A stretch of 64,000 bases of DNA from a virus. Lineage: Duplodnaviria; Heunggongvirae; Uroviricota; Caudoviricetes. A program made the translations under genes and the position numbers. The notes beneath the pieces were generated by a model. That model worked only from the letters and a program-made list of their open reading frames with translations. It made no database searches and had not been told where the DNA came from. The DNA lies in the IMG/VR virus record IMGVR_UViG_3300021255_004328. One strand, 5' to 3'. This document shows positions 1-64,000 of this stretch, piece after piece. The stretch's first letter is position 1. The number at the start of each line of letters is the position of its first letter.

Positions 1-572
1 GATTTACGACCTAAGTCGCCTGTAAAAAGAATGTGCATCTTTTTGTTTTCTTTTTTGAAAAGTTTTCTTAATAATGACTTCTTTTTAGGAACTTCAATAT
101 CAATCATTGAAGAACCCAAGATGTGTCCTGCATCATAAAATGTGAATGTAAGGTTATCATTTACATACTTCTTTTTATGATAATAATGACAACGGAAGTA
201 GTCCATTGTATTTACAACGTCTTGTTCATTATAAGCAGGCGCGGGCTTTTCATATTTTTGAATCTTTGCTGAGTCAAGTAAAATAATTGAAGCAAGGTCA
301 CGAGTTGCAGGTGTTGAATATATTTTCCCTCTGTAACCATTTTTAACCAATTTTGGTAACAAGCCTGAATGGTCAAAGTGTGCGTGTGTTAAAAATACCC
401 CTGACAACTTATCAGCATCAGGTAATGTAAAATCTTTGTTTCTTTGATTAGCTTCTTGATTGCCTTGCCAAGCGCCGCAATCAATTAAATATTTTTCATC
501 GTTAATAGTTAACAAGTGTTTTGAGCCAGTGACTTCGCCAGCGGCACCATAAGATGTAAGAGATATACTCAA
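1..572 (-). CDS. Metallo-beta-lactamase-fold hydrolase, beta-CASP/RNase J-like N-terminal part. It is 3'-truncated by the window edge and starts with TTG at 572.
   Basis: The minus-strand translation is MSISLTSYGAAGEVTGSKHLL...LTHAHFDHSGLLP. It carries the HxHxDH zinc motif. GGAGGA lies 5 nt upstream of the TTG. The ORF runs off the window at position 1. Confidence 0.6.
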   Translation of the reverse strand, partial: MSISLTSYGAAGEVTGSKHLLTINDEKYLIDCGAWQGNQEANQRNKDFTLPDADKLSGVFLTHAHFDHSGLLPKLVKNGYRGKIYSTPATRDLASIILLDSAKIQKYEKPAPAYNEQDVVNTMDYFRCHYYHKKKYVNDNLTFTFYDAGHILGSSMIDIEVPKKKSLLRKLFKKENKKMHILFTGDLGRK

Positions 573-586
573 ATGAATCCTCCACG

Positions 587-841
587 TTAAAGCATTTCTT
601 CTAAGGCATTGATGTCTTTTTTCAAAAGAACCTCTTTAACTTTTTTATAAAAAGTTTTACAAGTAGCAAACATTTCTTTTTCAGTCATTTCATTGTAAGG
701 GAAGTTTCTTGAAAGAATTATTTGACTATCTGCATCAAATACAATAACTGCCCACATAGAAGGTATTAAATCAAATATGTAAGCAGTACCAACAGTTGTT
801 TCTTTCTTCGTGATAACACGACCAAAATCAGCTTCAACCAT
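587..841 (-). CDS. hypothetical protein, 84 aa
   Basis: ORF packed tightly on the same strand as its neighbours. Confidence 0.5.
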   Translation of the reverse strand: MVEADFGRVITKKETTVGTAYIFDLIPSMWAVIVFDADSQIILSRNFPYNEMTEKEMFATCKTFYKKVKEVLLKKDINALEEML

Positions 842-850
842 TTGCCATAA

Positions 851-1033
851 TTAGTCTTCTTCTGTAAGAACTAATCTGACTTTTCCGTCCTTAGCGATTG
901 TCTTAATACTTGTGGGACTTACAACAATATCAATGTTTGTATCAGGATGCTTAATGCAAACTTCTACATCAAACATTGCGTATCCCTGATGAGCAAGATC
1001 TTGGAGTTGATTTACTGCACTTGATAATTCCAT
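851..1033 (-). CDS. hypothetical protein, 60 aa
   Basis: Short ORF that follows a terminator and the GTTAATATA element. Confidence 0.4.
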   Translation of the reverse strand: MELSSAVNQLQDLAHQGYAMFDVEVCIKHPDTNIDIVVSPTSIKTIAKDGKVRLVLTEED

Positions 1034-1045
1034 ATAAGTATATTA

Positions 1046-1073
1046 ACAAAAAAGGACAGGCATTGCCTGTCCT
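1046..1073 (-). terminator. rho-independent terminator GGACAGGCAATGCCTGTCC followed by TTTTTTG
   Basis: Hairpin and T-tract seen in the sequence. Confidence 0.7.
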
Positions 1074-1093
1074 GAAAAAGTCAACTTTAATTT

Positions 1094-1309
1094 TTAGTCG
1101 TTAGCATATCCGAGAAGACGGCCAACTTCAATATGTGAACCACAGCCTTCGCCAATGCTGATTTTAACTTTTCTACCAACTTCGCAAGAAGAACTATAGC
1201 CGAGTGAGCCGCAGCCATAAGTAGATCTTGTATCGTAACTTGAGCCACATTCATTCATTTTGTAAACTGACTCAAATAATTTATCATTGTTGAAATAATT
1301 CTTAATCAT
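1094..1309 (-). CDS. small Cys/Gly/Ser-rich protein, 71 aa, with three GCGS repeats
   Basis: Internal repeats ECGSS, GCGSL and GCGSH and the pair CEVGR/IEVGR. Its start overlaps the stop of the upstream gene (ATGATTAA). Confidence 0.45.
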   Translation of the reverse strand: MIKNYFNNDKLFESVYKMNECGSSYDTRSTYGCGSLGYSSSCEVGRKVKISIGEGCGSHIEVGRLLGYAND

Positions 1310-1898
1310 TGCTTTCTCCTATCATAATATCTCTTAAGTCTTCCCACATATCTTCGGCATCATCGCCTGAAAGAGGAACCATTTTCAAAAACATTTCGTG
1401 GTCACCTTCAAGAACAAGTTTACGCACATAAGATGCAGAAGCTTTTGTTGTCAAGTCTTCAGAATTGTCATCACGAGCACCTGCGCTTTCAAATCTGATT
1501 GAGTCAAAATTATAATACATAGCAGGATTCTTTGCTTCAAATCCGTTGTACTTGCCAATCATTTCTGTAATATCGCCATCACCGCCAATACGGTCTTCTC
1601 CGCCAACATAGATTAAATCAGTAAAGCCTTGCTCATATATCTCGTGAAGCGCAAAGATAACTGTTTTTGCAGAAGACTCTTTTACACAATCACCAAAAGC
1701 TTTTTGTGCATACTTGATTTTCAATTCGTATGGGAGAGGATTTTTGTTTTCACCTTTCTTATCAACAGAATGAGATAAGTAAACAAAAGGCTCACCGTTG
1801 TTGTCAATTGCCAAGTCTTTTACGGTGTCAACCAATTTAAGATGTCCGATTGTTGGAGGATTCATTCTGCCCCAAGCAATAACTGCAGTCTTTCCCAT
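1302..1898 (-). CDS. NadM-like nicotinamide/nicotinate mononucleotide adenylyltransferase (cytidylyltransferase-fold nucleotidyltransferase)
   Basis: The N-terminus AVIAWGRMNPPTIGHLKLV contains the (H/T)xGH motif. SASYVRKLV matches the ISxTxIR-type motif. The size of 198 aa fits. Confidence 0.5.
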   Translation of the reverse strand: MGKTAVIAWGRMNPPTIGHLKLVDTVKDLAIDNNGEPFVYLSHSVDKKGENKNPLPYELKIKYAQKAFGDCVKESSAKTVIFALHEIYEQGFTDLIYVGGEDRIGGDGDITEMIGKYNGFEAKNPAMYYNFDSIRFESAGARDDNSEDLTTKASASYVRKLVLEGDHEMFLKMVPLSGDDAEDMWEDLRDIMIGESND

Positions 1899-2338
1899 TA
1901 CTCTTCCCCGTTATCTTCCTCGTGGTCTTCAATCTCTTCATCAGAAGGATTTATAATTTCCTTACCTTCGTGTTTTGCAACAAACTCAACAGCCTTGCCT
2001 GTAGGAATGTACTCCCATTTATTTGTTATACGAATAAAGCCGTCACGATGTAATGCAGTAAACTCACAAGAAAATTGTCCACGCGAATATGAAGGTCCCC
2101 ATAAAGCGTCAATAATTTCACGTCTTTTGCAGAATGGGTGTTCAACGATGTATTTGATTATTGCATAATAACCAGTTTTGCTGTCTGTTCTTGGACGTTT
2201 GTATGTCAAGTCAGCAGCTGCAGAGTGACTCCATTTCCAGTCACCACCGTTATATTTATATGATGGCAATACTTTTGTATTTCCAATTGTGAAGCCATCA
2301 GACTCTTTTAAGATGCTTTCAAACAATTCTTCTGTCAT
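1898..2338 (-). CDS. hypothetical protein with an acidic C-terminal tail (SDEEIEDHEEDNGEE)
   Basis: ORF that follows terminator T2. The acidic tail is reminiscent of SSB-type tails. Confidence 0.55.
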   Translation of the reverse strand: MTEELFESILKESDGFTIGNTKVLPSYKYNGGDWKWSHSAAADLTYKRPRTDSKTGYYAIIKYIVEHPFCKRREIIDALWGPSYSRGQFSCEFTALHRDGFIRITNKWEYIPTGKAVEFVAKHEGKEIINPSDEEIEDHEEDNGEE

Positions 2339-2369
2339 TGCAATGTCCTTTTTTATTTAGTTGTTTAAA

Positions 2370-2396
2370 CGAAAAAGACGGGCTTGCGCCCGTCTG
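2370..2396 (-). terminator. rho-independent terminator GACGGGCGCAAGCCCGTC followed by TTTTTC
   Basis: It lies after the stop of the 957-aa gene. Confidence 0.7.
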
Positions 2397-2414
2397 TTAT
2401 TATTTCAAATCAAC

Positions 2415-5288
2415 TTATATGTTAGTTGTTTGTCCAACGTTCTCGAATACGAGTACAACATATTCTGAGAATACGTTTACTTTTACTTTAACGTAAATGT
2501 AGAACTTCTTCATTGCTTTTGTTGTATCGTTGTTTACACCAGCAATATCGCAAACAGCTTTTGCCCAAATCTTGTTTGAACCAACAGTTCTCTTTGCAAG
2601 GATTGCTTCAACCTGTTCCTGACGAACTCCCATCCAGTAATCGTCAATAGGTTTCTTAATCTGCTGACGCATTACGTTGTCGCGGATTTCACGCTTACAG
2701 AGCAAGAATGCAAGTACGTGGCCGACTTCAGACCAGTCTGTTACGTTGTTAGGATCCTGAGTTGTCTTTGATGATACACACATCAAACCGTCATCAGCGT
2801 TATAAACGATTGGGTTGATGCCCTTTTCATCCATAATCTTTGTTGCTGTGTCAGAGAAGTTCCAACGAGCTTTCAAGATTGCACGAGGCAACTGACCACC
2901 CATATTGTTGTAGTTGTACCAAGCAGGAGCCCAACCACCCATCTTCTTTTCGATGATACGGCAGTACATCAAACCAACATCACCAATAGGCATCATCCAG
3001 AATGACTTACCTGTGTATGCATCGTAGAATTGGAATTCACCTGCATACTGTGCTGTCTGTTTAGAACGACCAGTAACAGTAAGTTTTGAAGGATTTGCAA
3101 ACTCGCCCTGAGTAATAAGCTTAGGAGAAATTGCCATTGCAAGCTTGTGTGTTTCAACAAGTGATGCGTGCTGTGTATGTACAAATTCCTGTCCTGTAGG
3201 ATCCATAAATACATAAACATCATCGTACTGAGCATCGAATGCTTCAGTCCAACCCTGTTTAACAATCATTTGGAACTCATCACGCCAAGCGCCACCAACT
3301 GTACCTTCTGCAAGGTTTTTCTCAACAGCATAAGTAGCATAACGCTGACCTTTAAGTTTGAGTTTGAATGTTACAGGAACAATGTTTCCTTCTACATCGT
3401 ATGTCAATTTGTCATCAACAATACGTTTCTTTGTATAGATACCGTGTGAGTCAAGATCTTCGTCAAAAGTCTTGTCAGGATGGATTTCAATGAATGACAT
3501 ATCGTCATCATTGAGAACATTTGGCCAATAAATGTTTGCACCAAAACCGTCCTTACCTTTTTCATCGAAAGAACCAGTGAACTCACCACCGCTCATCATT
3601 TCACCTGGGTAAACTTCCTCTTTTACAGAGAATGTCATTGTGTTGAAATTGATGTCTTTTACCAATGGATAGTTTGCATCGTCTTCTGTTTCAAACTGGA
3701 AGTTTGAAGGAGATACAACGTAAACGATTTCGTGGTCAATCTGAAGTGTTGTTGTGTTGTCTTCAAGTTCAGTTGCAACTTCAGCGTTGTTGTTCAAAAC
3801 TTTTACACCGTAAATCAAGATTGATTGTGTCAAGTAAGACTCACCAACATTTGCAGATGCCTTAGCAGCTGTAGGGAATTTTGTTTCATCCAACTCTGGG
3901 TTGTAAGAATACAACTTGATTTTCTTTGCAGCAGCAGCCTTTTCTGGAACGATAAGTTCATTGCCTGAGTAAGAACCTTCAATGTTCAAGAACAAGTTGT
4001 CGTCGTTGTTGTAGTTCAAATTGTCAAGAACTGAACGGTCAATTTTCTTGAGGTCACCAATGATAAGAGGAGCAGCAAAATCATACTTCCATTTATCATA
4101 ACCGATACCTGTGATGTTAACTTCAGTTGTAACCTCAGCAGGAGACTTCTGAACGATATATCCGTATGTATCAGCTTTTACATTGAGCAACCAAGTAATA
4201 CCTTGATAGCGGTTCTTTGGAGAAACATAAGTAGAAGTTGTTTCATACATTGTCTTTCCGTTAGGACCATCAACGATAACTTCAACACCAAGGAAGTTAG
4301 GGTCAACTGCAGCACCTGAAGCGCCGAATGAGTTTCCGTCTTCGAGATAAGCAACAACATCAGCCCAAGAATACTTTGAAGAAGCCATTGCACAAGCCAA
4401 TTCAACGTTTGGCAAGAGGTCTGTCAATGTTAAAAGTGGAGCATCTGAGTTGTTGTAATCGTTTGTAGATGTTGCTGTGATACCAAGCTCAGAAAGAGTT
4501 GCAAGAGCAGATGCTTGTCCTGTCTTGAATGATGAATTGTTGATAGCCCAAGAGTTACCACCAATCATTACTGAGTATGTGCCGTCTGCAGCTTTCCACC
4601 AAACACCACAATAGAAGTCTGTTACAACATCACCGTCTTTATTTTCAACATAAAGTTTATGGTCAGTCTTGTTTACAGAGTAGTAGTAAACGCCTTCTTC
4701 AAATCCAGACTTTCCGTCTCCCCAATAGTTGAGACCAATTTCCTGAACATTTGCCCAAACTTTTGCAGTAATACCTGTGATGTAAACTGCAACATTGTCT
4801 TTTGTTCCATCAGGAAGTTCACCTGTAGGATAACCTGAAGCACCGCCAACACCTTCTGGGTTAACGATAATGTTTACATTTGAGTCTCTGTAGCCTTGAG
4901 CACTTTCAAAGCCAACCTGAACCATTTGTGTATAGTCAACTACGTCCTTACCTGTAACATTGTAGAAGTCGATAAGACCTTTTGATGTAATGTAAGAACC
5001 ACCGAAGTATGAAGGATATGAAGCTGAAGAACCTGCAGGAGCAGAGATGTATAAACCATACTCTTGGTTGAAAGCTTCTGCCTCATAAAGGTCAGGCCAA
5101 TTTGATGTAGGAACACCAACCATAGCGTAAATCGCTTCCATATTACCTTTTTCAAAATAATAAGGATTCTTTTCACCCTTAGGAGCTCTTACAACCATAT
5201 AGCCCTTGATTGTGCTTGCTTCAGTATTGATTGTGAATGAACTGTCAATATCAATAAATTGCAAGCGCCAAGAATTTTTTGAACCCAT
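2415..5288 (-). CDS. large virion structural protein, 957 aa, possibly tail sheath or capsid-associated
   Basis: Long ORF that is Gly/Tyr/Ser-rich, with no enzymatic motifs. It is followed by strong terminator T2. The structural assignment is inference. Confidence 0.45.
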   Translation of the reverse strand: MGSKNSWRLQFIDIDSSFTINTEASTIKGYMVVRAPKGEKNPYYFEKGNMEAIYAMVGVPTSNWPDLYEAEAFNQEYGLYISAPAGSSASYPSYFGGSYITSKGLIDFYNVTGKDVVDYTQMVQVGFESAQGYRDSNVNIIVNPEGVGGASGYPTGELPDGTKDNVAVYITGITAKVWANVQEIGLNYWGDGKSGFEEGVYYYSVNKTDHKLYVENKDGDVVTDFYCGVWWKAADGTYSVMIGGNSWAINNSSFKTGQASALATLSELGITATSTNDYNNSDAPLLTLTDLLPNVELACAMASSKYSWADVVAYLEDGNSFGASGAAVDPNFLGVEVIVDGPNGKTMYETTSTYVSPKNRYQGITWLLNVKADTYGYIVQKSPAEVTTEVNITGIGYDKWKYDFAAPLIIGDLKKIDRSVLDNLNYNNDDNLFLNIEGSYSGNELIVPEKAAAAKKIKLYSYNPELDETKFPTAAKASANVGESYLTQSILIYGVKVLNNNAEVATELEDNTTTLQIDHEIVYVVSPSNFQFETEDDANYPLVKDINFNTMTFSVKEEVYPGEMMSGGEFTGSFDEKGKDGFGANIYWPNVLNDDDMSFIEIHPDKTFDEDLDSHGIYTKKRIVDDKLTYDVEGNIVPVTFKLKLKGQRYATYAVEKNLAEGTVGGAWRDEFQMIVKQGWTEAFDAQYDDVYVFMDPTGQEFVHTQHASLVETHKLAMAISPKLITQGEFANPSKLTVTGRSKQTAQYAGEFQFYDAYTGKSFWMMPIGDVGLMYCRIIEKKMGGWAPAWYNYNNMGGQLPRAILKARWNFSDTATKIMDEKGINPIVYNADDGLMCVSSKTTQDPNNVTDWSEVGHVLAFLLCKREIRDNVMRQQIKKPIDDYWMGVRQEQVEAILAKRTVGSNKIWAKAVCDIAGVNNDTTKAMKKFYIYVKVKVNVFSEYVVLVFENVGQTTNI

Positions 5289-5416
5289 TGAATATCTCCT
5301 TTACCCGAAGTCTTTCGAGTAATTTTAATAATTAGTCTATGAGTTTAAAAAAGCTATGGTGCAAGGTGATGAAAAAATTTCCTACTAATTATGACTAATT
5401 ATTTTAGGAGTTTATT

Positions 5417-5737
5417 ATGAAAAAGAAGGACTTAATTTCAATACGCGAAATAGCGGACGACGACACAACAATAAGTTCAACAAGATGGGCTTTTGCTTCT
5501 GTTGTAAAAACAGACCTTTATATTGTTACTATCACAATTCTCTCAGGCATAGTTGGCCACTTTTTGGGTAAACCTATTCCTAATGAGTTTTATGCTTCAG
5601 TAGCTTTATTGCTTGGAGTGATAACAGGTATAATTGGCGGAAACAAAGCATTGCAAGGTTTTGAAACAAAAAAGAATGATAAGCCTTCAATTACTAATGT
5701 AGAACCTAAGAAAGAGGAAGAAGACGAAGGGAAGTAA
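5417..5737 (+). CDS. small membrane protein with 2 TM helices, the only plus-strand gene; holin-like
   Basis: AGGAG lies 7 nt upstream of the ATG. It has two hydrophobic helices and a charged C-terminus (KKEEEDEGK). It ends at the bidirectional terminator. Confidence 0.55.
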   Translation: MKKKDLISIREIADDDTTISSTRWAFASVVKTDLYIVTITILSGIVGHFLGKPIPNEFYASVALLLGVITGIIGGNKALQGFETKKNDKPSITNVEPKKEEEDEGK

Positions 5738-5744
5738 TTTACAA

Positions 5745-5790
5745 TAAAAAATAGTCGGCCGAAGCCGACTAAAAATTATTTTTTATTTTT
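5745..5790. terminator. bidirectional terminator AGTCGGCcgaaGCCGACT flanked by an A-run upstream and a T-run downstream
   Basis: It lies between the convergent genes 5417..5737 (+) and 5776..5982 (-). Confidence 0.65.
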
Positions 5791-5982
5791 TAAATTTTTG
5801 ATTTCGTTTTTTATTTCACGAATGTCATCATACAAGATTTCTTGCTTTGCGTAAACCAACATAGCCCAACCTGCTGCAATATATACAACTTCATTAGTAC
5901 GGGCTCCAGCAAAAAGGTAAAACAAGCCGAAAACACCAATAAGAATTGTAATAATCATATTTATGACTTTCATTACACCCAT
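5776..5982 (-). CDS. small membrane protein with 2 TM helices, about 68 aa
   Basis: GGAGG lies 6 nt upstream of the ATG at 5982. Its start overlaps the nadD stop as TAATG. It is hydrophobic, with a basic C-terminal tail. Confidence 0.5.
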   Translation of the reverse strand: MGVMKVINMIITILIGVFGLFYLFAGARTNEVVYIAAGWAMLVYAKQEILYDDIREIKNEIKNLKNKK

Positions 5983-6566
5983 TACACGCCTCCGACATTG
6001 TTGTACCATTCTTTGTCAGTAAGATACATATCCATCAATTCTTCGATAAGTTTGTTTCTTGTATTTGTTGCAGAACAATCTTCAAACTTGTTTCCCATAT
6101 TTACTGCAAGTGCAGGAACATCTGTTCTCCAAACGCCATCACCTGCTTCTGAACCTTTACATCTGTTCGCAACGCAGAGAGTTGCAAGTTTCAAAATGTC
6201 TTCCCAGCGAGTCCAAGTTTTGAATTCCTTGTAAGAATCTTCGCCGATGATAAAGTAAAACTTGTCGTTAGGGTATTTTTCTTTGAAATACTGCAAAAGG
6301 TCAATTGTGCGCCAATTTCCGTCTTTGTCCTTTTCAACAGTATCAATCTCAACTGGGATATTGATACCTGAGAGGAAGTTTTGAATAATTGTTACCTTTT
6401 CATCGAAAGTAAAAAGATAACGCTTATCAGGACGGTAATAATTTACAGTTGTTGGGACGATAATAATTTTATCAAGATCGCACTGCTTGTAAGCATTCAT
6501 TACAACTGCTGCGTGTCCGCAAGTGAAAGGGTCAAAAGTTCCACCAAAGATACCAATTTTTGCCAT
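5982..6566 (-). CDS. nadD: nicotinate-nucleotide adenylyltransferase NadD
   Basis: GGTFDPFTCGH is the GGTFDPxHxGH motif. The C-terminal CSATNTR matches the SxTxxR motif. The length is 194 aa. Confidence 0.7.
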   Translation of the reverse strand: MAKIGIFGGTFDPFTCGHAAVVMNAYKQCDLDKIIIVPTTVNYYRPDKRYLFTFDEKVTIIQNFLSGINIPVEIDTVEKDKDGNWRTIDLLQYFKEKYPNDKFYFIIGEDSYKEFKTWTRWEDILKLATLCVANRCKGSEAGDGVWRTDVPALAVNMGNKFEDCSATNTRNKLIEELMDMYLTDKEWYNNVGGV

Positions 6567-6577
6567 TTTGTTTCTCC

Positions 6578-7219
6578 TTAGTCAAGATGATAGCCTGCAG
6601 CAAAAAGTGCAGCAATCCCCATCGCGTGTTCTGATATTTCAGATGTATGGTCCAAAAGTCTGTCGTAGATTACTTCACAATCTTCGTTTTCGTCAAGATT
6701 CTGTTCGCCTTTCTTTGCAATCAATTCATCAAGGTTTGGAATTGTGCAGCGATAGATTGACATTGTGTTGTTGAAGTATGCAGGATTTGGGTTGAAAGTA
6801 ATAAGATGCTTCAGCTCGATGTTATTTGCATCCAAGCCTGTTTCTTCTTTCAATTCCCGCAGTGCAGCATTCTTTCTTCCGTCTGCAATAATATCCCGCT
6901 TTTCGTCGTCGCTTATTCTTTTCCAAAGTTCGTTGAATTCTTCTTCGCTTTTTACAAGTGCAGCGGCAAAGAAGTCTTCTTTATCAACAGTTCCACAAGG
7001 GAACTCAATTGTCTTGTCTTCAAGGCCCCAGCGAGTTTGCTTGATAAGAACTGCTTTTGCATCGTATTCCCAGCAAGGCTTATCTGTTATGATTACCATA
7101 ACCCAGTCATTACAGTTAAGTCCTACAGGATTAAACTTTGTTCCTTCAAAAGTCTTTTTGACAACTGTGAACACAGGAGTCTTGAGCAATTCTTCTTCGT
7201 TAATCTTTTTCATTTTCAA
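6578..7219 (-). CDS. Nudix hydrolase, ADP-ribose or NADH pyrophosphatase-like
   Basis: The Nudix box RELKEETGL (REUxEExGU) with GRKNAAL upstream. It is adjacent to nadD. Confidence 0.5.
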   Translation of the reverse strand: MKMKKINEEELLKTPVFTVVKKTFEGTKFNPVGLNCNDWVMVIITDKPCWEYDAKAVLIKQTRWGLEDKTIEFPCGTVDKEDFFAAALVKSEEEFNELWKRISDDEKRDIIADGRKNAALRELKEETGLDANNIELKHLITFNPNPAYFNNTMSIYRCTIPNLDELIAKKGEQNLDENEDCEVIYDRLLDHTSEISEHAMGIAALFAAGYHLD

Positions 7220-7670
7220 TGTCCCTTACCATCTTCTGAAGTACTTTTGTTTCATCAATCAGCACAAGCTTGTCTGCAACTTCTTTCTTTGCAAGCATCT
7301 CTCCCATCTTATGATTTTTGTTGTACTTGATTAACTTTGTAAGGTCTTCAACCTTAGGGTGTTCAAGCTGTTCATAGTATTGAACGTATTCTGCATTGTG
7401 CTTTACATAAGATGACCCATCAATAAAGGCCGCGCCCACTGTAAGAAATATTATTGCACCTGCAAGCAATGCTAAACCACGAATTGCAAAAAGGGTCCAA
7501 TAATAAAAATGTTCAAACCAAGTTTCCTGATAAGCCATATCAGTCATACGGCGAAACTTCCGCCAACCGAATTTCTTTGATAAAAATACTGCCAAAAAAT
7601 GAATTGCAAAAAGTGCAAGGCCAGGGCAGACAAACAATAAAAAAGTATATCCTAAATACCGATAGTCCAT
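7200..7670 (-). CDS. membrane protein with about 3 TM helices
   Basis: Hydrophobic N-terminal half and a charged C-terminal half. Confidence 0.5.
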   Translation of the reverse strand: MDYRYLGYTFLLFVCPGLALFAIHFLAVFLSKKFGWRKFRRMTDMAYQETWFEHFYYWTLFAIRGLALLAGAIIFLTVGAAFIDGSSYVKHNAEYVQYYEQLEHPKVEDLTKLIKYNKNHKMGEMLAKKEVADKLVLIDETKVLQKMVRDIENEKD

Positions 7671-7679
7671 TCTGACTCC

Positions 7680-7826
7680 TTAAAAGAACTTGTTTCGTAC
7701 TTTCTTTGATACTGCAACGGCTACACAAAAGCTGATTGCAACACAACATACGATGAAGGCAAAACCGTTGCCTTCAAACCAAGGGAAGGCACCGTCTTCG
7801 ATAAGCCAATTAACAGCTTTCTCCAT
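7680..7826 (-). CDS. small membrane protein, 48 aa, below the ORF-track cutoff
   Basis: The sequence MEKAVNWLIEDGAFPWFEGNGFAFIVCCVAISFCVAVAVSKK. Its ATG directly follows the upstream stop. Confidence 0.35.
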   Translation of the reverse strand: MEKAVNWLIEDGAFPWFEGNGFAFIVCCVAISFCVAVAVSKKVRNKFF

Positions 7827-8243
7827 TTAAGCTCTCCAGAACCTTGGGTTCATATTGATGTCGATGTTGAAAGTTTCAATATCGTCTGCGCAGGCTCCGT
7901 TTTCAATAAGGAATGCAACATAGTTGTTTGCATCCTGTTCACGGGCAAAACGTTCAACTTTGTTGTTGTATTTTACTGCAGGAATTGGACGAAGGTCCTC
8001 TTCAAAGTGGATTTTCTTTGCCTTTTCTGCAGCTTCAAGTTTGTCAGCTTCCTGCTTCAAGCGAAGTGCCTGCTGAAAATACTGTTCTGCAAGATCGCGG
8101 TTTGTTTTTATCTGTGTAGCAACATCACCTGCTGGCTGATGCTGTGGTTCCTGTGACTTATTAGGTCTCTGACCGTCAAAACGCTGTGACTGTCCCTGTG
8201 ACTGAGCAATTGCTCCGATAAGAGCATTCAAAAATTCATCCAT
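7827..8243 (-). CDS. hypothetical protein, Gln-rich N-terminus
   Basis: ORF downstream of promoter family A copy 1. Confidence 0.55.
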   Translation of the reverse strand: MDEFLNALIGAIAQSQGQSQRFDGQRPNKSQEPQHQPAGDVATQIKTNRDLAEQYFQQALRLKQEADKLEAAEKAKKIHFEEDLRPIPAVKYNNKVERFAREQDANNYVAFLIENGACADDIETFNIDINMNPRFWRA

Positions 8244-8273
8244 TTGGTTACCCCTTTTTTAAGTTATTTACAA

Positions 8274-8310
8274 ATAATAATATAAAGCTACGGATGCAAA
8301 AGTTCATTTT
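8274..8310 (-). promoter_or_regulatory. Family-A sigma70-like promoter: -35 ATGAAC, 17-bp spacer, -10 TATATT
   Basis: The minus-strand sequence is AAAATGAACTTTTGCATCCGTAGCTTTATATTATTATTTG. It is one of 9 near-identical copies. Confidence 0.6.
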
Positions 8311-8671
8311 CTGTAAGAAGTTTATGAAGTTTGCAGTAATTATCAAACTCTTCTTTTGTCATTGAAGTTAATTCTGCAGTCAAATTTTGCATATCTTTGT
8401 CGCAGTACTGCTTGGCGCAGGCAAAGCCTAAGTCAAAACCCTTATCAAAAACAGCGATGTATTCAATCTTTTTGTCCTTTGGCAGGTCAGAGTCTTCAAT
8501 TCTTTTATGAAATTCAGCTCTGTCCCTTTCAGCCAAAGAAGCATAATACTGCCCTGTTTTATGTTCGAGTTTTGACTGTTCTACGCTGTCGGACTGCTTG
8601 TCATCATCAACATAATATCTTTGTTTTTTCTCGTGATCCCAAGCAGCCCTTCGTCCGTTATTCGCTGGCAT
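8288..8671 (-). CDS. hypothetical protein
   Basis: ORF with a TAG stop inside the promoter A motif. Confidence 0.55.
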   Translation of the reverse strand: MPANNGRRAAWDHEKKQRYYVDDDKQSDSVEQSKLEHKTGQYYASLAERDRAEFHKRIEDSDLPKDKKIEYIAVFDKGFDLGFACAKQYCDKDMQNLTAELTSMTKEEFDNYCKLHKLLTENELLHP

Positions 8672-9354
8672 TAGCTTACGCTCCTACAAATAGAAATCTC
8701 ACTCTTGCCTTTGACTGTGTGGTCTTCGTACTTGTCATCGCCCTTATAAGGCTCAAGTGATGCTTCTGCAACATAGTTGTATTTGATAAGAAGGTGCTTA
8801 AACCAGTTTGATGTTGTTGATGGAATAAGCTGTCCTGCAACCTTAAACCAATAAGGCCAATCAGTTCCTTTGATTACCAAAGGCTGCTGCTCTTTCTTTA
8901 CAGCTTCGTGCAGTTCTTTGAGTTTGTCGAGGTCTGTGTAATGGTAAACATCATCAGGCATACGACATTCAATAACAGGAATTTTCAAGCCCAAGCTTGT
9001 AAGCATATTGTAAGCAACATAAGCTTTTTCTTTATCAAGAAAGTCATCAACCCGTGTAAGTTTGTACTTTTCGATAGTGTCTTCCCTAAGCGCAAAATCA
9101 CGGATGCGATGGTCGTGTTCATACACTGTTCTGCCTTTTACTTTCTTTTCAGTTATTACATCAAGACTGTAATAACGAAAATTGATATTATGACAATTCT
9201 GAACACCAAAGCCGTTATTTTCTACATATCTGATTGCATCCGAATAGTGGTCCATATCCCACTGTTTTACGATAGCATCTTCATTGTTGAGTCCGCTGCT
9301 GCCAAAACCTGCCTGTCTGATAAGTGCAACATATTTCTTTTCTTTCTTAAACAT
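8671..9354 (-). CDS. hypothetical protein, 227 aa
   Basis: ORF with no recognisable motif. Confidence 0.55.
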   Translation of the reverse strand: MFKKEKKYVALIRQAGFGSSGLNNEDAIVKQWDMDHYSDAIRYVENNGFGVQNCHNINFRYYSLDVITEKKVKGRTVYEHDHRIRDFALREDTIEKYKLTRVDDFLDKEKAYVAYNMLTSLGLKIPVIECRMPDDVYHYTDLDKLKELHEAVKKEQQPLVIKGTDWPYWFKVAGQLIPSTTSNWFKHLLIKYNYVAEASLEPYKGDDKYEDHTVKGKSEISICRSVS

Positions 9355-9389
9355 TTAAAATCTCCTTGGGAGCCAAAGCTCCCAATTGT

Positions 9390-10697
9390 TTATTTGTTAG
9401 CTGCCATTCTCCAAGCAATTTCGCCATTAAGGCGGCTGATTGCTGCAGGATTGCGGCACATATTCTTCCCAGGTGCATCACTGAGTTTAGCAACATCCAA
9501 ACCATTTACGATTGCAACTTTACATACGATGTTAAGAGCATCGATACCCTGAGGTCCAGACCAATCAGTTCCGATACCGAATGCAACCTTTGCCTTACCC
9601 TTGAAGTACTTATTGATTTCAGTTGCCTTCTGAAGATTGAGACCGTCACTGAACATCAAAGTTTTTGTCATAGGGTCAATTCCCAAGCTCTTGTAGTGAG
9701 CAATCATCTTTTCGCCCCAAGCGTAAGGGTCACCTGAGTCGTGGCGAACACCGCTGAACAAAGTTGCAAATGTTTTTTGGAAGTCTTTCAAGAAAACATC
9801 TGTTCCGATTGTATCAGTAAGGGCGATACCATTCATTGTTCCGTATTCTTTAACCCAAGCATCAAGGGCAAACCAGTTGCTGTAAGCAGGGTTGTGGTAA
9901 AGGTGTCCCTGGCCGACTGTCATAATGAACTCGTGAGCCATTGTGCCGACCGCAGTAATGCCATACTTCTTTGCAAGATACATATTTGATGTACCGATGA
10001 AGCCCTGAATTGGACCGATTGCATTCTTCTTTTTCTCTTCAACAAGGCGGCCAATCAACCAATCCTGAAGTTCGAAAGATACACGGCGACGAGCACCAAA
10101 CTCAGAGAAAATCCCTGGTGCATAAATGCCTTCGCGCATAAAGCGAAGCTTCTCTTCAGTCTTTTCCTTGAAGTCTTTTGCAAGCTTTTCGTAATCGTAG
10201 TGATTGCGGTAATAAGTTTCTGCGGCAATTTCAAGAATTGGGATTTCATAGAAAGAAACTTTCCACTGAACGCCTTTTGTATGGATTGCAAGGCCTGTAA
10301 CTGGGTCATCTTCAACAGTGATTTCTTCAATGTGAGGACGCCAATCGCGGATTGTTTCAATGTAGTTGTGATGAATCCAAGGACGCTTTTCAGAGTCACA
10401 AAGCCAAGAAAGTTCATCTTCATCATAGCGGAGGGCGCAGAATGCTTTCAACTGATTGACAATCTCTTCGCGGTCTGCGGCTGTATATTTTTCGTGAGTT
10501 GTGCCTTCACCAACATTGCGGGCTTTGAAATCCCAAGTTGCGTGGTCGCTGCTGAACTGATGCAAATAACACTGACGCATACTGTCTTTGTACTGGTCTG
10601 TGTCAAGCAAGCTTTTACACATAGGCGGGTACTTAAGTCCGAATGCTTTTACAACTTCTGCTTCATCTGCAGTAAGTTTTCCGTTAATTTTCCACAT
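9390..10697 (-). CDS. pncB: nicotinate phosphoribosyltransferase, PncB-type NAPRTase
   Basis: SLLDTDQYK at the N-terminus, FSEFGARRRVS and GTMAHEF match the PncB signatures LLDTDxYK, DFGTRRR and GTxAHE. The NAMPT alternative was considered and judged less likely. Confidence 0.65.
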   Translation of the reverse strand: MWKINGKLTADEAEVVKAFGLKYPPMCKSLLDTDQYKDSMRQCYLHQFSSDHATWDFKARNVGEGTTHEKYTAADREEIVNQLKAFCALRYDEDELSWLCDSEKRPWIHHNYIETIRDWRPHIEEITVEDDPVTGLAIHTKGVQWKVSFYEIPILEIAAETYYRNHYDYEKLAKDFKEKTEEKLRFMREGIYAPGIFSEFGARRRVSFELQDWLIGRLVEEKKKNAIGPIQGFIGTSNMYLAKKYGITAVGTMAHEFIMTVGQGHLYHNPAYSNWFALDAWVKEYGTMNGIALTDTIGTDVFLKDFQKTFATLFSGVRHDSGDPYAWGEKMIAHYKSLGIDPMTKTLMFSDGLNLQKATEINKYFKGKAKVAFGIGTDWSGPQGIDALNIVCKVAIVNGLDVAKLSDAPGKNMCRNPAAISRLNGEIAWRMAANK

Positions 10698-10717
10698 ATA
10701 TGTGATACCTCCAATTA

Positions 10718-11311
10718 TTATTCTTTTTCTTTATTGTCGATATATTCAACCCAGCCAAGTTTCTTGTTTGGGTTATTTGTCCTTACAACAACGCAGTCAC
10801 GAGTAAACATTCTTTTCTTGTTTATTGTTATTTCAGAAATGATAGATTTAACCTTTGTGACGCGTCCTTCCCAAACAACAACATCACCGATTTCAACTTC
10901 AGTTCCGTATGCGTCTTTTGGAAGCTTTGTAATTTTGCGAGGAGCCATCTTTTTGTACTCAATCCCGTAGTCGAGAGGATTTAAGGCATCAAGAAGGTTT
11001 CTTACAAAGAATTCATCATCAGGTGCCATTATGCTGATGCACTCAATATCACCTTTCTGATAAAAAGGAAGCTTGCTTTCAAAGTCCCAATTGGATAAAT
11101 CAGAACTTTTACCTACGAGGCCTTCACCTTCAAAGTGTGTAGTAAATTCCTTAAGGTTGTGAAAAAACTTGTCTCTTTTGTCGTAATCATAGCCACCGCC
11201 TTCACGAAACTCGTATAAAAGTACATACAAGTTTATAAAGTCGGTGCTTCTGCCATTTTCTGTTGCCTTTGTTTTAAAGGCATCTCTTACATCGTTTTCT
11301 ATGTATTCCAT
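10718..11311 (-). CDS. hypothetical protein
   Basis: ORF downstream of promoter A copy 2. Confidence 0.55.
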   Translation of the reverse strand: MEYIENDVRDAFKTKATENGRSTDFINLYVLLYEFREGGGYDYDKRDKFFHNLKEFTTHFEGEGLVGKSSDLSNWDFESKLPFYQKGDIECISIMAPDDEFFVRNLLDALNPLDYGIEYKKMAPRKITKLPKDAYGTEVEIGDVVVWEGRVTKVKSIISEITINKKRMFTRDCVVVRTNNPNKKLGWVEYIDNKEKE

Positions 11312-11316
11312 TTGTT

Positions 11317-11351
11317 TATAATATAAAAGAGTTTTGATTAAAGTTTATTTG
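11317..11351 (-). promoter_or_regulatory. Family-A promoter, variant -35 ATAAAC
   Basis: The minus-strand sequence is CAAATAAACTTTAATCAAAACTCTTTTATATTATAAA. Confidence 0.5.
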
Positions 11352-12420
11352 TATCGTAAAAATTACAGTTTCCGTGAAAAATACTTTTGAATTCAGCTTC
11401 ACGGTCAAGTTCATCACAATGAGTAACTTCTACTGTAAATCTTTTAATATGATGCATTGCGACTTCTTTTTCACATCTTTGTTTCAAATCTGCCAAATCA
11501 AGATAATCATAGAAGAAGTCGTGTTGCCATTCGTTATATTGATTAACTTCTGTTGACTTATTAAGGTCACAGTCAAGTTTATGTCCAACAAAAGTATCAG
11601 AGCCGTGACGAGTAATATAAGGTCGTGTTACGAAATGAACATTTGCATCTTTCAAATCAATGTATGATGGCAATCCTGTGTTTGAAGGTGTTGCTTCTTT
11701 ATCATCAAAACCTTTATCACCTAAAAGAAGACCTTGTCCATTTTCAATAATAAAGTGTTGTGATTGAAGTTTTGAAGCCAAGTTTAAGAATGACGGGCTA
11801 ACTTTGCAACATTCAAACATTGACATAGAGTCTCTTATGAAATGCTCAATAAGAAAGTCAGAATACCAAGGCGTTCGATATTTTGGGTTGATTTTAATCT
11901 TTCTTACGCCTTCATAATAATCGCGGATCTTTTTAAGAAACTCAACTTGTTCATCGTGAGGACGAGCTGCAAAACTATCAAAGTCCATATACACACCATT
12001 ACGATAACGAAGTACAGTTTCCCAAATGCCCATACCGCAAGAGCCTGTCCACTTTTCTTTTTGCAACATTTGATTTGCCATTATGTCCCAAGGAGTAACC
12101 CACTTACAAGATGCAGAACGACAAGCTATAGGCTCAATACCGTAAACTTTTTTAATTTCTTCTTTTTCATTATTGAACTGAATAGGGTCAAGAATAAAGT
12201 CTGGGCTGAAAAATGTTCGAACACCTAAAGGAGTTGCAGAATTGAAGTGTTTGAAAATATGCTGCTTTCCGTCGTATATTACAGAGTGTCCTCTTTGAGC
12301 GCCGCCATTGCCCATAATAACAAAAGTTTGTCTTGGGTCATACTGCTTTGCAATACGAGCAACTGTGAGGCCTTTTCCTTCATCTCCGTAATTTGCGCCA
12401 ATTACAACATCAATACTCAT
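11338..12420 (-). CDS. adenylosuccinate synthetase family protein, short archaeal/PurZ-like form of 360 aa
   Basis: GANYGDEGKGLTV is the P-loop GDEGKGK motif. GHSV matches the conserved GHT(V/L). It is about 70 aa shorter than bacterial PurA. Confidence 0.75.
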   Translation of the reverse strand: MSIDVVIGANYGDEGKGLTVARIAKQYDPRQTFVIMGNGGAQRGHSVIYDGKQHIFKHFNSATPLGVRTFFSPDFILDPIQFNNEKEEIKKVYGIEPIACRSASCKWVTPWDIMANQMLQKEKWTGSCGMGIWETVLRYRNGVYMDFDSFAARPHDEQVEFLKKIRDYYEGVRKIKINPKYRTPWYSDFLIEHFIRDSMSMFECCKVSPSFLNLASKLQSQHFIIENGQGLLLGDKGFDDKEATPSNTGLPSYIDLKDANVHFVTRPYITRHGSDTFVGHKLDCDLNKSTEVNQYNEWQHDFFYDYLDLADLKQRCEKEVAMHHIKRFTVEVTHCDELDREAEFKSIFHGNCNFYDTNKL

Positions 12421-12423
12421 TTT

Positions 12424-12723
12424 CTACCAACTTAAATATTTGTCATCATCAAGAGTTTCGTAAACTTTCCAAAAAGTGTTTTTATGTACGGGATAAATTG
12501 AGCCATCAACACCTTGAACAATAAAGTCACCTTTCTTAAAGCCAATACCCTGACCGTTTGGTAAAATCATTACATAACCATCTTCTGCAATGTCAGCTTT
12601 TTTAACCCTTACATCATCGCGGCTATGTTTTCTTTCATTGATAAATTTTTGAACTTCATCAATGTTGCCATCAAACTCGAGTGCTTCAACCATTACAGGC
12701 TTTTTAATATACTTTTTTACCAT
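12424..12723 (-). CDS. small conserved protein, paralogue of 30821..31099
   Basis: It shares KKPV..A..W.G.N.DEV..F...GDF...GV...Y with the 30821 ORF. It directly abuts the purA-like start. Confidence 0.55.
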   Translation of the reverse strand: MVKKYIKKPVMVEALEFDGNIDEVQKFINERKHSRDDVRVKKADIAEDGYVMILPNGQGIGFKKGDFIVQGVDGSIYPVHKNTFWKVYETLDDDKYLSW

Positions 12724-13109
12724 TCAAGCTCCTTAGGACTGCTGTTTTCAAACGGGTCAACATATTCAATTTCGTCCTCGTGGGCATCTTCATAAAGTTT
12801 GTAAAAAGATGGGTAATCTGTAAAGCAAATATCTTCTGCACTTTCTGCATCGGATTCTTCTTTAACTAACAAAAAGTCTTTATAAAAACTTTGATAATAA
12901 TTACGGCTACCTGGGCCCACCCAAGCATCTCGATAAATATGCCACGTAGCGCCGTCAGAAGTAAGAGTAACACCTACTGACCATTCTGGGCCAAGGAACT
13001 CTTTAATAAGCTTGCAAGTATATTCTTCATTTTCACGAGCTTCTTTAGCATCAACAAAGAATGCACGAACATAATTAGGCTTATGTTTATAAAGAGTTCC
13101 TTTTATCAT
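12717..13109 (-). CDS. hypothetical protein, ends in ...LEW
   Basis: ORF whose stop overlaps the next start. Confidence 0.5.
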   Translation of the reverse strand: MIKGTLYKHKPNYVRAFFVDAKEARENEEYTCKLIKEFLGPEWSVGVTLTSDGATWHIYRDAWVGPGSRNYYQSFYKDFLLVKEESDAESAEDICFTDYPSFYKLYEDAHEDEIEYVDPFENSSPKELEW

Positions 13110-14030
13110 TTACCACTCCAAGCCTTCGCCATTGTCTTTCTTTTCTGCAGGAGCTGCAACATCTTCAGCAAGTCTTTCACGCTTCTTGTATGATTTTTCA
13201 ATACATTTAACGATGCTTCTCTGAAGTCTGTTTACTGAAGACACAATATAATTGTCCTCGCCGATAACATCTTTGAATGACTTATCAACGCTTTCTTCGT
13301 AAGAGCCTCTATCGCTGTTGTAGTTTGTTCTGTCATCTTGGACAGTAATGTGATAAATGTCAAACTTCTTTGAAGCTGCTTCATAAAGTTTGTCTGTTTT
13401 TACTTCAGTCTGTTCTTCAAGTCCGACGCCCAAGAAGTGTTCAACATCTCTTCTGTTCAATGCAGGATTGAGCGGCTCATCACCCATTGTAATAATAATG
13501 CCTTTTCTTCCCTGCTTGTCGTAACAATCCAATCTTGTATGGTAAAGACCAAAATACCAAGGAGCTGTATATGACTCATAAGAATTACCCCCACCGCCTT
13601 TTTCAAGGTAAATTTCCTGCATCTGTTTTGCAACACGAACATCAGACTCAAACTGAGAAACCTGAAGTGGCGCATCATCACATTCAAGATCTCCTACGCC
13701 CATTACACAAACTTCAACGTCCTTAAACTGTTCGTAAAGCTCTTTCATCAAGTTTGCAATAGATGCAGCGCATTCATCACAAGCTGAACCCATTGAACCA
13801 GTAACATCAAGAGCAAGAATTACAGGCACTGTGTTAGGGTGTTCCTCTGTATTGCAGCATTCACGAACTCTGCTTTTTGGGTCAAGCTCACTGTGTAAAG
13901 AAGTCTGTGAGTATTTCATATTGTTGAGACGAACTGTTTTTACGCCATCAACCACGCTGTTAGTCATTACAGCGCCAACTGACTTTGCATAGCTGCTAAA
14001 AGAATCTGCACTGTAGCATCCGCCACCCAT
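13110..14030 (-). CDS. von Willebrand factor A (vWA) domain protein with MIDAS motif
   Basis: ILALDVTGSMG is the DxSxS MIDAS motif. The likely start is the ATG at 14030, with GGAGG 6 nt upstream. The ORF track's TTG start at 14042 is less likely. Confidence 0.6.
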   Translation of the reverse strand: MGGGCYSADSFSSYAKSVGAVMTNSVVDGVKTVRLNNMKYSQTSLHSELDPKSRVRECCNTEEHPNTVPVILALDVTGSMGSACDECAASIANLMKELYEQFKDVEVCVMGVGDLECDDAPLQVSQFESDVRVAKQMQEIYLEKGGGGNSYESYTAPWYFGLYHTRLDCYDKQGRKGIIITMGDEPLNPALNRRDVEHFLGVGLEEQTEVKTDKLYEAASKKFDIYHITVQDDRTNYNSDRGSYEESVDKSFKDVIGEDNYIVSSVNRLQRSIVKCIEKSYKKRERLAEDVAAPAEKKDNGEGLEW

Positions 14031-14043
14031 ATTAACCTCCAAT

Positions 14044-14090
14044 ATGTTAAAATAACATTAACAATGTTAATGTGACACTGTTAATGTTAT
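14044..14090 (-). promoter_or_regulatory. operator-like site: a 19-bp perfect palindrome ACATTAACAaTGTTAATGT (14055-14073) plus a third TGTTAATGT copy (14079-14087)
   Basis: Seen directly in the sequence, between the 343-aa ORF and the vWA gene. Confidence 0.5.
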
Positions 14091-14097
14091 TGTGATT

Positions 14098-15129
14098 TTA
14101 TTTTGCTGTGCCTTTCTCTTCGTCTTCGATAGCAGCAAGTTCAGCCTTAAGGCGGGCTTTCTTTGCTTCAAGAGTTTCGTCACCGTTTACATCAACGTCT
14201 GGGATTTCAAGGTCGAACATACCTGAGAAGTCAAACAAGTCGTTGTCTCCACCAAGTCCGCCACCGAAAAGAGCCATCAAAGCCAAACCGTTAAGTCCGC
14301 CGTTGCCCTCGCCATCTCCGTTGCCACCGAAGTTGAAGCCTTTACCAGAGAGTGCATTCATCAAAGCCATCTTTCCGAGAAGCTTACCAAACTTGTCAGT
14401 TCCTTTTGAACCTGCAAGGTCTCCGATTGGGATAAGAGAGTGGATCTTGTTGTAGAAGAACATCTTTCCAAGGAAGAAATGACGCTCAGGCACGATTGTC
14501 TGAATTTCATTTGTTCTGTAGTCCATAACCTTGATTGTCTTACCGTCTTCGAGAGCAGTAACACATTTTGGTGCAACTCCCTGAGGAGCATCTGGGTCGT
14601 CAAGAACAATGATGTCGCCAACCTTTACTTTTGCAGTTGGTACACAAATAAACAAATCCTGTCCAATATCGAAACAGAAATCCTGAACATTTACAAGCTG
14701 CTTTGTTTTCGCATTGTAAGTTTTATAGCCGGAGCCACTTTTTACAGCAAGTTCACCGTTAAGACCAATTCTTACCATCCCAGGCTTAATTGGCTTAAGG
14801 AACTTTCCAAACATTCCATTTACATCCATAGGAACCTCCATATTATTTTCTTCGACAACTTCCTCGTCGTCGCTTTCTTCTTCATAAGTTTCGTCATCTT
14901 CAGTATTATCAAAATAAGGCTGAAGTGTATCGAACAACTCACCTTCACAAAGTTCAAGACTTCCCTTCAAAAATGTTATATGGTATATCATTTGCCCAAA
15001 AGGCTGCTCACGATACATTCCCATACAACTCCAAGAGTTTGTTGGCTGCTCACACCTTATCTCCATTACGGGTCCCATATTAGGGAAAGCTTTTGGGATT
15101 GTGTCTTGAAGTAACTTAAAATCCAACAT
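14098..15129 (-). CDS. hypothetical protein with an acidic patch and a Gly-rich C-terminus
   Basis: ORF with the segment GNGDGEGNGGLNGL; it is the partner of the vWA gene. Confidence 0.55.
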   Translation of the reverse strand: MLDFKLLQDTIPKAFPNMGPVMEIRCEQPTNSWSCMGMYREQPFGQMIYHITFLKGSLELCEGELFDTLQPYFDNTEDDETYEEESDDEEVVEENNMEVPMDVNGMFGKFLKPIKPGMVRIGLNGELAVKSGSGYKTYNAKTKQLVNVQDFCFDIGQDLFICVPTAKVKVGDIIVLDDPDAPQGVAPKCVTALEDGKTIKVMDYRTNEIQTIVPERHFFLGKMFFYNKIHSLIPIGDLAGSKGTDKFGKLLGKMALMNALSGKGFNFGGNGDGEGNGGLNGLALMALFGGGLGGDNDLFDFSGMFDLEIPDVDVNGDETLEAKKARLKAELAAIEDEEKGTAK

Positions 15130-15138
15130 AAAATTATA

Positions 15139-15942
15139 TTAACATTTTGCTACCCTATCGAAAGCATCAGGTATAAATTCTTCAAGAGCAGAAGGCATTT
15201 CAATAAGTTTGTATTTTGTGTTAGGATTGTGATGCATAGTAACAATCTTTCTGAAAAGTTCTTCAGACTTTGGAGGGAGACCTGTTAAAATAAATGTATC
15301 AAGTGTTTCATAGTCGAAGCCCATATTGTCTTCGTCACTCTTTCCACACATACCGTCTGAAGGCGTTTTGTGAACAAGGTCAGTCGGCAGCTTCATATAA
15401 TCGCCAAGGGCAACAACTTCAGTTTTTGTAAGTCGATTGAGAAGAGAGAAGTCACCTGCAGCATCGCCGTATTTTGTACTGTAACCTACATAGTCTTCAG
15501 ACTTGTTACAAGTGTTGCAAACAAAACCACCGTAAAGAGCAGCTATGCTGTAAAGAGTAACCATACGAAGGCGGGCAGGAGTGTTTGTTGTGTAGAGCTT
15601 TGGTATTTCATCACCTTCATACCAATCGCCAATTCTTGATGTAAGGTCGTTGTACATACCTTTTATGTTGATTTCAACGCTGCGAAGGCCGAGAATATCA
15701 ATAACTTTTTTGCTGTCGGAGATGTCTGCCTGTTCTCCGTTCGGCATCATAACACCAATTACCTTTTCAGGACCAAGAGCTTCAGCGAGAAGAGCAGCAC
15801 AGATTGTTGAGTCTTTTCCGCCACTGATACCAATTACTGCAGGGCCTTTCTTATCTTTGAAAAAGTTTTTAATCCAAACGATAATCTTATCGTGAATGTC
15901 CTTCATTCTTTCTTCAGTTGTAAAAGTATCAAAGCTAGTCAT
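15139..15942 (-). CDS. nadE: NH3-dependent NAD+ synthetase NadE
   Basis: VIGISGGKDSTICAALL is the SGGxDS PP-loop motif. The 267-aa length and overall NadE pattern fit. Confidence 0.75.
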   Translation of the reverse strand: MTSFDTFTTEERMKDIHDKIIVWIKNFFKDKKGPAVIGISGGKDSTICAALLAEALGPEKVIGVMMPNGEQADISDSKKVIDILGLRSVEINIKGMYNDLTSRIGDWYEGDEIPKLYTTNTPARLRMVTLYSIAALYGGFVCNTCNKSEDYVGYSTKYGDAAGDFSLLNRLTKTEVVALGDYMKLPTDLVHKTPSDGMCGKSDEDNMGFDYETLDTFILTGLPPKSEELFRKIVTMHHNPNTKYKLIEMPSALEEFIPDAFDRVAKC

Positions 15943-16041
15943 TTTTCTTCTCCTGTCGCTTTTTCCTCAAGTTGTCGATTACATTTGTTATTTTAAGGTA
16001 AATCAATACAAGAGATACCTTGATAAACTTTAAGAAGTTTT

Positions 16042-16485
16042 TCAATCCCAATCCTCCACGTGTTTGAACCCATAACAGTGTTCGCCGTCATTAGGCCAAT
16101 TATCTTCAGTCTTTTCACAGCCCGTCATAACATAATCGCTATGTTCACCTTCACGGTAGTAATAAGACTGTTTATAACGTACTTGTTTCTTTCCGTTGTA
16201 TTTGCAGTTTTCACAACAAGGTTTTCCAAACTCTTCAATAGGTTTTTCTTCAACCTCTTTAAGATCTTCTTCAAGGCGTTTTACAAAGCTTTCTTCTCCG
16301 TCGTCACCTGAAAAAAGATAATCAACTCGATGCAAACAAACCTGTGCTTTGCGAATTGTTTTAAGGCATTCACGAAGAGCTTTCTGAGTTGTCTCATTAT
16401 AAGCTCCTCCTTGCCATCTCAATTCATTTTCGAGTTGCTCAAGATTCATTGAAAGATTGTTGTTATAAAAATGTCCGCCACTCAT
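16042..16485 (-). CDS. hypothetical Cys-rich protein
   Basis: ORF; the internal ATG at 16485 avoids overlap with the upstream gene. Confidence 0.45.
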   Translation of the reverse strand: MSGGHFYNNNLSMNLEQLENELRWQGGAYNETTQKALRECLKTIRKAQVCLHRVDYLFSGDDGEESFVKRLEEDLKEVEEKPIEEFGKPCCENCKYNGKKQVRYKQSYYYREGEHSDYVMTGCEKTEDNWPNDGEHCYGFKHVEDWD

Positions 16486-16694
16486 TTTCTTATTCCTAAG
16501 TCTTTCAAGCATTGAAGATAACCGTCAAAGAAGCCTTCATCTCTTCCTTGTTCAAAGCCGTTGTCGTATTCTTCTTCTGCTCGAATGTCTTCTTCATTTT
16601 CGTAAACACCGTGAGCATCACTTTTATAACGAGTATTCTGATACTGTTCAACTTTTTTGTTGATAAAATTGTCGTCATAAGTTGTGATGCTCAT
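16482..16694 (-). CDS. hypothetical protein, 70 aa
   Basis: ORF. Confidence 0.4.
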   Translation of the reverse strand: MSITTYDDNFINKKVEQYQNTRYKSDAHGVYENEEDIRAEEEYDNGFEQGRDEGFFDGYLQCLKDLGIRK

Positions 16695-16706
16695 AATGTG
16701 TACCTC

Positions 16707-17216
16707 TTATACAATTTCGCACTGACACATCTTCATTGTTGTCAATGCAGCTTCGTGACTTTCAGGAGTGAGACCTGCGCAGCAATCAGCAATTACCTTT
16801 ACTTCAACGCCTTCGATAGCCTTGAGAGCAAGGGCGTTACTTACAACACAAATGTCAGTACAAGTTCCCACAATTGTTACTTCATCGTTAGGCTGAATGT
16901 AATTGCCCCAGTTGTCATAGCCGAAGTGAAGCTTGTCGATGATTGTAGTTTTGTCATCAATCTCTTCTTTGAGTTCAGGAACAATTTCCCAGCCTTCTGT
17001 GTTCTGAATACAGTGCTTTACTGGGAGATGCTTACCTTCACCTGTTTCAAGATAACCATCAAAGTGTGTATCACGGGTAAAGATGATGTTGTCACCGTTT
17101 GCCTTTGCTGCCTGCAACTCCGCCTTAAGGCGCGGTATAATTGCAACAGCTGCATCGTTCTTCAAAGCGCCTGTGCAGAAATCGTTCTGCATATCAATTA
17201 CGATAAAGTGTTTCAT
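16707..17216 (-). CDS. pncA: nicotinamidase PncA, isochorismatase fold
   Basis: VIDMQNDF, TRDTH, VKHC and GTCTDICV carry the catalytic Asp/Lys/Cys signature. Its ATG at 17216 overlaps the upstream stop as ATGA. Confidence 0.7.
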   Translation of the reverse strand: MKHFIVIDMQNDFCTGALKNDAAVAIIPRLKAELQAAKANGDNIIFTRDTHFDGYLETGEGKHLPVKHCIQNTEGWEIVPELKEEIDDKTTIIDKLHFGYDNWGNYIQPNDEVTIVGTCTDICVVSNALALKAIEGVEVKVIADCCAGLTPESHEAALTTMKMCQCEIV

Positions 17217-17797
17217 TTGTTTGCCTCCAATATTTCGTCTAATGTTTTTGGTCCCCATTCCATATAAGGAACAGCAAAACCTACATTATACATATTAACC
17301 TTGAATGAATTGCCGGCCTGTCCTGTCATACCCTCTTCATACTCTTTCTTCCACTTTTCGATAAAAGCGTTATCTCTTGGGTTAACGTGGATGTGTCCGT
17401 AAAGATGGATGTTTCCACGCATTACACCGTCAAACTGAATGATTGGGTAATGAGAAAGAATAAGAGTGCGGCCTTTTTGGTCGTGCATCTTATGATAGCC
17501 TTCGTGAATCTCTTCAAAAAGATTTCTGATATGACCGACTTTCAACATACGGCCATCGTGATTGCCTGTAACCAAATACTTTTTTCCGTTGAGAGCTTTA
17601 AGAACATCTTCGTTTTCTTTGTTTGCAAGCCAAAGAATATCACCAAGCAGCCAAACGTGGTCATTAGGCTCCACACGGCTGTTCCAAATTTCAATCATTT
17701 TTTCATTCTGTTCTGCAAGAGTCTTAAAAGGACGATTGTCAAATCTCAAACAATTTTCGTGTCCTATATGTAAGTCACTGACAAAAAACTCTTTCAT
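17213..17797 (-). CDS. calcineurin-like metallophosphoesterase
   Basis: The motifs DLHIGH, GDILW, GNHD and GHIH. AGGAG lies upstream of the start. Confidence 0.7.
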   Translation of the reverse strand: MKEFFVSDLHIGHENCLRFDNRPFKTLAEQNEKMIEIWNSRVEPNDHVWLLGDILWLANKENEDVLKALNGKKYLVTGNHDGRMLKVGHIRNLFEEIHEGYHKMHDQKGRTLILSHYPIIQFDGVMRGNIHLYGHIHVNPRDNAFIEKWKKEYEEGMTGQAGNSFKVNMYNVGFAVPYMEWGPKTLDEILEANK

Positions 17798-17821
17798 ATA
17801 ATATATCTCCTTTTAATGATA

Positions 17822-18238
17822 TTAACATTCACCAAGGCAGAATGACTGTTTATAATATGTACCTATAAGGCGTTTCATATTATCGTCTGTATTTTCAACA
17901 ATGTTAAACGACTCATTTGAACCGTCTCTTTCGCAGTTGTAGTGTGATCTGTCGATACATATTGCATCTTCATCAGATTTTTGATAAAGTTGACAATCAA
18001 CTGCAATTACTGCAGGCTCATTATTTGGACTGCATAAAAAAGTTTTAAGCTTTGTGCAATCAATCATCCAAAAGAAGCCATCGCCAATATCCAACCGATA
18101 TAAGCCTGTAGTACAACGGTCAGTTAATGTAGCGCTGTACTTAACCTTTTCGACTGCATCTACCATTTCTTTTTCATCAAAGCCTATGCTTTTACAAATG
18201 TTTATGCAGTGCTTTTCAAAAACTGAAAACGGTGGCAT
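17822..18238 (-). CDS. Cys-rich hypothetical protein
   Basis: ORF with 13 Cys residues. Confidence 0.5.
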   Translation of the reverse strand: MPPFSVFEKHCINICKSIGFDEKEMVDAVEKVKYSATLTDRCTTGLYRLDIGDGFFWMIDCTKLKTFLCSPNNEPAVIAVDCQLYQKSDEDAICIDRSHYNCERDGSNESFNIVENTDDNMKRLIGTYYKQSFCLGEC

Positions 18239-18567
18239 TATGATTCTTCCTTTATCGTTTCTCTATCAACATTACCGTTCACAACTTTGAAGTTGTAAAC
18301 AATCTTATCAAGAAGTTTTACTCCATTGTAAAGATTTGCAACAAACTTCCAACTATTTTCATAAGAGTTTTTACAAATCAATTCCCACCAAAAATTGTTA
18401 TGTTCATCTTGCTGCATTACATAATGTACGCTGCAGTAGTCTTCGCCGTTGTTGCCCCAAGCAAACCTGTTATGAAGCAATTCATCCGCAAGGAGCTTTC
18501 CGTTGAAATCCATCACATCCATTGCAATTGTCATAAAGTATTTTTCAGGGGCAAAAAATCCGGCCAT
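18238..18567 (-). CDS. hypothetical protein
   Basis: ORF. Confidence 0.45.
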   Translation of the reverse strand: MAGFFAPEKYFMTIAMDVMDFNGKLLADELLHNRFAWGNNGEDYCSVHYVMQQDEHNNFWWELICKNSYENSWKFVANLYNGVKLLDKIVYNFKVVNGNVDRETIKEES

Positions 18568-18568
18568 T

Positions 18569-18847
18569 TTAGTATTCCTTCAACTTTTCTTCCAAAGCTG
18601 ACTTTGCTTTCAACTCTTCAAAGTTTTCCTCAGTGATAAATACACAGTAAGAACAATGAGGAAGTGTTCCATCTTTTGAAGGGCTTGTGCAGTGACGGTT
18701 GCCGCTTGCAATCTGTTTCTGTGTTACAAAGCAGCGATGCTTTTCACAGTAGCAGGCAAGATTGCGTTTGTGACCGATCCCGTTATTCAAAGTAAGAACA
18801 TATTCAGACTTGAACTCAGGGTTGAACTTAAGATCGTTGAAATCCAT
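18569..18847 (-). CDS. Zn-ribbon-like protein with CxC...CxxC
   Basis: The segments ACYCEKHRC and HCSYC. Confidence 0.45.
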   Translation of the reverse strand: MDFNDLKFNPEFKSEYVLTLNNGIGHKRNLACYCEKHRCFVTQKQIASGNRHCTSPSKDGTLPHCSYCVFITEENFEELKAKSALEEKLKEY

Positions 18848-18849
18848 TT

Positions 18850-19320
18850 TTAGTCCTCCCTGATTACGTGGAAACCGTAAACGTATTTGATTTGGCCATC
18901 ATATCCTGAGAGGCCTACAGCGCCGTCGTAGTCGTAAACAAAGTCTGCCATTTTGTCGAAGTCAAGAGCTTCACGAGGATAGCCGTTTTCAAAGTAGCAG
19001 TAGTCGTTTTCGAGTGTATCAAGAATCTCTTCGTCAGAAAGATCTCCGAAAGTATCAGGATCTTCAATGCGGAAGTCGTTTACCCAAACTTCATCGTAGA
19101 ACTCAGAAATTCCGCCCCACTTTTTTACCCAATCAGAATTGGCTTCGTCAGATGACTCTTCGAAGATTTCTCTTGCGCGTTCTTTTGCGTCAGCTTCAAG
19201 CTCGTCATCATCACGAATTGAATAAACTTCATCGTTTACTGTAAAACGTGGTGGGTTGAACGATTCATCAAGTTCAACATTTGGTCCATATTCTTTTCTG
19301 ATAGCTTCAAGTTTATCCAT
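18850..19320 (-). CDS. strongly acidic protein; candidate DNA-mimic anti-restriction protein
   Basis: About 30% Asp/Glu. It is driven by promoter A copy 3. Confidence 0.5.
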   Translation of the reverse strand: MDKLEAIRKEYGPNVELDESFNPPRFTVNDEVYSIRDDDELEADAKERAREIFEESSDEANSDWVKKWGGISEFYDEVWVNDFRIEDPDTFGDLSDEEILDTLENDYCYFENGYPREALDFDKMADFVYDYDGAVGLSGYDGQIKYVYGFHVIRED

Positions 19321-19343
19321 TTTGTCCTCCTTTTGGAATTACA

Positions 19344-19382
19344 AATATAATATAAAGAAGCCGCACAAAAAGTTTAATTTTT
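19344..19382 (-). promoter_or_regulatory. Family-A promoter: TTAAAC, 17 bp, TATATT
   Basis: The minus-strand sequence is AAAATTAAACTTTTTGTGCGGCTTCTTTATATTATATTTGT. Confidence 0.6.
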
Positions 19383-19748
19383 TCTCTTCAAATCCCAAGT
19401 TATAGTGATATGTTCGTAATTTGGGTTGTCATAACTAGGAAAAAGGGTAGGATCGAGGTCGTACATATCCAAAATTATCGGGTTATTGTCATTATCAAAG
19501 CTGTTTTTAACAGCAAATGCGTCAGTTGCAAAGTCACCGTCATAAAGTGCCATTATAATGATCTGTTGCACAAATCGGTCGTCAGGCTTAAGAGTTGCAA
19601 CCCAATTCTTTTCATCTCCGATATTGATATGAAAATTTCCGTGATGTTCTTTTACTTGACTCCAATCTGCAGTAAAGCCTAAAAGCTTTAGCACTGGGAC
19701 AACATTACTTATGAACAAATGTTCTTTAAACTTACTCTTAACATTCAT
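19374..19748 (-). CDS. paralogue-array member A
   Basis: Carries the motifs VPVLKLLGF and ALYDGDFATDAF. Confidence 0.55.
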   Translation of the reverse strand: MNVKSKFKEHLFISNVVPVLKLLGFTADWSQVKEHHGNFHINIGDEKNWVATLKPDDRFVQQIIIMALYDGDFATDAFAVKNSFDNDNNPIILDMYDLDPTLFPSYDNPNYEHITITWDLKRKN

Positions 19749-20143
19749 TACAAATACTCCAAAGGAACTTTATCTACTAAAGTAATATTCAACTTTGGGT
19801 CAATTAAGCCATCGTAAGTTGGGAAAGTTGAAACATCAATATCATTCTTTTCATCAATAATTTTAACTTCATTATTGTCATCAAACTCATACTTTACCAA
19901 AAAAGCATCTGATGCAAAATCACCATCATACAATGTCATCATAAGAACATATCGCAAGTCATTGAGTTCTGGTGCTTGCATAAACATTGTAACCCAGTTT
20001 TGGTCTCTTCCAATATTGATTGCCCATTCGTCTTTGTAAGCTTTGACTTGATGAGGCCGTATATCAAAACCGTAAAGCTTTAACACTGGGAGAATATTAT
20101 TTACAAAAATACTATCTTCAAAAGTTTTTGGTGGCGCATTCAT
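19748..20143 (-). CDS. paralogue-array member B
   Basis: Carries ILPVLKLYGF and TLYDGDFASDAF, a clear paralogue of member A. Confidence 0.55.
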   Translation of the reverse strand: MNAPPKTFEDSIFVNNILPVLKLYGFDIRPHQVKAYKDEWAINIGRDQNWVTMFMQAPELNDLRYVLMMTLYDGDFASDAFLVKYEFDDNNEVKIIDEKNDIDVSTFPTYDGLIDPKLNITLVDKVPLEYL

Positions 20144-20517
20144 TTTATACTTACTATCTTAAGATCCTTTATTTTTAGAATTTCCGCTGTATGTGTAAGC
20201 TTGTCGATAGACAAACGAAGCTCATACCCATCGACAGGCTTATGATTATCATACACAATAACTGCAACGCCTAAAACACTTACACGAGCGCCGCCGTTAC
20301 TAATTGGATTTGCTTTTATGATCCATTTTACATTATCTTTTTTAATTATAAATTTGCCTGAAAGATATTCGTCTTTGCCATTATCATCTGCACTTCTTTC
20401 CCAATCAACATTATCTGTATTTAAACCAAGGGTCTTTAATGCAGGAGCGATACACTGATTGAAAACTTTAATATGTATCATCTTTCTAAGCTTTTCTCGT
20501 TTTTCTTCAGTTGTCAT
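20140..20517 (-). CDS. paralogue-array member C
   Basis: Carries IAPALKTLGL. Confidence 0.5.
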   Translation of the reverse strand: MTTEEKREKLRKMIHIKVFNQCIAPALKTLGLNTDNVDWERSADDNGKDEYLSGKFIIKKDNVKWIIKANPISNGGARVSVLGVAVIVYDNHKPVDGYELRLSIDKLTHTAEILKIKDLKIVSIK

Positions 20518-20941
20518 TTGCAGCTCCGAACATTATATTATTTGTATTCATAGTAGTCCAACCGTTGTAACGATTCATCATTTCGTGCAGACTGCTTGTA
20601 ACACTTTTTACAAAAACAGCTTCATCGTGTTCGTTGCAAATAAAGATGTATGAAAATGAATCCAAAGCGTGTCGTCTTCCATCAACATATTCTATCAAAA
20701 CACCTCTGAGTGTAAATGCTGCTTCTTTAGGTGGTAAATCATATCTAAGTGTTTCCATAAGAGAAGGCCTTACATTAACAACCCAACATTGTTTGCTGCC
20801 AATACAATTTATAACAAGTTTCCTGTTGTCTTCTTTCAGAGGATCTTTTACTAGGCCAACACCTTCAAGGAAATCAAATCCAATTTGATTGAGAGCTTTG
20901 AAAGTAAAATCTTTTAACTCATCTTCAGTAAGTCGCCTCAT
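20507..20941 (-). CDS. paralogue-array member D
   Basis: Carries FKALNQIGF. Confidence 0.5.
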   Translation of the reverse strand: MRRLTEDELKDFTFKALNQIGFDFLEGVGLVKDPLKEDNRKLVINCIGSKQCWVVNVRPSLMETLRYDLPPKEAAFTLRGVLIEYVDGRRHALDSFSYIFICNEHDEAVFVKSVTSSLHEMMNRYNGWTTMNTNNIMFGAANDN

Positions 20942-21246
20942 TTTTGCTCAATCCTATCAACGCCACCTTCTTTATCAACGTATATTGTGTAATAAGCTTT
21001 ATCAATACATTTTCTATTTTGCTTCAATTTTAAATCAATATTAACTTCAATAACTTCATCACCTGCGTATACAGTTGATATGTCACAAAGCCAATATGTA
21101 TTAGGCTGTTCAGTCAATAAGTGTCCTCGCACTAAGTAGTTGAATGGGTCCCACTGAAAGCTTTTATTATCAATTTTACATTCGCCCCACTCAACTGCTT
21201 CCATTGCTTGAAGCATATAGGACCAAGCATCTTTTCTATTCCACAT
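20938..21246 (-). CDS. hypothetical protein inside the paralogue array
   Basis: ORF in which the family motif is not evident. Confidence 0.45.
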   Translation of the reverse strand: MWNRKDAWSYMLQAMEAVEWGECKIDNKSFQWDPFNYLVRGHLLTEQPNTYWLCDISTVYAGDEVIEVNIDLKLKQNRKCIDKAYYTIYVDKEGGVDRIEQK

Positions 21247-21599
21247 TATTTACCTGTCGTTATATAAACTTTGTTTGCAGGGATCTCTTTTACACTTGCA
21301 AAGCGTAGGTCCTTTGTGTTTATAATATATGAAGCTCTATCAAGAATCTTGAAGTCTGCACCGTGTTGCTCTGTAAGAATACAGCACATCAAAACTTTAG
21401 GAAGGCAATCTGTTTGCACATAACAAGTCCAAGAAACCCTTGGAGTGTCTGTGTGTAATCTTAAAACAATGTCTGCACCATACCCATCACTTTTATTCAT
21501 TGAGATAATTTCAGGCTCTGTGTCTCCATAGCCGAGTTCATCAAGAGCGGGAACAATTACATCACCAAGTATCGGATTTCTTGTCTCAATCTTTTTCAT
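21246..21599 (-). CDS. paralogue-array member F
   Basis: Carries VIVPALDELGY. Confidence 0.5.
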   Translation of the reverse strand: MKKIETRNPILGDVIVPALDELGYGDTEPEIISMNKSDGYGADIVLRLHTDTPRVSWTCYVQTDCLPKVLMCCILTEQHGADFKILDRASYIINTKDLRFASVKEIPANKVYITTGK

Positions 21600-21955
21600 T
21601 TTTCCACCGACCTTACAATATTCTTTGTAGTAGCTGCTTCAATTTCATATAAGCTTTTAAGCTCATAAGTATTTATATCATAAAAGCCTACGAACCCAAG
21701 TTCATCTTTATTCTCATTACTTACTAATCTGCCCCAAAAGTAAAATCTTTGCAGGTCACGATTAGGTCCTTGAGGCTCTCCATAATTTGCCAATTCAAAT
21801 TGCCATTCAGCTTCGTGGCCTTCGTATTTAAGAAGCCCATATTCGTTTTTACCTTGAACCCATACAAGCTCATAAAGGGCATCTTTAGTGCCGAAACCAA
21901 GAGAAGAAAGAATGTCAATTCCTAATCTTTTTACCCAGTGCATTAACATATACAA
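21596..21955 (-). CDS. paralogue-array member G
   Basis: Carries IDILSSLGF. Confidence 0.5.
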   Translation of the reverse strand: MYMLMHWVKRLGIDILSSLGFGTKDALYELVWVQGKNEYGLLKYEGHEAEWQFELANYGEPQGPNRDLQRFYFWGRLVSNENKDELGFVGFYDINTYELKSLYEIEAATTKNIVRSVEK

Positions 21956-21988
21956 AAACTGTCTCCCACCGAAGCAGGAGACAGAGGA

Positions 21989-23479
21989 TTAACAACCTTT
22001 TACGATTTTGTAAATTGCCTCAGCGTCAGTCATATCCTTATCAATCTGCATCTTTAATGCAACATCTAAGATATGCTTAAACTTTGGCCCAGGCTTTCTG
22101 CCTTTGCCAATCAGGAAGTCTCCTGTAATAATTGGCTTTGGCATTGGCTTTCCAATTACTGACTGTATCATAGGCTTTTCCAGAGATTTCTCTATTCCAA
22201 CCCAAGCGTCAGTAACACTTTTGATACAAGCAGTCTCATCAGCTTTTGCTAACATAATCAGTTTATCGAAAACCGGATTTGAAGTAATCTCCCAAACTGC
22301 CTTCTTTGATTTCATATCACCTAACTGATGGGCTCGCATATGTAAACGAACCAGCTCACGAACTGTTTCGCTGTCATCGTTTGTCATACCGATACTTTTG
22401 CAAATATCGTATGCGATAGGCGCACCGTCAACATCGTGACTTGAAACCTTAGGAATTGTCTCGGTAAACTCTTTGCTTCCAATTTTGAAAGTATTTGTTT
22501 TCATTCCTAAAGTTGAATGAGCCTTACCAATGTCGTGTAAGAAAGCAGCCATCATCATAACGAAGCGAGTATGCTCATCAAAGTCTTTTGATAACTCTGC
22601 CATCTTTTTCATAACGATTAAAGTATGGTCCCAAGCAGTTCCGTGTGCCTTAGGTGTTAAGTTTGTAAAATCTACAATTTCATCACCCTTAAACTCTTTA
22701 CCGTTGTCGTCAACCCAGATTGAACCCTCAGAGTGCCACATCCAAGACTGAGCAACATTTCGCAGGTCAACCATAATTGAAGTCAGTCCTAAAGGAGTTA
22801 AAACTCTTGCTGCTAAAACAAACTCCCAAGTATCTGGGAATAAGAACTTACCTGCAAAAGTTTTTTCCAATTCCTTCAACTGTCTTTCAGCAGAAACTTC
22901 AGTAAAAGAAAAATTCCAATCGAGAACTTCTCTTTTTGTGTAAGCTGATTTGAAACCTTTTGAAGCAAGGAAACGAACAAAACGGAAAACTCTTAATGGG
23001 TCTTCATTGATGCGGTCCTGAGCATTTCCAACAAAACGTAATGTTCTGTTTTTGATGTCCTGAGCGCCGCCAACCATATCAAAGATAAAACCGTCAATAT
23101 CCTCGTAAAGGGCATTCACAGTAAAATCTCTGCGTTCAGCATCTTCCTTGATGTCACGAGTAAACTCGATTTTTGGATGTCGTCCTTTTGTAATGTCCTT
23201 GCGGAGAGTTGCAATTTCAACTTCTTCAAACTTTCCGTCAATTTCAATCAGCGGCATCGTAACACCGAACGGCTCACTGTTGCTTGAAACATTTGAAAAC
23301 TTATTGAAGATTTTGTGCAGTTCTTCAGGAGTAGCAGTTGTGCAAATATCATAATCGTGAGGCTCAACGCCCATCAAAAAGTCACGAACACAACCGCCTA
23401 CAAAGTAAGCTTTGAACCCAGCTTCGTTGATAGGATTGAGGACCTTTGCTTTATACTGATCTTTAATTGTCATAGTCAA
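21989..23479 (-). CDS. CCA-adding tRNA nucleotidyltransferase (class II pol-beta head) with a C-terminal HD domain
   Basis: GGCVRDFLMG and DYD form the head domain. RRDFTVNAL is present. The HD motif is FLHDIGKAHS. Confidence 0.75.
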   Translation of the reverse strand: MTMTIKDQYKAKVLNPINEAGFKAYFVGGCVRDFLMGVEPHDYDICTTATPEELHKIFNKFSNVSSNSEPFGVTMPLIEIDGKFEEVEIATLRKDITKGRHPKIEFTRDIKEDAERRDFTVNALYEDIDGFIFDMVGGAQDIKNRTLRFVGNAQDRINEDPLRVFRFVRFLASKGFKSAYTKREVLDWNFSFTEVSAERQLKELEKTFAGKFLFPDTWEFVLAARVLTPLGLTSIMVDLRNVAQSWMWHSEGSIWVDDNGKEFKGDEIVDFTNLTPKAHGTAWDHTLIVMKKMAELSKDFDEHTRFVMMMAAFLHDIGKAHSTLGMKTNTFKIGSKEFTETIPKVSSHDVDGAPIAYDICKSIGMTNDDSETVRELVRLHMRAHQLGDMKSKKAVWEITSNPVFDKLIMLAKADETACIKSVTDAWVGIEKSLEKPMIQSVIGKPMPKPIITGDFLIGKGRKPGPKFKHILDVALKMQIDKDMTDAEAIYKIVKGC

Positions 23480-23488
23480 TCCTCCTTA

Positions 23489-23529
23489 CAATAATAATAT
23501 AAAGAGGTATGGAAGAAAGTTTAATTTTT
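23489..23529 (-). promoter_or_regulatory. Family-A promoter
   Basis: The minus-strand sequence is AAAATTAAACTTTCTTCCATACCTCTTTATATTATTATTGT. Confidence 0.6.
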
Positions 23530-24012
23530 GTTGAAAAAGCGGCCGAAGCCTGTTGAAAAGTCTACTTTTTTATTTTTATCAGTTTCTTCTTTTTCAATTC
23601 GTTTTTCTGCAGCAACGCAAGCATCATCGTAATTATAATTATCAGAAAACTCGTAACATTCTTTGTAAAGTGCATTACCTTGATGAAGATTTATTGCAGG
23701 AACCCCAAGAGGCTCAAGACGACTTCTCGCAATCTCAAGGATTTCTGGGTCGAGTTCAATCCCATAAACTTCTTTAGGATCTTCTCCCGCCATAATCGCT
23801 GCTGCAAGAAGATTACCTGCCCCGCAAGTTGGGTCAAGAATGGAGCCTTCAAGATCTTCAAACTTTTCAAGCATTTTGATAGATAATTCAGCTGGTGTAA
23901 AAAACTGCCCGAAGTCTTGACGCTCTGCCAATGTTTTGTTGGCATACATCTTATCTTTCCACTGATTATATTCGTTGATAATTGCTTCTTTCTGATTGTC
24001 GTTTAACTGCAT
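23521..24012 (-). CDS. N6-adenine (or N4-cytosine) DNA methyltransferase, AdoMet-binding half with motifs X and I
   Basis: FGQFFTPAEL is motif X. DPTCGAGNLL is motif I (FxGxG). There is no NPPY in this ORF. Confidence 0.6.
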   Translation of the reverse strand: MQLNDNQKEAIINEYNQWKDKMYANKTLAERQDFGQFFTPAELSIKMLEKFEDLEGSILDPTCGAGNLLAAAIMAGEDPKEVYGIELDPEILEIARSRLEPLGVPAINLHQGNALYKECYEFSDNYNYDDACVAAEKRIEKEETDKNKKVDFSTGFGRFFNKN

Positions 24013-24026
24013 AAAAATATATTAAC

Positions 24027-24293
24027 TTATGGCACAAAGATTTTCAAATTGTCATCTATTCTGAAGTTTGAGTCTACTATTATGAAACATTGTCTTGTCG
24101 GCATTATACAGTTGCAGGCTACTTCTCTACCTTCAATACTTGTGATCTTACGAGTAACTTTATTAGTGCTATTACAAAACTGAAATATCAAGTCGTCCTT
24201 TTCCAACTTTGTTATATAGCCTTCGTTATATAGCTTTTCAAGAAAAGCAGAAATTTTATCTATCACTTTTATACTCAACAATAAAGTTGTCAC
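24027..24293 (-). CDS. hypothetical protein, 88 aa
   Basis: ORF lying between the two methyltransferase halves. Confidence 0.4.
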   Translation of the reverse strand: MTTLLLSIKVIDKISAFLEKLYNEGYITKLEKDDLIFQFCNSTNKVTRKITSIEGREVACNCIMPTRQCFIIVDSNFRIDDNLKIFVP

Positions 24294-24645
24294 CTTTGTG
24301 TTTGTTTATCCAATCTGCAACAAGATGTCTGTGACAAAAGTCAGCAGGCTTTTCGTAACATAAAAGAATTACTTTGTCAAGCTCTACGCCTGATAAGTTC
24401 GCAAGATCTGTCAAAACACTTTCAACTGTAAGAGGAGCCAACACCTGTGCATCAAACTGACTGATATAATATTCGTTGTCTCCTTTATGTGAACCATACT
24501 TCCATTCACTGAAGAAAGACCACTTTGGAGCAAGTTTCTTATATTCCAAGCCGTCATACCAATCGGGTGCTTTACCTGAGATGGAGATTGGAGTAAGTCC
24601 TGCTTGTTGATAGTCGCGTAACTTTGCAAAGTAACCTGTGAACAT
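24256..24645 (-). CDS. DUF488-like protein
   Basis: VILLCYEKPADFCHRHLVADWI resembles the DUF488 LLC..CHR core. Confidence 0.35.
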   Translation of the reverse strand: MFTGYFAKLRDYQQAGLTPISISGKAPDWYDGLEYKKLAPKWSFFSEWKYGSHKGDNEYYISQFDAQVLAPLTVESVLTDLANLSGVELDKVILLCYEKPADFCHRHLVADWINKHKGDNFIVEYKSDR

Positions 24646-25361
24646 TATCCTACCTCCTGCTCTATTTCTTTTATTTCCTCAGGTGTCAATCCGAAGTATT
24701 CATACAACTTTTTATCCGTCCACTGATGTGTGCAAGGCACTACAGGGACAAACTGCCACGGCACCCTCTGATTTACTCTTACCTCTTTTGCAAAAGCATT
24801 CATAAGTTTTGAACTCAAATAAGAAAACATTGCTTGTCGTTCTTGTTCTGTATCAAAGAACAAAACTTTATTTGTGTTAGTGTAACGGGCTTCACAAAAG
24901 AGCTTATAGTCGTTTTTGATAAAATGTTCTATGTCACCATAATGAGAGTTGATAATGCCAAATATGCCTTTATATTCACCTCTCCAACCCTCTTCTGTTG
25001 CAATATCCATTATAGACTTGTCGGCTGCTTTCTGAAGTATTTTATCAACAAAAGACTTTCTCTTATTTATATCGTCTCTCCAACCACCGTTCTCTGTGAT
25101 ATGATAAATACCTAAGTCACATCGAAAATTTATGCCGAAAACTTTATCTGCTTCAGCAGCGCTTACGACTTCAAGACTTTCGATATGGCTTCTTATATTA
25201 GCAAACTTCTCCCAGTCACTGTTCTTTTTGTATTCAGCCAGAGGATCCTGCAGCCATCTGATAGGAGATATATTCACAACATCATCACTGTGCTTCATTG
25301 CCTCTTGAAGGATCTTTAGGTGGAGATTACCATTATAAGGAGGATTCATTATAATATGCAC
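24645..25361 (-). CDS. DNA methyltransferase catalytic half (motif IV NPPY at the N-terminus) plus target-recognition region
   Basis: The N-terminus is MHIIMNPPYNG. It has a GTG start with AGGAG 8 nt upstream. A TGA stop sits 2 codons upstream of the GTG. Confidence 0.6.
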   Translation of the reverse strand: MHIIMNPPYNGNLHLKILQEAMKHSDDVVNISPIRWLQDPLAEYKKNSDWEKFANIRSHIESLEVVSAAEADKVFGINFRCDLGIYHITENGGWRDDINKRKSFVDKILQKAADKSIMDIATEEGWRGEYKGIFGIINSHYGDIEHFIKNDYKLFCEARYTNTNKVLFFDTEQERQAMFSYLSSKLMNAFAKEVRVNQRVPWQFVPVVPCTHQWTDKKLYEYFGLTPEEIKEIEQEVG

Positions 25362-25454
25362 TTCTCAATCTCCTGCTTCTCTTCATCAACTTGAAATACT
25401 TCTTAAAAATTTTCAGGTTTAAAAATGTTCACCACTGATTATAAATTAACAGAA

Positions 25455-26474
25455 CTAATAAATTTTCTTATTATTGTACCAAACTTGATGTCGGCCGTTA
25501 TTTTTTGCTTTGTAAAGATTTTTGTCTGCTAAGCTTATAAGGTCATTTGACTCTTCTGAAAAAGCCGCGCCAATTGAAACACTCAACTTTTCGCCTTGTC
25601 TTAAGCAGAAAGTAAGCTCAAGGTCTTCCCAAATCATATCAAGTCGTCCAAGGAAGTCGTCTTCTTCGCTGCGGCAAAGTATCAAAAACTCTTCTCCGCC
25701 AAAACGATACACACGAAAGTCGTCTGTTACATATCTTAATAATGATTGACTTAACTGCTGCAAAGCTCTATCGCCTGCTTTATGTCCATAAGTATCATTG
25801 ACTTTTTTGAACCAGTCAATGTCAATCATAGCAGCATACTTATAAAGTTTAGTGTCAAGGTCCTGCTGCATTTTATATCTGTTGTAAACTGTTGTAAGTT
25901 GGTCGTGTTCTGCTTCTTTGTTTAATCTTCTGTTTGCTTCACTAAAAGCTTTAAGCGTAAGAGAAACAACGACTGCTGAGAACAAATATGTTGATATAAT
26001 TGCACCAAGATACTTTTGATAATCAAAATCTGTGTTAATCTTTAACACAACTGTGTTAAATGTATTTTTTAGTATTATTGCAGACACATACTCTAATAAA
26101 ACTACTATGCCTAAAATAACAGAATTTTTCCAATTACTTATTGATAGTAAGCCTATCGCAGTTCCCATCATAGGAAGATAAAACATAAAGATGCTATTTC
26201 GATTTGTCAAAAAAATAATTGGGAAGTATATCGCTGCAGTTACAACAACGATAGCATTTATAAACTTTGTATAAGCTTTTCTCTTAAAGAAAAAACACGC
26301 AAAGATAATAATACTGAAGAGGCTGAATGAAGTGGCAATAATACTGATTATATTATCTAAAAGCAAACCTTCACTATAACAAATGAGTATTTGAAAAATA
26401 AGTCCTATGGTATTAGCCAAGATACCTGCCCCACAAGTGGAAAATGCGAGGTACTTGTTCAACTTCTCTGTCAT
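25455..26474 (-). CDS. membrane-anchored GGDEF diguanylate cyclase with 5-6 N-terminal TM helices
   Basis: DQLTTVYNRYK, DIDWFKKVND, RFGGEEF, SVSIGAA and ADKNLYKAKNNGRH. The full set of DGC catalytic motifs is present. Confidence 0.8.
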   Translation of the reverse strand: MTEKLNKYLAFSTCGAGILANTIGLIFQILICYSEGLLLDNIISIIATSFSLFSIIIFACFFFKRKAYTKFINAIVVVTAAIYFPIIFLTNRNSIFMFYLPMMGTAIGLLSISNWKNSVILGIVVLLEYVSAIILKNTFNTVVLKINTDFDYQKYLGAIISTYLFSAVVVSLTLKAFSEANRRLNKEAEHDQLTTVYNRYKMQQDLDTKLYKYAAMIDIDWFKKVNDTYGHKAGDRALQQLSQSLLRYVTDDFRVYRFGGEEFLILCRSEEDDFLGRLDMIWEDLELTFCLRQGEKLSVSIGAAFSEESNDLISLADKNLYKAKNNGRHQVWYNNKKIY

Positions 26475-26481
26475 TTTCTAT

Positions 26482-28209
26482 TTAGTTACAAAATCCTATC
26501 CTTGAACTGCCTTCGTTTCCTAGTTTTTCTTTCTTACAGAAATCAAGCAATTCATCTACACTAGGCATCTTACCGTAGAGTAGGTAATCGATTTCTGACT
26601 TGCGATAAATGTTATCAATCTGTCCGCCTGATAAGTCATAGCGTTCAGCCAATTTTGTGGCATCATTGTCGTCAAGCCAGTTCAAACGGTCTTTCCAAAT
26701 TTTCACCTTAACAGGCACGTTCGGATTTTCGAACTTCAATTTGAAAAGGAGTCTTCGGTCAAACGCAGAGTCAATGTCTGTGGCGCGGTTAGTCGTTGCA
26801 ATAAAGATACCGTCAAACTTTTCAAGTTCTTCAAGAAGCAAGTTTTGAATTGCATTCTCCATTTTTGTTACCGCTGCATTTGAACCGTCTACTGATGTTC
26901 TTTTTGAGATAATTGCATCAGCCTCATTGAAAAGAAGTATAGGCTTAATCTTTGCTTTTGAGGCATAATAAGATTTGAAGATTGCCTTGATGTTCTTTTC
27001 ACTTTCACCCACCCAACAACTTTTTATTTGTTCAATGTTCAAATGATACACATCGCGTCCTGTCTTTCTTGCGAGCTGCATAACTGTTTCAGTCTTACCT
27101 GTCCCAGGTGCTCCGTATAAAAGTACTGTAAGGCCTTTAGGTAATCCCTTTTCATCAAGACGCTTTCTCAATTCAAGGTAATTTTCTTCCTTCATAATAC
27201 TTTCAAGACGTTCAATGTCTTTTTCATTGGACTCATTGTAATATAAGTTTTTTGACTTAATGTCCTTAAATTCAATCTTCTGTAATTCTTTGCCTGAGCT
27301 TTCCTGAAGCAACAAGTCTTCGTAGCCCTTAAATGCTTCAAGAACTCTAGGTCCCCATACAACTTCAATGTTGTCAGCGATGTCAGTCTTATCCAATTCA
27401 AAGTATTCTCTCTTAATAAGAACTGACTTTTCTGTTTTTATTTCATTAAGTTCATAGATAATGTCGTTTGTTGAAACATCATAATCAGAAAGCACACCTT
27501 TTACTGATGCTGTCTTTTCAGTCCAAAGCTGACGAGCAAGCATACAAAAGTAGAGGAAAATTTTCCAATCGCCGCAAGGGTCAATTACGATAATGTCATT
27601 GTTATCAACATCCACCTCTTCACAGCCTCTTCCTTTAGGACCCATATCAACTAAGTCACTTACAAGTTTTTTAACCCAAGGGTCCTTCATATAAGGCGCA
27701 ACGTGGTGAGACATACTGTACTTTGAACGCAGCATTCTTTTAGGAAGATTGTAAAGTGATGAAACAAAGTCAACTGCATTGTAAATTTTGTCTGAATATG
27801 TTGGCTTATAATCTTCAATTGGCTTGTTATAAGTTATCAAGTCAATAAGCTCTTCGTCTACTGTAAAAGCAGTCCATCTGTCAACTTTTTGATACTTAGG
27901 GTCAAACTTAATTTTGTCTCTTAAGCAGAAGAGACCTCTTTTGAGCAGATTTTCGATTGTAGGAATATAAGAAAGAGTCTCTGTCATTGAAACATCGACA
28001 TCACGGTTAATATCTTCAAGCGTAAAATAAGAACAACTTTCTTCAATCTTTCTGTAAGTAAAATAAGCAAAAAGAACTGCTTCTTCCTTATCAACGTGGA
28101 AGTACTCCATAAGTTGAGTAATCTCTTTTGAGTCAGGAATTTCGATTTTATTCTTACGATAAACAGTCATACAAACTTTGTTTATCGCAGAGAAAGTTGT
28201 TGCACCCAT
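26482..28209 (-). CDS. AAA+ ATPase with a classic AAA C-terminal module and an N-terminal domain of unknown function of about 340 aa
   Basis: LLYGAPGTGKT is Walker A. ILLFNEAD is Walker B. TTNRATDIDSAFDRR is the SRH region. Confidence 0.8.
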   Translation of the reverse strand: MGATTFSAINKVCMTVYRKNKIEIPDSKEITQLMEYFHVDKEEAVLFAYFTYRKIEESCSYFTLEDINRDVDVSMTETLSYIPTIENLLKRGLFCLRDKIKFDPKYQKVDRWTAFTVDEELIDLITYNKPIEDYKPTYSDKIYNAVDFVSSLYNLPKRMLRSKYSMSHHVAPYMKDPWVKKLVSDLVDMGPKGRGCEEVDVDNNDIIVIDPCGDWKIFLYFCMLARQLWTEKTASVKGVLSDYDVSTNDIIYELNEIKTEKSVLIKREYFELDKTDIADNIEVVWGPRVLEAFKGYEDLLLQESSGKELQKIEFKDIKSKNLYYNESNEKDIERLESIMKEENYLELRKRLDEKGLPKGLTVLLYGAPGTGKTETVMQLARKTGRDVYHLNIEQIKSCWVGESEKNIKAIFKSYYASKAKIKPILLFNEADAIISKRTSVDGSNAAVTKMENAIQNLLLEELEKFDGIFIATTNRATDIDSAFDRRLLFKLKFENPNVPVKVKIWKDRLNWLDDNDATKLAERYDLSGGQIDNIYRKSEIDYLLYGKMPSVDELLDFCKKEKLGNEGSSRIGFCN

Positions 28210-28210
28210 T

Positions 28211-28342
28211 TTATTTTTCCTTTTTGTTAATTAGATATTCAAAGAGTAAGCTTAAAATAACTACAGTAATGACAACGACTGAACTTACAACTTTGTAATT
28301 CCAGCCGAAGTGACTACATAACATTCCAAGTGGTGAGTCCAT
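28211..28342 (-). CDS. micro-ORF of 43 aa encoding a single-TM peptide
   Basis: The sequence MDSPLGMLCSHFGWNYKVVSSVVVITVVILSLLFEYLINKKEK. It is packed tightly between two genes with 1-nt junctions. Confidence 0.35.
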   Translation of the reverse strand: MDSPLGMLCSHFGWNYKVVSSVVVITVVILSLLFEYLINKKEK

Positions 28343-28845
28343 TAAAGTTCCTTTTCAACTACAAGGTCGTGAGACTTAAGAATGTTAAGCACGCCTTCAA
28401 GGCAGTATGTTTTCTTCTTAAACCAATCTTCTTTTGGCAATTTGTCGTTGTTGTGTGTATAAGGACTTTTACCATTGTCCCAAGAAGCCCACCCAATGTA
28501 ATCAGCGTAATTTGGTCCCAGAGTCTTCAAAAACCCTACAACTTCATCAAGCACTTCAACGAGAGGCGGAGCATAAAAAGTTGCGTGGCTTGCAGAATAT
28601 GAACTTGAAGAAAAATAATCAATAAGTCCACCTCTAAGGGCAAACCGTTTGTAGCCTTTCGCCTGTGCTTCCTTATAAGGAATACAATAAACTTGACAAG
28701 GATTTCCGCAGCTTTCCAAAGCAGTGCTTAAAATACTAAACTTCTTTACGCCGCCATAAACTTTCTGCAGCTCCTTTGTTGATTTATATACTTTTCTTAC
28801 GCCGCCAATCTTTTCAATCTCGGCAAAAATCTGTGATTCTGTCAT
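28342..28845 (-). CDS. hypothetical protein
   Basis: ORF. Confidence 0.5.
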   Translation of the reverse strand: MTESQIFAEIEKIGGVRKVYKSTKELQKVYGGVKKFSILSTALESCGNPCQVYCIPYKEAQAKGYKRFALRGGLIDYFSSSSYSASHATFYAPPLVEVLDEVVGFLKTLGPNYADYIGWASWDNGKSPYTHNNDKLPKEDWFKKKTYCLEGVLNILKSHDLVVEKEL

Positions 28846-29216
28846 TACATCTCCTTGATTGTCTTGAGGTCATTGTCATTTGTATAATAATACTTGCCGT
28901 AAGTTTTAATCTTGCGTTCAGCGATTGAACCTTCAACCAACTGACGAGCATATTTTTTAATCTTGCGGGCAAGAATTGCGTCCTGTTTAGGTGAAAGATA
29001 GCCTTTATACTTAAACTGCTTTGCAAGGCTTGTAAGGAACTGAGCATCACTGCCTGTGAACCCGATACCATTATAATGATTTGTTGACTCAGAAACCTGT
29101 TCATCACGGGTCTGATTTTCAAAAATACGAAGTAAAGCCCGAGCACGAACATTTGGGTTTGTTTCAAGATTTTTCTTCATCTGTTCAACAATCTGTTCTT
29201 TGGCAGTAAAAATCAT
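28845..29216 (-). CDS. hypothetical protein
   Basis: ORF downstream of promoter A copy 5. Confidence 0.5.
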   Translation of the reverse strand: MIFTAKEQIVEQMKKNLETNPNVRARALLRIFENQTRDEQVSESTNHYNGIGFTGSDAQFLTSLAKQFKYKGYLSPKQDAILARKIKKYARQLVEGSIAERKIKTYGKYYYTNDNDLKTIKEM

Positions 29217-29237
29217 AGTATCCTCCTTAAACTGACA

Positions 29238-29275
29238 AATATAATATAAAGAGGATACTTTGAAAGTTTAATTTT
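29238..29275 (-). promoter_or_regulatory. Family-A promoter
   Basis: The minus-strand sequence is AAAATTAAACTTTCAAAGTATCCTCTTTATATTATATTT. Confidence 0.6.
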
Positions 29276-29720
29276 CGATAAATAAAATTTCTACGTCAAC
29301 ATCCTTGAAAACATCCTTTATAATGTCTTCAATTTTGTTCCAATCTCTTTTATCATAACTTCCGCAGCAAATATGTGGAAAAACCAACTTTCTTGTGATA
29401 ACTGAACCACTGTTTTTAATTTCAGAGGCAAGCGTTTTAAGAGCTGAAGCAATGTTGTTATATTCTGGGATTTGCTGAGGTAACGCTTTTACAACTAAGG
29501 CGTGAAACTTTTCTCCACCCTTATCAAAAGATACGCAGTAACCATTGCCGCGCCACTTTGATGCTTCAACAGGGATTGACTTCAAAGTTGCCTCAATACC
29601 ATACCTATCATCAAACTGTTTACAAATACCTACATCACACTTAAAAGTGGAGTCAAGTGCAAAAACAAACTCATAGCCAAACTGAGTAAAAATGTCGCCT
29701 TTAGCATAATTCACATTCAT
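29268..29720 (-). CDS. divergent macro-domain (ADP-ribose-binding/processing) protein
   Basis: NYAKGDIF followed by FVFALDS...CDVGIC fits the GDIT...VNAAN...GGGV pattern. KLVFPHICCGSYD fits aFPaIstGiyG. The start was chosen at MNVNYAKGD. Confidence 0.45.
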   Translation of the reverse strand: MNVNYAKGDIFTQFGYEFVFALDSTFKCDVGICKQFDDRYGIEATLKSIPVEASKWRGNGYCVSFDKGGEKFHALVVKALPQQIPEYNNIASALKTLASEIKNSGSVITRKLVFPHICCGSYDKRDWNKIEDIIKDVFKDVDVEILFIEN

Positions 29721-30082
29721 TATTGTCTCCTTAAAATTGCCCAATCTCCGTAAGTGCAATCATTGATATTTTTCTTTTTATTCCCTAATACATAAGGGAT
29801 TAAAATCCCAACTGCAACTTGTCTTGTAGGTTGTGAGTATCTTTCCAACTCTTTACAAAAAGATGCTACGCCTTTTTTAGGATCTTCCCAAAGCCACTCA
29901 ATCCTACGACAGAGGAACTCATAATCAGCTTCAGTTCCGTCAGCCTTTTTATATTTAATTGTATCGCGGCCTGTCTCGCAAGCATACAAATCAAGATTGT
30001 ACTTTTTTGCAAGTCGGTTCATTTTCAAAAACCAGAAATGAACTTTAAGCAAAGTAAACTTAGGATAATATACCCGCCGCAT
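29720..30082 (-). CDS. hypothetical protein, about 121 aa
   Basis: The internal start at 30082 avoids overlapping the thyX-like gene. Confidence 0.4.
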   Translation of the reverse strand: MRRVYYPKFTLLKVHFWFLKMNRLAKKYNLDLYACETGRDTIKYKKADGTEADYEFLCRRIEWLWEDPKKGVASFCKELERYSQPTRQVAVGILIPYVLGNKKKNINDCTYGDWAILRRQ

Positions 30083-30116
30083 TTCTTTCTTTTGATTGAA
30101 AATTAAAAGCTTTTTA

Positions 30117-30821
30117 TCAGCTCTTGTCAACTTTCTCATATTTGAATTCCATCTGTTTTTGAGGTGCTCTTCCACAACATTTTGTTTCAGTACAGAAACC
30201 AACCATTTCACACTTTGGTCTGAAAAGATGCGCTGAAATAACTGCCCACTCTTCAGAGTAGTTTTCCAAAGCATATTTGATTTCCAATGAAAGGGCGCGG
30301 ATTTCCCAATATGCTCTTGAACACAAACGCATATTCATAAAATGAACAAGTGTTCGAAGATTAACTTTCCAAACCATTTTTGTTTTATATGCAAGCGGCA
30401 AAAGATTTGTCAAGTCTTCGTTTGGGACTCCATATTCTTTCAAGATTCTCATTGCGCTTCTGATTGTTTCAACTGTTGAATTCCATACAGTCAAAGCATC
30501 TTGATTTTTTCCAATTGAAGGCGGTGTCACAACATCAACACCTTTCTTCTCGTAATCAATATAACGAGTTGAAGCCTGCAATCTTGTAGGAGCTCCACCT
30601 ATATGTGTATAAAGCTCACGAATACACTTTGCTGAGTAGCCATCAAGAACAAGATAAACATCAGGAAACTCTTCAGTTCTTTCGTGTCCTGAGACGATAC
30701 AATCAATTGCTCGAGCAATGTTCTTTTCTTTGTCTTTGATGTTTGCGCCCCAGCAAATACCTGCAAACTCTCCAATCATTTGAAGTGGAGTTTTTGTTGT
30801 GCACTCTTTAACTTCAACCAT
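30117..30821 (-). CDS. ThyX-family (flavin-dependent thymidylate synthase fold) protein with a non-canonical active-site motif
   Basis: SGHERTEEF aligns to HESxxEH. YTHIGGAPTRLQASTRY aligns to the RHRx7S..RY motif, but the RHR is replaced by THI. Confidence 0.55.
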   Translation of the reverse strand: MVEVKECTTKTPLQMIGEFAGICWGANIKDKEKNIARAIDCIVSGHERTEEFPDVYLVLDGYSAKCIRELYTHIGGAPTRLQASTRYIDYEKKGVDVVTPPSIGKNQDALTVWNSTVETIRSAMRILKEYGVPNEDLTNLLPLAYKTKMVWKVNLRTLVHFMNMRLCSRAYWEIRALSLEIKYALENYSEEWAVISAHLFRPKCEMVGFCTETKCCGRAPQKQMEFKYEKVDKS

Positions 30822-31099
30822 TACTCAACAACCTCATAAGTTTGCTCAAAGATGTCTGGCTTGCAGAAGTAGTATTCGCTTTTAACACCACGAATAACAA
30901 AATCTCCGACAGTTGCTGCGTGCTTTACTCTTCCGCCAACGCCATCTTCCAAAGTTTTGATAATCAATTCACCATTCTCAAGATAAACGTCATCACCCGC
31001 AAACCTTTTCACTTCATCATAATTTGTTCCTGTCCACTGAATTGCCGCAATCGTTACAGGCTTCTTTCTAAAAATATGTTCTTCTTTTGAAAAGTCCAT
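30821..31099 (-). CDS. small conserved protein, paralogue of 12424..12723
   Basis: It shares RKKPVTIAAIQWTGTNYDEVKRF...VGDFVIRGV with the 12424 ORF. It directly abuts the thyX-like start. Confidence 0.55.
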   Translation of the reverse strand: MDFSKEEHIFRKKPVTIAAIQWTGTNYDEVKRFAGDDVYLENGELIIKTLEDGVGGRVKHAATVGDFVIRGVKSEYYFCKPDIFEQTYEVVE

Positions 31100-31121
31100 A
31101 AAATCCTCTTTATTTTATATT

Positions 31122-31148
31122 AACAAAAAGGCGGGCCGAAACCCGCCA
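31122..31148 (-). terminator. rho-independent terminator GGCGGGTTTCGGCCCGCC followed by a T-run
   Basis: The hairpin and T-tract are seen directly in the sequence. Confidence 0.7.
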
Positions 31149-31172
31149 AAACTTTATTAACTGTTTATTTTG

Positions 31173-32810
31173 TTATTCACTTTTTGTGTTCTTTGCTGTT
31201 TTTGTTGCAGCATCGATAGCAGCACCAAGTTCTTTGCCTGCGAGTTTACCTGCGAGCATTGATGATACAACTCCACCAAGGTCGATACCAAGTGAGTCTT
31301 TCAAGCCGCTTGCAACCTGTGTGATTGTCTTTGTGATGTTGCCTGTAAGCATTTCACCACTTGAGCCGTCTTTTCCGCCACCATAGATTGTAACGTTTCC
31401 AACTTTGCTCCAAGGTTCTGCTGCAGCTCTTGCCATTTCAGGCAACTGTGTAAAGAGAACTTTCAAAGTATCAAGTTCCATCTGCATCTTAGCAGCATCG
31501 CCATACTGCTTCATAGCTTCAGCCTTTTCTTTCAAACCTTCTGCCTCAGCAAGGGCCTTCTGTTTGATACCGTCTGCTTCAGCAAGCAACTTTGCTTTTA
31601 CTGCGGCAGCTTCAGCTTCACCCTTTGCCTGAATGGCTTCAGCAAGAGCTTTCTGACCTTCGGCTTCTGCAACCTTTGCTTTCTTTTCAGCATCAGCTTT
31701 TGCAATCAAAGCTTCAGCAGACTTTTCCTGTTCATACTTTTCAGCTTCAGCTTTCTTCTGAAGAGTAATAAGATCTGCTTCCGCATTGCGTTCGCGTTCA
31801 ATCTTTTCAGCCTCAGCAGCCTTTGTTCTTTCGTAAAGTTCAGCATCAGCCTTTGTCTGTGCAGCATACTTTTCAGCATCAGCTTGCTTCTTGATTTCGG
31901 CATCAAGGGCTTTTTCCTTGATTGCGATTTCCTGATCCTTCAACTCAGTCTCTTTTTCAAGACGGGCGATTTCGGCATTCTGCTTTGTGATTTCGATTGT
32001 CTTACGCTGTGTTTCTTTTTCGATAGCACCTGCAGCTTCAGACTTTGCAACTTCCTTCAAGCGGGCAGCTTCGAGTTCAGCTTTACGAACTTCAAGAGCG
32101 TTGTTCTTTTCAGCGATTGCTGTATCTGCTGCAACCTTTGCATCGTTTGCTTCCTCACGAGCTTTTGCTTCTGCAACAGCAACTTCCTTGTTGGCATTTG
32201 CCTTTGCAATAGAAGCATTCTTCTGAATTGTTGCGATGTTGTCGATACCGAGGTTGTTGATTACACCCTGCTCGTCGCTGAAGTTCTGAACATTGAATGA
32301 TACAATCTCGAGACCCATACGGTCCAAGTCAGGAACGGCATTCTGCTGAACAGCTTCCGCAAAAGTTTTACGGTCGTTCATCATAGCCTTCAAAGACATT
32401 GTTCCAACAATTTCACGCAAGTTACCTTCAAGAACTTCGCGGGCGGTTGCATTGATGTCGCGGGCGTCTTTATTCAAGAAGTGCTGTGCAGCTTTGGCCA
32501 AGGCATCTTCGGAAGTTCCAATCTTGATGTTTGCAACAGCATCAACTGAAATGTTGATACACTCTGCAGTAGGAACAGCTTCCTGTGTCTTTACATCGAC
32601 AGAAATCAAATCAAGGGTAAGTTCATCTTTACGTTCAAGGAATGGGATACGGAAACCAGACTTACCGATAACTTTACGGGCGGTCTTTCTCAAACCTGAA
32701 ATAACGTAACACTTGTTTGTTGGCGCTTTGAAGTAACCAACAAAGAACATAATCATAAGGAGAACAAAAAGTGTTGCTCCTCCTACAATCGCAAATACCA
32801 TCATTTGCAA
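31173..32810 (-). CDS. flotillin/SPFH (band-7) family membrane protein
   Basis: An N-terminal TM helix, an SPFH-like domain, and a roughly 250-aa Ala/Glu/Lys coiled coil with EA repeats, as in FloT/YqiK. Confidence 0.7.
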   Translation of the reverse strand: MQMMVFAIVGGATLFVLLMIMFFVGYFKAPTNKCYVISGLRKTARKVIGKSGFRIPFLERKDELTLDLISVDVKTQEAVPTAECINISVDAVANIKIGTSEDALAKAAQHFLNKDARDINATAREVLEGNLREIVGTMSLKAMMNDRKTFAEAVQQNAVPDLDRMGLEIVSFNVQNFSDEQGVINNLGIDNIATIQKNASIAKANANKEVAVAEAKAREEANDAKVAADTAIAEKNNALEVRKAELEAARLKEVAKSEAAGAIEKETQRKTIEITKQNAEIARLEKETELKDQEIAIKEKALDAEIKKQADAEKYAAQTKADAELYERTKAAEAEKIERERNAEADLITLQKKAEAEKYEQEKSAEALIAKADAEKKAKVAEAEGQKALAEAIQAKGEAEAAAVKAKLLAEADGIKQKALAEAEGLKEKAEAMKQYGDAAKMQMELDTLKVLFTQLPEMARAAAEPWSKVGNVTIYGGGKDGSSGEMLTGNITKTITQVASGLKDSLGIDLGGVVSSMLAGKLAGKELGAAIDAATKTAKNTKSE

Positions 32811-32825
32811 CCTCCAAAAAATAAT

Positions 32826-33644
32826 TTAAAAATATTTATATTCAGCTTTGAAACTGAAATTTCTTCCGATGTCTTCAACAGAAAAGCCTTGTTCCTGTGT
32901 TAATGATATTAACATACCATTTACGGCTTTCCCTAAAGATTTATAAGTTTTGATATTTACAGGCATCATTTCACGGGTCTGCTTGTCAATATAATAAAAA
33001 ATAAAATTATGGTCAGCAGTTTCTGCAATCACAGGCAGTTGTCGAGTCTTAAAAGCCTCACCTGTAATTCTTACAAAGCCATTATGATAACTGCGGGAAT
33101 TATGCTGTGCTTCTTTAACGCCTGCAATAATTGCATTCCATCTTTGCTGAATTTTTCTGTCTGAAAGAATACCTGCTTTCTTTGTTTTCCAAGGCCTTGT
33201 AAGGCATTTGTCCAAAACATCTTGAGGAACGACTTCACAAATTGAATTGAGTTTTCTTTCAACTTCTTTTATATGATTTCTTATTTGAATAACTTCAGTT
33301 GCCTGAGCTTTCCAAGCGTCTCTTATAATATGATAGGAATTTACTGCTTGTCGAAGTTTTTCCAAAGTTGCATCACTACGAAGCCCACTTCTATAATTTG
33401 CAAAAGAAAACGCCAAATGCTTTTTTGCATCTTCAATTTCAATCTGTTTATGATGCGCTTCACATCTTGCAGCAACAAGGTCTTCTCGCAAGTGAGCCAA
33501 CTTATTTATATAATCTTCACGAATTGAATTGTGATAAGAGTGAGAACAATACCTGAATTTCTGCTGTGTATAATCAAAGATATATCTTGCAGGCTCTTCT
33601 GTGGTAATAAAGTGTTTCTTCGCAAGTCGTACTTTTTTGTCCAT
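32826..33644 (-). CDS. hypothetical protein, 272 aa
   Basis: ORF immediately downstream of the flotillin-like gene. Confidence 0.5.
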   Translation of the reverse strand: MDKKVRLAKKHFITTEEPARYIFDYTQQKFRYCSHSYHNSIREDYINKLAHLREDLVAARCEAHHKQIEIEDAKKHLAFSFANYRSGLRSDATLEKLRQAVNSYHIIRDAWKAQATEVIQIRNHIKEVERKLNSICEVVPQDVLDKCLTRPWKTKKAGILSDRKIQQRWNAIIAGVKEAQHNSRSYHNGFVRITGEAFKTRQLPVIAETADHNFIFYYIDKQTREMMPVNIKTYKSLGKAVNGMLISLTQEQGFSVEDIGRNFSFKAEYKYF

Positions 33645-33653
33645 AAATAAATA

Positions 33654-34226
33654 TTAACCTACATTTACATTTATTTTATCGAAGTCTTCTTCTGAAACTT
33701 CTTCCCAATCTTCCATAAAAGGAATTGCAGGATTTCCATCAACATCTGCTGCCTTTCTGAACTTCACTGGATCTGAAGTAAAAAGTTCGCGGAAAATCCA
33801 ATCGCCTTCTTTTAAGATAAGCTGATAGGTGTAAGTATCATCTTTTTGGATTGAAAACCAATAAACCTCACCTTCATACCAACCGTCTCTTTCAAGAATA
33901 AGTTCAGGAGTCCATTTAGACCATTTACCTTGATCTCCCCAGCGTGGAGCACTAATCTTATTTTGTTCCTTTACAGGAAGCTTATCATAAGGTGTGCCGT
34001 TTTCTTCGTCGTGGTAATATGTATAAGAGCCTTGCTCAATAAGCCACTGAGCGTGTTTGTAAGCGTCAGCTCTTGACTTTTCGCTGTCAATACGACCGCC
34101 GTAAGCTTTTATGAAAGCACGAGCAACTTCCAATCCCTGGAGAGAAAACTTCATTGCAATTCCCTTAGGACCGCAGCCGTTAAAATAATTTGTATTCTTA
34201 AAAAACTTCTTTTCCATTTCTACCAT
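33654..34226 (-). CDS. hypothetical protein
   Basis: ORF. Confidence 0.5.
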   Translation of the reverse strand: MVEMEKKFFKNTNYFNGCGPKGIAMKFSLQGLEVARAFIKAYGGRIDSEKSRADAYKHAQWLIEQGSYTYYHDEENGTPYDKLPVKEQNKISAPRWGDQGKWSKWTPELILERDGWYEGEVYWFSIQKDDTYTYQLILKEGDWIFRELFTSDPVKFRKAADVDGNPAIPFMEDWEEVSEEDFDKINVNVG

Positions 34227-34687
34227 CTCCTGTAGTGGAAGCCTGCAGCGTAGGCGCGGTTTGCAGCTTTAACATTTTCTGTTGCCTGAAGTTCAAACTT
34301 TGAACAAAGTTCATTGTAATGAAGTTCAAGATAATCAAAACGATTTGCTTTTTCTTTTTCGCCTTCAGCTTCAAGCTTTGACAGTTCGTCATCGTTCAAG
34401 AAGCCGTTTTCAGAGAGGATACGCTGTATCTGATAAAGCTGATTGTTTGAAACATATCCCTTTTCATTTATCTGACGAACAACTGAGGTAGTAAAACCTT
34501 TTACGAAGGTTGACTTTGTGGCCTCAAGAATTTTGTTTGCAGAAAGAACAAATCTGTCCATAAGAGCATTACGAACATAATTATAAGGATTGAGATAATC
34601 AGGACAGTCCTTTGAAAAAACAAATAAACGGATTGCTTCCTTGTGAACACGGGCTTCAAACTTCTCTTCCCTTTCAGCTTTTGTCAT
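34220..34687 (-). CDS. hypothetical protein
   Basis: ORF downstream of promoter A copy 6. Confidence 0.5.
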   Translation of the reverse strand: MTKAEREEKFEARVHKEAIRLFVFSKDCPDYLNPYNYVRNALMDRFVLSANKILEATKSTFVKGFTTSVVRQINEKGYVSNNQLYQIQRILSENGFLNDDELSKLEAEGEKEKANRFDYLELHYNELCSKFELQATENVKAANRAYAAGFHYRRW

Positions 34688-34700
34688 AATATCCTCCTTT

Positions 34701-34740
34701 TAATAATAATATAAAAGTCAACTTACTGAAGTTTAAATTT
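34701..34740 (-). promoter_or_regulatory. Family-A promoter
   Basis: The minus-strand sequence is AAATTTAAACTTCAGTAAGTTGACTTTTATATTATTATTA. Confidence 0.55.
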
Positions 34741-35037
34741 ATCGAAAACATTTATGTACTTTTTATTTGCGTTGTAGCCTTCTGTCAGGTAAGTTCTTTG
34801 AAGGCCTTTCTTTCCGTTGCCTTCAATATAAAGTCCTGCGGCGTTTTTCTGAACACGAAGCTCAGGTCCAAAATGATTATTCAAATCAGGCTGAACTTCA
34901 AACTCTGTTGAAGAAATTTTGTTGTATGGCTTAAGACCGACTGCTTGAACTGTTTCTGTTCTTTTTGTCAGTTTTGTTGTTTCAAAAAACCTGTAATAAA
35001 CACCTGCTGCTGTTTTTATCTCTGCAACATAAACCAT
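34723..35037 (-). CDS. hypothetical protein, about 104 aa
   Basis: The start was chosen at the ATG at 35037, with AAGGAGGA 7 nt upstream. Confidence 0.45.
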   Translation of the reverse strand: MVYVAEIKTAAGVYYRFFETTKLTKRTETVQAVGLKPYNKISSTEFEVQPDLNNHFGPELRVQKNAAGLYIEGNGKKGLQRTYLTEGYNANKKYINVFDKFKLQ

Positions 35038-35047
35038 AACATCCTCC

Positions 35048-35341
35048 TTAAGCTGAGTAGCAACTTTCAAGACAATCCTGAAGCCAATCTGAATAAGAAC
35101 CGTTTCCATTCAAATATGACTGACGAAAACCATTTTCCCAAATAGGATAATACTTATCGTGAAGTCTTTTGAAAAGTACATCATCTTTTGGCTGCAAAAG
35201 CCAATTTTCACCACGTTCACAGCTGTCTTCATATTCAACATACCACTGCATTTTGTCAAGATTGCCGCAGTCAGCTGCTATTTGGTCCGCAACTTCGCTT
35301 GAGCGTTTCATTTCATCTAAAGAACTGTAATACATAGGCAA
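35048..35341 (-). CDS. hypothetical protein
   Basis: ORF downstream of promoter A copy 7. Confidence 0.5.
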   Translation of the reverse strand: MPMYYSSLDEMKRSSEVADQIAADCGNLDKMQWYVEYEDSCERGENWLLQPKDDVLFKRLHDKYYPIWENGFRQSYLNGNGSYSDWLQDCLESCYSA

Positions 35342-35352
35342 TCCTCCTTACA

Positions 35353-35390
35353 GATATAATATAAAGAAGTTGACTGTAAAGTTTAATTTT
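35353..35390 (-). promoter_or_regulatory. Family-A promoter
   Basis: The minus-strand sequence is AAAATTAAACTTTACAGTCAACTTCTTTATATTATATCTG. Confidence 0.6.
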
Positions 35391-35394
35391 ATCC

Positions 35395-35417
35395 TGACAT
35401 TTTGACAAAAAATGTCA
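35395..35417. promoter_or_regulatory. palindrome TGACATTTT-gacaa-AAAATGTCA in a 190-bp intergenic region
   Basis: A perfect 9-bp inverted repeat seen directly in the sequence. Confidence 0.4.
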
Positions 35418-35476
35418 ATATAATTTTTGAACTATAATGGAGGGAATAAATATGAATTAAGAGGATAAATTTATTT

Positions 35477-35515
35477 AAAATAAAAAAGGACAAATCCTTG
35501 CGAATTTGTCCTTTC
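35477..35515 (-). terminator. rho-independent terminator AAAGGACAAAT-tcgcaagg-ATTTGTCCTTT followed by TTTTTTATTTT
   Basis: The hairpin and T-tract lie after the stop of the 690-aa gene. Confidence 0.7.
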
Positions 35516-35534
35516 GGTTATTTAAGGTTGATTA

Positions 35535-37607
35535 TTACATCAATCCCATTTTTCTCATATTTTCGAGCTCGATTGCATTGATTTCATCAATGTTTTCAGT
35601 CATTTTTTCCATACCTGCATCTTCGAGGTTTTGCTGTCTTTCACGGTAAGTACCTACGCCTTCGTCCCAAGAAGCAGCTTCAGCCTGTCCTGCAGACTCA
35701 TCAATTCTTGGCAAATACTTCAAGAAAGCATCAAATGCTTCGCGGTATGTTTTTGCGCCACGGATCTGACGTTCAAATGGCTTAACAGCTTCGCCGTACT
35801 GTGATACAAGGTCGTTCCAGTAGTTTTCAACTGCAAGGCCTTTGCTTTCACGGATGTTGAGATACTTTGAAACAGAGTCAATATGAGCAGGCTCAAAATT
35901 CAACTTTGGCTTGTTCATCTGTTTGTATTCCTCAAACTTCTGTTTTTCATCAGCGAGTGTTGCTTCGTTTTCTTTGATTGTTTGCTGCAAACGGATAACC
36001 TTCTGACGATATGTGTTCTTGCTTTCAAGGAGAGCTTTGTTCTCTTTATCCATTTTTGCAATTGACTCGTTAGCAATCTTGAGGTTGCTCATAACGTGGT
36101 TGAGACGAGTTCTCAAAACACCGTTTTCAGATTCCATTTTCTTGTTGCCTTTTGTAAGAGCAGCAACTTTCATATCAGCTTCAGCAAGTTTTGATGTTGC
36201 TTCTTCAAGTTTAGCTTTCAAATCAGCAACAGTCTTTTCTTCAACCATTTTTTCGTTTTTAACTGTTTCTTCAGTCTTTGCAATGTGGTTTTCTTTGAGT
36301 GCAAGTTTAGACTCAAGAATTGCGTTTTGCTTTGCAAGTTCGCGGTTACGAGTTGTCAAGCCTTCGCAAAGTTCCTTGTAATCTGCAACTTGTTCGTTAA
36401 GAAGAACACCAATCTGAAGATTCTTTTTTGTGTTCTCAACCATTTCGTTGAGGTCACCGAATTCTTTCTTTGCGTTTGCTGCCGACTCAACAAGTGTTGT
36501 AAGCTCAGCGTGAGTCTTTTCGAGTTTTTCCTGAACTTTGTTAATAAGTTCTTCGTCGTTAGACTCTTTTACGAGTTTGAGAAGCTCATTTACTTCTGTA
36601 AGTTTTTCCATTGGGTTTGTTGAATTATCTGTCTCATTCAACATTGCCTCAACCTGCTTCTCAATTACTTTTCTTTCAAGTTTTGAGAGTGTAGCAGGTC
36701 CTACATTAGCTGTCTTGCCTTCTTCGAGTTTAGTCTCAGGAGTAGCATTCTTGCCTTCGTCCATATTTACTGCATCTACTTTCATATGTTTTTCCTTTCC
36801 TTCTATAATTTTTGACTTAGGTGAGATCTCAATAGACTCCCTAGTTTGCTTTGTATATTCAACATTCCCAGGGTTGTATGATTGCTCTGAAGAAATGTCA
36901 CCGAAAACTGATTGTGACGGATTTGTTACAATATCAGCCACTCTTTCAATGATATATGTATCTGGGTCAACAGTTTTACCATCAGAAAGTGTTTCACCGA
37001 ATCCTGATGAACTGAAGCCTACACGTCCACCTGCTTCAATAATTTCCTGTGCAAGACGTCCGTATTCACCAACGAAAGTACCGATAGCCCAAATCAATTT
37101 GTTGGCAGTATCAATAATCATATCAAGCCAAACGATAGCTGATGTTTTGAACTGTCCTGGGTCAGCGTCGTCCATTGGGTGATCTGCAAGACCACAACCA
37201 CCTTGCCAAGTATCTCTTTGATTGTTGATAACATTACGCCACAACTGTTCAGTATAAATACGACCGTTGCCGTTTACATTACCAAATCTTGATACTGGGA
37301 ATTTCCAAAGCTTTCTTTCTGAAGAAATGCCTTCCTCGCGGAGTTTCTTGATAACATTATCAAAAACTGCTCTTTCCTGAAGATTAGTTGTACCTTCACG
37401 AAGTTTGATAGCAGCTTTCAAAGCACCTGTAGTTTCAGACTCTGTAAAGTGCTTACCTACATTTGCCTTATATGCTCTCGATTCTTTTAACTCTGCTGGG
37501 ATTTCATTTTCATTAAGAAGCTTGTAATCATTGTTTGATAAACGTAAAGCGCTTTCACGAATGTGATAAAGCTTGTGACCGTTTACCTCAATAAATCTCT
37601 CACTCAT
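35535..37607 (-). CDS. prohead protease (HK97/U35-like N-terminal domain) fused to a long coiled-coil scaffolding-like region
   Basis: GNVNGNGRIYTEQLW, LADHPMDD and GGRVGFSSSGFGE resemble the His/Ser protease blocks. The C-terminal roughly 450 aa is Glu/Lys-rich coiled coil. Confidence 0.45.
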   Translation of the reverse strand: MSERFIEVNGHKLYHIRESALRLSNNDYKLLNENEIPAELKESRAYKANVGKHFTESETTGALKAAIKLREGTTNLQERAVFDNVIKKLREEGISSERKLWKFPVSRFGNVNGNGRIYTEQLWRNVINNQRDTWQGGCGLADHPMDDADPGQFKTSAIVWLDMIIDTANKLIWAIGTFVGEYGRLAQEIIEAGGRVGFSSSGFGETLSDGKTVDPDTYIIERVADIVTNPSQSVFGDISSEQSYNPGNVEYTKQTRESIEISPKSKIIEGKEKHMKVDAVNMDEGKNATPETKLEEGKTANVGPATLSKLERKVIEKQVEAMLNETDNSTNPMEKLTEVNELLKLVKESNDEELINKVQEKLEKTHAELTTLVESAANAKKEFGDLNEMVENTKKNLQIGVLLNEQVADYKELCEGLTTRNRELAKQNAILESKLALKENHIAKTEETVKNEKMVEEKTVADLKAKLEEATSKLAEADMKVAALTKGNKKMESENGVLRTRLNHVMSNLKIANESIAKMDKENKALLESKNTYRQKVIRLQQTIKENEATLADEKQKFEEYKQMNKPKLNFEPAHIDSVSKYLNIRESKGLAVENYWNDLVSQYGEAVKPFERQIRGAKTYREAFDAFLKYLPRIDESAGQAEAASWDEGVGTYRERQQNLEDAGMEKMTENIDEINAIELENMRKMGLM

Positions 37608-37670
37608 TTTATTCTCCCATATAATGAAGCATATATTGCTCCCACGAAGTTACCTATAATTAGTTAGTAT

Positions 37671-40478
37671 TTATTTGTACCAAACATCCACATCGTGCAT
37701 CTCGTGGAAGAAGCGATTATTGTCGATTGTATGAGGATGAATATGAGAAAAGTAATTAAACTTAAATCTTTTTTCAGGATTAAGAATATGTTCGTAAGCA
37801 GAACGTCTTAAAACCTGTACATCAGGAGATTCATCATCAACAACAATAAAGCCGTCATCACAATAAAGATTAGAGACTTTATAAGGGTCAAGTCCTATAT
37901 CAATTGCAGCTGGGTAATTGCTTTTAATGTTTGTTGGGAACCATATTCTCCAATTATTATTTTGTTTGAATGTGTCCCAGAAAATGTTTGCATAATTAGG
38001 ATTTTCATTTAAGTAAAGATTATCAACATCAGTAAGTTCTTTACAATCAAAGAATACATTATCATTGTTTCCATTAAGCAATAATTTGAGATCCTTTACT
38101 GACTGAAGGCCACTGTCTTTGAATAAGCTATGAATATCTTGAACACTATCTGGGAAATAGAAATAGCCATCTTTTGTAACAGGGTTAACCCAATCTTTTA
38201 TCCGACCGCTGCCTGAATGGAATGTATAATTCTGATAATGCATAGATGAATTCGGCTGCAACCAATTACCTTCAACATCAACAAGATTTTCACAATCAGC
38301 AAAAGCTTCTGCAATTGTTTGAATTCTTTCTGGGAATATCGCTTCCTTAATATGCTTTACTTTTGAGTTTTTGAACACTTTATTGCCATTTAATACTGAA
38401 TGCCAATTCTTAAAGAATGATGGGTCAACAATTCCTGAGTTTTCAAAAGCGCTTTCAGCGTCAGATGTATCAACAATAAAGTCAAAATGAGGATCTTCAA
38501 TGAATGCGCCATCAAAGATATGTTTAGCACTTTCAACAGGCTCATCACCATTTGTAATGGAACCTACAGCAGACTCAAGATTCTTACAATTCATAAATAA
38601 GTTGTCAGCTTTTGATATTTTGTTTCTGTTAAAGTTGATGGACTTAATATAAGGAACATCTTTGAAAGCATCACTTATATCTTGAGGAGGACAATCACTG
38701 TCATTTAAGTAAACATTAAAAGGAACTTGTATTGTTCTTGTGTGGTCAGGGTGATTTGCATCTCCACTCCAATCAGCAACCCAATCAATATAAGACTCAG
38801 CAATATCTTTATTATAAGTGTAAGTTGTCATTTGTGGGCGGTTCCCAGTTTTAGGAGGGTTGTTTGGATTTGCACCTGGAGTCGATGGTCCTCCTTTAGG
38901 TCCGCCTTCTGCATAATATGTACTTACAGGCTGTCCATAGCCGGAATTTGTGAGGCCATTAGTAATGTATGAACGGTCAGGATATGTAAGTTGTATAGGA
39001 ATACTTTCTTTAGCTACAGGGCTGAGAGTCCAATATCCGTAAGTTCTATCTGTTGGGGGATTCCAATTATATTTATCTCTCGTATCATAGTAGGTACTTG
39101 TAATCCACTTTACACTTTTTCCTTGGCCAAGATTATGTCCTAAGTCATATGAGTTCCAATTTTCATCGTGATATGTTGCAGCAAAAACAGGTCCAACATA
39201 TGACTCTTTTGCAATAGTTTTTCTCCAAAAAGTTTCTTGGTGATGGTGAGGAATCCAATATCTTTCTGCAATGTCAACGGGCTTCTTAACATAAGCTGTA
39301 ACATCAAGATTTATAATGTTCAAACGGAAGTTATCATCAGGGTCCCATATAGGAGATATAATATCATTAAGCTTAGGTCCGTTATGTTGTGCATTTAATA
39401 TAACAGATGTTGTAAGTTCGAGTTCTTTATCAACAGTATTTTTGAAGGCAGCAAAATCCCAAATGTCTTTAATGTTATATAAAAGATTTTGAATGCCTTT
39501 TACTTTATCATCATAATTGTCAGTGATAGTAATCTCTGGGTCAGGGTCAGCAGGACGATTTGGGCCCGCTGCATATACTAAAGTTGAGTATTCAGTCTTA
39601 AACTCAGTATTATCAAAATGAAGCTTAATTAAGTTTGAGGCGCTACTATCAAAAAAGTTGATATTTGATTTTATACTTGCGTCTTTGTTTATTGTGTAAT
39701 TATATGTATCAAGTTTATCGTCCAAATTTATAGCATTCAAAACTTTAGGTATGAGATCATTAGGATTGAAGCCTAATGATTTTTGATATGTATAAAGGTC
39801 TTCACTTGTTATTTTCGAAGCAAGAAACTCAGGGAGTGTACCATTATAAGGACAGTCCCAAAAGTATGTTCTGTTTAAGCCATCGTGCCAATCATTTTTA
39901 ACGCCAATTGACATAAGCATTTTTACAACGCCATCGTCTCCAAGACTTTTTGCAAAATGACGGTCGTAACTGAAAATGTAATCACAATTGTTTGCCTGTA
40001 AAAAAGAAGGTGAAATTACATCTTCAAGAAGTTCACAATTTGCAAACATTTCACGAGCATCTGTTAAGTGATTGCTACCTGCAAATCTTACATATTGTAC
40101 TTTGCTTCCTTTGAACATTCTTGCGGCACTGCCTGCCTGCGTGCCTCTTAAAGTTACATACTTAATGTTTTTTGTATCTTTATAAATATCATCTTCTGCT
40201 TTATTAACAATCAAGTCAACTATCGAGTTGCTGCCTTCTATCTCATCTTTAACGCTGTTATCACTTGCATAAATAGGCACAGGAACATCAGGCTTTTCAT
40301 TATAAGCAATATCCAATAAAGACACCAATTCAGGCTTAGCATTATCATATTCATAGCTATCACTGCTGTCAGTAATATCAGATGTAACATTTTGTAAAGT
40401 GTTTTCTTTTAGGTTTACAGTCTCTTCCCCGATTTTATAAATGCCTCTTCCTTTAATTGCTATCGTTAACTGTGCCAT
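37671..40478 (-). CDS. large BspA-type leucine-rich-repeat (LRR_5) protein; candidate tail fibre or receptor-binding protein
   Basis: Repeated F..C..L..V LRR units such as MFANCELLEDV, LFMNCKNLESAVGSI, AFADCENLVDV and FFDCKELTDV. Confidence 0.55.
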   Translation of the reverse strand: MAQLTIAIKGRGIYKIGEETVNLKENTLQNVTSDITDSSDSYEYDNAKPELVSLLDIAYNEKPDVPVPIYASDNSVKDEIEGSNSIVDLIVNKAEDDIYKDTKNIKYVTLRGTQAGSAARMFKGSKVQYVRFAGSNHLTDAREMFANCELLEDVISPSFLQANNCDYIFSYDRHFAKSLGDDGVVKMLMSIGVKNDWHDGLNRTYFWDCPYNGTLPEFLASKITSEDLYTYQKSLGFNPNDLIPKVLNAINLDDKLDTYNYTINKDASIKSNINFFDSSASNLIKLHFDNTEFKTEYSTLVYAAGPNRPADPDPEITITDNYDDKVKGIQNLLYNIKDIWDFAAFKNTVDKELELTTSVILNAQHNGPKLNDIISPIWDPDDNFRLNIINLDVTAYVKKPVDIAERYWIPHHHQETFWRKTIAKESYVGPVFAATYHDENWNSYDLGHNLGQGKSVKWITSTYYDTRDKYNWNPPTDRTYGYWTLSPVAKESIPIQLTYPDRSYITNGLTNSGYGQPVSTYYAEGGPKGGPSTPGANPNNPPKTGNRPQMTTYTYNKDIAESYIDWVADWSGDANHPDHTRTIQVPFNVYLNDSDCPPQDISDAFKDVPYIKSINFNRNKISKADNLFMNCKNLESAVGSITNGDEPVESAKHIFDGAFIEDPHFDFIVDTSDAESAFENSGIVDPSFFKNWHSVLNGNKVFKNSKVKHIKEAIFPERIQTIAEAFADCENLVDVEGNWLQPNSSMHYQNYTFHSGSGRIKDWVNPVTKDGYFYFPDSVQDIHSLFKDSGLQSVKDLKLLLNGNNDNVFFDCKELTDVDNLYLNENPNYANIFWDTFKQNNNWRIWFPTNIKSNYPAAIDIGLDPYKVSNLYCDDGFIVVDDESPDVQVLRRSAYEHILNPEKRFKFNYFSHIHPHTIDNNRFFHEMHDVDVWYK

Positions 40479-41377
40479 TACTCTTCCCCATTAAAGTTTA
40501 AATCGTTTGCAACGCCATCTTCTGTAATATCAGGTGCCCACTCAAGATTCATTTCATTTGCAACACAATTTTCATCAGTTACAAGGTCATCACGAACATC
40601 TTCTGGGATTGGGTCTGTGTCAGCAGGTTCCAATGATGTATCAAATATGATTTCAACTTTTAAATAGTCGATAGGGTCAGGTAACGCATTATTGTCTTCA
40701 CCCGATATGTAAGCTTCCATTTTAAGCCCAGGCTTAAGCTCTCCGCAGTAATAAGTTACTGTATTATTATCAGATACATCAGCATTTATTTCGCTTTCAT
40801 ATTTCCACCCACTTTCAGTTGTTGTCCATTCTCTGTACCAAAACCACCAACCACTGCTATGATGTTCTGTCCAAGTTTTATACTCTCCGTTCATTCTGAC
40901 GTGAATTCTAGCGTCAATATCTCCATCACCACCAAAGTCATATGAAGAACTGCTGCTTGATGATCCACTGCCTGAAGAGTATGAGTAGCTCGGGCCGACA
41001 TAACTTCCGCCCCAAGTACAATAACTTATTTCGTTGTTCTGAAAGTAATCGTGTACAGTTACATAAACTTTAGCAGGCTTGTCGGTTTCGTTTGTATAAG
41101 AAAAGTAATGAAGCTTACAATCATTGCCTCGTTTATAGCCTTTGTCTCTCCAATATCTTAAAACATCAGACCAATTAGTTTTTGAACCTGAATACTCCTT
41201 TCCTGCTTCAAAGACAATTTTACCGATAGCATAGGCGGCAGTATCATTATATTTATTAAGATTATAAGCGCCTACACTATCTTCCCAAACGCTTTTTATT
41301 GAGGAATATTTATTGTTTAATGTTTCAACAAGATCTGCTTGACCTTCAATGAGAGTGCCATCACTAAACTTAAACAT
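40478..41377 (-). CDS. hypothetical virion-associated protein with a poly-Ser/Gly stretch
   Basis: ORF translationally coupled to the LRR protein. Confidence 0.45.
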   Translation of the reverse strand: MFKFSDGTLIEGQADLVETLNNKYSSIKSVWEDSVGAYNLNKYNDTAAYAIGKIVFEAGKEYSGSKTNWSDVLRYWRDKGYKRGNDCKLHYFSYTNETDKPAKVYVTVHDYFQNNEISYCTWGGSYVGPSYSYSSGSGSSSSSSSYDFGGDGDIDARIHVRMNGEYKTWTEHHSSGWWFWYREWTTTESGWKYESEINADVSDNNTVTYYCGELKPGLKMEAYISGEDNNALPDPIDYLKVEIIFDTSLEPADTDPIPEDVRDDLVTDENCVANEMNLEWAPDITEDGVANDLNFNGEE

Positions 41378-41388
41378 ATAAATTTAGT

Positions 41389-43020
41389 TTAGTCAAAGCC
41401 TTTTATCCTTTGTAAGAATTGTTTAGGGAGCCACTTTTGATACTTTGTAACCCAATATCTGAACGAAGAGTCAAGTATGAAGGTTGCAGAATGGTCTTCA
41501 GCAGAACGGGTTGAACGCCCGCAAGCTTGAACCAAGTTCTTCAACATCTGACAAGTGTACCAATCAGAATTGATTTCAGACTTCTTTTTTGTTCTTGGGT
41601 CACCAAGTGAAGAGAATGGCATTTTTACAACAATTTGAAATCTTGACAAGTCATCTTTCAAATCAACGCCTGTTGTCATTGAAGGCGAAAGAAGAACAGT
41701 GTTTTGTGATCTTTCGTGTATCTTCAACAAGTTTTGATTTGTTACATCTTCACTTGCTTTTATCAAGAAGCGGTCGTGATTATGTTTATGAATGAGAATG
41801 CTGTTCCATATTTTATCAGCAACTTTATAATTGCCTGTATGAATGATGCCCTTATCATTTGGCTTCTTCTGCATAATAAAGTCGATTGCCTGACAAGCTT
41901 TAGGAAGAGATTCATCAATGTTCTGATAACTCATACTTCCACAAGGCATAAAATATATAGGTGACTTACTTGGGTCAAATGAAGATTCAACTTTTACAAC
42001 GAGACACTGTTCTGGGTCGATACCTAATTCTTTTATAAAGCCATCAGTGTCAAGAATTGTTGCAGACATAAAGATAAACTTATCAGCCCAGTTATTACAG
42101 AACTTATTGAACAAAGAGTCGACATTTAATGGAGTAAATGTCAAATGTCCTTCAGAGTCGCAAGCAACAATCCAATCATCTTTTTTCTGATAATTGAATA
42201 CTTCCATCTTTTTGTAAAGTTTATCAATATCGTAATAAAGTTTATGTGTTTTTGATAAGATGTCAAGAGTATCTTCATCGAGGTCCTCAGGTCTTTCTTC
42301 ACCCATCTCTTCTTTCATCATATCAAATAATTCATTTCTTTTATTTACGACTGCTTCATAAGTAACAGCAAATCTCGCTTTATTGCTTTCTGTCCACCCA
42401 TCTTCAGTAAAACGCTTAATATGCATTTCTCTATCGGGATGATTGTCAAACAAACCATACATCCTATCAAGATGTTCTGGGTCAATTGTAAAAGAAGCAA
42501 AATTGATAAGCTGATCTTCAATAAGGTGGCATTCATCAAAAACCATCAACTTTCTTGGCTTCCATAAATGACTGCAATCGAAGGCGCGGAATATGTATGC
42601 GTAAGATGTAAGTACAATTGGTGACTCAAGAGCTTTTCTTCGAAGAGAATAATACTTACAAGTGAACATACACTTAGGTGGCTCTGCGCTTGCTTTTCTT
42701 AATGTACAAGGTCCATTTTCACAATTAAGACGGCCATTTCTATCGCAAGGGTAATTTGCTTTACCTTTGATAGAAACCATATTTCTTTCGTGAGCAAAGT
42801 CATCGACATATTGCTGCTGAAGTTGTTTTGTTTCTGTAATGATAAAAGAGTTCTCACACCAATTGGCTGCTGTTTTTGCAATACCTGACTTACCTGTGCC
42901 AACGTCGCATTGCAAAATAAAATACTTCTTCCTATCCCAGTTCTTTACAATTTCAGACAACACTCTTTCCTGCTCAGGACGAATATTATCATACGGGAAA
43001 TATTTTTTGTAATCTATCAT
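41389..43020 (-). CDS. Rad3/DinG-family (DEAH/DECH) superfamily-2 helicase
   Basis: CDVGTGKS is Walker A. VFDECHLIED is the DECH box. QACGRSTR is motif VI. Confidence 0.8.
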   Translation of the reverse strand: MIDYKKYFPYDNIRPEQERVLSEIVKNWDRKKYFILQCDVGTGKSGIAKTAANWCENSFIITETKQLQQQYVDDFAHERNMVSIKGKANYPCDRNGRLNCENGPCTLRKASAEPPKCMFTCKYYSLRRKALESPIVLTSYAYIFRAFDCSHLWKPRKLMVFDECHLIEDQLINFASFTIDPEHLDRMYGLFDNHPDREMHIKRFTEDGWTESNKARFAVTYEAVVNKRNELFDMMKEEMGEERPEDLDEDTLDILSKTHKLYYDIDKLYKKMEVFNYQKKDDWIVACDSEGHLTFTPLNVDSLFNKFCNNWADKFIFMSATILDTDGFIKELGIDPEQCLVVKVESSFDPSKSPIYFMPCGSMSYQNIDESLPKACQAIDFIMQKKPNDKGIIHTGNYKVADKIWNSILIHKHNHDRFLIKASEDVTNQNLLKIHERSQNTVLLSPSMTTGVDLKDDLSRFQIVVKMPFSSLGDPRTKKKSEINSDWYTCQMLKNLVQACGRSTRSAEDHSATFILDSSFRYWVTKYQKWLPKQFLQRIKGFD

Positions 43021-43118
43021 ATTTTAGAATATTAACAATAAAAGAACAGTGCAAATGACTTTAACGGGAAACACTATCTTTATTAGTTTGAATAATTTAT
43101 AGTTGTCTATGTGTATCA

Positions 43119-43862
43119 TTAAAGACTCCTTAAGTCATTGATGATTGTCTTGGCATCTTTAGGAGAAATGATTTTGAAGTAATCTTGATACTTAGACCAA
43201 TTCTTATCTCTTATAAAGAAATCAGCTTGAATGTCAGAATAAAAATAAATGTTATGAATAGGACAACCATAAAAAGTTGAAGAATAAATTTTTGGCGGCA
43301 AAATTCTTTCAACGAAAATGTCAGTCAAAAGCATACTTCCTTCAAAAGCTTTTTTACCAATCATCTCTAAAGGATTTTGTATTTTGATAAATCTTAAACT
43401 TGAAGTTTGAAAAGCTTCATCTTCAATATGTTCAACTTCATTTAAGTTGATTGTTTTTAGATTAAGACACCCTGCGAAACAGCTGTTTGGAATGTTTTTG
43501 ATATTGCTTGGGATGTCGATTGTTTCAAGACCTGAATATGCAAATGAACTTTCTGATAAGTTTGCAACATTTGAAAAATTGAAGTTCTTTAATCGTGAAC
43601 AAAAAGAAAAAGCTTCCTTCGCAATAATTTCAGGAAACCCATCAAAACGTATTAAATTTTTACAATTCGCAAAAGCTCTTTCACCAATAATTTTTGTTTG
43701 CTCACCACATATCACACAGGATAAGCCGACTGAGCCTTCAAAACTTCTGGGCATAATGTTTCCATCGTAACCCATCATTTCGGCTACATAGAAAACATCA
43801 TCAATCTTGCGACACTTTTTAATGTCTTTTTCTTTTTCAACTTTTATTGTTTTTGTATTCAT
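43119..43862 (-). CDS. BspA-type LRR protein
   Basis: The segments AFANCKNLIRF, AFSFCSRLKNF and CFAGCLNLKTINL. Confidence 0.65.
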   Translation of the reverse strand: MNTKTIKVEKEKDIKKCRKIDDVFYVAEMMGYDGNIMPRSFEGSVGLSCVICGEQTKIIGERAFANCKNLIRFDGFPEIIAKEAFSFCSRLKNFNFSNVANLSESSFAYSGLETIDIPSNIKNIPNSCFAGCLNLKTINLNEVEHIEDEAFQTSSLRFIKIQNPLEMIGKKAFEGSMLLTDIFVERILPPKIYSSTFYGCPIHNIYFYSDIQADFFIRDKNWSKYQDYFKIISPKDAKTIINDLRSL

Positions 43863-44083
43863 TTTTTAGATAACGTTTCCAAGTCATTGGCCCAGCCTTG
43901 ATTGTAAAGCAACTCGTTGAGCTTTCTGCAATCATCTTCGCAAGCATAAGCCTTGAGCTTGATAATATCTCCGCTCCCAAGTTTTTCAATTTTAACTTCG
44001 GAAACGAATTCTTCTGTTAGGATGCCTTCAACTGTCTTGCAAGCATCGGCTACATTTGTTCTTTTGAACCAAGCTGCACTCAT
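43859..44083 (-). CDS. hypothetical protein, 74 aa
   Basis: ORF downstream of promoter A copy 8. Confidence 0.4.
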   Translation of the reverse strand: MSAAWFKRTNVADACKTVEGILTEEFVSEVKIEKLGSGDIIKLKAYACEDDCRKLNELLYNQGWANDLETLSKK

Positions 44084-44124
44084 TTGAATTACCTCCGTTT
44101 CATCAGATTTCCTCCCAGTTATCC

Positions 44125-44164
44125 AATAATAATATAAAAAGAAGTTCTGAGAAGTTTAATTTAT
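44125..44164 (-). promoter_or_regulatory. Family-A promoter
   Basis: The minus-strand sequence is TAAATTAAACTTCTCAGAACTTCTTTTTATATTATTATTG. Confidence 0.55.
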
Positions 44165-44398
44165 ATTAACACTTTCGAGTACAAATTCAAGATCTTCTTT
44201 TTTCTTTCCTGAATTGTAAACAAGTTCGAAAATGTCTTTAATGTTTGTAAACGTTTCCTGAAGAACAGGCAACTTTTCAGATGCTTCTTTTGTCAAATAA
44301 ATAGGATACTTTGCAACTTCTAAACCATCGTCATCAACAATGATTATGAAAAGCATTCTTTCTTCGTCGCCTTTAACGTCCTTAAAAACTAACTTCAT
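44156..44398 (-). CDS. hypothetical protein, 80 aa
   Basis: ORF. Confidence 0.4.
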   Translation of the reverse strand: MKLVFKDVKGDEERMLFIIIVDDDGLEVAKYPIYLTKEASEKLPVLQETFTNIKDIFELVYNSGKKKEDLEFVLESVNIN

Positions 44399-44679
44399 AA
44401 GTTTTCAAACTCCTTACGATGATGTGTCTCAATAACGCAAGTAATAATCTTATGAGTATCAGCGTCACATACAATCGTAATCAATTTATCTTCAACTCTT
44501 AATGTAAAGTACTCTGAATGTCGTCCTTTATTGTCGTACTTTGTATGAGGCTCTGTAGTTTTCAAAACACTTAAGATATAAGCACGCGAGTCTTCATTTA
44601 ATGGTACGCCAACTCTTTCAGCATATACTTGATAAAAGTATTTTGTAAAAGAGTAATCTTTAGTATTTTCCACTTTCAA
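44395..44679 (-). CDS. hypothetical protein; a TTG or GTG start is suggested
   Basis: AGGGAG lies 5 nt upstream of the TTG at 44679. Confidence 0.35.
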   Translation of the reverse strand: MKVENTKDYSFTKYFYQVYAERVGVPLNEDSRAYILSVLKTTEPHTKYDNKGRHSEYFTLRVEDKLITIVCDADTHKIITCVIETHHRKEFENL

Positions 44680-45097
44680 TTTTCTCCCTGTTTTCAAAGA
44701 AGATTGAAAGTTGCTTTGGGTCCTGAGCAATTTGGGTACCTGCAATTAAACCCATATCATAAATGGCTTTTATGATATTCTTGAAATCTTCTTTGGCAAC
44801 ATCCTGATAACTCAAAATTAGTTTTCCGTCTCTCGTAATGTTATCTATCACGCCTAAAAAGTATTCAAACAATAAATCATAATTCTTTTCAACATAGAAG
44901 TCTGAAATGTTTTGATTTAAATTTTCAATGGCTTCAGTCTTGTTTGCACTCTTCTTTGCATTTGATTGAATTATAGAAACTACACCATCAGAGAAAGCTC
45001 TCTGAAGTAAGTTGACAACTTTTGATGCCACATACTCATCTTTAATTACTTTCTTTACCTCATCTTTGTAATAAGGTAACTTTGAATTGATTGTCAT
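44660..45097 (-). CDS. hypothetical protein
   Basis: ORF. Confidence 0.45.
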   Translation of the reverse strand: MTINSKLPYYKDEVKKVIKDEYVASKVVNLLQRAFSDGVVSIIQSNAKKSANKTEAIENLNQNISDFYVEKNYDLLFEYFLGVIDNITRDGKLILSYQDVAKEDFKNIIKAIYDMGLIAGTQIAQDPKQLSIFFENREKIESGKY

Positions 45098-45125
45098 AAA
45101 ACCTCCGACATTTATATTATTTAGT

Positions 45126-48100
45126 TTAAGCTCCTAAACCACTCATAATTTGAGCAAAGTCACCGTTATTTGGCATAATGTCTGTTTGGTCTTCAATAAT
45201 AGGCCACATAGCATAAGCCGAAGCTCCAACTAAAGCAACTGGGTTATCTTTTGTTGATACGCCTTCCATACCGATGCTTCCGTCTGTTACCATTTCAAGT
45301 GAGAGTTGAGAACGATAACCGATTGCTCTTGGTAAAGCACTCTGAACAGGAACAATCCAATAATCGGCAGATTGCTTTGCTCCACAAAGAAGTGCTTGTG
45401 GATCTTTTTCGCCACTTGCAGTTAAGTCTTTGAGAGCAGAAGTATTAACGCCGCCGTAGTAATTGAAAAGGATTTGATTATCTTCAGCCATCTTACTCCA
45501 ATCAATGTTCCACTTTGCATCATCATAGCCGTATGTGATATATGGGCCATTTGGATTTTGAAGTTTCTTTGCAGCATTATCTTCATCACGGTGCTTTTCA
45601 ACTGAATACAATTTATAAACGCCATCTTCAGGTTTAACTGCGTACTTAATCTTACCTTTTCTGATTGCCCAGCCGTTTTCATTCCAAGTTTCATCAGCAG
45701 CAAGTTTATCGCCATTTGCTTTATTCTTGAAAGTGCCGTCTCTTTTCTTTACAAAAGATATTGGCTGAACAGGAACAACTCTTTCGTCAGTGCGTTTGAG
45801 TGTACCATCTTTAAGCTTTTCTTGACAAGCCAAGTATCTTTCATAAGAAACATATTGAACCTTAACATAAACAGTTTTAATTCTATCAGGCTCAAGTTCT
45901 GCATTTGAACCTGCAGCTTGCTTTTTAAGAACATCTGCTTTCATAGCAAGTGTATTTTGTATTTCATAGAAAGAAACATCAATCTTTGAAGACTTGCCTT
46001 GGAATGCAGTCATATCAACAGTACCTGCAGATGCAACAGCCGAACCTACAACTTGAGGTAACATCTTTTCAAGGTGACGGCACATCCACAAAGTACCATC
46101 TTGTTTGTTACATCTCTTGTTGATAAAGTATCTTCTTGCTTCATACAAAACATTGAGGTAAGCAAGTAAGAATCTTTCAGGCTCTTCATTTGCTTTCAAA
46201 TCAATAAATTCATTTACTGACTTCCAAGCGGTGTTCATACTGTTATAAGAATATGAACCCATATCCATATAAAGATAAGGCTCAAGCAAACGCTCCACTT
46301 TAAGAATTGTTTCTTTTCTTTGGTCAAGTACCAATCCTAAGTCATCGTGTAATCTTTGATTTTCTGAAGGACTGTTACAGAACCATTCACGGGCAATTTT
46401 TATCCAAGGGTTGTAACCATAAATGTCTTCACACCAAGATGCTTTGATACAACCTGCAGGAAGACTTCCGTCACCGCTAAGAGAACTTTGAGAACCTGTC
46501 TTTTCGTTGATAATTATATCACCATTAGGGTCTGCAATATAATTCTTTTTTGGGTCAGCAAGATAATATGTTCTTGGTGATATAAGCCCAGGTGACTTCG
46601 CAGTGCCTTCAATCATTTTACGAATAAAGTCAAATGAAACAATGTACTGACCGTGTTCATCTTTACCACAAATAAAGTCTTTAGCAAAATTGAGGTAACC
46701 TTCTTGTGTTGCGAGAATGTTGTATAAGAATCTTGGTGCAATATCAAAAGAAGTAAAGTAATACTTCAATGCAGACCAAGCGTTCTTCAAATAAACAGTA
46801 TCTACGATGTCGTGATTTTCTGTGTACTCAACACCATTCTTTGTCAATGTTACTAAACGCTTAACTGTTGTGTAAGTTCTGATGTCACTTGCTCTAATCT
46901 TAAATGAACCTGCTGCTGACTGAACAGTACATCCTCGAGATTCAATATGTGTAAGAGCATCAGCAAAACTTTTACCTTCAACATCAATTCCATATTGAAG
47001 AACCTTAAAGTTTACTCTTAAAGGACCGTTTGCGTCACCACGATAGAATGTGTTTCTCAATCCCATATTGAGAATCATTGCGTGCCACCAATTAGGAGGT
47101 GTTATTTCTCTATAAATGGCAAAACCGTTTCCTTCAGGACGATAAGTGTTTCCGTTGATTGTAACTTCACCTTTGTTTATCCATCCTGCAATCTGCCACA
47201 TTGGGAATCTTATATTTTTGAAAGCAACATCCATCCAAGAGCCGCCATTCATATCAGCAGCTTTTTGTTTAGAGCAACATTTATTTGAATAAACTTCTGC
47301 GCCATCATCTGCCTCAAAGTCAAGGCCTGGGATGTCACCGATAATACCTACGCCTGAGATACCGTTGTAAGATGCAATCATACGGTCTGAACCTACAATG
47401 CCGTCTCTTACAATAGATGTATCAAATAACGGAATTTCTCTTCCTGATATTCCTGTTATAAGGTCGTAAGGTGTCTTTCTCGTTTCACTACAGTTTGTGC
47501 CTGTGTAGCCTGCGCCCATTACAGAAAGAATTGAGTTATTTGCTGTTTCTTTAGTTACGTTTCCATCAATAGGAGGTGATGATACACCGATAGACTCTTC
47601 ACCGTTATTTACAGAACCATAGTTTGTAAATGTTGGCTTTGAAAGTCCTGCCCAGAATCTGTCAGTTGAGTACAACTTAACAGACATATATGTTTTCCAA
47701 CCGCAGTGTCTTTCCCACCAATACTTTCGCTTGTTTGAAGAGTATGTTCTTGAGTGTAAACAGAAGTAATAAACAGGCTTTTGATTATGATATATTTCAG
47801 CACGGAATAAACAGTCAGGACGTCCTTGTCCATCTCTTGTTAAGAAGAATGCTTTATTGTGCGCGCCGACCATACCGCCCCACCAGTCAACAATACTTGT
47901 CATTATATTGTGTTCAGCATTGGTCTGATGAACATCCAATACTTGCCAAGTAGCTTCATTAAGAATGCCCCATTGAGAATAATTGCCGCCTTGAGGTCCG
48001 TCTACAAATAATTCGTAGTCTTCATTTGGCTGCGTTGCAAATAAGTATGCATAATCTCTTGAGTAACCGAACAATGCTCTATAAGAATTATTCCAAGCGT

Positions 48101-51032
48101 TCTTAAATACTTTATTTGAGTAGTTAGGCAAGTAAGACTCATAGTGTCTTGTTTGAACAATTCTCCAAGGTGCGTTAGGCTCTGAATGGAGAACATATCT
48201 TTTGAATGTTGTAAATTTCCATTCATAGTGCCAAGCTCTTTGGCAAGGCGCATAATAAGATACTCTTAAACGCCAACCCCACCGACTGCCTGTCCATTCC
48301 CAGTGATAGTACCAAGAGAAGTTGTAATATCTGTTCCAATAATAATCATACCAACCGTGATTCCAACAGCCATACCACCACCAACTTGAAGTCAAGCCAA
48401 GGTCTTTGTGGAACCATTGCCACCAACCATAGCCTTCGTAATGATATGGCTCGCCGTTTGAGTAATATGATGGACGAACCCATCTCCATTCCCACCAACC
48501 CCAGTACCAATAATTCCAGCCCCAGTGCCATTGAAGCTGTGCATAGAACTCAACATCATTGTAAACTTTTACACGAAGATACGCAGGAACTTCACCTGTG
48601 CTGTGATGTCCTTTCTTAAGTCTTGCAAGTCCTGCTGACCAAGATTGCTCATAGGCTTGTCTTTCACCGTTTGCAACAGCTGAAACATTTGAACACCACT
48701 TTTCGTTTCCTTTATAGTAATAATTGTCTTGATGATTTGGAACTGATGGCCAAGTAATGCCGCCATCTGCATCGTGATTGAAGTTGTCAGGACATTTATC
48801 AATACGAGGAACATTTCTTAAGAAAATGTTGTTTTCCTGATAGTAAGACTGATATGATTTTGGTGAACGGTAATAAGAGTGAGGGCCGCCAAAAAGAGTT
48901 GGGTTATACTGAGGAACACCAACGCCGTTTGAATTGTCTACAAGTTTTTTATCAGTGCCTAATAAGTATGCGTGTTCAGCGCCTTCATCGAGAGCATCGT
49001 TTGAACTTGCTGCCTTTGTTGCGCCAATAGAGTCTTGAATTGCGCCATACGCATTCTTTTGGTTAATACTTCCGTCGCCATTTGCGCCAGCTTTTGAAAG
49101 TGCAGAGCTCTTTGAAGAGTCTTTTTTATTGAACATATTTAAGAATGTCAATGCACCTTTGAAAACTGAGCCTGGGCAGTACTTGTTACCACCCGAACCT
49201 TCTTCTGGGTCATTGAAAGAATAACCTGTGTTCTGACCATTACCTGAAGCATCATTACCACCAACTACCATATCGTAGCCATCATAAGGCTCGCCATTTC
49301 CGCCTACTTGATAATTGATTACCTGAACATCTTCGATTAAGTCTCTTTTATGATAAAGTCCAATACTTGTTTGTAAGAAAAGAATATCAATATCTGAGAA
49401 GCCATCATCTTCTGATGTGTATAATGTTTTCCAAATTTTACCGCCATAGTTCCATTCTTTATAACCTGAAAGAGCAGCACCTTCAAAGTCTTGGAACATC
49501 AATCTGTTCTGAACAGAGTCGCCTCTTATTCTTCCGTGATTGTCTTTTCCTTCCAAGTAATTACGCAAACCTGCTTTTGCGATTCTGTAATAATTAGGAA
49601 CATAAGCAGTTGCACCGTCAGGAGCAGTAATCTTATCAAGCCAACCTGACATAGCTGTTGGGTCAGGATATAATGTATGCCATTGTGAATAAGGATAAGC
49701 ATTGATTATCCAAGACTTATGATTGTCTCCATATATTTTTGAGATGGCACAGTTGATAACACCCCAAGATGCAGCTCTATCATCGGGCTGTCCGCTTGTT
49801 TCCCAACCATAATGATTTGGATTGTCTTTGTCCAAACGGTGAGTCAACATTATGATGTTAGGTAATGTACTTTCAGTGTTTGTTACCAAGCCTTCCTGAA
49901 GATACATTGAAAGATCCCACTCTGTAAGGTATGTTGAAACAATACCTGACATACCTTCAAGAACCCACTGCAACATATTGATGTTATCATTGATTGCCTT
50001 AAACCCAGGTGCACGATATGTAAAAGAAGAACGAGCAGCAAGTCCGTTGCTCATATCATAAGTATCATAGTATTTATTTTCTTCGTTTTTGATTGCAAGG
50101 CGAGTGTCTTCTGCCTCAGTTACAGTTACCTCTTTTCCATCTTTACGCAATTCTTCATTCTTTGCGTTAAGCTCTTCTTGTCTTTTGTTCTTTGCTTGCT
50201 CGAGGTAATCTTTCATTGTCATTGTACTTACAGAAGATGTCTCACCCTGAGACTTTTTGTAATACAATTTGCCATCAGTGCCTCTGTATTTAATACGCTG
50301 TCCCGATGCATCAAGAAGGTAACCGTTGTTATCAACTTCAAGGCCTGTTTCTTTATCGTACTTTTTTGTGCTTATACCTTTCCAAGAAGTTGGCTTTATA
50401 TTTAATGGCGCATAAGGAGGGAACCAAATAACAGAATAATATTCTGACTTATCTTTAAGAGATGTGCCTTCCCATTCTTTATAATCAACTTTTGAATTAA
50501 AAAGAGCACGAGTTCTTAAACGGCCGTACTCATCTGTTTGATTATTTACAGTCCCAGGCTTTGCTTTACCTGTAACTTCACCAAGACGATACTTTGCATC
50601 AGTTTCGCCTACAGGAGATATATACATATCATAAAAGTTTTGAATAACTTGTAAAGCAGCTTGAGTATTTATCTGATTGTTGAGCTTTTCACCTGCATCA
50701 TCGCCAAGAGATCTTAATGTCCAACCTTTGAGGTCAAGGTAAGAAGCAAGTTCTGCACTGTCTTCACCTGCTTTTTGCAAATTCAAAAATTCAGATAATG
50801 TCCATTCGTTCTTACCGTTTGCAACCGCACCTGTGCCATTTGTATCAGTAATAGGAACATTCACATAATTCCCATACTGATCTTTTACTGTACTGAAGCG
50901 TGGATTTTTTCCAGCCGCATCATACATCTTTTTGAAAAAGTTTTCGTTTACTATAGCCTTTTGTTCGATTGCACCTGTGAGAGATGTCCAATCTGTTGCG
51001 GTACCGTCAAAAAAAGTATCTAATCTCATCAA
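45126..51032 (-). CDS. giant virion protein of 1968 aa containing an extremely Trp/Tyr-rich segment
   Basis: A 5.9-kb ORF. Roughly residues 833-945 (nt 48200-48540) contain about 25 Trp and about 20 Tyr in 112 aa. Confidence 0.6.
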   Translation of the reverse strand: MMRLDTFFDGTATDWTSLTGAIEQKAIVNENFFKKMYDAAGKNPRFSTVKDQYGNYVNVPITDTNGTGAVANGKNEWTLSEFLNLQKAGEDSAELASYLDLKGWTLRSLGDDAGEKLNNQINTQAALQVIQNFYDMYISPVGETDAKYRLGEVTGKAKPGTVNNQTDEYGRLRTRALFNSKVDYKEWEGTSLKDKSEYYSVIWFPPYAPLNIKPTSWKGISTKKYDKETGLEVDNNGYLLDASGQRIKYRGTDGKLYYKKSQGETSSVSTMTMKDYLEQAKNKRQEELNAKNEELRKDGKEVTVTEAEDTRLAIKNEENKYYDTYDMSNGLAARSSFTYRAPGFKAINDNINMLQWVLEGMSGIVSTYLTEWDLSMYLQEGLVTNTESTLPNIIMLTHRLDKDNPNHYGWETSGQPDDRAASWGVINCAISKIYGDNHKSWIINAYPYSQWHTLYPDPTAMSGWLDKITAPDGATAYVPNYYRIAKAGLRNYLEGKDNHGRIRGDSVQNRLMFQDFEGAALSGYKEWNYGGKIWKTLYTSEDDGFSDIDILFLQTSIGLYHKRDLIEDVQVINYQVGGNGEPYDGYDMVVGGNDASGNGQNTGYSFNDPEEGSGGNKYCPGSVFKGALTFLNMFNKKDSSKSSALSKAGANGDGSINQKNAYGAIQDSIGATKAASSNDALDEGAEHAYLLGTDKKLVDNSNGVGVPQYNPTLFGGPHSYYRSPKSYQSYYQENNIFLRNVPRIDKCPDNFNHDADGGITWPSVPNHQDNYYYKGNEKWCSNVSAVANGERQAYEQSWSAGLARLKKGHHSTGEVPAYLRVKVYNDVEFYAQLQWHWGWNYWYWGWWEWRWVRPSYYSNGEPYHYEGYGWWQWFHKDLGLTSSWWWYGCWNHGWYDYYWNRYYNFSWYYHWEWTGSRWGWRLRVSYYAPCQRAWHYEWKFTTFKRYVLHSEPNAPWRIVQTRHYESYLPNYSNKVFKNAWNNSYRALFGYSRDYAYLFATQPNEDYELFVDGPQGGNYSQWGILNEATWQVLDVHQTNAEHNIMTSIVDWWGGMVGAHNKAFFLTRDGQGRPDCLFRAEIYHNQKPVYYFCLHSRTYSSNKRKYWWERHCGWKTYMSVKLYSTDRFWAGLSKPTFTNYGSVNNGEESIGVSSPPIDGNVTKETANNSILSVMGAGYTGTNCSETRKTPYDLITGISGREIPLFDTSIVRDGIVGSDRMIASYNGISGVGIIGDIPGLDFEADDGAEVYSNKCCSKQKAADMNGGSWMDVAFKNIRFPMWQIAGWINKGEVTINGNTYRPEGNGFAIYREITPPNWWHAMILNMGLRNTFYRGDANGPLRVNFKVLQYGIDVEGKSFADALTHIESRGCTVQSAAGSFKIRASDIRTYTTVKRLVTLTKNGVEYTENHDIVDTVYLKNAWSALKYYFTSFDIAPRFLYNILATQEGYLNFAKDFICGKDEHGQYIVSFDFIRKMIEGTAKSPGLISPRTYYLADPKKNYIADPNGDIIINEKTGSQSSLSGDGSLPAGCIKASWCEDIYGYNPWIKIAREWFCNSPSENQRLHDDLGLVLDQRKETILKVERLLEPYLYMDMGSYSYNSMNTAWKSVNEFIDLKANEEPERFLLAYLNVLYEARRYFINKRCNKQDGTLWMCRHLEKMLPQVVGSAVASAGTVDMTAFQGKSSKIDVSFYEIQNTLAMKADVLKKQAAGSNAELEPDRIKTVYVKVQYVSYERYLACQEKLKDGTLKRTDERVVPVQPISFVKKRDGTFKNKANGDKLAADETWNENGWAIRKGKIKYAVKPEDGVYKLYSVEKHRDEDNAAKKLQNPNGPYITYGYDDAKWNIDWSKMAEDNQILFNYYGGVNTSALKDLTASGEKDPQALLCGAKQSADYWIVPVQSALPRAIGYRSQLSLEMVTDGSIGMEGVSTKDNPVALVGASAYAMWPIIEDQTDIMPNNGDFAQIMSGLGA

Positions 51033-51057
51033 TGACCTCTATAATTTAGTCTTATAT

Positions 51058-52545
51058 TTATTTTACACTGAAAGGACCTAAGAATGAAGCAAGGTCGTTA
51101 AGTTTCTGTTGAACACCTGTCTTATCTTCAGTATCAACTTCTTTAACTGCATTCTTTGTATTATCGACAACCTTTTTAGTGCTGTTAAGAACATTATTGA
51201 TTTTACTCTTAATACCCTGTGGGAGAGCTTTTGACATAAGATTTTGAAGTCCCGCGCCAGTAATGCCTTCGCCACCAAATAATTTTTGATTGAGTGCTTC
51301 TTTACCCTGATTCCAAGAATCTTCTTCTGCCCAAGACTTAACTGCATTTTTCCAGTTTTCAGCGCCTTGCTCAAACTTATCTTTATCAAATGCGTCAGCA
51401 AGTTCTTTTCCTAAAGCCTGTCCTTGATTTGCAAAACTAATAACTGCTGACTTTGTTGAACTGATTGAACTTGAAATGCCTGAAAGAATTTCATTTATTT
51501 GGTCAAGAATTGACTGTACTTGTTCTGTTTTACAATCAAGTTCCAACATATTCCAAAGCATCTGTAATATCTCACCAATTGCAGTAATAAGTAAAGCAGC
51601 AATCTTTTCTGCAACCATTTGAATAACTTGTCCTGCAGCAGGAGGGTTAATCCAACATTGTGCAGCAAATGTTATCATCTTTACGATAGGAACAACAATT
51701 GTAAGAATTAAGAGAAGAACTTTCTTAAGAACATTTACAACTTTTAATATCGCAAGAATTGCAGATAATATAGGCAATTCTTTAGTGATACATTCGATAA
51801 CTTCTTTTTCTCTTTCGGCAGCAGCAGCGTCTCTGTTAGCGTTTGTTTCACCAACTGAATCATCAGCTGCCTCAGCGGCGCTTTTCTTTTTTGCTTCACC
51901 GCCACCTGCTCCATCATCTTCATCGTTATCATCATCACTGTTCCCGTCAGAATTAAGTGATGCATTGATACCTTTTTTCAAATCATCAAGAAGATTGCTT
52001 TGGTCATCAAACTCTTCATCACCATCTTCGTCAAAGTCATCACACCCAGGGTTATATAATTGTGTTAAGTCGCCACCGCCTCCTGGGAATGGCCCAGGCC
52101 CCGGCTGAGGAGGAGAAACTGCGAGAACATTTATAAGAATACCTTCAAGTTCACCTACCAAAAAATCAACTTGAGTATCAAGCCCACCACCTGGGAGTAA
52201 TAAGTGGGAGTCAGTTGGGTCACCACCCAAACTTAACTTCATTGCAAGTTCGTTTGCATTTACTTCAGGATTTGGGTCAGGTCCTAAACCTGCGCCTGAG
52301 GATTCAGTTTTGAAGTCATCATTATCAATCTTTTCAGGAACTTTATATTTTGGCAGAGATGTTGCCATTGCGTGAAGTTCACGAAGACGATTTGCAATCT
52401 TTTCCATAATTGCATCTTCTTCAGACTCCAGCTCTTCGAGATTAGTTTTTGAAATTTCTCTTTTTGGGTTTAAGTCAGAATCACCGAACTCATAATCGGA
52501 ACCCAAGTAACGGTCATATACTTTTTTAAGAAATTCTTCTGCCAT
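51058..52545 (-). CDS. acidic Gly/Pro-rich protein with a central hydrophobic membrane segment; candidate internal virion, ejection or tape-measure-like protein
   Basis: The PGPGPFPGGGGD stretch, poly-Asp stretches, and the hydrophobic ILSAILAILKVVNVL...IVVPIV segment. Confidence 0.45.
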   Translation of the reverse strand: MAEEFLKKVYDRYLGSDYEFGDSDLNPKREISKTNLEELESEEDAIMEKIANRLRELHAMATSLPKYKVPEKIDNDDFKTESSGAGLGPDPNPEVNANELAMKLSLGGDPTDSHLLLPGGGLDTQVDFLVGELEGILINVLAVSPPQPGPGPFPGGGGDLTQLYNPGCDDFDEDGDEEFDDQSNLLDDLKKGINASLNSDGNSDDDNDEDDGAGGGEAKKKSAAEAADDSVGETNANRDAAAAEREKEVIECITKELPILSAILAILKVVNVLKKVLLLILTIVVPIVKMITFAAQCWINPPAAGQVIQMVAEKIAALLITAIGEILQMLWNMLELDCKTEQVQSILDQINEILSGISSSISSTKSAVISFANQGQALGKELADAFDKDKFEQGAENWKNAVKSWAEEDSWNQGKEALNQKLFGGEGITGAGLQNLMSKALPQGIKSKINNVLNSTKKVVDNTKNAVKEVDTEDKTGVQQKLNDLASFLGPFSVK

Positions 52546-52581
52546 AATAAAATTAGTTTTATCTAAATGGCAGGAAGATTT

Positions 52582-53271
52582 TTATTTTAAATCTTTATCA
52601 GTCAAACGAATAATAAGATCTTTTGCAGGAATTTTTGGCCACACATTTGACATATCAAAGCCAATGCAACTTAACTTTTGCTTTGGACTTAATTCTTTAA
52701 TGTAAGTCAATTCAAGGCCTTCATCTTTTAAAATTTTGTTTACTTTTTGATTTATAGGATTGTCGACTGCTCTTTGATACGATGTGCCGTAGTAATATTC
52801 AAATACTTCGTGAAGAACTGTTCTCCAACATTGGTCAAAAAAGTAGTCCCAGTTCATATCAAGAAAAGCATACTCATCACATTTTAACTTTGTTTTTTCT
52901 AACAACTCTATAACGTATTCTCTTTCCTGATTATCAAGACACTCAGGAGAATCTGAGTCCCATACGTCTAAGACAAATCCTAAAGGACTGTTTTCTGCGA
53001 TTGAACCAATTGCCTCGTGAAATACTAAAGGTATAACTTTGTACCCACTTTTTGCCATTCTTTTAACGTCTTCATCAAACATTACAACCTGTGCATTTTC
53101 ATCAAGGCCATTAAAATAAAGATTGAGCATCCAATCGTAAATAAGGTCAAGTTTATCTGGATTTTGTGTTAGGTAACAGCAGAACTCTGCAGTGTTTTCA
53201 ATTCTTTTTTCTATTTCGTTTTCAGGAACAAAATACTTTTTGTATAAGTCTTTAATATAAGTTGTTGACAT
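52582..53271 (-). CDS. hypothetical protein
   Basis: ORF. Confidence 0.5.
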   Translation of the reverse strand: MSTTYIKDLYKKYFVPENEIEKRIENTAEFCCYLTQNPDKLDLIYDWMLNLYFNGLDENAQVVMFDEDVKRMAKSGYKVIPLVFHEAIGSIAENSPLGFVLDVWDSDSPECLDNQEREYVIELLEKTKLKCDEYAFLDMNWDYFFDQCWRTVLHEVFEYYYGTSYQRAVDNPINQKVNKILKDEGLELTYIKELSPKQKLSCIGFDMSNVWPKIPAKDLIIRLTDKDLK

Positions 53272-53476
53272 CAATTACCTCAAATCGATAGACGTTAGTA
53301 TCGAAGATAGAGTTAATTACTAAATATCTTCTCAATTGTTTTATTATATTAACATCAGCGATTTTTATTGCTTGAAGTTTTGATTGTGACCAAGAGCATA
53401 AGCCTCTTTTTGAAGAGTCGTACCCTGCAAAATAAAATCTTGTTTTTGTTTTCTTTTCTACTATTGCAAAATACAT
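53252..53476 (-). CDS. hypothetical protein
   Basis: ORF whose start is uncertain. Confidence 0.35.
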   Translation of the reverse strand: MYFAIVEKKTKTRFYFAGYDSSKRGLCSWSQSKLQAIKIADVNIIKQLRRYLVINSIFDTNVYRFEVIDVNNLY

Positions 53477-53477
53477 C

Positions 53478-53660
53478 TTATTTACCGTCATCACCAAAAC
53501 ACATTTCAACGTAGTGTTTATGTGCTTTCCAACCTTCCGCAAAGATAAATCTTACAAGAGCTGCATTTACGACATTATATAATTCTTTATTTTTTAAAGA
53601 AAATTCGTCATAAGCAACCTCTATAGGTTTATCATTTTGGTAGTCTTCTTTTTCAAGCAT
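53478..53660 (-). CDS. hypothetical protein, 60 aa
   Basis: ORF. Confidence 0.35.
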   Translation of the reverse strand: MLEKEDYQNDKPIEVAYDEFSLKNKELYNVVNAALVRFIFAEGWKAHKHYVEMCFGDDGK

Positions 53661-53680
53661 TGAGGTGTCCTTCTAAAAAA

Positions 53681-53947
53681 TTAGTAGGAAAACACCTTCT
53701 TATTTTCAACGGTTTTATTAAGCCACTCTTCAAGAAAATCAATTTCAGTAACAAGGAATGATGTGATTGCAACAGGAGAACATTTTTCTGTAAATGAAAC
53801 AATAAGACGGTCAGCGTCAAAAGAGTCTTCACTTATTTCAATCCAACAATCTTCGTCATCATCGCGGTCATAAGACCAACTTTTGATTTTATTTTCAATG
53901 TCTGGATTATAATGAAAGCCTTTTATTTTAAGTTTTGTCAAATCCAT
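53681..53947 (-). CDS. hypothetical protein
   Basis: ORF preceded by GGAGG and the TTAATATT element. Confidence 0.45.
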   Translation of the reverse strand: MDLTKLKIKGFHYNPDIENKIKSWSYDRDDDEDCWIEISEDSFDADRLIVSFTEKCSPVAITSFLVTEIDFLEEWLNKTVENKKVFSY

Positions 53948-53971
53948 AGTGAACCTCCATTTACAATATTA

Positions 53972-53998
53972 ACAAAAACGGCGGACCGAAGCCCGCCT
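53972..53998 (-). terminator. rho-independent terminator GGCGGGCTTCGGTCCGCC followed by a T-run
   Basis: The hairpin and T-tract lie after the stop of the methyltransferase gene. Confidence 0.65.
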
Positions 53999-54002
53999 TA
54001 TT

Positions 54003-55283
54003 TTATTTCATAAACTTGTTGAACCCGCTTGGGATTGATTTCTTCGGCTTTGTTTTTGCCTCAGAACAGAAGTCTTGGTCAACATTCTGTGTTTCCGCAA
54101 TGTTAAGTTTTCCTTCAAGGAACTTCTTAACTTCATTACAGTAATACTGTGCTGTACATACAGGAACATTCTGACCAATCATACCCATTTTCTGTTTAGG
54201 TACTTCTGGGAAGTCATCAGGTAAAGCCATCAACCTCATACATTCACGGATTGAATAACCACGCTCTTCAACTGGGTGCCAAATACGACCCATAGAACGA
54301 CCATACAAAGAAGGAAGCTTGTGTGTACCAAAGTAAAGTGGAGCGCCTGACATCCAACCTTTGCCCTGAGCTTTCTTTGAGATGAAGTAATCAATATCAT
54401 CTTTGTCTTTCTGTCTGTCAAAGAACTGCTTTGCGTATGCAAGTTCACCGCATTCATCAGCGCAGAAGTCAGCAGCAGCGTTGTGCTTTGCCCATTCTTC
54501 GCGGTATTTATCACCCCACTTGTGCTTAAGATACTTTATCCAACCATCATCGCCTGAGCGAACCTGACAAGCGCCTTGCTGTTTTGGCAAGTCACCAATG
54601 ATGTCCATAATTGCAGGGATAGGAGCAGGTCCATCATATTCAAGATAAGGAGCATTACTGTCCTTTACGCAAATCATAAATGTACGAGTTCTGTTCTGTG
54701 GGAGACCGTGATGCAAAGTATTTACTTTTACAAGGTTGACACCATAGCCTGCTTCATTTGCCATTTTTGTAAGCTTTTCCTTGATACCTGCTCCAAGAGG
54801 AGTTGCAAGTTTGTAAGCATTTTCAAAAATGTAAACTTTAGGCTTCAAGTACTTCAAAACATTTGAAAGCATACCCAACATATTGTTGTTCTGAACTGCA
54901 TCAGAACCACGACCCATTTTTGAGTTGCTGCCTGACTGGGTATTTGCTGAAGAAAGTCCTGCACAGATAGGAACACCTACAACAACATCGAGATCCTTGA
55001 ATTCAGGCATATCCCAATTCCAAACAACTTTTTCATTACCCTCTTCATCAACTTCAGGTTTGAAATCTTCAGCAAGAGAATAAGCTCCACCGTTCAAATA
55101 AAAGTGTTTAAGATTGTTGCCTTTTACCTCGTTCATATAATTGAGATACAGTTCGGAATTTGCAACACCGTCATAGTCAAGAACTGCAGTAGGCGGACAA
55201 CCAAAAGCATTTTCTGCACCGATGGCGCAACCTCCTATCAATGGTTGGTACGCCAACCAACGAATTTCATTTGTTTTACTCAT
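54003..55283 (-). CDS. DNA (cytosine-5)-methyltransferase-fold protein
   Basis: GVPICAGLS is a PCQ-like motif IV. FENAYKL is an ENV-like motif VI. GLPQNRTRTFMI is motif VIII (QxRxR). The start was chosen at 55283. Confidence 0.65.
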   Translation of the reverse strand: MSKTNEIRWLAYQPLIGGCAIGAENAFGCPPTAVLDYDGVANSELYLNYMNEVKGNNLKHFYLNGGAYSLAEDFKPEVDEEGNEKVVWNWDMPEFKDLDVVVGVPICAGLSSANTQSGSNSKMGRGSDAVQNNNMLGMLSNVLKYLKPKVYIFENAYKLATPLGAGIKEKLTKMANEAGYGVNLVKVNTLHHGLPQNRTRTFMICVKDSNAPYLEYDGPAPIPAIMDIIGDLPKQQGACQVRSGDDGWIKYLKHKWGDKYREEWAKHNAAADFCADECGELAYAKQFFDRQKDKDDIDYFISKKAQGKGWMSGAPLYFGTHKLPSLYGRSMGRIWHPVEERGYSIRECMRLMALPDDFPEVPKQKMGMIGQNVPVCTAQYYCNEVKKFLEGKLNIAETQNVDQDFCSEAKTKPKKSIPSGFNKFMK

Positions 55284-56082
55284 ATTTCCAAAAATCTCCA
55301 TTTAAATCACATTTATTATTTTCAATACAACTTTTTATACGTTGTCTTGTAATGCCAGTTAATTTTTCAGCATTTAGCAAACTTGGATATTTAATGTTTT
55401 TTGTTACATTTATAATCACTTTGCCTGTTGAATGCTGCATTCTCAATTTTTGCTTTGTTTCATCTGATACTTTATGTCCTTTTCTCATCAAGGACATCTT
55501 TTTCTTAGTTTCTTCCGAGTGCTTTTTGCCTTTGTTAATATCAGAAAGATGTTGTATAATTTCAGGATGCTTTTTATATGTTTCTTTTAATGATTGACTG
55601 ATTTTATCAGCATACTCTTTTTGATTATATGAGCCATTTACTTTTCGTGTTTGTACACCTTTTAAATAATAATCTTTACTTCTTTTTTGGCTTAATTCTT
55701 TTGAAAGCTTAGACTTTACATCTGACAGCTCTTTTTTAAGTTTTTCATATAATCGAGAATTAACATAATTTTCCAAATCGTCTCTCTGATATTGCATTCT
55801 ATGAAAAGCAAACAACATTTTATAATGTGCATCACCTGAATTATAAATTTTACATAATAAATAATGCGCAAGATAATGTTCTCTTGCAGTAAGTAAAACT
55901 TTATTGTCTGCATCATCTTTCTTTTCTGGAAAGATTGATTTTGGCAATATATGGTGTTCTTCATAATACACATAATTAGGGTCGCTCTTTCGTCTCTTTA
56001 CCCTATTAAGAGATTTAACATAGGAGATATAATCATAATAATTTTTTTCATAGTTCATATTATTTAGTATGAACATCTGCAT
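55276..56082 (-). CDS. HNH homing endonuclease with C-terminal NUMOD3-type DNA-binding repeats
   Basis: EEHHILPKS...N...REHYLAH is the HNH motif. HSEETKKKMS and VSDETKQKL are NUMOD3 repeats. Confidence 0.75.
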   Translation of the reverse strand: MQMFILNNMNYEKNYYDYISYVKSLNRVKRRKSDPNYVYYEEHHILPKSIFPEKKDDADNKVLLTAREHYLAHYLLCKIYNSGDAHYKMLFAFHRMQYQRDDLENYVNSRLYEKLKKELSDVKSKLSKELSQKRSKDYYLKGVQTRKVNGSYNQKEYADKISQSLKETYKKHPEIIQHLSDINKGKKHSEETKKKMSLMRKGHKVSDETKQKLRMQHSTGKVIINVTKNIKYPSLLNAEKLTGITRQRIKSCIENNKCDLNGDFWKYE

Positions 56083-56130
56083 ACCTCCGATAAGTTTCTG
56101 ATATTTAGTTTAAAAACACGAAAATGAGCA

Positions 56131-56355
56131 TTAAGGCTCATCTGGGTGTATGATATAATAATCAGTTTCAGTAAATAATTCTCCGCACTCTTTAGGAAGT
56201 TCTTTGTCATTTATTGTATAACCAAAACAACAAGTAGGAATTCTTTGTCCTTTTTGATTAGGCGGAGCAACTCTGTACTTACAACGGCGGCATCCTTTAG
56301 GCTTATTGTCTTTTGTTGTCGCTGTGGTCTTTTTAGTTGTCTTTTTTGTCGGCAT
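56131..56355 (-). CDS. small Zn-ribbon protein
   Basis: The segments CRRCKY and PTCCFGY. Confidence 0.4.
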   Translation of the reverse strand: MPTKKTTKKTTATTKDNKPKGCRRCKYRVAPPNQKGQRIPTCCFGYTINDKELPKECGELFTETDYYIIHPDEP

Positions 56356-56644
56356 AAATTGATATTAACATTTTGTCTTCAACAGATGCACAGACACTTT
56401 CCCAAGCATCTTCTGCCTCTTTTACAGTTTCGTATGCAGGTGTTGTCAAATTACAACGCTTGCATCTGATGAAGTATTTTGTTTTATGATACAATTCATC
56501 TTCAATTGCGTTTGCGCCTGCAGTTGCATTGTTTCTTTCAATTGAACAGTTTGGGCAATAAAAGCCACAGTTATTCGCTTTCACTAACTGCTGCAGTGTT
56601 TTTAGGTGCTTTTTCAATCTTTTCAAAAAATTCATTAAGATCAT
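56333..56644 (-). CDS. Lar-like restriction-alleviation Zn-ribbon protein, tentative
   Basis: CGFYCPNCS and CKRCN form a CxxC pair. The C-terminal EAEDAWE resembles the Lar-family EAxxAWN tail. Confidence 0.35.
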   Translation of the reverse strand: MILMNFLKRLKKHLKTLQQLVKANNCGFYCPNCSIERNNATAGANAIEDELYHKTKYFIRCKRCNLTTPAYETVKEAEDAWESVCASVEDKMLISIYADKKDN

Positions 56645-57170
56645 CTCCTATCTTTTCAAGTACTGTGTCGGAAAGAGGCACTTGTTCTTTGTTCTTAATT
56701 GCATCGCGGCTTGCCTGCAAAACTTTTATAAGGTAATAACTTCTCTTAGGACGGAAAAGGTCAATTACTGTTTGATTATAAGTATGATTTTTCAAATACT
56801 TTTCAACTTCTTTTAAGTTTTCATTATAATGCTTACATTTTTCAAAAAGAGCGTCAATCTCAAGATCTTCTGCTTTAATTATTGCAGTAAGAAAGAATTG
56901 TGATCTTATATCGAGATTTTTATATTCGTCTTTGAAAAAGCCAACCAAAGACTTAAATTCTTTTTGCATTCTTTCGCAGGCCATTGTTGTGTTTACAACA
57001 AAATACTTTTCGTAAGGAACAGTTTCACGCAGTTCTTTATCAGAAAGTTTTGAAAGGTCAATCTTTCTCTTAACTATTTTAAATCTTGGAATAGGCCCGC
57101 CTAAGCATATCCAATAAAAAACCATTGTAAAAAATGCAAATGCCAAAGCTGTGCTTAAAGGATCCATCAT
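56571..57170 (-). CDS. membrane-anchored hypothetical protein
   Basis: N-terminal TM helix. Confidence 0.45.
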   Translation of the reverse strand: MMDPLSTALAFAFFTMVFYWICLGGPIPRFKIVKRKIDLSKLSDKELRETVPYEKYFVVNTTMACERMQKEFKSLVGFFKDEYKNLDIRSQFFLTAIIKAEDLEIDALFEKCKHYNENLKEVEKYLKNHTYNQTVIDLFRPKRSYYLIKVLQASRDAIKNKEQVPLSDTVLEKIGDDLNEFFEKIEKAPKNTAAVSESE

Positions 57171-57179
57171 ATAAATCTC

Positions 57180-57479
57180 CTAATATAAAGGTTCTTCTTT
57201 TTGGTCAATTTCAATTTGTTTTGCCAAGTCATCAAAGAATTTTATATCTTTGTACTTGTCATATATTTCCATACACTGTTCGATTGTTACTCTTGTAAAC
57301 ATAGGGAGCCAAGGAGAGCCATCGCCTTTTTCGCCTTTACCAAAACGAATGTTCCAACCACCTATGCCATCAGGTGATATTTCAACAACCCACTGCATTT
57401 CACTTTTAACAAGAGAATTGCCGCTCACCCACCAATCATTCTCAATTTTCATTAAGCTTATCCTCAAACTTTTGGGCAA
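57180..57479 (-). CDS. hypothetical protein
   Basis: ORF. Confidence 0.45.
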   Translation of the reverse strand: MPKSLRISLMKIENDWWVSGNSLVKSEMQWVVEISPDGIGGWNIRFGKGEKGDGSPWLPMFTRVTIEQCMEIYDKYKDIKFFDDLAKQIEIDQKEEPLY

Positions 57480-57795
57480 AAATTTTGATAGGCGTTACTA
57501 CTGCAAGAACAACAGTTATAACTGCGGACAATACACATACTAAAGGAGCCATTCCGATATAAGGAAACCCAGCCCAAAAAGTGTACTTATATTTTTCTTC
57601 ATCCCAAAAGAATTCTTTCATTACTTTTTTGATTGAACTGAATTCTCCATAAGGCTCAATAAAAAGCCCACAATCAATCCAAGTGAAAAATATAAATAAG
57701 AAATATGACACAGGCCATAAAAGTAAACAAAAAACAAAAAACTTAATCATCTTTATGTTCCTTATTATATTTTCTATCTGCAAAGTAAACAGCAA
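57442..57795 (-). CDS. membrane protein
   Basis: ORF with 2-3 TM helices. Confidence 0.45.
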   Translation of the reverse strand: MLFTLQIENIIRNIKMIKFFVFCLLLWPVSYFLFIFFTWIDCGLFIEPYGEFSSIKKVMKEFFWDEEKYKYTFWAGFPYIGMAPLVCVLSAVITVVLAVVTPIKIFAQKFEDKLNEN

Positions 57796-58936
57796 TTCTT
57801 CTTATAAAGAAATACCATTTAACTCTCAAACTTTCTAAAAGTTGACGCCATTTTGGAAGTGGGTTGTAGCCTGAGCGGCAAATAATTGTGTACAAGTCAT
57901 CACATACAGGACATCTTACCGCATTCTTTGGATTTGTTCGATGCCAGCCTAAAGTAACAACTTTTTCAAATACAGGCTCAGCTTCATTTTTGTTTACTGC
58001 TTCCAAACAGGCATTGTTCATTTCATCTGCATTTGTTACAACATCGCCAAGTTTGATATGTCGCCAAGCTCCGCCTTTGATATTCCCATTATTATACAAG
58101 TCGATTGAGTGGAGTCTTATTTCCCACAATTCATCAAAAGTTTCTTTAAGGTCATACTTCTTTGCAATCTCTTCATATTCTTTTTCTGAGTAAAACTGCA
58201 ATCTTTCGTATTCTTCACCTGCAACAGGCTCATAAAGCTTTCCTGCGCCGCCGAAAGAAGCATATTTGAAAATACCATCTTTCTTATCACACTTAAAGCC
58301 TACAGGTCTTACATAACCAATATCAGGATTTCCTACCCAAGAAGTAAACTTAAATGTATTACCGCCAACTCTTACGCCATCAACAGCACAAGCTTTACAG
58401 TAACAGTCATACATATTCATCTGAGAGTCCCAATAAAACTTTGATACAAGATGATGTCTTTTTATATATTTGAATTGCTTTCTTGCTTCTTTAGGTGATG
58501 GAAATGTTTCCCATTTAACAATGATATGTTCGTGAGGCCCATCTGCTTCAACAGTAACTTCTTCACGGTTTACTGAATTGCCTTTATCAGTTGAATAATG
58601 ACATTTATTATGAGCATAAGGAGTAAAGTATACAGGGTCCCAATCTTTTGTTTTTGGGATACTGATTTCAATTGATTGTCTTTGATTTTTCTCAAGATAA
58701 GATACTAAACTTGCAATAACGATACCACAGTTTTCATCTTCTCTTACAGTGTTATACCAAAACCAAACATTGATGTGAACTGTATTTTTACCTACTCTTA
58801 ATATTTGAGAAACAGTTTTGATTTCTCTTTTGCCAATTACACATCTGCTTTCAAGAAAACGACACTTATCAATATAAGAGCTGTTAACCAAGTCTATTGA
58901 TAAGTGTTCACTGTTTAATGTTGTTAGAGTTTTCAT
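57743..58936 (-). CDS. hypothetical protein, 397 aa
   Basis: ORF. Confidence 0.55.
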   Translation of the reverse strand: MKTLTTLNSEHLSIDLVNSSYIDKCRFLESRCVIGKREIKTVSQILRVGKNTVHINVWFWYNTVREDENCGIVIASLVSYLEKNQRQSIEISIPKTKDWDPVYFTPYAHNKCHYSTDKGNSVNREEVTVEADGPHEHIIVKWETFPSPKEARKQFKYIKRHHLVSKFYWDSQMNMYDCYCKACAVDGVRVGGNTFKFTSWVGNPDIGYVRPVGFKCDKKDGIFKYASFGGAGKLYEPVAGEEYERLQFYSEKEYEEIAKKYDLKETFDELWEIRLHSIDLYNNGNIKGGAWRHIKLGDVVTNADEMNNACLEAVNKNEAEPVFEKVVTLGWHRTNPKNAVRCPVCDDLYTIICRSGYNPLPKWRQLLESLRVKWYFFIRRIAVYFADRKYNKEHKDD

Positions 58937-58947
58937 ACTGATTTATA

Positions 58948-59175
58948 TTAACCTTCTTCCCAGGCGCGGTCCTCTGCAGCAGAGTCTGTTCCATAATCAT
59001 AACCAAGCTGAAGAACTTCGTCGTAAATTGTGTAGGCAATATCAACTCTTTTTGTTGGGTCTTTGATTGCTTCCTCAATAAGATTGATTATCCAATCACG
59101 GAACTTAACCTCGCAATCAACTTGCAGGCAACCATATCTTATGTCGTGTGCTGGTGCTTTAGGTAAATCTGCCAT
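58948..59175 (-). CDS. hypothetical protein
   Basis: ORF. Confidence 0.4.
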   Translation of the reverse strand: MADLPKAPAHDIRYGCLQVDCEVKFRDWIINLIEEAIKDPTKRVDIAYTIYDEVLQLGYDYGTDSAAEDRAWEEG

Positions 59176-59176
59176 C

Positions 59177-59506
59177 TTAGTCCACCTTTATGAAGTTTTT
59201 GCAATCCTGATATGAACCTTGATACAGGATGTGAGTTTCACCCATATAAGTTTCATATTCATTTTTGTTCAAAAGGCGAATGCCCATATCAGTTTTGACA
59301 AGGAAATACACTTCGCCTACCTGAAGGTCGTAAAGATCCCAGTCATCGTCAACAAACTTTGCTGCTTTTTCTTCAGTAAGGTCACGCCAAAAACCGCCGT
59401 CACCGTGATCTTCAAAATACTGTAAATTTTTCTTATTTGCCTTCAAAAGGTCAAGACGAGCCTGAAGTTTGTCAAGAATCTTATCAATGTTAGGTGTATT
59501 AGCCAT
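59177..59506 (-). CDS. hypothetical protein
   Basis: ORF downstream of promoter A copy 9. Confidence 0.5.
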   Translation of the reverse strand: MANTPNIDKILDKLQARLDLLKANKKNLQYFEDHGDGGFWRDLTEEKAAKFVDDDWDLYDLQVGEVYFLVKTDMGIRLLNKNEYETYMGETHILYQGSYQDCKNFIKVD

Positions 59507-59532
59507 AATGTTCTCCTTATATTCAATTTACA

Positions 59533-59572
59533 AATATAATATAAAGAAAACAGCTGAAAAGTTTAATTTTTT
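59533..59572 (-). promoter_or_regulatory. Family-A promoter
   Basis: The minus-strand sequence is AAAATTAAACTTTTCAGCTGTTTTCTTTATATTATATTTG. Confidence 0.6.
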
Positions 59573-59934
59573 ATTATTTGAAATTCGACTTTAAGTCCTA
59601 TAACATCAGCATTACGCCAAAGCGGGTCAACCATTCTTTTCTTTCGATCTTCAAGAGTCTTTCTTGCAAGTGTTTCAGTTCTGTAAAGTTTTACAGTAGT
59701 AAAGCTGCCAAAACGAGGCTTTTCCGCGCCGCCCCAGAAAAACATTTTCTTTCTATTATCTGAAGAAACAATTGCAAAAGTCTGCTCCTTCATACAATCA
59801 GTCATTTCATTTACTTTGTCTGCATAATTAGCACCTGCAGTGAAGTCCTCAACTGTTTGCTTTCTTAACCAATCAGGCTCAGTTTTGCCCTTTTCTTTTG
59901 CATATCTGTTTGCTGCTTCAGTGTAATCTCTCAT
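59563..59934 (-). CDS. hypothetical protein
   Basis: ORF. Confidence 0.45.
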   Translation of the reverse strand: MRDYTEAANRYAKEKGKTEPDWLRKQTVEDFTAGANYADKVNEMTDCMKEQTFAIVSSDNRKKMFFWGGAEKPRFGSFTTVKLYRTETLARKTLEDRKKRMVDPLWRNADVIGLKVEFQIIKN

Positions 59935-60404
59935 TATTTGTTCCCATACTTTTTCTTTAATCTTTCATATTCTTCGCGTTCTTTCTTTTCAAGTTCAATA
60001 AGGCGCCGCTTTTCCAATTCCTCTTTTTCTTTTTCGTCAAGTTCATTATATTTTGTTTGAAGAAGCCCAATTAAATTTTTCAATTCATCAGGTGCGAAAA
60101 AACGTTCTAATTCAATTTCGCGTCTCTTGTTTTTGAAATAAGAAAGCATTGGGAGAATACTTTCTGAGTTTTTTACGGGTATTCTTATTTCATCTTCACC
60201 TACAGGTCCGTCACCTTCAACAACAAAAGTAAAAAACTTTGGATGCTCTTTCATTGCATCAATCAATTTATCAACAAGAAGATTTGCTGACTCATCGGAG
60301 TCGATAATATATTTTCTGCCGGACCAACCAACATTACCGTATTTCTTTACAAAGTCAGCAAGAAAGTTTTTAAGAAAAATGTTTTGGTCAATTTTATCTA
60401 ACAT
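59934..60404 (-). CDS. hypothetical protein with a charged coiled-coil C-terminus
   Basis: ORF. Confidence 0.45.
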   Translation of the reverse strand: MLDKIDQNIFLKNFLADFVKKYGNVGWSGRKYIIDSDESANLLVDKLIDAMKEHPKFFTFVVEGDGPVGEDEIRIPVKNSESILPMLSYFKNKRREIELERFFAPDELKNLIGLLQTKYNELDEKEKEELEKRRLIELEKKEREEYERLKKKYGNK

Positions 60405-60592
60405 TATAACCCCATAGGAAGCATATCTCTTATTGTTGTCCTTGTAGTGTAGCCGTTCTTTCTTGCTTCCTCAGCAATCTTTTCAATATTCTTTTCATAA
60501 TGTAAACCCAATGTTGTAAAAAGTTCAGCAACAAGTGTTCCTTTTTTATCATAAATGCGAAGTCTTATATGATGCCAATTTAACGCGCCCAT
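60404..60592 (-). CDS. hypothetical protein, 62 aa
   Basis: ORF. Confidence 0.35.
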   Translation of the reverse strand: MGALNWHHIRLRIYDKKGTLVAELFTTLGLHYEKNIEKIAEEARKNGYTTRTTIRDMLPMGL

Positions 60593-60937
60593 TTATGCCT
60601 CCACTTTTTTCACAGGCTTATCAAGATACTTCCACTCATCAACAGGCCAACTTTGGTCAGACTCTCCATCAACTGCATTTTTGATAAACCAACCGCTTGA
60701 GCCTTTGTAATAACCTATAAAGGATTTTTCACAGATAGGCTTATCACCGAAAGTTGATGTTAAAGTGCCGTGACAAAAAACCAATTCATTTTCACGAGGA
60801 AGATCATTCTCTTCTACATAATGCCATTCGTGATTGCTCCCATCTTTAAGGCCTTCATTGTAACCTTCGTTATAAACAGCCTTTAAGACAAACTCAACTT
60901 TTTTGGCATCTCTTCTTAACACATCTGCTAACTTCAT
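60593..60937 (-). CDS. hypothetical protein
   Basis: ORF. Confidence 0.45.
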   Translation of the reverse strand: MKLADVLRRDAKKVEFVLKAVYNEGYNEGLKDGSNHEWHYVEENDLPRENELVFCHGTLTSTFGDKPICEKSFIGYYKGSSGWFIKNAVDGESDQSWPVDEWKYLDKPVKKVEA

Positions 60938-60946
60938 AATTTTATA

Positions 60947-62002
60947 TTAACCGTCAAAGCCTGTTTCAACCTTTACAAGATCTTTAGGTGTTTCTTTTTT
61001 AAGTTTTTCAAGCCTTTCTTTGTACATTTCAATCTTTCTTTCGCAATCTTCAATGTCTGCTTTATTTTGAAATGAAAGCGGCTTGAAAGATTCCCAGAGT
61101 GCGCAATTTGCTTTATAGCTTTTAGGGTACTTTTTGTAAAAAATATCCTCTGCTTCTTTCTGAGTTTTTGCAAGAATTCTTTCTGTTTTTGTCGATCTTG
61201 TTACATCGCTTCTTTTGTTGTAACGTCCTTGGATCTCTTCGTGCACATATTGAAAATAATATGCATTTAAGAAAAAGTCCTCTTTTGTCAATTCTTCAGC
61301 AGCAGCTTTTATAACCGACTTTTCTTCATCTCTTAATTCAGCGTAAGGATGGTATGTATGGTCAAGGTGATCTGAATTGTAGTGGGCATCAGGAGTAAAG
61401 CTGGAAACAAAGTCATTGATGTAATAATCTTCATTAGCATTAACTCTAAACTCAGTAAAAAGATATTGATTATCTTTTATAATGTCTGTTATAAATTTGA
61501 AAGCTTCTTTCAAAGTGGTAAACTTACTACTCTTTTCTACTCCTTTATCAGAAGTAAGATATTCAAAAACAGTAAAGTATTTTTCAACTGAAGATCTCCA
61601 CAAACTTATCCTGTCACTCCAACGATCTTCACAACAGTCTTTATTTTTATAGATACTAATATCTAACCTATCTGCTCTCTTATCAAACTCTTTTGCGTAT
61701 TTGTATAAAGACAAAAGCTTATCAGGAATAAAAGCATTTGAGTCTTTTGTCTTAAGCCAATTTTCTTCAGCTTCAATAAATTCATCTGAAAGGTCATACA
61801 ACTTTTTCAAGTCATAACACCCATACCCCAAATGCTTAAAGTAAGGGTCATTGCTTCTTTTTGGGTCAAACAAGTAATCATTTGATGAACTAGGCTCCTG
61901 ATACAATACATCACGAGCTGCATTTATTGAATAAGGCAAAACCTTTAGGTATCTTCCTTCAGGAACTTTTGTTTTTGAAAATGTCACATAATCTTTTCCC
62001 AT
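60947..62002 (-). CDS. hypothetical protein, 351 aa
   Basis: ORF. Confidence 0.5.
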   Translation of the reverse strand: MGKDYVTFSKTKVPEGRYLKVLPYSINAARDVLYQEPSSSNDYLFDPKRSNDPYFKHLGYGCYDLKKLYDLSDEFIEAEENWLKTKDSNAFIPDKLLSLYKYAKEFDKRADRLDISIYKNKDCCEDRWSDRISLWRSSVEKYFTVFEYLTSDKGVEKSSKFTTLKEAFKFITDIIKDNQYLFTEFRVNANEDYYINDFVSSFTPDAHYNSDHLDHTYHPYAELRDEEKSVIKAAAEELTKEDFFLNAYYFQYVHEEIQGRYNKRSDVTRSTKTERILAKTQKEAEDIFYKKYPKSYKANCALWESFKPLSFQNKADIEDCERKIEMYKERLEKLKKETPKDLVKVETGFDG

Positions 62003-62011
62003 TGGAGTCTC

Positions 62012-62419
62012 CTAATCAAAAAGATTTTTTACTTCATCAAATCTTGCATTGATTTTCTTCTGCTGTTCACTCTCTTTCTTTCGTTCTTCTACTTCTTCAT
62101 AGTAATCATCGAGATCGCTGCAGTTCTTGAATTTATCATAAAGAGAAAAACCATATCTTGTACCTATGAGACGAGAAATGTTTTCATACTCTTCAGGAGT
62201 AAGTTCAATCGCATTGTTAAGTTCGTCTAATACTTCAGAGGCTTCAACATCCATTTCCTCGTTTGTGCCAACGCTAACTTCTGCTTCAAAATCATCCGCA
62301 GCTAAATCTGCCATTTCCTTTGTTGCTTCTTCTAATTCTTTTTCATCAAGAATTATGAAGCCATCCAAATCCATTTCATCAGCCCAGTTTGTTGATGTCT
62401 TAACTAAAAACTGTCTCAT
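62012..62419 (-). CDS. strongly acidic protein; second DNA-mimic candidate
   Basis: More than 30% Asp/Glu. Confidence 0.45.
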   Translation of the reverse strand: MRQFLVKTSTNWADEMDLDGFIILDEKELEEATKEMADLAADDFEAEVSVGTNEEMDVEASEVLDELNNAIELTPEEYENISRLIGTRYGFSLYDKFKNCSDLDDYYEEVEERKKESEQQKKINARFDEVKNLFD

Positions 62420-62429
62420 TTACAACTCC

Positions 62430-63416
62430 TTAGCAATATATTTCGCCTTTCTTAGGTCTGAAAGTTAAATGGCCTTCTGACATAGGCAATGCTTTTAAGT
62501 GCGGAGTGCCTTCAGTCCTTGGGAACCACATTCTGCCATAACTTTCATTCTTTTCTTTAATCCAACCTTTGAAAACTTCATAAGCTTCTTTCTTCGACTT
62601 TGCCTGAACTTTTTTCTCTTTAATCTCTTCACTGCGTGTACTAGTATGACGCCAAGGATTGTAACCTTCCCGAGTTTGCTTATAACTAAACTCATAAGTA
62701 TTCAGCATTTCAACTGGGTCAAGCTTCATAAAAGTTTTGCAAAAACTCTTATAAGACTTTTCAGATGGCGCGTATCTGCTGTGTGAGAACCGGAATTCTG
62801 AGTGGCCGCACATAACCTCCCAGCTGTTTACACGGTTCATCGAGTTTCGCAATGCAAGTTGGATAATTTCAAAACAGTTGCTTCTTGTTTCTTCACTTGC
62901 ATAATGAAGAAGATTGCTTGGGTCGTGGTATTCTCCTGGGCCGTGTTTTGCCCAAGGTGCAAATCCTATCTTACCATCTTTTTCCCGAAGTTCAATCTTT
63001 GCCCAAGCACTGTCAGTGTCCCAACAGTCTTCGTGTCCACGTATCATAAGAGCTGGGTATTCGCCTTCTGATAAATTGTTATCTGGACTTCTTAAAGCAA
63101 CTTTTAATGCAGCAAGGAACATAGCTGCATTCTCTTCACACGGATCTTTTTCAAGAGTATCAATTGCTTCACGAACATTTCTTGGGAGTGGAGCATACCA
63201 ATCGAAAACAGCTTTACCAATAACTTCGGCAGGAGTGTCCCAATGATTGTCACAATTACTTACGCGGAACTTTCCCTCAACATCTCTTTTAATGTCTTCA
63301 ACATAAGTATGTTTCAATGTATCTTTGATTGCTTCATACTGCTCAAGTGTGTAAAACTTGTACACTGACTTTTTGAATTCTTTTCCATCAATAATTGTAC
63401 TTTCGTCTTTGTTCAA
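62430..63416 (-). CDS. hypothetical protein, 328 aa
   Basis: ORF. Confidence 0.5.
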   Translation of the reverse strand: MNKDESTIIDGKEFKKSVYKFYTLEQYEAIKDTLKHTYVEDIKRDVEGKFRVSNCDNHWDTPAEVIGKAVFDWYAPLPRNVREAIDTLEKDPCEENAAMFLAALKVALRSPDNNLSEGEYPALMIRGHEDCWDTDSAWAKIELREKDGKIGFAPWAKHGPGEYHDPSNLLHYASEETRSNCFEIIQLALRNSMNRVNSWEVMCGHSEFRFSHSRYAPSEKSYKSFCKTFMKLDPVEMLNTYEFSYKQTREGYNPWRHTSTRSEEIKEKKVQAKSKKEAYEVFKGWIKEKNESYGRMWFPRTEGTPHLKALPMSEGHLTFRPKKGEIYC

Positions 63417-63846
63417 TTTGGTCTGCCTCCGCTATCTCTTTATATTCTTTTGCAATATATTCATTCCAAGGCACATCAATAAGTATGATCTTTGCGCCTA
63501 AAAACCTATCAGGAATTCTTGTCTTACCAAAATTATCCAATGCTTTTTCAACCTGCTTCTCAGCAGATTCTTTTCTTTTTCTTTTTACAATCCAATAATT
63601 GTTGCAATATGCATAGCTCTCCCATTCGCCTTTAACATTCCTTCTATGTTTGATTTGAACATCTTCACAATAGGCGCGGAAGTATTTTGTTTTGCCATAA
63701 CATTTTACTTGAAGTGCAAGATAACCATTATTACATTTAACAACATAATAAGGCTCAACATATTTGTATCTTTTTCTTTTAGGCTTTTCAGCTTCTTGAT
63801 TGTATAAAGCTTGTCTTTCTGTGCGCGGTCTGAAAATCATAATCAA
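63388..63846 (-). CDS. basic hypothetical protein, possibly nucleic-acid binding
   Basis: Lys/Arg-rich ORF. Confidence 0.4.
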   Translation of the reverse strand: MIMIFRPRTERQALYNQEAEKPKRKRYKYVEPYYVVKCNNGYLALQVKCYGKTKYFRAYCEDVQIKHRRNVKGEWESYAYCNNYWIVKRKRKESAEKQVEKALDNFGKTRIPDRFLGAKIILIDVPWNEYIAKEYKEIAEADQIEQRRKYNY

Positions 63847-64000
63847 CTCCTAGGTGAATGACATTCCATTCCGCCAATTGCTGAGCCTTTATGTCGAACA
63901 ACTTTAGTTTCGTATTCTTTCAAAACGCCGTTCCCTTCAACAGATAAGAGAAAAGTATAAAACATATTTTGTGCAGCTGATAAAGTTTTGCAGTATCGAA

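What the first reader, a model, noticed from the sequence alone, without database searches (positions are those of the whole stretch)
1302..17797. Phage-encoded complete Preiss-Handler NAD+ salvage route (PncA, PncB, NadD, NadE) plus NMNAT, Nudix, macro-domain and phosphoesterase accessories
Four enzymes that together convert free nicotinamide back to NAD+ are all present on the same strand. They are PncA at 16707-17216, PncB at 9390-10697, NadD at 5982-6566 and NadE at 15139-15942. A NadM-like adenylyltransferase (1302-1898), a Nudix hydrolase (6578-7219), a macro-domain protein (29268-29720) and a metallophosphoesterase (17213-17797) are also present. NADase-based defences such as Thoeris, SIR2, DSR and SEFIR leave nicotinamide plus ADP-ribose. 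A phage carrying the whole deamidating route could rebuild NAD+ from those products. The published phage NAD-reconstitution pathways use other enzymes: NARP1 uses Adps/Namat and NARP2 uses Nampt/Nmnat. This would therefore be a third, undescribed solution. The co-located Nudix and macro proteins would handle ADP-ribose.
Basis: partly seen in the sequence, partly recalled or inferred. Interest (0 to 1): 0.85.

Follow-up and report, generated by a model that had tools for sequence, protein, structure and literature searches.

The report
Rumen jumbo-phage nicotinamide-to-NAD+ salvage genes
A large sheep-rumen phage carries all four enzymes that turn nicotinamide back into NAD+ through nicotinic acid; the genes are real, but the module is already reported and widespread in large phages, and its proposed role against NAD-destroying bacterial immunity is untested.

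Summary
On the minus strand are a nicotinamidase (PncA, 16707-17216), nicotinate phosphoribosyltransferase (PncB, 9390-10697), NaMN adenylyltransferase (NadD, 5982-6566) and ammonia-dependent NAD synthetase (NadE, 15139-15942). All keep their catalytic motifs. An ADP-ribose-pyrophosphatase-type Nudix, a metallophosphoesterase, a second HIGH-type nucleotidyltransferase and a distant TARG1-like macro protein are also present.

The module is not a chance cluster. A 259-kb relative has the genes almost contiguous. Of the 80 IMG/VR loci with the closest PncB, 67 carry all four enzymes. The cultured jumbo phage Phosso carries NadE, PncB, a Nudix, an adenylyltransferase and a PncA-like gene.

The claim of a "third, undescribed solution" fails. 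Li et al. 2024 described Preiss-Handler clusters (pncB-nadD-nadE) in gut jumbo phages and proposed counter-defence. The name NARP3 now belongs to PnuC/NadR.

No one has shown that the deamidating route defeats NADase immunity. The same contig carries an NAD-dependent DNA ligase, so plain NAD+ supply is an equally good rationale.

Verdict: new member of a known kind. It is a good, testable candidate for a fourth NAD+ reconstitution pathway. Interest is moderate.

The parts
16707..17216 (-). PncA, nicotinamidase (nicotinamide -> nicotinate + NH3), 169 aa
   Evidence: Pfam Isochorismatase 98.4 bits. Best PDB matches are nicotinamidases: 1ILW at 5.5e-17 and 3PL1. Catalytic Asp8 and Cys123 and the metal ligands Asp49/His51/His68 are invariant in six phage homologues and conserved in about 85 further loci. 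A conserved Lys is present: K95 in the IDK motif, or K89 in the phmmer alignment. GGAGG SD motif and ATGA overlap with the upstream gene.
9390..10697 (-). PncB, nicotinate phosphoribosyltransferase (nicotinate + PRPP [+ATP] -> NaMN), 435 aa
   Evidence: Pfam NAPRTase 207.6 bits plus NAPRTase_N 62.6 bits. TIGR01514 357.5 bits against a cutoff of 269.55. PDB 1YIR at 4.6e-73. GTMAHE motif with invariant His255.
5982..6566 (-). NadD-type NaMN adenylyltransferase (NaMN + ATP -> NaAD), 194 aa
   Evidence: CTP_transf_like 63.8 bits. TIGR00482 108.9 bits against a cutoff of 112.45. All 18 PDB matches at E <= 1e-5 are NadD, the best 1KAM at 8e-18. Motifs GGTFDPFTCGH (T-x-G-H variant) and SATNTR. The T-x-[GA]-H variant is the norm in the phage NadD clade.
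15139..15942 (-). NadE, ammonia-dependent NAD+ synthetase (NaAD + ATP + NH3 -> NAD+), 267 aa
   Evidence: NAD_synthase 160.5 bits. TIGR00552 157.1 bits against a cutoff of 63.65. SGGKDS PP-loop, conserved in all 86 related NadE sequences. No CN_hydrolase domain.
6578..7213 (-). Nudix hydrolase of the ADP-ribose / ADP-sugar pyrophosphatase type, with a helical insertion inside the Nudix box, 211 aa
   Evidence: Pfam NUDIX 31.3 bits and a weak NudE hit. The AF2 model has pLDDT 94.9. The top 50 Foldseek PDB matches are all ADPR/ADP-sugar pyrophosphatases. Nudix-box residues G74, R119, E120, E123, E124 and G126 are invariant. A Nudix gene is linked to the module in independent lineages.
17213..17797 (-). 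Metallophosphoesterase (phrog_547), translationally coupled to PncA; substrate unknown
   Evidence: Metallophos_2 29.2 bits. phrog_547 133 bits. PDB 1XM7, an uncharacterised Aquifex protein, at 7.7e-13. Sits directly upstream of PncA in the window, L003 and L004, but rarely in other lineages.
1302..1898 (-). Second HIGH-superfamily nucleotidyltransferase; possible NMN/NaMN adenylyltransferase, substrate unresolved, 198 aa
29268..29720 (-). TARG1/OARD1-like macro-domain protein, 150 aa; not part of the cluster (11.5 kb away)
   Evidence: phmmer against PDB 4J5R/2L8R at 3.4e-6 over the full length. My reading of that alignment places the equivalents of catalytic Lys84 and Asp125 as conserved. 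No Pfam or NCBIfam hit.
5752..5771 (-). Terminator-like hairpin with T-run, just after NadD and the 77-aa ORF; likely end of the co-directional gene array that starts near 17797
   Evidence: 8-bp stem with 5 GC pairs and tail TTTTTTATTG. No comparably strong minus-strand site lies between 17797 and 5776. Pattern match only.

Best explanation
The region is part of a jumbo phage genome from sheep rumen. The contig block is 0.2-1 Mb and a relative is 259 kb.

It encodes a complete deamidating nicotinamide salvage route:
- PncA deamidates nicotinamide to nicotinate.
- PncB couples nicotinate with PRPP (ATP-assisted through a phospho-His) to give NaMN.
- NadD adenylates NaMN to NaAD.
- NadE amidates NaAD with free ammonia to give NAD+.

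A linked Nudix of the ADP-ribose pyrophosphatase type would split ADP-ribose into AMP and ribose-5-phosphate. That removes a toxic by-product and returns carbon towards PRPP through the host Prs enzyme.

Expressed from the phage and free of host NAD regulons, the set would raise flux from nicotinamide to NAD+ in the infected cell. This keeps NAD+ available for phage processes such as the phage's own NAD-dependent DNA ligase. It could also rebuild NAD+ when TIR, SIR2 or SEFIR-type immune NADases cleave it.

Shown here: the family identities, intact catalytic motifs, and recurrent synteny in many divergent phages. Inferred: enzymatic activities, NaMN preference of NadD, co-expression, and above all the counter-defence benefit, which I put at about 0.4 on its own.

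This locus is one more member of the 'NAD-jumbo phage' / phage NAD-salvage island class, not a new kind.
For: - Family assignments with curated cutoffs passed for PncB and NadE, and near-cutoff for NadD.
- The PDB best hits are the expected enzymes.
- Catalytic and metal residues are conserved.
- Genes are co-directional and tightly spaced, with SD motifs and a terminator-like site only after NadD.
- Relative L003 (259-kb UViG) has MPE-PncA-NadE-PncB-NadD-x-Nudix within 5.8 kb.
- Distant families carry contiguous Nudix-PncA-PncB-NadE-NadD, or PncA-YqeY-NadM/Nudix-PncB...NadE.
- 529 PncB stretches were found in IMG/VR. Of the 80 best loci, 67 have all four functions within 17 kb or less, spread over 16 clusters at 90% PncB identity, 10 of them with the full set.
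- Flanks of three families tested hit phage PHROGs strongly.
- Cultured phages Phosso and Atu_ph07 carry the same kind of set.
- The Nudix fold matches ADPRases.
- Published precedent: PMC11662467.
- The same contig carries an NAD-dependent ligase.
Against: - No activity or expression data exist.
- NadD scores just below the equivalog cutoff and has Thr in place of the first His of HxGH.
- In this phage the four genes are interleaved with about 15 unrelated ORFs, including a PurA-like gene, a vWA-like gene and ORFans, so they do not form a compact operon.
- No phage PRPP synthetase or niacin/nicotinamide transporter was found among the ORFs scanned.
- Bacterial hosts normally already have NadD and NadE, so the gain depends on flux and regulation rather than on a new capability.
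- The route costs PRPP plus up to 3 ATP per NAD+ and has four steps, so it may be too slow to outrun an activated NADase.
- The host and its defence repertoire are unknown.
Confidence: 0.7

Rival explanations
1. Metabolic supply only. The module is an auxiliary metabolic gene set that raises or maintains NAD+ for the phage's own NAD-consuming enzymes and for a long jumbo-phage infection cycle, with no specific link to NADase immunity. Candidate consumers are the NAD-dependent DNA ligase, ThyX/redox metabolism and possible ADP-ribosyltransferases.
For: - A LigA-type ligase (PF01653 + PF03120, 356 aa) lies on the same JGI contig about 7 kb beyond the window start, and also in relative L175.
- In L028 an NAD-dependent ligase sits two genes upstream of PncA.
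- Li et al. 2024 list many NAD-consuming enzymes in NAD-jumbo phages.
- The lytic jumbo phage PA5oct upregulates the host pncA-pncB1-nadE operon (PMC7318152).
- No recognisable anti-defence gene is adjacent to the module.
Against: - LigA releases NMN, not nicotinamide, so PncA is not needed for ligase turnover.
- Entry at nicotinamide, together with a recurrently linked ADP-ribose pyrophosphatase, fits recycling of the two products of NAD+ glycohydrolysis.
- NARP2, a comparable synthesis pathway, has been reported to work as counter-defence (Osterman et al.).
- The two roles are not mutually exclusive.
Confidence: 0.45
2. Not a working pathway in this phage. The genes are independently acquired or partly decayed host-derived genes, scattered among unrelated ORFs, and one or more steps are inactive or act on other substrates. 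Examples: the NadD variant lacking the first His, or PncA acting as another isochorismatase-family amidase.
For: - The genes are interleaved with many ORFans.
- NadD is just below the TIGR00482 cutoff and has a T-x-G-H motif.
- The PncA equivalog score is low, 41.7 against a cutoff of 174.
Against: - All catalytic and metal residues are conserved across relatives at 22-94% identity, which indicates purifying selection.
- The same four functions are kept together in most related and distant phage loci.
- T-x-[GA]-H is the rule in the phage NadD clade, and by general knowledge is also the PPAT-type variant of the HIGH motif.
- The nicotinamidase-specific D-H-H metal site is present.
Confidence: 0.1
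3. The window is cellular DNA (a bacterial chromosome or island) rather than a phage, so the genes are ordinary host NAD salvage genes.
For: Close PncB homologues (64-72% identity) sit on contigs binned into bacterial MAGs.
Against: - Those MAG contigs are 244-306 kb and are assigned to mutually inconsistent phyla, as expected for mis-binned jumbo phages.
- The window is 64 kb of almost entirely one-strand, densely packed, mostly ORFan genes.
- It has PHROG hits to phage helicase, tRNA nucleotidyltransferase and phosphoesterase families.
- Its close relatives are IMG/VR viral genomes of 61-259 kb.
- No tRNA gene was found, and no ribosomal-protein or other housekeeping family turned up among the ORFs scanned.
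Confidence: 0.03

Closest known systems
'NAD-jumbo phages' with Preiss-Handler clusters (Li et al. 2024, Microbiome, PMC11662467)
   Same: - Gastrointestinal or rumen jumbo phages encoding every step of an NAD+ route.
- An explicit example of a pncB-nadD-nadE gene cluster (Kuafu_71).
- Phage pncA is mentioned.
- Counter-defence against NAD+ depletion is proposed but untested.
   Different: - Here PncA and an ADPRase-type Nudix are shown to be regular parts of the module across lineages.
- In this phage the genes are interleaved with other ORFs.
- Strong SD motifs argue, by inference, against the Bacteroidota hosts predicted for the Kuafu clade.
NARP2 (Nampt + Nmnat; Osterman et al. 2024) and the KVP40 NadV/NatV salvage pathway
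   Same: - Starts from free nicotinamide and PRPP and makes NAD+ regardless of what happened to the ADP-ribose half. In principle it would therefore also work against non-canonical NAD+ cleavage, following the logic in 10.64898/2026.01.28.702374.
- A Nudix ADPRase is often attached, as in NatV and NadM-Nudix.
   Different: - Amidated two-step route through NMN, versus a deamidated four-step route through nicotinate, NaMN and NaAD.
- The PRTase here is an NAPRTase equivalog, not Nampt.
- This route needs ammonia and more ATP.
- NARP2 has been validated experimentally; this route has not.
NARP1 / NARP1-AP (Adps + Namat, with or without the macro-domain phosphatase Adpp)
   Same: - Aims at restoring NAD+ after NADase action.
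- A macro-domain protein exists in the same genome window.
   Different: - No PRPS-like Adps or Namat was detected.
- ADP-ribose is predicted to be hydrolysed by the Nudix rather than re-used intact.
- The macro protein is TARG1/OARD1-like rather than Poa1p-like and is not in the cluster.
NARP3 (PnuC-like transporter + NadR-like enzyme; Yan et al. 2026, PMC13464706)
   Same: A phage-encoded NAD+ restoring pathway built from canonical bacterial salvage enzymes.
   Different: It uses imported nicotinamide riboside. No PnuC or NadR was found among the window ORFs scanned.
Bacterial pncA-pncB-nadD-nadE deamidating salvage (Preiss-Handler pathway plus nicotinamidase)
   Same: Same four enzyme families and the same chemistry. 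Closest solved structures are P. aeruginosa PncB2, B. subtilis NadD and P. horikoshii PncA.
   Different: - Encoded by a virus.
- Proteins are only 30-46% identical to cellular-looking homologues.
- NadD carries a T-x-G-H motif.
- No NiaR, NadR or NrtR-type regulator was recognised nearby.
Cultured jumbo phages: Sinorhizobium phage Phosso (PV764938) and Agrobacterium phage Atu_ph07 (NC_042013)
   Same: - Phosso: NadE - PncB - MutT-like Nudix - NMNAT - PncA-like 'hydrolase' within about 6 kb.
- Atu_ph07: Nudix (ADPRase) - cytidyltransferase - PncA-like gp236, plus PncB gp242.
   Different: - Only 30-31% PncB identity, and alphaproteobacterial hosts.
- No NadE was seen within the Atu_ph07 stretch examined.
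- The adenylyltransferase is annotated as NMNAT or cytidyltransferase rather than NadD.

Membership tests
Deamidating nicotinamide salvage (PncA + Preiss-Handler PncB/NadD/NadE) | Nicotinamidase with an Asp-Lys-Cys triad and an Asp/His/His metal site | tested here: met
   Alignment to 1ILW and 3PL1. D8, D49, H51, H68 and C123 are invariant in phage homologues and conserved in about 85 loci. The exact catalytic Lys (K89 or K95) depends on the alignment.
Deamidating nicotinamide salvage (PncA + Preiss-Handler PncB/NadD/NadE) | A PRTase that is an NAPRTase (not Nampt or QAPRTase) with the phospho-acceptor His | tested here: met
   TIGR01514 357.5 bits against a cutoff of 269.55, and NF003704 398.5 against 379. 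All six PDB matches at E <= 1e-5 are NAPRTases. GTMAHE His255 is invariant.
Deamidating nicotinamide salvage (PncA + Preiss-Handler PncB/NadD/NadE) | NadD-type adenylyltransferase with (H/T)xGH and SxTxxR motifs that prefers NaMN | tested here: inconclusive
   Family level is met: all 18 PDB matches at E <= 1e-5 are NadD, and the motifs TCGH and SATNTR are present. However, TIGR00482 scores 108.9 against a cutoff of 112.45, and NaMN versus NMN preference cannot be read from the sequence.
Deamidating nicotinamide salvage (PncA + Preiss-Handler PncB/NadD/NadE) | NAD+ synthetase with an SGGxDS PP-loop | tested here: met
   TIGR00552 157.1 bits against a cutoff of 63.65. SGGKDS is present. No glutaminase domain, so the enzyme is ammonia-dependent.
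Deamidating nicotinamide salvage (PncA + Preiss-Handler PncB/NadD/NadE) | Conversion of nicotinamide to NAD+ demonstrated | not testable with these tools
   Requires enzymology or isotope tracing.
NAD-jumbo phage (Li et al. 2024) | Phage genome over 200 kb that encodes every step of at least one NAD+ synthesis route | tested here: met
   The exact PncB and NTase proteins occur on contigs in the 0.2-1 Mb size block. A relative with 86% PncB identity is a 259-kb UViG. All four steps are present. The full genome was not inspected.
NARP1 | Adps (PRPS-like ADPR pyrophosphokinase) plus Namat | tested here: not met
   No PRPS-like or Namat-like hit among the window ORFs scanned with Pfam, NCBIfam or PHROGs. 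The smallest ORFs were not all scanned.
NARP2 | Nampt (nicotinamide PRTase) plus Nmnat | tested here: not met
   The only PRTase is an NAPRTase equivalog. An NMNAT activity for NadD or for the 1302-1898 product is possible but unproven.
NARP3 | PnuC-like NR transporter plus NadR-like NR kinase/NMNAT | tested here: not met
   No PnuC or NadR hit in any scanned ORF of the window.
ADP-ribose pyrophosphatase subfamily of Nudix hydrolases | Intact Nudix box and the ADPRase-type fold with an N-terminal beta domain | tested here: met
   Nudix-box residues are invariant. The AF2 model has pLDDT 94.9. The top 50 PDB fold matches are all ADPR/ADP-sugar pyrophosphatases. Substrate was not tested. A 31-aa helical insertion in the box is atypical.
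Macro domain, TARG1/OARD1 type | Full-length homology with the catalytic Lys and Asp | tested here: met
   phmmer 3.4e-6 to 4J5R and 2L8R over residues 16-159. The Lys84 and Asp125 equivalents align as K and D (residue numbering of TARG1 is from memory). No Pfam hit.
NadM/NMNAT (for the 1302-1898 product) | HIGH-type NTase whose closest relatives are specifically NMN adenylyltransferases | tested here: inconclusive

The most novel reading that the evidence does not exclude
The PncA-PncB-NadD-NadE module with its linked ADP-ribose pyrophosphatase is a true fourth phage NAD+ reconstitution pathway. It is widespread in large gut, rumen and soil phages. It would rescue infection from TIR, SIR2 or SEFIR NADases and, because it needs only the nicotinamide half, also from non-canonical NAD+ cleavers such as aRES that defeat NARP1.
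Probability: 0.35. Interest if true: 0.6.

Novelty: new member of a known kind. Interest (0 to 1): 0.4.

Why it matters
NAD+ is a central battleground between bacteria and phages. Three phage NAD+ restoring pathways have been named so far: NARP1 and NARP2, reported as validated, and the later PnuC/NadR pathway NARP3.

The deamidating route has only been catalogued bioinformatically. This survey suggests it is common in large uncultivated phages: 529 PncB stretches were found in IMG/VR, and most of the closest loci carry all four enzymes. It also exists in cultured jumbo phages that could be manipulated.

If it counters NADase immunity, three things would follow:
- It would add a fourth, mechanistically distinct pathway that depends only on nicotinamide.
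- It would help explain why big gut and rumen phages invest in four-gene metabolic modules.
- It would give a ready cassette for engineering phages that resist NAD-depleting defences.

If it does not, it remains a clear example of a phage-borne cofactor-supply module tied to NAD-dependent ligases.

Tried and rejected
- **Megablast against INPHARED.** The 16.5-kb region had no nucleotide match among 50,697 phage records. tblastn with PncB found only 13 records.
- **PRPP synthetase or Adps-like gene.** I looked among the 310-aa and 343-aa neighbours. 13110-14042 carries a vWA-like DxTGS motif and hits phrog_2971. 14098-15129 is an ORFan. Neither had a useful PDB hit.
- **PurZ hypothesis for 11338-12420 (Z-genome).** phrog_1211 hits at 6e-28. 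However, NCBIfam PurZ scores only 18 bits against a cutoff of 300, the PDB PurA matches cover only the N-terminal part (residues 3-133 at most), and no DatZ or MazZ was seen. I treat it as a divergent PurA-family enzyme of unknown role.
- **Blocked or empty attempts.** The afdb50 fold library was unavailable. No supplementary tables of Li et al. were held.
- **Promoter scan.** Not above chance: 49 sites against 42 +/- 6.9 expected.
- **NAD-consuming enzymes inside the window.** Pfam found none. An NAD-dependent ligase was found just outside the window instead.
- **Host inference from PncB homologues.** Ambiguous. The closest 'genomic' hits are probably mis-binned phage contigs.
- **Literature.** No 'NARP4' phage pathway exists in the library searched. 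Osterman et al. 2024 do not mention PncA, PncB or NadE. Iyer et al. 2021 describe only Nampt-type systems.

Full report
**1. Observation**

Almost all substantial ORFs in the window run on the minus strand and are tightly packed.

- **PncB (9390-10697).** Pfam gives NAPRTase at 207.6 bits plus NAPRTase_N. NCBIfam passes the curated cutoffs: TIGR01514 at 357.5 against 269.55, and NF003704 at 398.5 against 379.
- **NadE (15139-15942).** NAD_synthase at 160.5 bits, and TIGR00552 at 157.1 against 63.65. It is 267 aa with no glutaminase domain.
- **NadD (5982-6566).** CTP_transf_like at 63.8 bits. TIGR00482 scores 108.9, just below its cutoff of 112.45.
- **PncA (16707-17216).** Isochorismatase at 98.4 bits.
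- **Accessories.** There is a Nudix (31.3 bits), a Metallophos_2 protein (29.2 bits) and a sub-threshold CTP_transf_like hit for 1302-1898. The macro ORF has no Pfam or NCBIfam hit, but it aligns over its full length to human OARD1/TARG1 at E 3.4e-6, with the catalytic Lys and Asp positions conserved.
- **Start sites.** The Nudix most likely starts at the ATG at 7213.

**2. Are the enzymes intact?**

- **PncA.** Its best solved relatives are real nicotinamidases: P. horikoshii 1ILW at 5.5e-17 and M. tuberculosis PncA 3PL1. The catalytic Asp and Cys align, as do the Asp/His/His metal site that marks nicotinamidases within the isochorismatase superfamily. D8, D49, H51, H68 and C123 are invariant in phage homologues down to 22% identity and conserved in about 85 further loci. 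The catalytic Lys is either K89 (phmmer alignment) or, more likely, the conserved K95.
- **PncB.** All six PDB matches at E <= 1e-5 are NAPRTases (1YIR at 4.6e-73). The GTMAHE motif, which I take from memory to hold the phospho-acceptor His, is invariant.
- **NadD.** All 18 PDB matches at E <= 1e-5 are NadD enzymes (1KAM at 8e-18). Its motif is GGTFDPFTCGH, which has Thr in place of the first His, plus SATNTR. T-x-[GA]-H is the norm in the phage NadD clade.
- **NadE.** It has the SGGKDS PP-loop, which is present in all 86 related sequences.

**3. Accessories**

- **Nudix.** The AF2 model is confident (pLDDT 94.9). Its 50 best PDB fold matches are all ADP-ribose or ADP-sugar pyrophosphatases, including NUDT5, Mt-ADPRase, Thermus Ndx2 and ADPRase, E. 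coli NudE and the Bdellovibrio NDP-sugar hydrolase. The Nudix-box residues are invariant. An unusual helical insertion of about 31 aa sits inside the box.
- **Metallophosphoesterase.** It belongs to a common phage family (phrog_547). Its only solved relative is an uncharacterised Aquifex protein.
- **Macro gene.** It lies 11.5 kb from the cluster. A TARG1-like enzyme could equally serve to reverse ADP-ribosylation of DNA or protein; this is an inference from general knowledge.

**4. Context**

- **Source.** The exact proteins occur on a JGI contig (3300002641), on contigs in the 0.2-1 Mb size block, and in NCBI AUXO01. AUXO01 is the sheep rumen metagenome of Shi et al. 2014.
- **Phage character.** The window shows PHROG hits to a phage helicase, a CCA-adding enzyme and a phosphoesterase. 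It also has many ORFans and no tRNA genes. Close relatives are IMG/VR genomes of 61 and 259 kb.
- **Host.** Strong SD motifs precede the genes. The host is unresolved. PncB homologues at 64-72% identity lie on 244-306-kb contigs binned into taxonomically inconsistent MAGs, which are probably phages. Cellular-looking homologues at 42-46% identity are in Treponema and Clostridia MAGs from rumen and hindgut.
- **Gene arrangement.** In this phage the four pathway genes are spread over 11 kb and interleaved with a PurA-like gene, a vWA-like gene and ORFans. Gaps are short, and the first convincing minus-strand terminator-like hairpin lies just after NadD, at 5771-5752.

**5. Recurrence**

- The 259-kb relative has MPE-PncA-NadE-PncB-NadD-x-Nudix within 5.8 kb. 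This shows that the intervening genes here are lineage-specific insertions.
- Distant viral families (25-40% identity) carry contiguous Nudix-PncA-PncB-NadE-NadD next to a CCA-adding enzyme. Another carries PncA-YqeY-NadM/Nudix fusion-PncB...NadE. A third carries PncB...glutamine-dependent NadE-Nudix.
- A profile-seeded scan found 529 PncB-encoding stretches in IMG/VR. Of the 80 best loci, 67 carry PncA, PncB, NadE and NadD or NadM within 17 kb or less. These fall into 16 clusters at 90% PncB identity, 10 of them with the full set.
- Flanking genes of three families tested hit phage PHROGs strongly. They include T4-type topoisomerase II, RNA ligase and, in one family, an NAD-dependent DNA ligase two genes from PncA.
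- Among deposited phages PncB is rare, at 13 of 50,697 records. It does occur in cultured jumbo phages. Sinorhizobium phage Phosso has NadE-PncB-Nudix-NMNAT-PncA-like. Agrobacterium phage Atu_ph07 has Nudix-NTase-PncA-like plus PncB.

**6. Mechanism**

- **Best-supported reading.** This is a phage-borne deamidating salvage route: nicotinamide -> nicotinate -> NaMN -> NaAD -> NAD+. ADP-ribose is disposed of or recycled by the Nudix. The route would run outside host NAD regulation.
- **What is shown and what is inferred.** The sequence and synteny evidence is shown. The activities, and what the route is for, are inferred.
- **Arguments for recycling of NADase products.** The pathway enters at nicotinamide, which is not the product of DNA ligase. 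An ADPRase is recurrently linked to it.
- **Arguments for plain supply.** The same contig encodes a LigA-type NAD-dependent ligase about 7 kb outside the window, and relatives do too. This supports the reading favoured by Li et al. and by the PA5oct transcriptome, in which the phage upregulates host pncA-pncB1-nadE.
- **My estimate.** I put the counter-defence role at roughly 0.35-0.4. The two roles are compatible.

**7. Comparison with what is known, and novelty**

Neither is present here.
- NARP3 is now PnuC/NadR.
- Li et al. 2024 had already reported complete Preiss-Handler pathways and a pncB-nadD-nadE cluster in gut jumbo phages. That paper mentions phage pncA and proposes counter-defence against NAD+ depletion.
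- Virome surveys list pncA, pncB and nadE as auxiliary metabolic genes. 'NAD-salvage islands' are described in freshwater jumbo phages.
- No paper in the library reports a 'NARP4' phage pathway or an experimental test of the deamidating route.
- The locus is therefore a new member of a known kind.
- What this analysis adds is threefold. The catalytic machinery is intact. PncA and an ADPRase-type Nudix are regular parts of the module. The module is very common in large uncultivated phages and is present in culturable ones.

**8. Verdict**

Interest is moderate (0.4). The hypothesis is well posed and easily testable, but it is neither surprising to specialists nor undescribed.

Noticed in passing
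window 11338-12420 (-): A divergent adenylosuccinate-synthetase-family protein sits in the middle of the NAD cluster. Scores: Pfam 51.8 bits; phrog_1211 'PurZ-like' at 6e-28; NCBIfam PurZ only 18 bits; PDB PurA matches at 2e-7 cover only the N-terminal part (residues 3-133 at most). It is 96% conserved in L004 and absent from the compact module of L003. No DatZ or MazZ partner was seen, so a Z-base role is unsupported.
   Followed up: partly
beyond the window start; L177 17066-18136 (same JGI contig, about 7 kb past window position 1): A short (356 aa) LigA-type NAD-dependent DNA ligase with adenylation and OB domains only. A similar gene occurs in relative L175, and a full-length NAD-dependent ligase lies two genes from PncA in L028. 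This is a phage-encoded NAD+ consumer linked to the module.
   Followed up: partly
window 6578-7213 (-), residues about 78-112: A helical insertion of about 31 aa lies inside the Nudix box, between Gx5E and REx2EE. It is shorter in L003. Insertions at the same site occur in the Nudix proteins of Atu_ph07 (gp238) and Phosso. The effect on catalysis or regulation is unknown.
   Followed up: partly
window 1302-1898 (-): A small HIGH-type nucleotidyltransferase family, seen so far only on metagenomic contigs, with invariant GRxNPPTxGH...SASxxR. Only 15 homologues were found in 5.8 billion protein clusters. The gene order NadD-Nudix-957aa-NTase is conserved in relatives (L004, L175).
   Followed up: partly
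window 2415-5288 (-): A 957-aa ORFan with no Pfam or PHROG hit. It is 73-96% identical in relatives in L003/L004, and a 958-aa ORF occupies the same position in L175, always between the NadD/Nudix genes and the second nucleotidyltransferase. A terminator-like hairpin follows at 2395-2376.
   Followed up: no
window 13110-14042 (-) and 14098-15129 (-): A vWA-like protein (DVTGSMGS MIDAS-like motif, phrog_2971) and an adjacent 343-aa ORFan lie immediately downstream of NadE. Both are conserved in L004 and absent from L003.
   Followed up: no
window 1-~570 (-), continued in L001/L177: The C-terminal part of a 465-aa metallo-beta-lactamase / beta-CASP / RMMBL protein (RNase J / CPSF-like). The precomputed Pfam list includes a faint Anti-Pycsar Apyc1 hit, which is probably only the shared MBL fold.
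   Followed up: no
window 21989-23479 (-); also L008 7476-8894: A CCA-adding tRNA nucleotidyltransferase (phrog_2244). The same kind of enzyme lies directly upstream of the Nudix-PncA-PncB-NadE-NadD operon in the distant L008-L011 phage family.
   Followed up: no
window 31173-32810 (-), 43119-43862 (-), 37671-40478 (-), 30117-30821 (-), 45126-51032 (-): Other notable genes: an SPFH/flotillin-like protein (545 aa), two BspA-type leucine-rich-repeat proteins, ThyX, and a 1968-aa ORFan with no family hit.
   Followed up: no
L096 (244 kb), L097 (306 kb) and other genome-contig loci: Contigs of 244-306 kb carry PncB at 64-72% identity to this phage's protein. They are binned into MAGs of inconsistent taxonomy (Bacteroidales, 'Fimenecus', Spirochaetia, Elusimicrobium). 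They are probably jumbo-phage genomes mis-binned as bacterial.
   Followed up: no
L015-L094 (IMG/VR): One very large family has PncB >= 90% identical across 60 of the 80 loci, on contigs of about 90-215 kb (many from dataset 3300045988). It carries PncA-x-PncB-NadD-NadE with NadD motif TNAH. It is apparently absent from the INPHARED collection.
   Followed up: partly

What the first reader, a model, noticed from the sequence alone, without database searches (positions are those of the whole stretch)
8274..59572. Nine-copy, highly conserved sigma70-like promoter family with extended flanks
Nine intergenic sites carry an almost invariant 40-bp element: AAAA-TTAAAC-TTT-N11-CTT-TATATT-AT(A/T). They are at 8274, 11317, 19344, 23489, 29238, 34701, 35353, 44125 and 59533, all oriented with the minus-strand genes. 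The element has a -35 TTAAAC, an exact 17-bp spacer and a -10 TATATT. It sits 25-40 nt upstream of a start codon and often overlaps the stop codon of the preceding gene. Conservation beyond the hexamers, in the AAAA/TTT flanks and the CTT before the -10, suggests a co-regulated temporal class, probably early, or recognition by a phage factor. Downstream genes include the acidic DNA-mimic candidate and the CCA-adding enzyme.
Basis: seen in the sequence. Interest (0 to 1): 0.6.

Follow-up and report, generated by a model that had tools for sequence, protein, structure and literature searches.

The report
Conserved promoter family of rumen jumbo phage
The nine repeats are real and are almost certainly one class of transcription start signals (promoters) of an uncultivated ~300-kb rumen phage, an ordinary kind of feature whose unusual rigidity, together with a hidden phage sigma factor found nearby, hints at a phage-run gene-timing programme.

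Summary
All nine copies exist, all on the gene (minus) strand, with an exact 17-bp spacer; shuffled sequence gives none.

The window is part of a 301-kb sheep-rumen jumbo-phage scaffold, distantly related to Bacillus phage G. About 20 related contigs carry the same element: 64 unique copies at 46 non-orthologous sites.

Consensus: aaaTTAAACTTt-N9-yTcTTTATATTATwwTT-G(+1)TAA.

- Between orthologous copies the two boxes differ by 1-2%, the spacer and flanks by 18%.
- Copies head protein operons and large tRNA arrays.
- Some abut opposite-strand genes, so the element must itself be the promoter.
- The AAAA flank is not conserved in the wider family.
- In about six sites the -35 hexamer is the loop of a terminator hairpin.

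Two further promoter-like classes share these genomes: TGnTAATAT after terminators, and ACTAAWTW.

Best reading: a bipartite sigma70-type promoter class for pre-replicative genes. Which sigma reads it is unresolved: phage sigma about 0.45-0.5, host primary sigma about 0.35-0.4. "Early" is not shown.

This is a new member of a known kind, of moderate interest.

The parts
8269..8311 (-). Class I promoter P1, spanning -39 to about +4. Variant -35 box ATGAAC, -10 box TATATT. The TAG stop of the upstream gene lies just before the -10 box. Drives gene 7827-8243 (138 aa).
   Evidence: It sits 15 nt from the boundary of the 8.1-kb indel 8262-16401 seen against relatives.
11310..11352 (-). Class I promoter P2. 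Variant -35 box ATAAAC. The ATG of gene 10718-11311 starts 2 nt after the predicted +1, so the transcript is probably leaderless.
19339..19381 (-). Class I promoter P3, a perfect core. The TAA stop of gene 19374-19748 is part of the TTAAAC box. Predicted +1 is G at 19342. Drives the acidic 156-aa protein 18850-19320 and the small ORFs after it.
   Evidence: Orthologous copies in L003, L006 and L014 have different spacers.
23486..23528 (-). Class I promoter P4, a perfect core. Predicted +1 is G at 23489. Drives the CCA-adding/polyA-polymerase-HD enzyme 21989-23473.
   Evidence: The boundary of the 1.9-kb indel 23531-25456 lies 3 nt from its upstream edge.
29233..29275 (-). Class I promoter P5, a perfect core. 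Predicted +1 is G at 29236. Drives 28845-29216 and the operon that contains the AAA ATPase.
   Evidence: An orthologue is present in L002.
34698..34740 (-). Class I promoter P6, with 3 mismatches to the core. Drives 34220-34687.
35348..35390 (-). Class I promoter P7, a perfect core standing free in a 275-nt intergenic region. It lies about 95 nt downstream of terminator 35484-35515, and a palindrome at 35402-35418 lies just upstream. Drives a 95-aa acidic ORF, 35048-35335.
44121..44163 (-). Class I promoter P8, with 3 mismatches to the core. It has a 41-nt leader containing the mini-ORF MKRR* (44089-44103). Drives 43859-44083 and the BspA-type LRR protein 43119-43862.
59528..59570 (-). Class I promoter P9, a perfect core and the highest-scoring copy. 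Predicted +1 is G at 59531. Drives 59177-59506 and the following ORFs.
   Evidence: Orthologues are present in L001, L009, L010 and L011.

Best explanation
The nine elements are one class (class I) of bipartite, sigma70-type promoters of a ~300-kb uncultivated rumen jumbo phage.

Anatomy (shown):
- Upstream box T-T/G-A-A-A-C-T-T at -35 to -28.
- Free 9-bp spacer.
- Downstream box yTcTTTATATTAT at -17 to -5, containing the -10 hexamer TATATT at -12 to -7.
- Conserved purine start, G(+1)TAA.
- A Shine-Dalgarno sequence 8-20 nt further on.

Mechanism (inferred): host core RNA polymerase carrying a sigma70-family subunit binds the two boxes 17 bp apart, melts at the TATATT box and starts at the G.

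Function (shown by position): these promoters re-start transcription inside long co-directional arrays of small ORFs, NAD-salvage and nucleotide/DNA-metabolism genes, and tRNA arrays. They are often packed into the last codons of the preceding gene, and in some relatives into its terminator, with the -35 hexamer as the hairpin loop.

Which sigma (inferred, close call): I judge it slightly more likely (about 0.45-0.5) that the specificity subunit is the phage's own divergent sigma factor ('sig1', encoded ~7 kb beyond the window on the same scaffold). That would make class I a delayed-early/middle class switched on after host-type TGnTAATAT promoters (class II). The alternative, host primary sigma alone, I put at about 0.35-0.4.
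For: That it is a promoter:
- Nine copies against zero expected, all co-oriented with the genes.
- 64 unique copies at 46 non-orthologous sites in 527 kb of relatives plus the window, and four more in the scaffold flanks. The element is never on both strands within one locus.
- Orthologous copies diverge 1.4% in the -35 block, 2.2% in the -10 block and 1.1% at +1..+4, against 18% in the spacer and upstream and 11.5% downstream.
- The spacer has about 0 bits of information, so the likeness is not recent duplication.
- 37 of 46 sites have an SD plus a start codon 10-46 nt after +1.
- Sites also head tRNA arrays of 10-27 genes.
- In divergent junctions (L090, L065, L076) the element lies 25-45 nt from the start of an opposite-strand gene, so it must itself hold the promoter.

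For a phage-specific sigma:
- The -35 box matches TTGACA at only 3 of 6 positions, yet A-31, C-30, T-29 and T-28 are nearly or fully invariant.
- There is no TG extended -10 box; T-14 and T-13 are invariant instead.
- A separate class with a textbook extended -10 box (TGnTAATAT, after terminators) exists in the same genomes. It precedes the tmRNA gene and the sig2 gene. No sigma-like gene is preceded by class I.
- By sequence inspection only (no test run), sig1 has a C-terminal HTH-like segment, which would suit a promoter with a -35 box.
- sig1 homologues and class I were both found only in this lineage, including the 29%-GC relative L106. A more distant relative (L105, which has a sig2 homologue) shows class III but no class I in 20 kb.
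Against: - There are no transcript 5' ends, so promoter activity itself is inferred.
- The geometry (17-bp spacer, A-11, T-7, +1 seven nt downstream, A-rich upstream in many copies) is exactly what host primary sigma uses.
- T4-type early promoters and PeSLs are also over-conserved and have non-consensus -35 boxes (TTTACW).
- The downstream genes (small ORFs, an acidic protein, tRNAs, DNA metabolism) look early.
- Classes I and II could simply be the -35/-10 and TGn/-10 architectures of one host sigma.
- The link between sig1 and class I rests on co-distribution in a handful of loci and on domain logic only.
- sig1 has no Pfam or PDB sequence match, and its model is of moderate confidence from a shallow alignment.
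- The conservation figures are partly inflated. Loci were retrieved with an exact pattern and sites were kept by weight-matrix score.
- Only part of the 301-kb genome was seen.
Confidence: 0.47

Rival explanations
1. Class I elements are early promoters read by unmodified host RNA polymerase with its primary sigma. On this view they are very strong promoters of the T4-early type, and their extra conserved positions optimise competition with host promoters. Classes I and II would be the -35/-10 and TGn/-10 architectures of the same sigma, and the phage sigma-like proteins would serve class III or another class.
For: - Canonical 17-bp spacer, A-11 and T-7, +1 at the canonical distance, and A-rich -36..-38 in about 70% of sites.
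- Downstream genes are typical pre-replicative or host-takeover genes: small ORFs, an acidic 156-aa protein, tRNA arrays, ligase, NAD salvage.
- T4 early promoters show 'additional regions of consensus' (PMC2988021).
- PeSL promoters have -35 boxes such as TTTACW (PMC4122927).
- Phage G-type jumbo phages are reported to lack their own RNAP and sigma (PMC7824862).
Against: - The -35 box matches TTGACA at 3 of 6 positions, yet is invariant at non-consensus bases.
- T-14 and T-13 are invariant where host promoters prefer TG.
- About 40 bits of information is far more than host-sigma families usually carry.
- A distinct, better host-type class exists, and it, not class I, precedes a sigma-like gene.
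- The scaffold does encode a sigma-like protein.
- The host, and therefore its -35 preference, is unknown.
Confidence: 0.37
2. Class I elements are promoters for a phage-encoded non-canonical RNA polymerase, either virion-packaged or early. Models would be the AR9/phiKZ vRNAP, whose early promoter is AAATATATATTAT-N6-G, or the N4 vRNAP, which uses hairpin promoters.
For: - The 8-mer TATATTAT and a conserved G start are shared with AR9 early promoters (PMC5312081) and with MarsHill.
- The contiguous conservation from -17 to +4 resembles single-subunit RNAP promoters.
- Several very large ORFs (1968, 1618 and 1561 aa) have no detectable homologues.
- Some copies carry a hairpin.
Against: - The G lies 4 nt, not 6 nt, after TATATTAT.
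- There is a second invariant box at a fixed 17-bp spacing, which those polymerases do not use.
- No RNAP Pfam domain, DxDGD motif or T7-like A/B/C motif was found in any window or relative protein examined.
- The closest cultured relative belongs to a group without its own RNAP.
- Stable hairpins occur in only about 6 of 46 sites.
Confidence: 0.06
3. The elements are dispersed repeats whose main role is not promoter activity. Candidates are recombination or gene-shuffling sites, operators of a phage DNA-binding protein, or terminators or RNA-processing sites.
For: - Three indel or replacement boundaries between the window and relatives fall within 15 nt of a copy: 8262, 19382/19391 and 23531.
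- About six independent copies form a strong hairpin followed by a T-run (dG -9 to -15).
- The information content exceeds what a promoter needs.
Against: - Orientation is strictly tied to the downstream genes.
- The distance to the SD and start codon, or to the first tRNA, is fixed.
- Only the two boxes and the start site are conserved.
- There are no terminal repeats or target duplications.
- The window copies have no stable structure (dG >= -1.1).
- The boundary coincidence is not significant if boundaries are assumed to be intergenic (about 4.7 expected, 3-4 observed).
- These roles could coexist with promoter function, as they do in T4 PeSLs.
Confidence: 0.07

Closest known systems
T4-type early promoters and PeSLs (promoter-early stem-loop cassettes) of T4-like myoviruses (PMC2839356, PMC4122927, PMC2988021)
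   Same: - Many near-identical copies of a -35/N17/-10 promoter, conserved beyond the hexamers.
- A-rich DNA upstream.
- Placement between small non-essential ORFs.
- A non-consensus -35 box (TTTACW in T4/PST).
- Sometimes fused with a terminator stem-loop, and located near indels between close relatives.
   Different: - The phage lineage is unrelated: a rumen jumbo phage distantly related to phage G.
- There is no TGn element.
- The -35 box is TTAAAC.
- The stem-loop is present in only about 6 of 46 sites and in none of the nine window copies. Where it exists, the -35 hexamer is the loop rather than lying downstream of the stem-loop.
- A role in recombination was not demonstrated here.
- The reading sigma may be phage-encoded.
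Phage-sigma-dependent promoter classes, such as Bacillus phage SPO1 middle promoters (gp28: AGGAGA-N17-TTTNTTT) and late promoters (gp33/34: CGTTAGA-N18-GATATT).
   Same: - Bipartite with a 17-18-bp spacer.
- Nearly invariant boxes that differ from the host consensus.
- One temporal class among several.
- The phage encodes divergent sigma proteins.
   Different: - The box sequences are different.
- The sigma-promoter pairing is experimentally proven for SPO1 and only inferred here.
- The -10 box here still fits the primary-sigma pattern (A-11, T-7).
AR9/phiKZ-type virion-RNAP early promoters (AAATATATATTAT-N6-G; PMC5312081)
   Same: - The 8-mer TATATTAT is shared.
- A conserved G start.
- A very rigid consensus in a jumbo phage.
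   Different: - Spacing to the G is 4 nt, not 6 nt.
- AR9 promoters have no second upstream box.
- No split beta/beta' polymerase genes were found here.
ECF (group 4) sigma promoters, such as sigmaW TGAAAC-N16-CGTA and sigmaE GGAACTT-N16-TCTGA.
   Same: - The upstream box has an invariant AAC followed by T-rich bases (T[T/G]AAACTT).
- Spacing is 16-17 bp.
- The structural neighbours of sig1 and sig2 include many ECF sigmas.
   Different: The -10 box is TATATT, not the CGT type.

Membership tests
sigma70-type bipartite bacterial promoter | Two conserved blocks separated by a 17 +/- 1 bp spacer | tested here: met
   The spacer is exactly 17 bp in all 9 window copies and in all 46 independent sites.
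sigma70-type bipartite bacterial promoter | A -10 hexamer with A at -11 and T at -7 (TATAAT-like) | tested here: met
   TATATT is invariant, matching 5 of 6 consensus positions.
sigma70-type bipartite bacterial promoter | A -35 hexamer resembling TTGACA | tested here: inconclusive
   TTAAAC matches at 3 of 6 positions. The invariant bases A-31, C-30, T-29 and T-28 are not the consensus ones. The generic consensus scan of the window was not informative.
sigma70-type bipartite bacterial promoter | Transcription starts 6-8 nt downstream of the -10 box | not testable with these tools
   Indirect evidence only: G is conserved (39 of 46 sites) exactly 7 nt after TATATT.
sigma70-type bipartite bacterial promoter | Located upstream of, and co-oriented with, transcription units | tested here: met
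   Every copy is co-oriented with its downstream unit: protein operons (SD plus start codon in 37 of 46 sites), tRNA arrays, and divergent junctions.
PeSL composite promoter/terminator cassettes (T4-like phages) | A stable terminator stem-loop forms part of the repeated unit | tested here: not met
   The window copies fold at dG >= -1.1. Only about 6 of 46 independent sites in relatives have a strong hairpin plus T-run, and there the -35 hexamer is the loop.
PeSL composite promoter/terminator cassettes (T4-like phages) | Copies mark indel or replacement boundaries between close relatives (modular shuffling) | tested here: inconclusive
   Three boundaries fall within 15 nt of a copy. That is no more than expected if boundaries are confined to intergenic DNA.
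PeSL composite promoter/terminator cassettes (T4-like phages) | Near-consensus host sigma70 early promoter in a T4-like genome | tested here: not met
   This is not a T4-like phage. The nearest cultured relative is phage G, at 42% amino-acid identity in the helicase. The -35 box is non-consensus.
AR9/phiKZ vRNAP early promoters | A single AT-rich block, AAATATATATTAT-N6-G, with no -35 box | tested here: not met
   TATATTAT is shared, but the G lies 4 nt downstream and a second invariant box is present.
AR9/phiKZ vRNAP early promoters | The phage encodes split multisubunit RNAPs | tested here: not met
   No RNAP domains or DxDGD motifs were found in the window, its flanks or the related loci. 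Only part of the genome was seen.
T4 middle (MotA-box) promoters | A TGCTT box centred at -30, 12 +/- 1 bp from the -10 box, with MotA/AsiA proteins | tested here: not met
   The box sequence differs. It spans -35..-27 and lies 14 bp from the -10 hexamer. No MotA or AsiA Pfam hit was found in the proteins scanned.
ECF sigma promoters | An AAC core in the -35 box and a CGT-type -10 box | tested here: inconclusive
   The AAC core is invariant, but the -10 box is TATATT.
sigma70-family protein (for the candidate reader sig1) | The sigma domain 2 fold, plus a domain 4 HTH | tested here: inconclusive
   [not shown]

The most novel reading that the evidence does not exclude
A phage-G-related jumbo phage lineage, from a group reported to have neither its own RNAP nor sigma factors, runs a three-tier transcription programme with its own cryptic, Pfam-invisible sigma factors.

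The proposed tiers:
- Host sigma reads the TGnTAATAT (often leaderless) class II promoters.
- Phage sigma sig1 reads the rigid class I promoters studied here.
- A second sigma-like protein reads the short ACTAAWTW class III promoters.

The class I -35 box would be co-opted as the loop of upstream terminators to pack terminator and promoter into about 45 bp.
Probability: 0.3. Interest if true: 0.6.

Novelty: new member of a known kind. Interest (0 to 1): 0.4.

Why it matters
On its own this is an ordinary feature: large lytic phages commonly have families of near-identical promoters that define temporal classes.

Its value is practical and local.
- It gives a ready operon map and three candidate temporal classes for an uncultivated ~300-kb rumen phage whose proteins are mostly without homologues.
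- It pairs a very rigid promoter with a cryptic sigma-like protein. That pairing can be tested in vitro without culturing the phage or its host.
- It suggests that 'sigma-less' jumbo phage groups may hide divergent sigma factors.
- If the pairing holds, class I plus sig1 would be a compact orthogonal promoter/sigma pair.

Tried and rejected
- **Mis-spaced collection scans.** Two scans used the wrong spacing (N15 instead of N13). They gave only chance hits or none. Loci L017-L052 are irrelevant.
- **Generic promoter/terminator scan**. Hit counts were barely above shuffles, so it was uninformative.
- **Deposited phages.** Megablast of 12 kb against deposited phages found no match. A blastn of the consensus element against 50,697 phage records gave only single chance hits, including one in phage G, so no deposited phage shares the family.
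- **One bacterial hit.** The match in Clostridium nigeriense (L016) lacks the downstream block and an SD. I treat it as chance.
- **Hairpin explanation of the AAAA/TTT flanks.** Rejected for the window copies (dG about 0). It holds only for a subset of copies in relatives.
- **Recombination hot-spot idea.** The boundary coincidences are not significant against an intergenic null.
- **Search for sigma or RNAP by Pfam and PHROGs.** I scanned about 80 window proteins (PHROGs on ten large ones only), and by Pfam 88 mid-size and 19 large protein clusters from relatives. Nothing was found.
- **Regex for RNAP catalytic motifs.** Nothing found.
- **hhalign of sig1 against sig2.** No similarity.
- **Rfam on the window.** No known RNA family.
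- **tRNA scan of the window.** None found.
- **Search for more distant sig1-encoding loci in IMG/VR.** Only the same lineage came back.

Full report
**1. Observation.**
The pattern AAAATTAAACTTT-N11-CTTTATATTAT, allowing up to 3 mismatches, occurs nine times in the window. All copies are on the minus strand and none appears in 100 shuffles. The bare TTAAAC-N17-TATATT pattern gives 9 matches against 0.96 expected. A weight matrix trained on the nine copies finds nothing between 36 bits (the weakest true copy) and 12 bits, so the family is discrete.

Conservation also continues downstream, as TATATTAT-WW-TTGTAA. The upstream gene's stop codon lies inside the element in 8 of 9 copies. In five of them it is the TAA of TTAAAC. 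The predicted start, a G seven nt after TATATT, lies 2-41 nt before the start codon. P2 is effectively leaderless.

**2. What the window is.**
Nearly all ORFs are on the minus strand. Pfam identifies:
- an NAD-salvage set: NAPRTase, NAD synthase, isochorismatase, two cytidylyltransferase-like proteins and a NUDIX protein;
- an adenylosuccinate-synthetase-like protein;
- a CCA-adding/polyA-polymerase enzyme with an HD domain;
- an AAA ATPase, a GGDEF protein, ThyX and an SPFH/flotillin protein;
- a DEAD_2-type helicase, BspA-type LRR proteins, DNA methylases and a NUMOD3 endonuclease.

Most proteins, including ORFs of 1968, 957, 935 and 690 aa, have no informative Pfam hit (the 935-aa ORF only a weak LRR match), and the ten large ORFs also scanned against PHROGs have none.

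The best cultured relative is Bacillus phage G, at 42% amino-acid identity in the helicase. No deposited phage is similar at the DNA level.

Proteins identical to window proteins are found on a 301,281-bp scaffold, ENA ERZ28612978, SHIW14-1_SAMN02144230 scaffold_10. Its flanks add DnaB, an NAD-dependent ligase and a beta-CASP nuclease on the same strand. The record names point to a sheep-rumen sample; that reading is my inference.

**3. Comparative evidence.**
Exact-pattern scans of IMG/VR returned 11 loci and then, with the correct spacing, 55 loci from about 20 contigs. These share 65-97% nucleotide identity with the window wherever they are homologous. A 306-kb contig binned in a 'Ca. Fimenecus' MAG carries four exact copies spread over 175 kb.

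Scanning 527 kb of these relatives plus the window gave 91 hits, 64 unique, at 46 non-orthologous sites. The element was never on both strands within one locus. Four more copies lie in the scaffold flanks.

The consensus is aaaTTAAACTTt (-38..-27), N9, yTcTTTATATTAT (-17..-5), wwTT, G(+1)TAA. The spacer carries about 0 bits of information.

Divergence between orthologous copies (13 groups, 23 pairs):

| Region | Divergence |
|---|---|
| -35 block | 1.4% |
| -10 block | 2.2% |
| +1..+4 | 1.1% |
| Spacer | 18.3% |
| Upstream | 18.6% |
| Downstream | 11.5% |

One caveat applies. Retrieval by exact pattern and selection by weight-matrix score inflate the apparent invariance. The nine window copies, which were found independently, show the same pattern.

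**4. Why it is a promoter.**
- 37 of 46 sites have an SD plus a start codon 10-46 nt after the predicted +1.
- Several sites without an ORF head arrays of 10-27 tRNA genes. The signal therefore acts on transcription, not translation.
- In relatives, many copies lie at divergent junctions. In L090, L065 and L076 the upstream edge of the element is only 25-45 nt from the start codon of an opposite-strand gene, so no other promoter can fit.
- The geometry is the canonical one for sigma70-family holoenzymes: box, 17 bp, TATATT with A-11 and T-7, then 6 nt, then a purine start.

**5. The flanks.**

AAAA and TTT(T) are complementary. In the window copies, however, the resulting hairpin has dG between 0 and -1.1. 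In about six independent sites in relatives the stem is extended by G-C pairs (dG -9 to -15) and is followed by a T-run: L012 4867, L054 8912, L060 1644, L005 10561/L103 17010, L095 8012 and L096 6660. In those sites the -35 hexamer is the loop of an intrinsic terminator, and the T-tract runs into the -10 box. This is an optional overlay, not a defining feature of the family.

**6. Other promoter-like classes in the same genomes.**

*Class II.* A terminator hairpin, then TTTT, then TTGTTAATAT, which reads as TGnTAATAT, a textbook extended -10 box.
- It occurs four times on the gene strand of the window, each time directly before a start codon.
- The start codon is often only 6-8 nt away, which suggests leaderless mRNAs.
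- It recurs in relatives, before the tmRNA gene, and nine times in 20 kb of the 29%-GC relative L106.

*Class III.* ACTAAWTW, with the full form AACTAATTATTTT.
- It occurs 13 times on the gene strand against 3 on the other strand. Eleven of the 13 are intergenic, and ten of those lie 11-57 nt before start codons.
- The genes it precedes include the large orphan ORFs of 957, 690, 1968 and 495 aa.
- It also stands in tandem before the only plus-strand gene (5417-5737), before opposite-strand operons in relatives, and in the distant relative L105.

Class I is therefore one of at least three signal types, which supports the idea that it is a co-regulated class.

**7. Who reads it.**
No sigma70 or RNAP Pfam domain was found in the window proteins, the scaffold flanks, or the 88 mid-size and 19 large protein clusters from relatives. 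There are no DxDGD or T7-like motifs either.

Two proteins looked sigma-like by eye, so I tested them by structure.

*sig1* (365-368 aa) is encoded at L081 2182-3288 and at L104 2050-3159. The second location is on the window's own scaffold, about 7 kb beyond the right end of the window.
- It has only close homologues, no Pfam domain and no PDB sequence hit.
- Its AF2 model has mean pLDDT 72.

The promoters in front of these genes are informative.
- The sig2 gene is preceded by a terminator plus class II motif, 6 nt before its ATG.
- The sig1 gene is preceded by a class III motif in both L104 and L106. Its operon starts behind a class II(-like) element.
- No sigma-like gene follows a class I promoter.

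The distributions also line up. sig1 homologues were found only in the lineage that has class I. L106 has both sig1 and class I. L105, a 264-kb contig with a sig2 homologue at 43% identity, has class III but no class I in 20 kb.

**8. Interpretation.**
Shown: the elements form a discrete, selectively maintained, gene-oriented bipartite signal placed where promoters must be.

Inferred: transcription starts at the G, by bacterial core RNAP with a sigma70-family subunit.

The identity of that sigma is open.
- For a phage sigma: the invariant non-consensus bases (AAAC-TT, T-14, T-13), the very high information content, the presence of a distinct and better host-type class, and a phage sigma with an HTH-like C-terminus.
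- For host primary sigma: the canonical geometry, the A-rich upstream region, the early-looking cargo, and the T4 precedent for over-conserved early promoters with odd -35 boxes.

My estimates are about 0.45-0.5 for a phage sigma and about 0.35-0.4 for host sigma. I put about 0.06 on a non-canonical phage polymerase. That is the AR9-like reading: TATATTAT is shared, but the spacing to the G is 4 nt against 6 nt, and class I has an extra box. I put about 0.07 on a repeat with no promoter role.

**9. Comparison with known systems.**
The closest known analogues are T4-type early promoters and PeSL cassettes. Both are many near-identical -35/N17/-10 promoters lying between accessory ORFs, and both are sometimes fused to terminators and found near indels.

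Membership in that family fails on three counts: the phage lineage is different, the stem-loop is absent from most copies, and there is no demonstrated link to recombination. Three boundaries lie within 15 nt of a copy, but that is not significant against an intergenic null.

The element works like the promoter classes of phage sigma cascades such as SPO1. Its upstream box resembles ECF -35 boxes (AAC followed by T-rich bases); that comparison is from my own knowledge and was not checked here.

No deposited phage, phage G included, carries the motif in multiple copies.

**10. Verdict.**
The feature is real and statistically overwhelming, but of an ordinary kind: a new member of the class 'phage promoter families'.

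The added findings raise its interest modestly and make the mechanism testable without a cultured host. They are the three signal classes, the terminator-loop packing, the cryptic sigma-like proteins in a jumbo-phage group reported to lack them, and possible spirochaete host genes (FlaB and FlaA in relatives).

Noticed in passing
window 1040-1049, 31117-31126, 43029-43038, 53966-53975 (minus strand); L009 7444; L092 ~7000; L106 (9 copies): A second promoter-like class. It consists of a G+C-rich terminator hairpin, then TTTT, then TTGTTAATAT, which reads as TGnTAATAT, a textbook extended -10 box. It often stands only 6-8 nt before the ATG, so the mRNAs may be leaderless. It also precedes the tmRNA gene and the sigma-like gene sig2.
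   Followed up: partly
window minus strand 848-855, 2354-2361, 5329-5336, 26479-26486, 37657-37664, 41381-41388, 45118-45125, 51043-51050, 52550-52557, 53678-53685, 56102-56109; plus strand 5384-5401: A third promoter-like class, ACTAAWTW (full form AACTAATTATTTT). Ten of the eleven intergenic copies lie 11-57 nt before start codons (one lies 143 nt upstream). The genes include the large orphan ORFs (957, 690, 1968, 495 aa), the GGDEF gene, the HNH gene and the sig1 gene. Copies also stand in tandem before the only plus-strand gene (5417-5737). The motif is conserved in a distant relative (L105) that lacks class I in the 20 kb seen.
   Followed up: partly
[not shown]
   Followed up: yes
L012 4867, L054 8912, L060 1644, L005 10561, L103 17010, L095 8012, L096 6660: In these class I copies the -35 hexamer is the 6-nt loop of a strong hairpin (dG -9 to -15), which is followed by a T-run. 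Terminator and promoter therefore overlap within about 45 bp. The stems differ in sequence between sites, which is compensatory variation.
   Followed up: yes
L074 7980-8837; L007 3112-3924: Relatives encode a flagellin with both Pfam flagellin domains, which looks like spirochaete FlaB by my recollection of that sequence. They also encode a protein matching FlaA, the spirochaete flagellar sheath protein (E 2e-9). This hints at a Treponema-like host, which conflicts with the 'Ca. Fimenecus' MAG bin of contig JAZNWZ010000130.1.
   Followed up: no
L095, L075, L061, L067, L056, L086, L091, L062; L009 7042-7423 and L011 9972-10352: The lineage carries very large tRNA arrays, up to 27 genes in 10 kb. 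It also carries a tmRNA gene (Rfam 88 bits) with the unusual tag ATKRSVFARKSNSVFARIAA.
   Followed up: partly
window 8262-16401: An 8.1-kb block is absent from relatives L006 and L069. It holds NAPRTase, an adenylosuccinate-synthetase-like gene, NAD synthase and promoters P1 and P2. Its low-coordinate boundary is 15 nt from P1. Together with NMNAT-like, NUDIX and isochorismatase genes nearby, it makes a near-complete NAD-salvage set.
   Followed up: partly
window 55273-56103: The NUMOD3 (HNH-type) endonuclease gene 55276-56082, which abuts the C5 DNA methylase gene, is an 830-bp insertion relative to L009 and L011. This is typical of a homing endonuclease.
   Followed up: no
window 44089-44103 (minus strand): The 41-nt leader after promoter P8 contains a four-codon mini-ORF (MKRR*) with its own GGGAGG. 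Its stop codon overlaps the SD of the next gene, so it may be a leader peptide or a translational-coupling device.
   Followed up: no
window 35402-35418 (minus strand): A perfect palindrome, TTGACA-TTTTT-TGTCAA, lies 12 nt upstream of P7. A TTGACATTTTT motif also lies upstream of the ligase-gene class I copies (L005 10561, L013 7324). It may be an operator or an upstream host-type -35 box.
   Followed up: no
window 45126-51032, 2415-5288, 37671-40478, 35535-37607: These are very large ORFs of 1968, 957, 935 and 690 aa. They have no Pfam or PHROG hits, apart from a weak BspA-LRR match in the 935-aa protein. The 1968-, 957- and 690-aa ORFs are preceded by the class III motif; the 935-aa ORF is not, and may be co-transcribed with the 299-aa gene upstream of it, which has one. 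They may be virion or injected proteins.
   Followed up: no
window 25455-26474, 31173-32810: The phage encodes a GGDEF diguanylate cyclase with an N-terminal membrane-like region, and a 545-aa SPFH/flotillin protein. Both are unusual accessory genes for a phage.
   Followed up: no

Follow-up and report, generated by a model that had tools for sequence, protein, structure and literature searches.

Phages are known to tamper indirectly with c-di-GMP signalling, for example by way of peptides that attach to YfiN, a cyclase of the host (PMC8085984), and phage GGDEF genes as such are already known by annotation. Annotated cyclases or GGDEF proteins occur in Bacillus phage SP-15 (SP15_150, 'diguanylate cyclase'), Bacillus phage G (gp350), Acetobacter phage phiAX1 and Microcystis phage MaAM05, and gp350 of phage G is listed as a probable cyclase (PMC12484599). 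Seven PHROG families match the domain, phrog_5594 and 14602 among them, and 78 records of the phage collection have a GGDEF match, some of these records being bacterial contigs. The original prediction had called phage-encoded c-di-GMP synthases very unusual; with seven matching families and several annotated phage cyclases, this does not hold. In the searchable literature we found no functional study of any phage-encoded GGDEF protein, whether of phage or prophage origin.

The protein described here resembles the annotated ones in being a GGDEF-domain protein of a phage genome, several of those genomes belonging to jumbo phages, but it shares only 28-37% identity with them, in the GGDEF domain only. 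The SP-15 protein is a soluble, stand-alone domain of 183 aa encoded in a glycosyltransferase cluster, whereas the present protein has a putative sensor of six transmembrane (TM) segments. In this respect it resembles the bacterial membrane diguanylate cyclases, such as E. coli AdrA/DgcC with its MASE2 domain, DgcN/YfiN and the staphylococcal GdpS with 5TMR-LYT, which likewise combine an N-terminal multi-helix membrane module with a single cytoplasmic GGDEF domain and have the same catalytic residues. The NCBIfam models for DgcN, AdrA and GdpS match its GGDEF part or most of its length, at scores far below their cut-offs. The phage protein differs from these enzymes in that its six-TM module falls in no Pfam sensor family and belongs to a family of about 100 clusters, in the missing I-site, and in being phage-encoded. 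The best matches among solved structures are PleD, WspR and the Leptospira-type DgcR (6zxb/6zxc/6zxm, 1w25 and 3bre; E 7e-19 to 4.5e-12), whose A-site, metal-, base- and phosphate-binding residues are in register with those of the phage protein; they are, however, soluble, phosphorylation-activated and product-inhibited through RxxD, while the phage protein has a membrane input and no RxxD.

Layout of the locus and its phage context

The locus lies in a viral DNA stretch of 64,000 nucleotides, analysed as a whole and hereafter called the window. A trio of a micro TM ORF, an AAA+ ATPase and a membrane GGDEF protein had been predicted, and all three ORFs are present on the minus strand, as follows.

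25455..26474, minus strand: gene for an apparent GGDEF diguanylate cyclase with a putative six-TM sensor, 339 aa (ORF, PF00990, TIGR00254, phrog_5594)
25935..26474, minus strand: six-helix N-terminal membrane module, residues 1-180, putative sensory input (hydropathy)
25488..25913, minus strand: GGDEF catalytic domain, residues 188-329 (GGEEF A-site at 25686-25700; without RxxD I-site)
26482..28209, minus strand: AAA+ ATPase gene conserved in a clade of large phages, 575 aa (PF00004, phrog_3757)
27295..28209, minus strand: N-terminal region of the ATPase, residues 1-305, predicted as two winged-helix-like modules with helices between them
26530..27192, minus strand: classical-clade AAA module, residues ~340-560 (PDB profile search, invariant columns)
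28211..28342, minus strand: 43-aa single-TM micro-ORF linked to the ATPase gene (ORF, TM segment, upstream AAGGA)

The start of the micro-ORF overlaps the stop of the gene upstream (TAATG), and a single nucleotide separates its own stop from the ATG of the ATPase gene. The ATPase and GGDEF genes are closely adjacent, as predicted, with a stop-to-ATG gap of 7 nt (ATAGAAA) instead of 8 nt. Every gene across the 64-kb window is on one strand, however, and tight packing is the rule throughout, not a special property of the trio, for which no delimiting promoter or terminator was found.

The window carries further phage-type genes, namely a PHROG helicase (phrog_2488), methyltransferases, a homing endonuclease, NAD synthetase and NAD salvage genes, a PurZ-like protein and ThyX. 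Viral contigs in IMG/VR (189 and 62 kb) carry ATPase genes 92-97% identical to the one described here; an identical GGDEF protein is found on two contigs of the 0.2-1 Mb size class, and a cluster mate of this protein on a contig of 301,296 bp. These observations support the view that the window is part of a phage-like genome of probably ~300 kb with all genes on one strand. Among GenBank phages no close DNA relatives were found.

The GGDEF protein

The GGDEF domain is well defined: residues 188-329 match Pfam PF00990 with E 1.1e-29 (103.7 bits, cut-off 23.8), and the protein matches TIGR00254 with E 3.5e-30 (104.9 bits, cut-off 37.4) and phrog_5594 with E 3e-40. The motifs read D191-Q-L-T, D218-I-D220, F-K-K-V-N226-D, G-H-K-A-G-D235, G259-G-E-E-F263 and L-Y-K-A-K324-N-N-G-R328-H. 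A complete set of cyclase motifs had been predicted, and GGEEF, DxLT, the Lys/Asp motifs and YxAK are all there; only the C-terminal GRN has to be corrected to GRH. The domain aligns in register with the solved cyclases 6zxb, 5llw, DosC, DgcZ, WspR and PleD, and G259-G-E-E-F263 falls on their GGEEF, so that the Glu residues occupy the catalytic register on which the prediction hinged. N226 and D235 align to NDTYGHxxGD of 6zxb and 5llw; we take them to be the equivalents of the guanine-specifying N335 and D344 of PleD, and D218-I-D220 to be the metal-binding Asp strand. The phosphate-binding Lys and Arg of the YxAKxxGR motif are present as K324 and R328 in LYKAKNNGRH. Across 21 full-length relatives of 27-92% identity, D191xLT, D218-I-D220, N226, D235, GGEEF and K324 are invariant, and R328, kept in at least 90% of them, is nearly so. 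The dN/dS is 0.07-0.12 for the GGDEF domain and 0.11-0.24 for the whole gene; the catalytic half is under strong purifying selection. The 339-aa protein is apparently a catalytic, canonical diguanylate cyclase, as judged from these residues. GGDEF proteins with intact motifs can nevertheless be inactive or require a signal.

As to the product, Hypr GGDEF proteins, which make cGAMP, reportedly carry Ser or Thr in place of the guanine-specifying Asp of GHxxGD, according to the work of Hallberg and Hammond. Neither Ser nor Thr is found at this position in the phage protein, where D235 is present and invariant in the relatives. The conserved D235 points to the canonical c-di-GMP synthase type and not to Hypr, which speaks against the earlier suggestion of a non-canonical dinucleotide. 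Product-inhibited cyclases have an RxxD I-site five residues upstream of GG(D/E)EF. At this position (-9 to -6 before GG) the phage protein reads T-D-D-F, 6zxm reads RKSD, and the relatives P0129-P0132 read RKDD, RKED or RKND; the RxxD product-feedback I-site is missing from the predicted phage cyclase.

The N-terminal half was predicted to hold five to six TM helices, and a hydropathy scan resolves six hydrophobic segments within residues ~10-177. No Pfam family matches this half above its cut-off, the sole match being DUF6419 with 19.7 bits (cut-off 27), and none of the known integral-membrane sensor domains (MASE1-8, 5TMR-LYT and similar) is matched in Pfam. The conserved residues of the module are G24, F84-P85 and Y99. 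A profile of the module finds only 100 representative clusters among 1.84 billion proteins. In ten sampled matches it is fused to GGDEF alone (five), to GGDEF-EAL (two) or to hybrid histidine kinases (three); joined to several different outputs, the module behaves like an input domain. This rare six-TM module therefore looks more like a sensor or input domain than a plain anchor, and the cyclase would be gated by a signal. The distribution of Lys and Arg fits an N-in/C-in arrangement by the positive-inside rule, which would place both termini in the cytoplasm. The differences from the close relative L001 fall in the predicted outer loops (about residues 27-40 and 137-158), and dN/dS for the membrane module is 0.17-0.40, with dS inflated to 1.6 in the comparison with L002, another close relative. 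With intact catalytic residues, no feedback site, a rare putative sensor module that it shares with histidine kinases, and homologues in several large phage-like contigs, the protein presents a clean, testable case.

The ATPase, the micro-ORF and their proposed link to the cyclase

The ATPase matches PF00004 over residues 362-493 (E 2.5e-24, 86.6 bits, cut-off 21.2) as well as phrog_3757, has no TM segment, belongs to a family of at least 50 clusters, and has full-length relatives of 34-97% identity on contigs of up to 335 kb; its dN/dS is 0.07-0.10. In a PDB profile search the best matches are the D2 domains of VCP-like, CDC48 and AFG2 proteins (E 1e-31). Its motifs include the Walker A sequence GAPGTGKT, pore loop 1 at W399-V-G401, sensor-1 N474 and the Arg fingers R485-R486. 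The canonical Walker B, hhhhDE, is not found: the protein reads LLFN428E429AD, with Asn in place of Asp, and Asn428, which aligns to the Asp of IDEID in a VCP-like ATPase, is invariant in 46 members of the family. From these motifs we infer that the protein is a classical-clade AAA motor of the remodelling type that bears pore loops. It has Walker A, the aromatic-hydrophobic-Gly pore loop, sensor-1 and the Arg fingers in common with the D2 domains of VCP/CDC48/AFG2, with Vps4/CdvC and with IetA/IteA, and differs from the classical-clade unfoldases and IetA/IteA in its single AAA module, its two winged-helix-like N-terminal modules and the Walker B Asn. The 575-aa AAA+ protein with an N-terminal domain is present as predicted; that domain can no longer be called uncharacterised, as its predicted fold is confidently a pair of winged-helix-like modules. 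A BFVD fold search with the full model returned generic AAA matches only. The PADLOC IetA models match the ATPase with E 2.5e-25; assignment to the anti-phage ATPase IetA/IteA of IetAS was rejected on a score of 77.9 for NF042959 (cut-off 510) and on the absence of an IetS-type protease gene nearby.

The micro-ORF encodes a single TM segment, is preceded by a Shine-Dalgarno-like AAGGA motif, is also predicted by independent gene callers, and has an open, similar counterpart in L001 and in L002, with a dN/dS of about 0.5 calculated from very few sites. In L102 and L012, whose ATPases are 63% and 56% identical, the ATPase gene is immediately preceded by a 40-aa counterpart with a TM segment and the same EY[LFI]I[NQ]K tail. 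Just upstream of distant ATPase loci there are Amidase_2 or SLT genes. A lysis cassette, with the 167-aa upstream ORF as endolysin and the micro-ORF as holin, was considered and rejected for this window, the 167-aa ORF being unlike those amidases or any PDB chain.

The adjacency of ATPase and GGDEF genes was seen only where the ATPases are at least 92% identical, that is, in the window, L001 and L002 (ATPase 92-97%). At all six ATPase loci of 42-63% identity (L007, L008, L009, L011, L012 and L102) the GGDEF neighbour is absent, as is the ATPase neighbour at all three GGDEF loci of 33-44% identity (L013, L014 and L103). L012 and L102 keep the pair of micro-ORF and ATPase without a GGDEF neighbour. 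In L012, a clear relative with seven genes in common with the window, homologues of window genes 19320-17213 come immediately after the ATPase, which places the GGDEF gene in a segment of ~7 kb that is missing there. In L011 the CCA enzyme comes after the ATPase. A FlaA gene is present in the relative L007.

The trio had been described as an operon, and the tight same-strand spacing that suggested this is real; that the genes form a functional unit is not supported, the GGDEF adjacency being confined to close relatives. The block of micro-ORF, ATPase and cyclase is intact in the window, L001 and L002 despite indels in the flanks, which could mean functional linkage instead of recent descent. 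Were the three genes one functional module, the ATPase might, for instance, act on the membrane cyclase by remodelling or activating it, or might itself be under c-di-GMP control, while the TM peptide might tether the ATPase to the membrane. The shared strand with gaps of 1 and 7 nt, the retention of the block where flanking genes differ, and the co-occurrence of micro-ORF and ATPase down to 56% ATPase identity agree with such a module. We nonetheless consider it improbable: the three genomes with an intact block are closely related, so that its retention may be shared descent, the partner gene is missing from all six distant ATPase loci and all three distant GGDEF loci, the window is tightly packed throughout, and inspection of the ATPase by eye and by regex showed none of the known c-di-GMP-binding motifs. 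The cyclase gene is, by its distribution, an accessory gene, apparently inserted beside the ATPase gene, which is conserved in this phage clade, and the micro-ORF, which recurs upstream of the ATPase in part of the clade, and independent of both. The link to the ATPase, from which the appearance of a new system arose, is not supported.

Proposed role of the cyclase and likely host

The 64-kb window has no match to any Rfam RNA, c-di-GMP riboswitches included, and no c-di-GMP effector or phosphodiesterase was found in it; regex scans of its ORFs for PilZ, MshEN and HD-GYP, a crude test, were negative. With no effector in the window, the downstream target is assumed to be the host's. We hold it somewhat likelier than even that the protein is a competent canonical diguanylate cyclase without I-site, gated by the six-helix membrane module and serving as an accessory host-takeover gene of a phage of ~300 kb. 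The cyclase would be made during infection and take up a place in the inner membrane of the host, its two termini facing the cytoplasm; it would dimerise and, on a membrane or extracytoplasmic cue, convert two GTP to c-di-GMP. The c-di-GMP network of the infected cell would be driven to a high state, in which the cell would move less, make more matrix and change its surface, and the enzyme would act independently of its ATPase and micro-ORF neighbours. Reprogramming of the host is the most reasonable role that we infer, and effects on motility, matrix, receptor display or superinfection could explain why large phages of the gut or rumen invest in second-messenger synthesis. In practical terms the gain is modest. 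Enzyme chemistry and architecture are ordinary.

The same enzyme could instead serve conflicts among phages or with phage defence, through superinfection exclusion by surface remodelling or through interference with cyclic-nucleotide immunity. The predicted extracytoplasmic loops change fastest, with dS inflated there as expected of recombination or diversification, and the gene lies in a variable accessory segment alongside DNA methyltransferases. We also count in favour of this role that phage adsorption in E. coli is known to be controlled by c-di-GMP-dependent surface glycans, as shown for phage N4 (PMC8669472). The sequence, however, holds nothing specific to such a role, the GGDEF protein has no PADLOC match, dN/dS of the TM half stays below 1, and the proposal is a sub-case of host takeover with the same enzyme chemistry; we regard it as rather unlikely. 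Much less credible is a GGDEF domain that does not synthesise c-di-GMP, whether a degenerate receptor, a Hypr-type enzyme or another non-canonical cyclase. GRH does replace the common GRN, and some family members weakly resemble GdpS- or GdpP-type GGDEF domains at sub-threshold scores; against this, every A-site, metal-, base- and phosphate-binding residue is present and invariant or nearly so, the Hypr Ser/Thr is absent with D235 conserved, and the catalytic half is strongly constrained. Least probable of all is that we are looking at a stretch of bacterial chromosome, or at an inert prophage remnant, in which the cyclase is an ordinary host gene. Membrane GGDEF proteins are very common in bacteria and the nearest named full-length relative is bacterial, but 64 kb of one-strand genes with phage hallmarks (phrog_2488 helicase, homing endonuclease, PurZ-like protein, ThyX, NAD salvage), close relatives on IMG/VR viral contigs and the want of a close match in 185,579 reference genomes all speak against a bacterial origin.

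An extension of the host-takeover reading, which we offer as a long shot, is that a jumbo-phage lineage has long kept a feedback-free, signal-gated cyclase, down to about 33% identity. Through its rapidly evolving outer loops this protein would detect competing phages or the condition of the infected cell's envelope, and c-di-GMP would be the phage's own decision signal for lysis timing, superinfection block or host immobilisation, perhaps together with the winged-helix AAA+ motor and the membrane micro-protein.

The scan of the 185,579 reference genomes, which used generic GGDEF patterns and returned distant domain-level matches from many phyla, gave best identities of 26-40%, for the most part confined to the GGDEF domain, and was uninformative as to the host. 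Among named organisms, the GGDEF protein has its closest full-length relative in a Treponema sp. MAG (27-29% identity), and Treponema/Spirochaetaceae are likewise among the closest named sources of relatives for the ATPase and flotillin proteins. Lachnospiraceae flotillins score as well as those of Treponema/Spirochaetaceae. These relatives, together with the FlaA gene of L007, hint at a Treponema/Spirochaetaceae host, with Lachnospiraceae as the alternative.

Catalytic half of the phage cyclase

The original prediction claimed three ORFs, and all of them were found on the minus strand, with lengths of 43, 575 and 339 aa:

28342-28211, minus strand: micro-ORF, 43 aa; one hydrophobic segment (hydropathy scan)
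28209-26482, minus strand: AAA ATPase, 575 aa; Pfam AAA at residues 362-493 (E 2.5e-24), no hydrophobic segment (hydropathy scan)
26474-25455, minus strand: GGDEF protein, 339 aa; Pfam GGDEF at residues 188-329 (E 1.1e-29), TIGR00254 (E 3.5e-30)

The 43-aa ORF has its start codon overlapping the stop codon of the gene before it (TAATG), a single base lies between this ORF and the ATG of the ATPase, and seven bases (ATAGAAA) lie between the ATPase stop and the ATG of the GGDEF gene. By the same hydropathy scan, the GGDEF protein has six hydrophobic segments within residues ~10-177.

Twenty-one full-length GGDEF relatives (27-92% identity) were aligned. Invariant residues are D191 and T194 of DxLT, N198-R199, D218-I-D220, F222, N226, G230-H231, G234-D235, R257, G259-G-E-E-F263, S300, G302, D317, K324 and G327, with R328 nearly so. 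HMMER alignments placed the conserved residues in register with the solved cyclases 6zxb/6zxc/6zxm, 5llw, DosC, DgcZ, WspR and PleD; the GGEEF glutamates, whose register the original prediction had named as a test of itself, thus lie in the catalytic register at sequence level. Measured against L001 and L002, two close relatives that carry all three genes, the catalytic half has a dN/dS of 0.07-0.12.

A rival reading holds that the GGDEF domain is non-canonical or inactive. The Asp of GHxxGD (D235) is retained and the Hypr (cGAMP) signature is therefore absent, which leaves the earlier suggestion of a non-canonical dinucleotide without its signature. The RxxD I-site is not present: the phage protein has T-D-D-F at positions -9 to -6 before GG, whereas the solved 6zxm has RKSD, and four members of the family alignment (P0129-P0132) have RKDD, RKED or RKND. 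Because the catalytic residues and D235 are kept and RxxD is absent, we predict that the 339-aa protein is a canonical, presumably active c-di-GMP synthase without allosteric product inhibition.

A membrane module with several outputs

No Pfam family matched the membrane half of the GGDEF protein. Among 1.84 billion representative proteins, a profile built from residues 1-182 picked out only 100 clusters at E <= 1e-3, mostly of 320-365 aa. Ten clusters with the module were sampled: half carry GGDEF alone, two carry GGDEF-EAL and three are hybrid histidine kinases (HisKA-HATPase_c-REC, one also with PAS). Several signalling outputs on a single membrane module are the classic mark of a sensory input domain, and from these combinations we infer that the six-helix module is a sensor and not a mere anchor. 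Lys and Arg, counted on the sequence, number ~11 in the N-terminus, loops 2-3 and 4-5 and the post-TM6 region versus ~4 in the other loops, a distribution that fits an N-in/C-in topology, with the GGDEF domain predicted in the cytoplasm.

The stretches differing most from L001, at about residues 27-40 and 137-158, correspond to predicted outer loops, and the dN/dS of the TM half (0.17-0.40) is above that of the catalytic half. Since its dS against L002 is inflated to 1.6, with neighbouring genes at 0.5-0.6, an exchange of the TM half through recombination is suggested.

Among the signalling proteins of bacteria, membrane sensor-GGDEF cyclases rank with the commonest. Phage-encoded examples had been called very unusual; at annotation level, however, they are not new, as the GGDEF domain matches seven PHROG families, the Bacillus jumbo phage SP-15 has an annotated 183-aa soluble cyclase inside a glycosyltransferase cluster, and gp350 of phage G is a further annotated case. 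Seventy-eight phage-collection records match GGDEF, some of them bacterial contigs. What is new is a 6-TM input family matched by no Pfam model, the I-site loss, and the presence of the gene's relatives on several large phage-like contigs. In the literature searched we found no functional study of a phage-encoded GGDEF protein; among published work, the related case is a phage peptide binding to YfiN, a host cyclase (PMC8085984).

The ATPase and its neighbours

Another reading takes the micro-ORF, ATPase and cyclase as a three-gene module. The block is retained in L001 and L002 despite indels in both flanks, both being close relatives. Consensus scans gave no convincing promoter or terminator setting the trio apart; the sole strong terminator nearby (31147-31130) lies upstream of a long gene string. 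No GGDEF gene lies beside the ATPase in the distant loci L102 (63% ATPase identity), L011 (57%), L012 (56%), L007 (50%), L009 (45%) and L008 (42-43%), and no ATPase was found near the distant GGDEF relatives L013 (44%), L103 (36%) and L014 (33%), which have other phage-like neighbourhoods. For these reasons a functional link between ATPase and cyclase is not supported, nor is the proposed operon as a functional unit: the two genes adjoin in L001 and L002, not in the distant loci.

In L011 the order is ATPase, 84-aa ORF, CCA enzyme. L012 has seven genes in common with the window, and homologues of window genes 19320-17213 directly follow its ATPase; the window therefore has a ~7-kb accessory segment, which holds the GGDEF gene, methyltransferases, DUF488 and the CCA enzyme. 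Two minus-strand ORFs match phrog_11371, one of 238 aa (24645-25361; positions 7-91) and one of 163 aa (23521-24012; positions 275-326), the latter with the SAM-binding N6-methyltransferase motif region; between them lie a DUF488-N3a gene (24256-24645) and an 88-aa ORF, and the pair may be a methyltransferase split through insertion.

The micro-ORF pairs with the ATPase: in L102 and L012 the ATPase is directly preceded by an ORF of 40 aa that shares the single TM helix and the tail EY[LFI]I[NQ]K. L011, L007, L008 and L009 have no such ORF. A second conserved small TM ORF of 51 aa (...FPYEWFDGNNFTFIFCAAV...CCSKKLRSKFF; L012 2189-2344, L102 533-688) precedes the 40-aa ORF, and the window lacks it. 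In three of the distant loci the gene just before the ATPase encodes a peptidoglycan hydrolase, Amidase_2 in L007 and L011 and SLT in L008; the 167-aa ORF upstream of the window ATPase (28342-28845) is unrelated to these.

Full-length relatives of the ATPase (34-97% identity) occur on contigs up to 335 kb and on cellular contigs, and its family profile best matches the D2 domains of VCP-like, CDC48 and AFG2 ATPases (E 1e-31). The motor has a Walker A GAPGTGKT, pore loop W399-V-G401, sensor-1 N474 and conserved Arg fingers R485-R486. In Walker B (LLFN428E, LLFNEAD), Asn replaces Asp in 46/46 family sequences, phage and cellular, with the catalytic Glu kept; this substitution is unusual among classical-clade AAA proteins. 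At most, the evidence supports a motor that remodels proteins or nucleoproteins.

Cellular homologues of the ATPase C-half adjoin AAA_14/DUF4143 genes; in two unrelated bacterial contexts (L015 4320-5579, L018 4138-5415) such a gene precedes the homologue, and the two may form a two-gene system. With Cas1/Cas2 and a gene for a PemK toxin also present, the L015 locus looks like a defence island. An IetA/IteA identity was rejected for the phage ATPase, as the PADLOC/NCBIfam models reach only its AAA part and score well under the curated cut-off; no protease partner of that kind is present by the ATPase.

Phage setting and proposed role

The remaining alternative is a bacterial origin of the region. 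The window has a phage helicase (phrog_2488, E 3e-118), and its PHROG, Pfam and NCBIfam matches include DNA methyltransferases, a homing endonuclease, ThyX and the following:

9390-10697, minus strand: nicotinamide phosphoribosyltransferase-like, NAD+ salvage (phrog_448)
15139-15942, minus strand: NAD synthetase, NAD+ synthesis (phrog_11189, E 8e-50)
11338-12420, minus strand: PurZ homologue, 360 aa (phrog_1211 '2-aminooxy adenylosuccinate synthetase', E 6e-28; purA similarity only weak)
21989-23479, minus strand: CCA-adding tRNA nucleotidyltransferase, 496 aa (PolyA_pol and HD)

ARAGORN found no tRNA genes in the 64-kb window despite the CCA-adding enzyme. The PurZ homologue, with a 44% identical copy in L012, hints that the phage may swap adenine for 2-aminoadenine (the Z-DNA base). 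Nearly all ORFs of the window share the minus strand, and its GC skew stays negative throughout; unidirectional organisation has been called unusual in gut jumbophages (PMC11839480). GenBank phages include no close DNA-level relative, and the same genes occur on two viral contigs in IMG/VR, 189 kb and 62 kb long (ATPase 97% and 92%, GGDEF protein 82% and 73% identical). The exact GGDEF protein is on four contigs, two in the 0.2-1 Mb class, and a cluster mate is on a 301,296-bp contig, which points to a jumbo phage of ~300 kb.

Hints to the host come from Treponema or Spirochaetaceae MAGs, which hold the nearest named cellular counterparts of the GGDEF protein, the ATPase C-half and a neighbouring flotillin-like protein, and from one related phage contig (L007) with a gene for FlaA, the flagellar sheath protein of spirochaetes; Lachnospiraceae flotillins match the flotillin-like protein as well as the spirochaete ones do.

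In the mechanism we propose, the phage would express a membrane-inserted, signal-gated, feedback-free cyclase that would raise c-di-GMP in the infected cell and drive the host's own c-di-GMP circuitry; candidate outputs are motility arrest, matrix production, receptor or surface changes and superinfection exclusion. A cyclase role specific to conflict was considered as a rival reading. Host targets are assumed because no c-di-GMP effector, phosphodiesterase or riboswitch was found within the window.

The flotillin-like protein (31173-32810, minus strand; 545 aa, SPFH/Band 7 and Flot domains) is a further membrane-organising gene product, encoded ~5 kb from the membrane cyclase; many related contigs carry it with 69-98% identity, and among named cellular sequences the first relatives come from Treponema sp. 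(52%) and Lachnospiraceae (50-53%). BspA-type leucine-rich repeats (LRR_5) occur in a 935-aa protein (37671-40478, minus strand) that is similar to LRR_5 proteins in L009 and L014 and may act in host recognition or surface binding. Related large phage contigs also carry topoisomerase IB, FlaA and Sequestin-family genes (L009 9251-10951, L103 1460-2251, L007 276-1088 and 8045-8287), the topoisomerase IB being eukaryotic-type with Topoisom_I domains.
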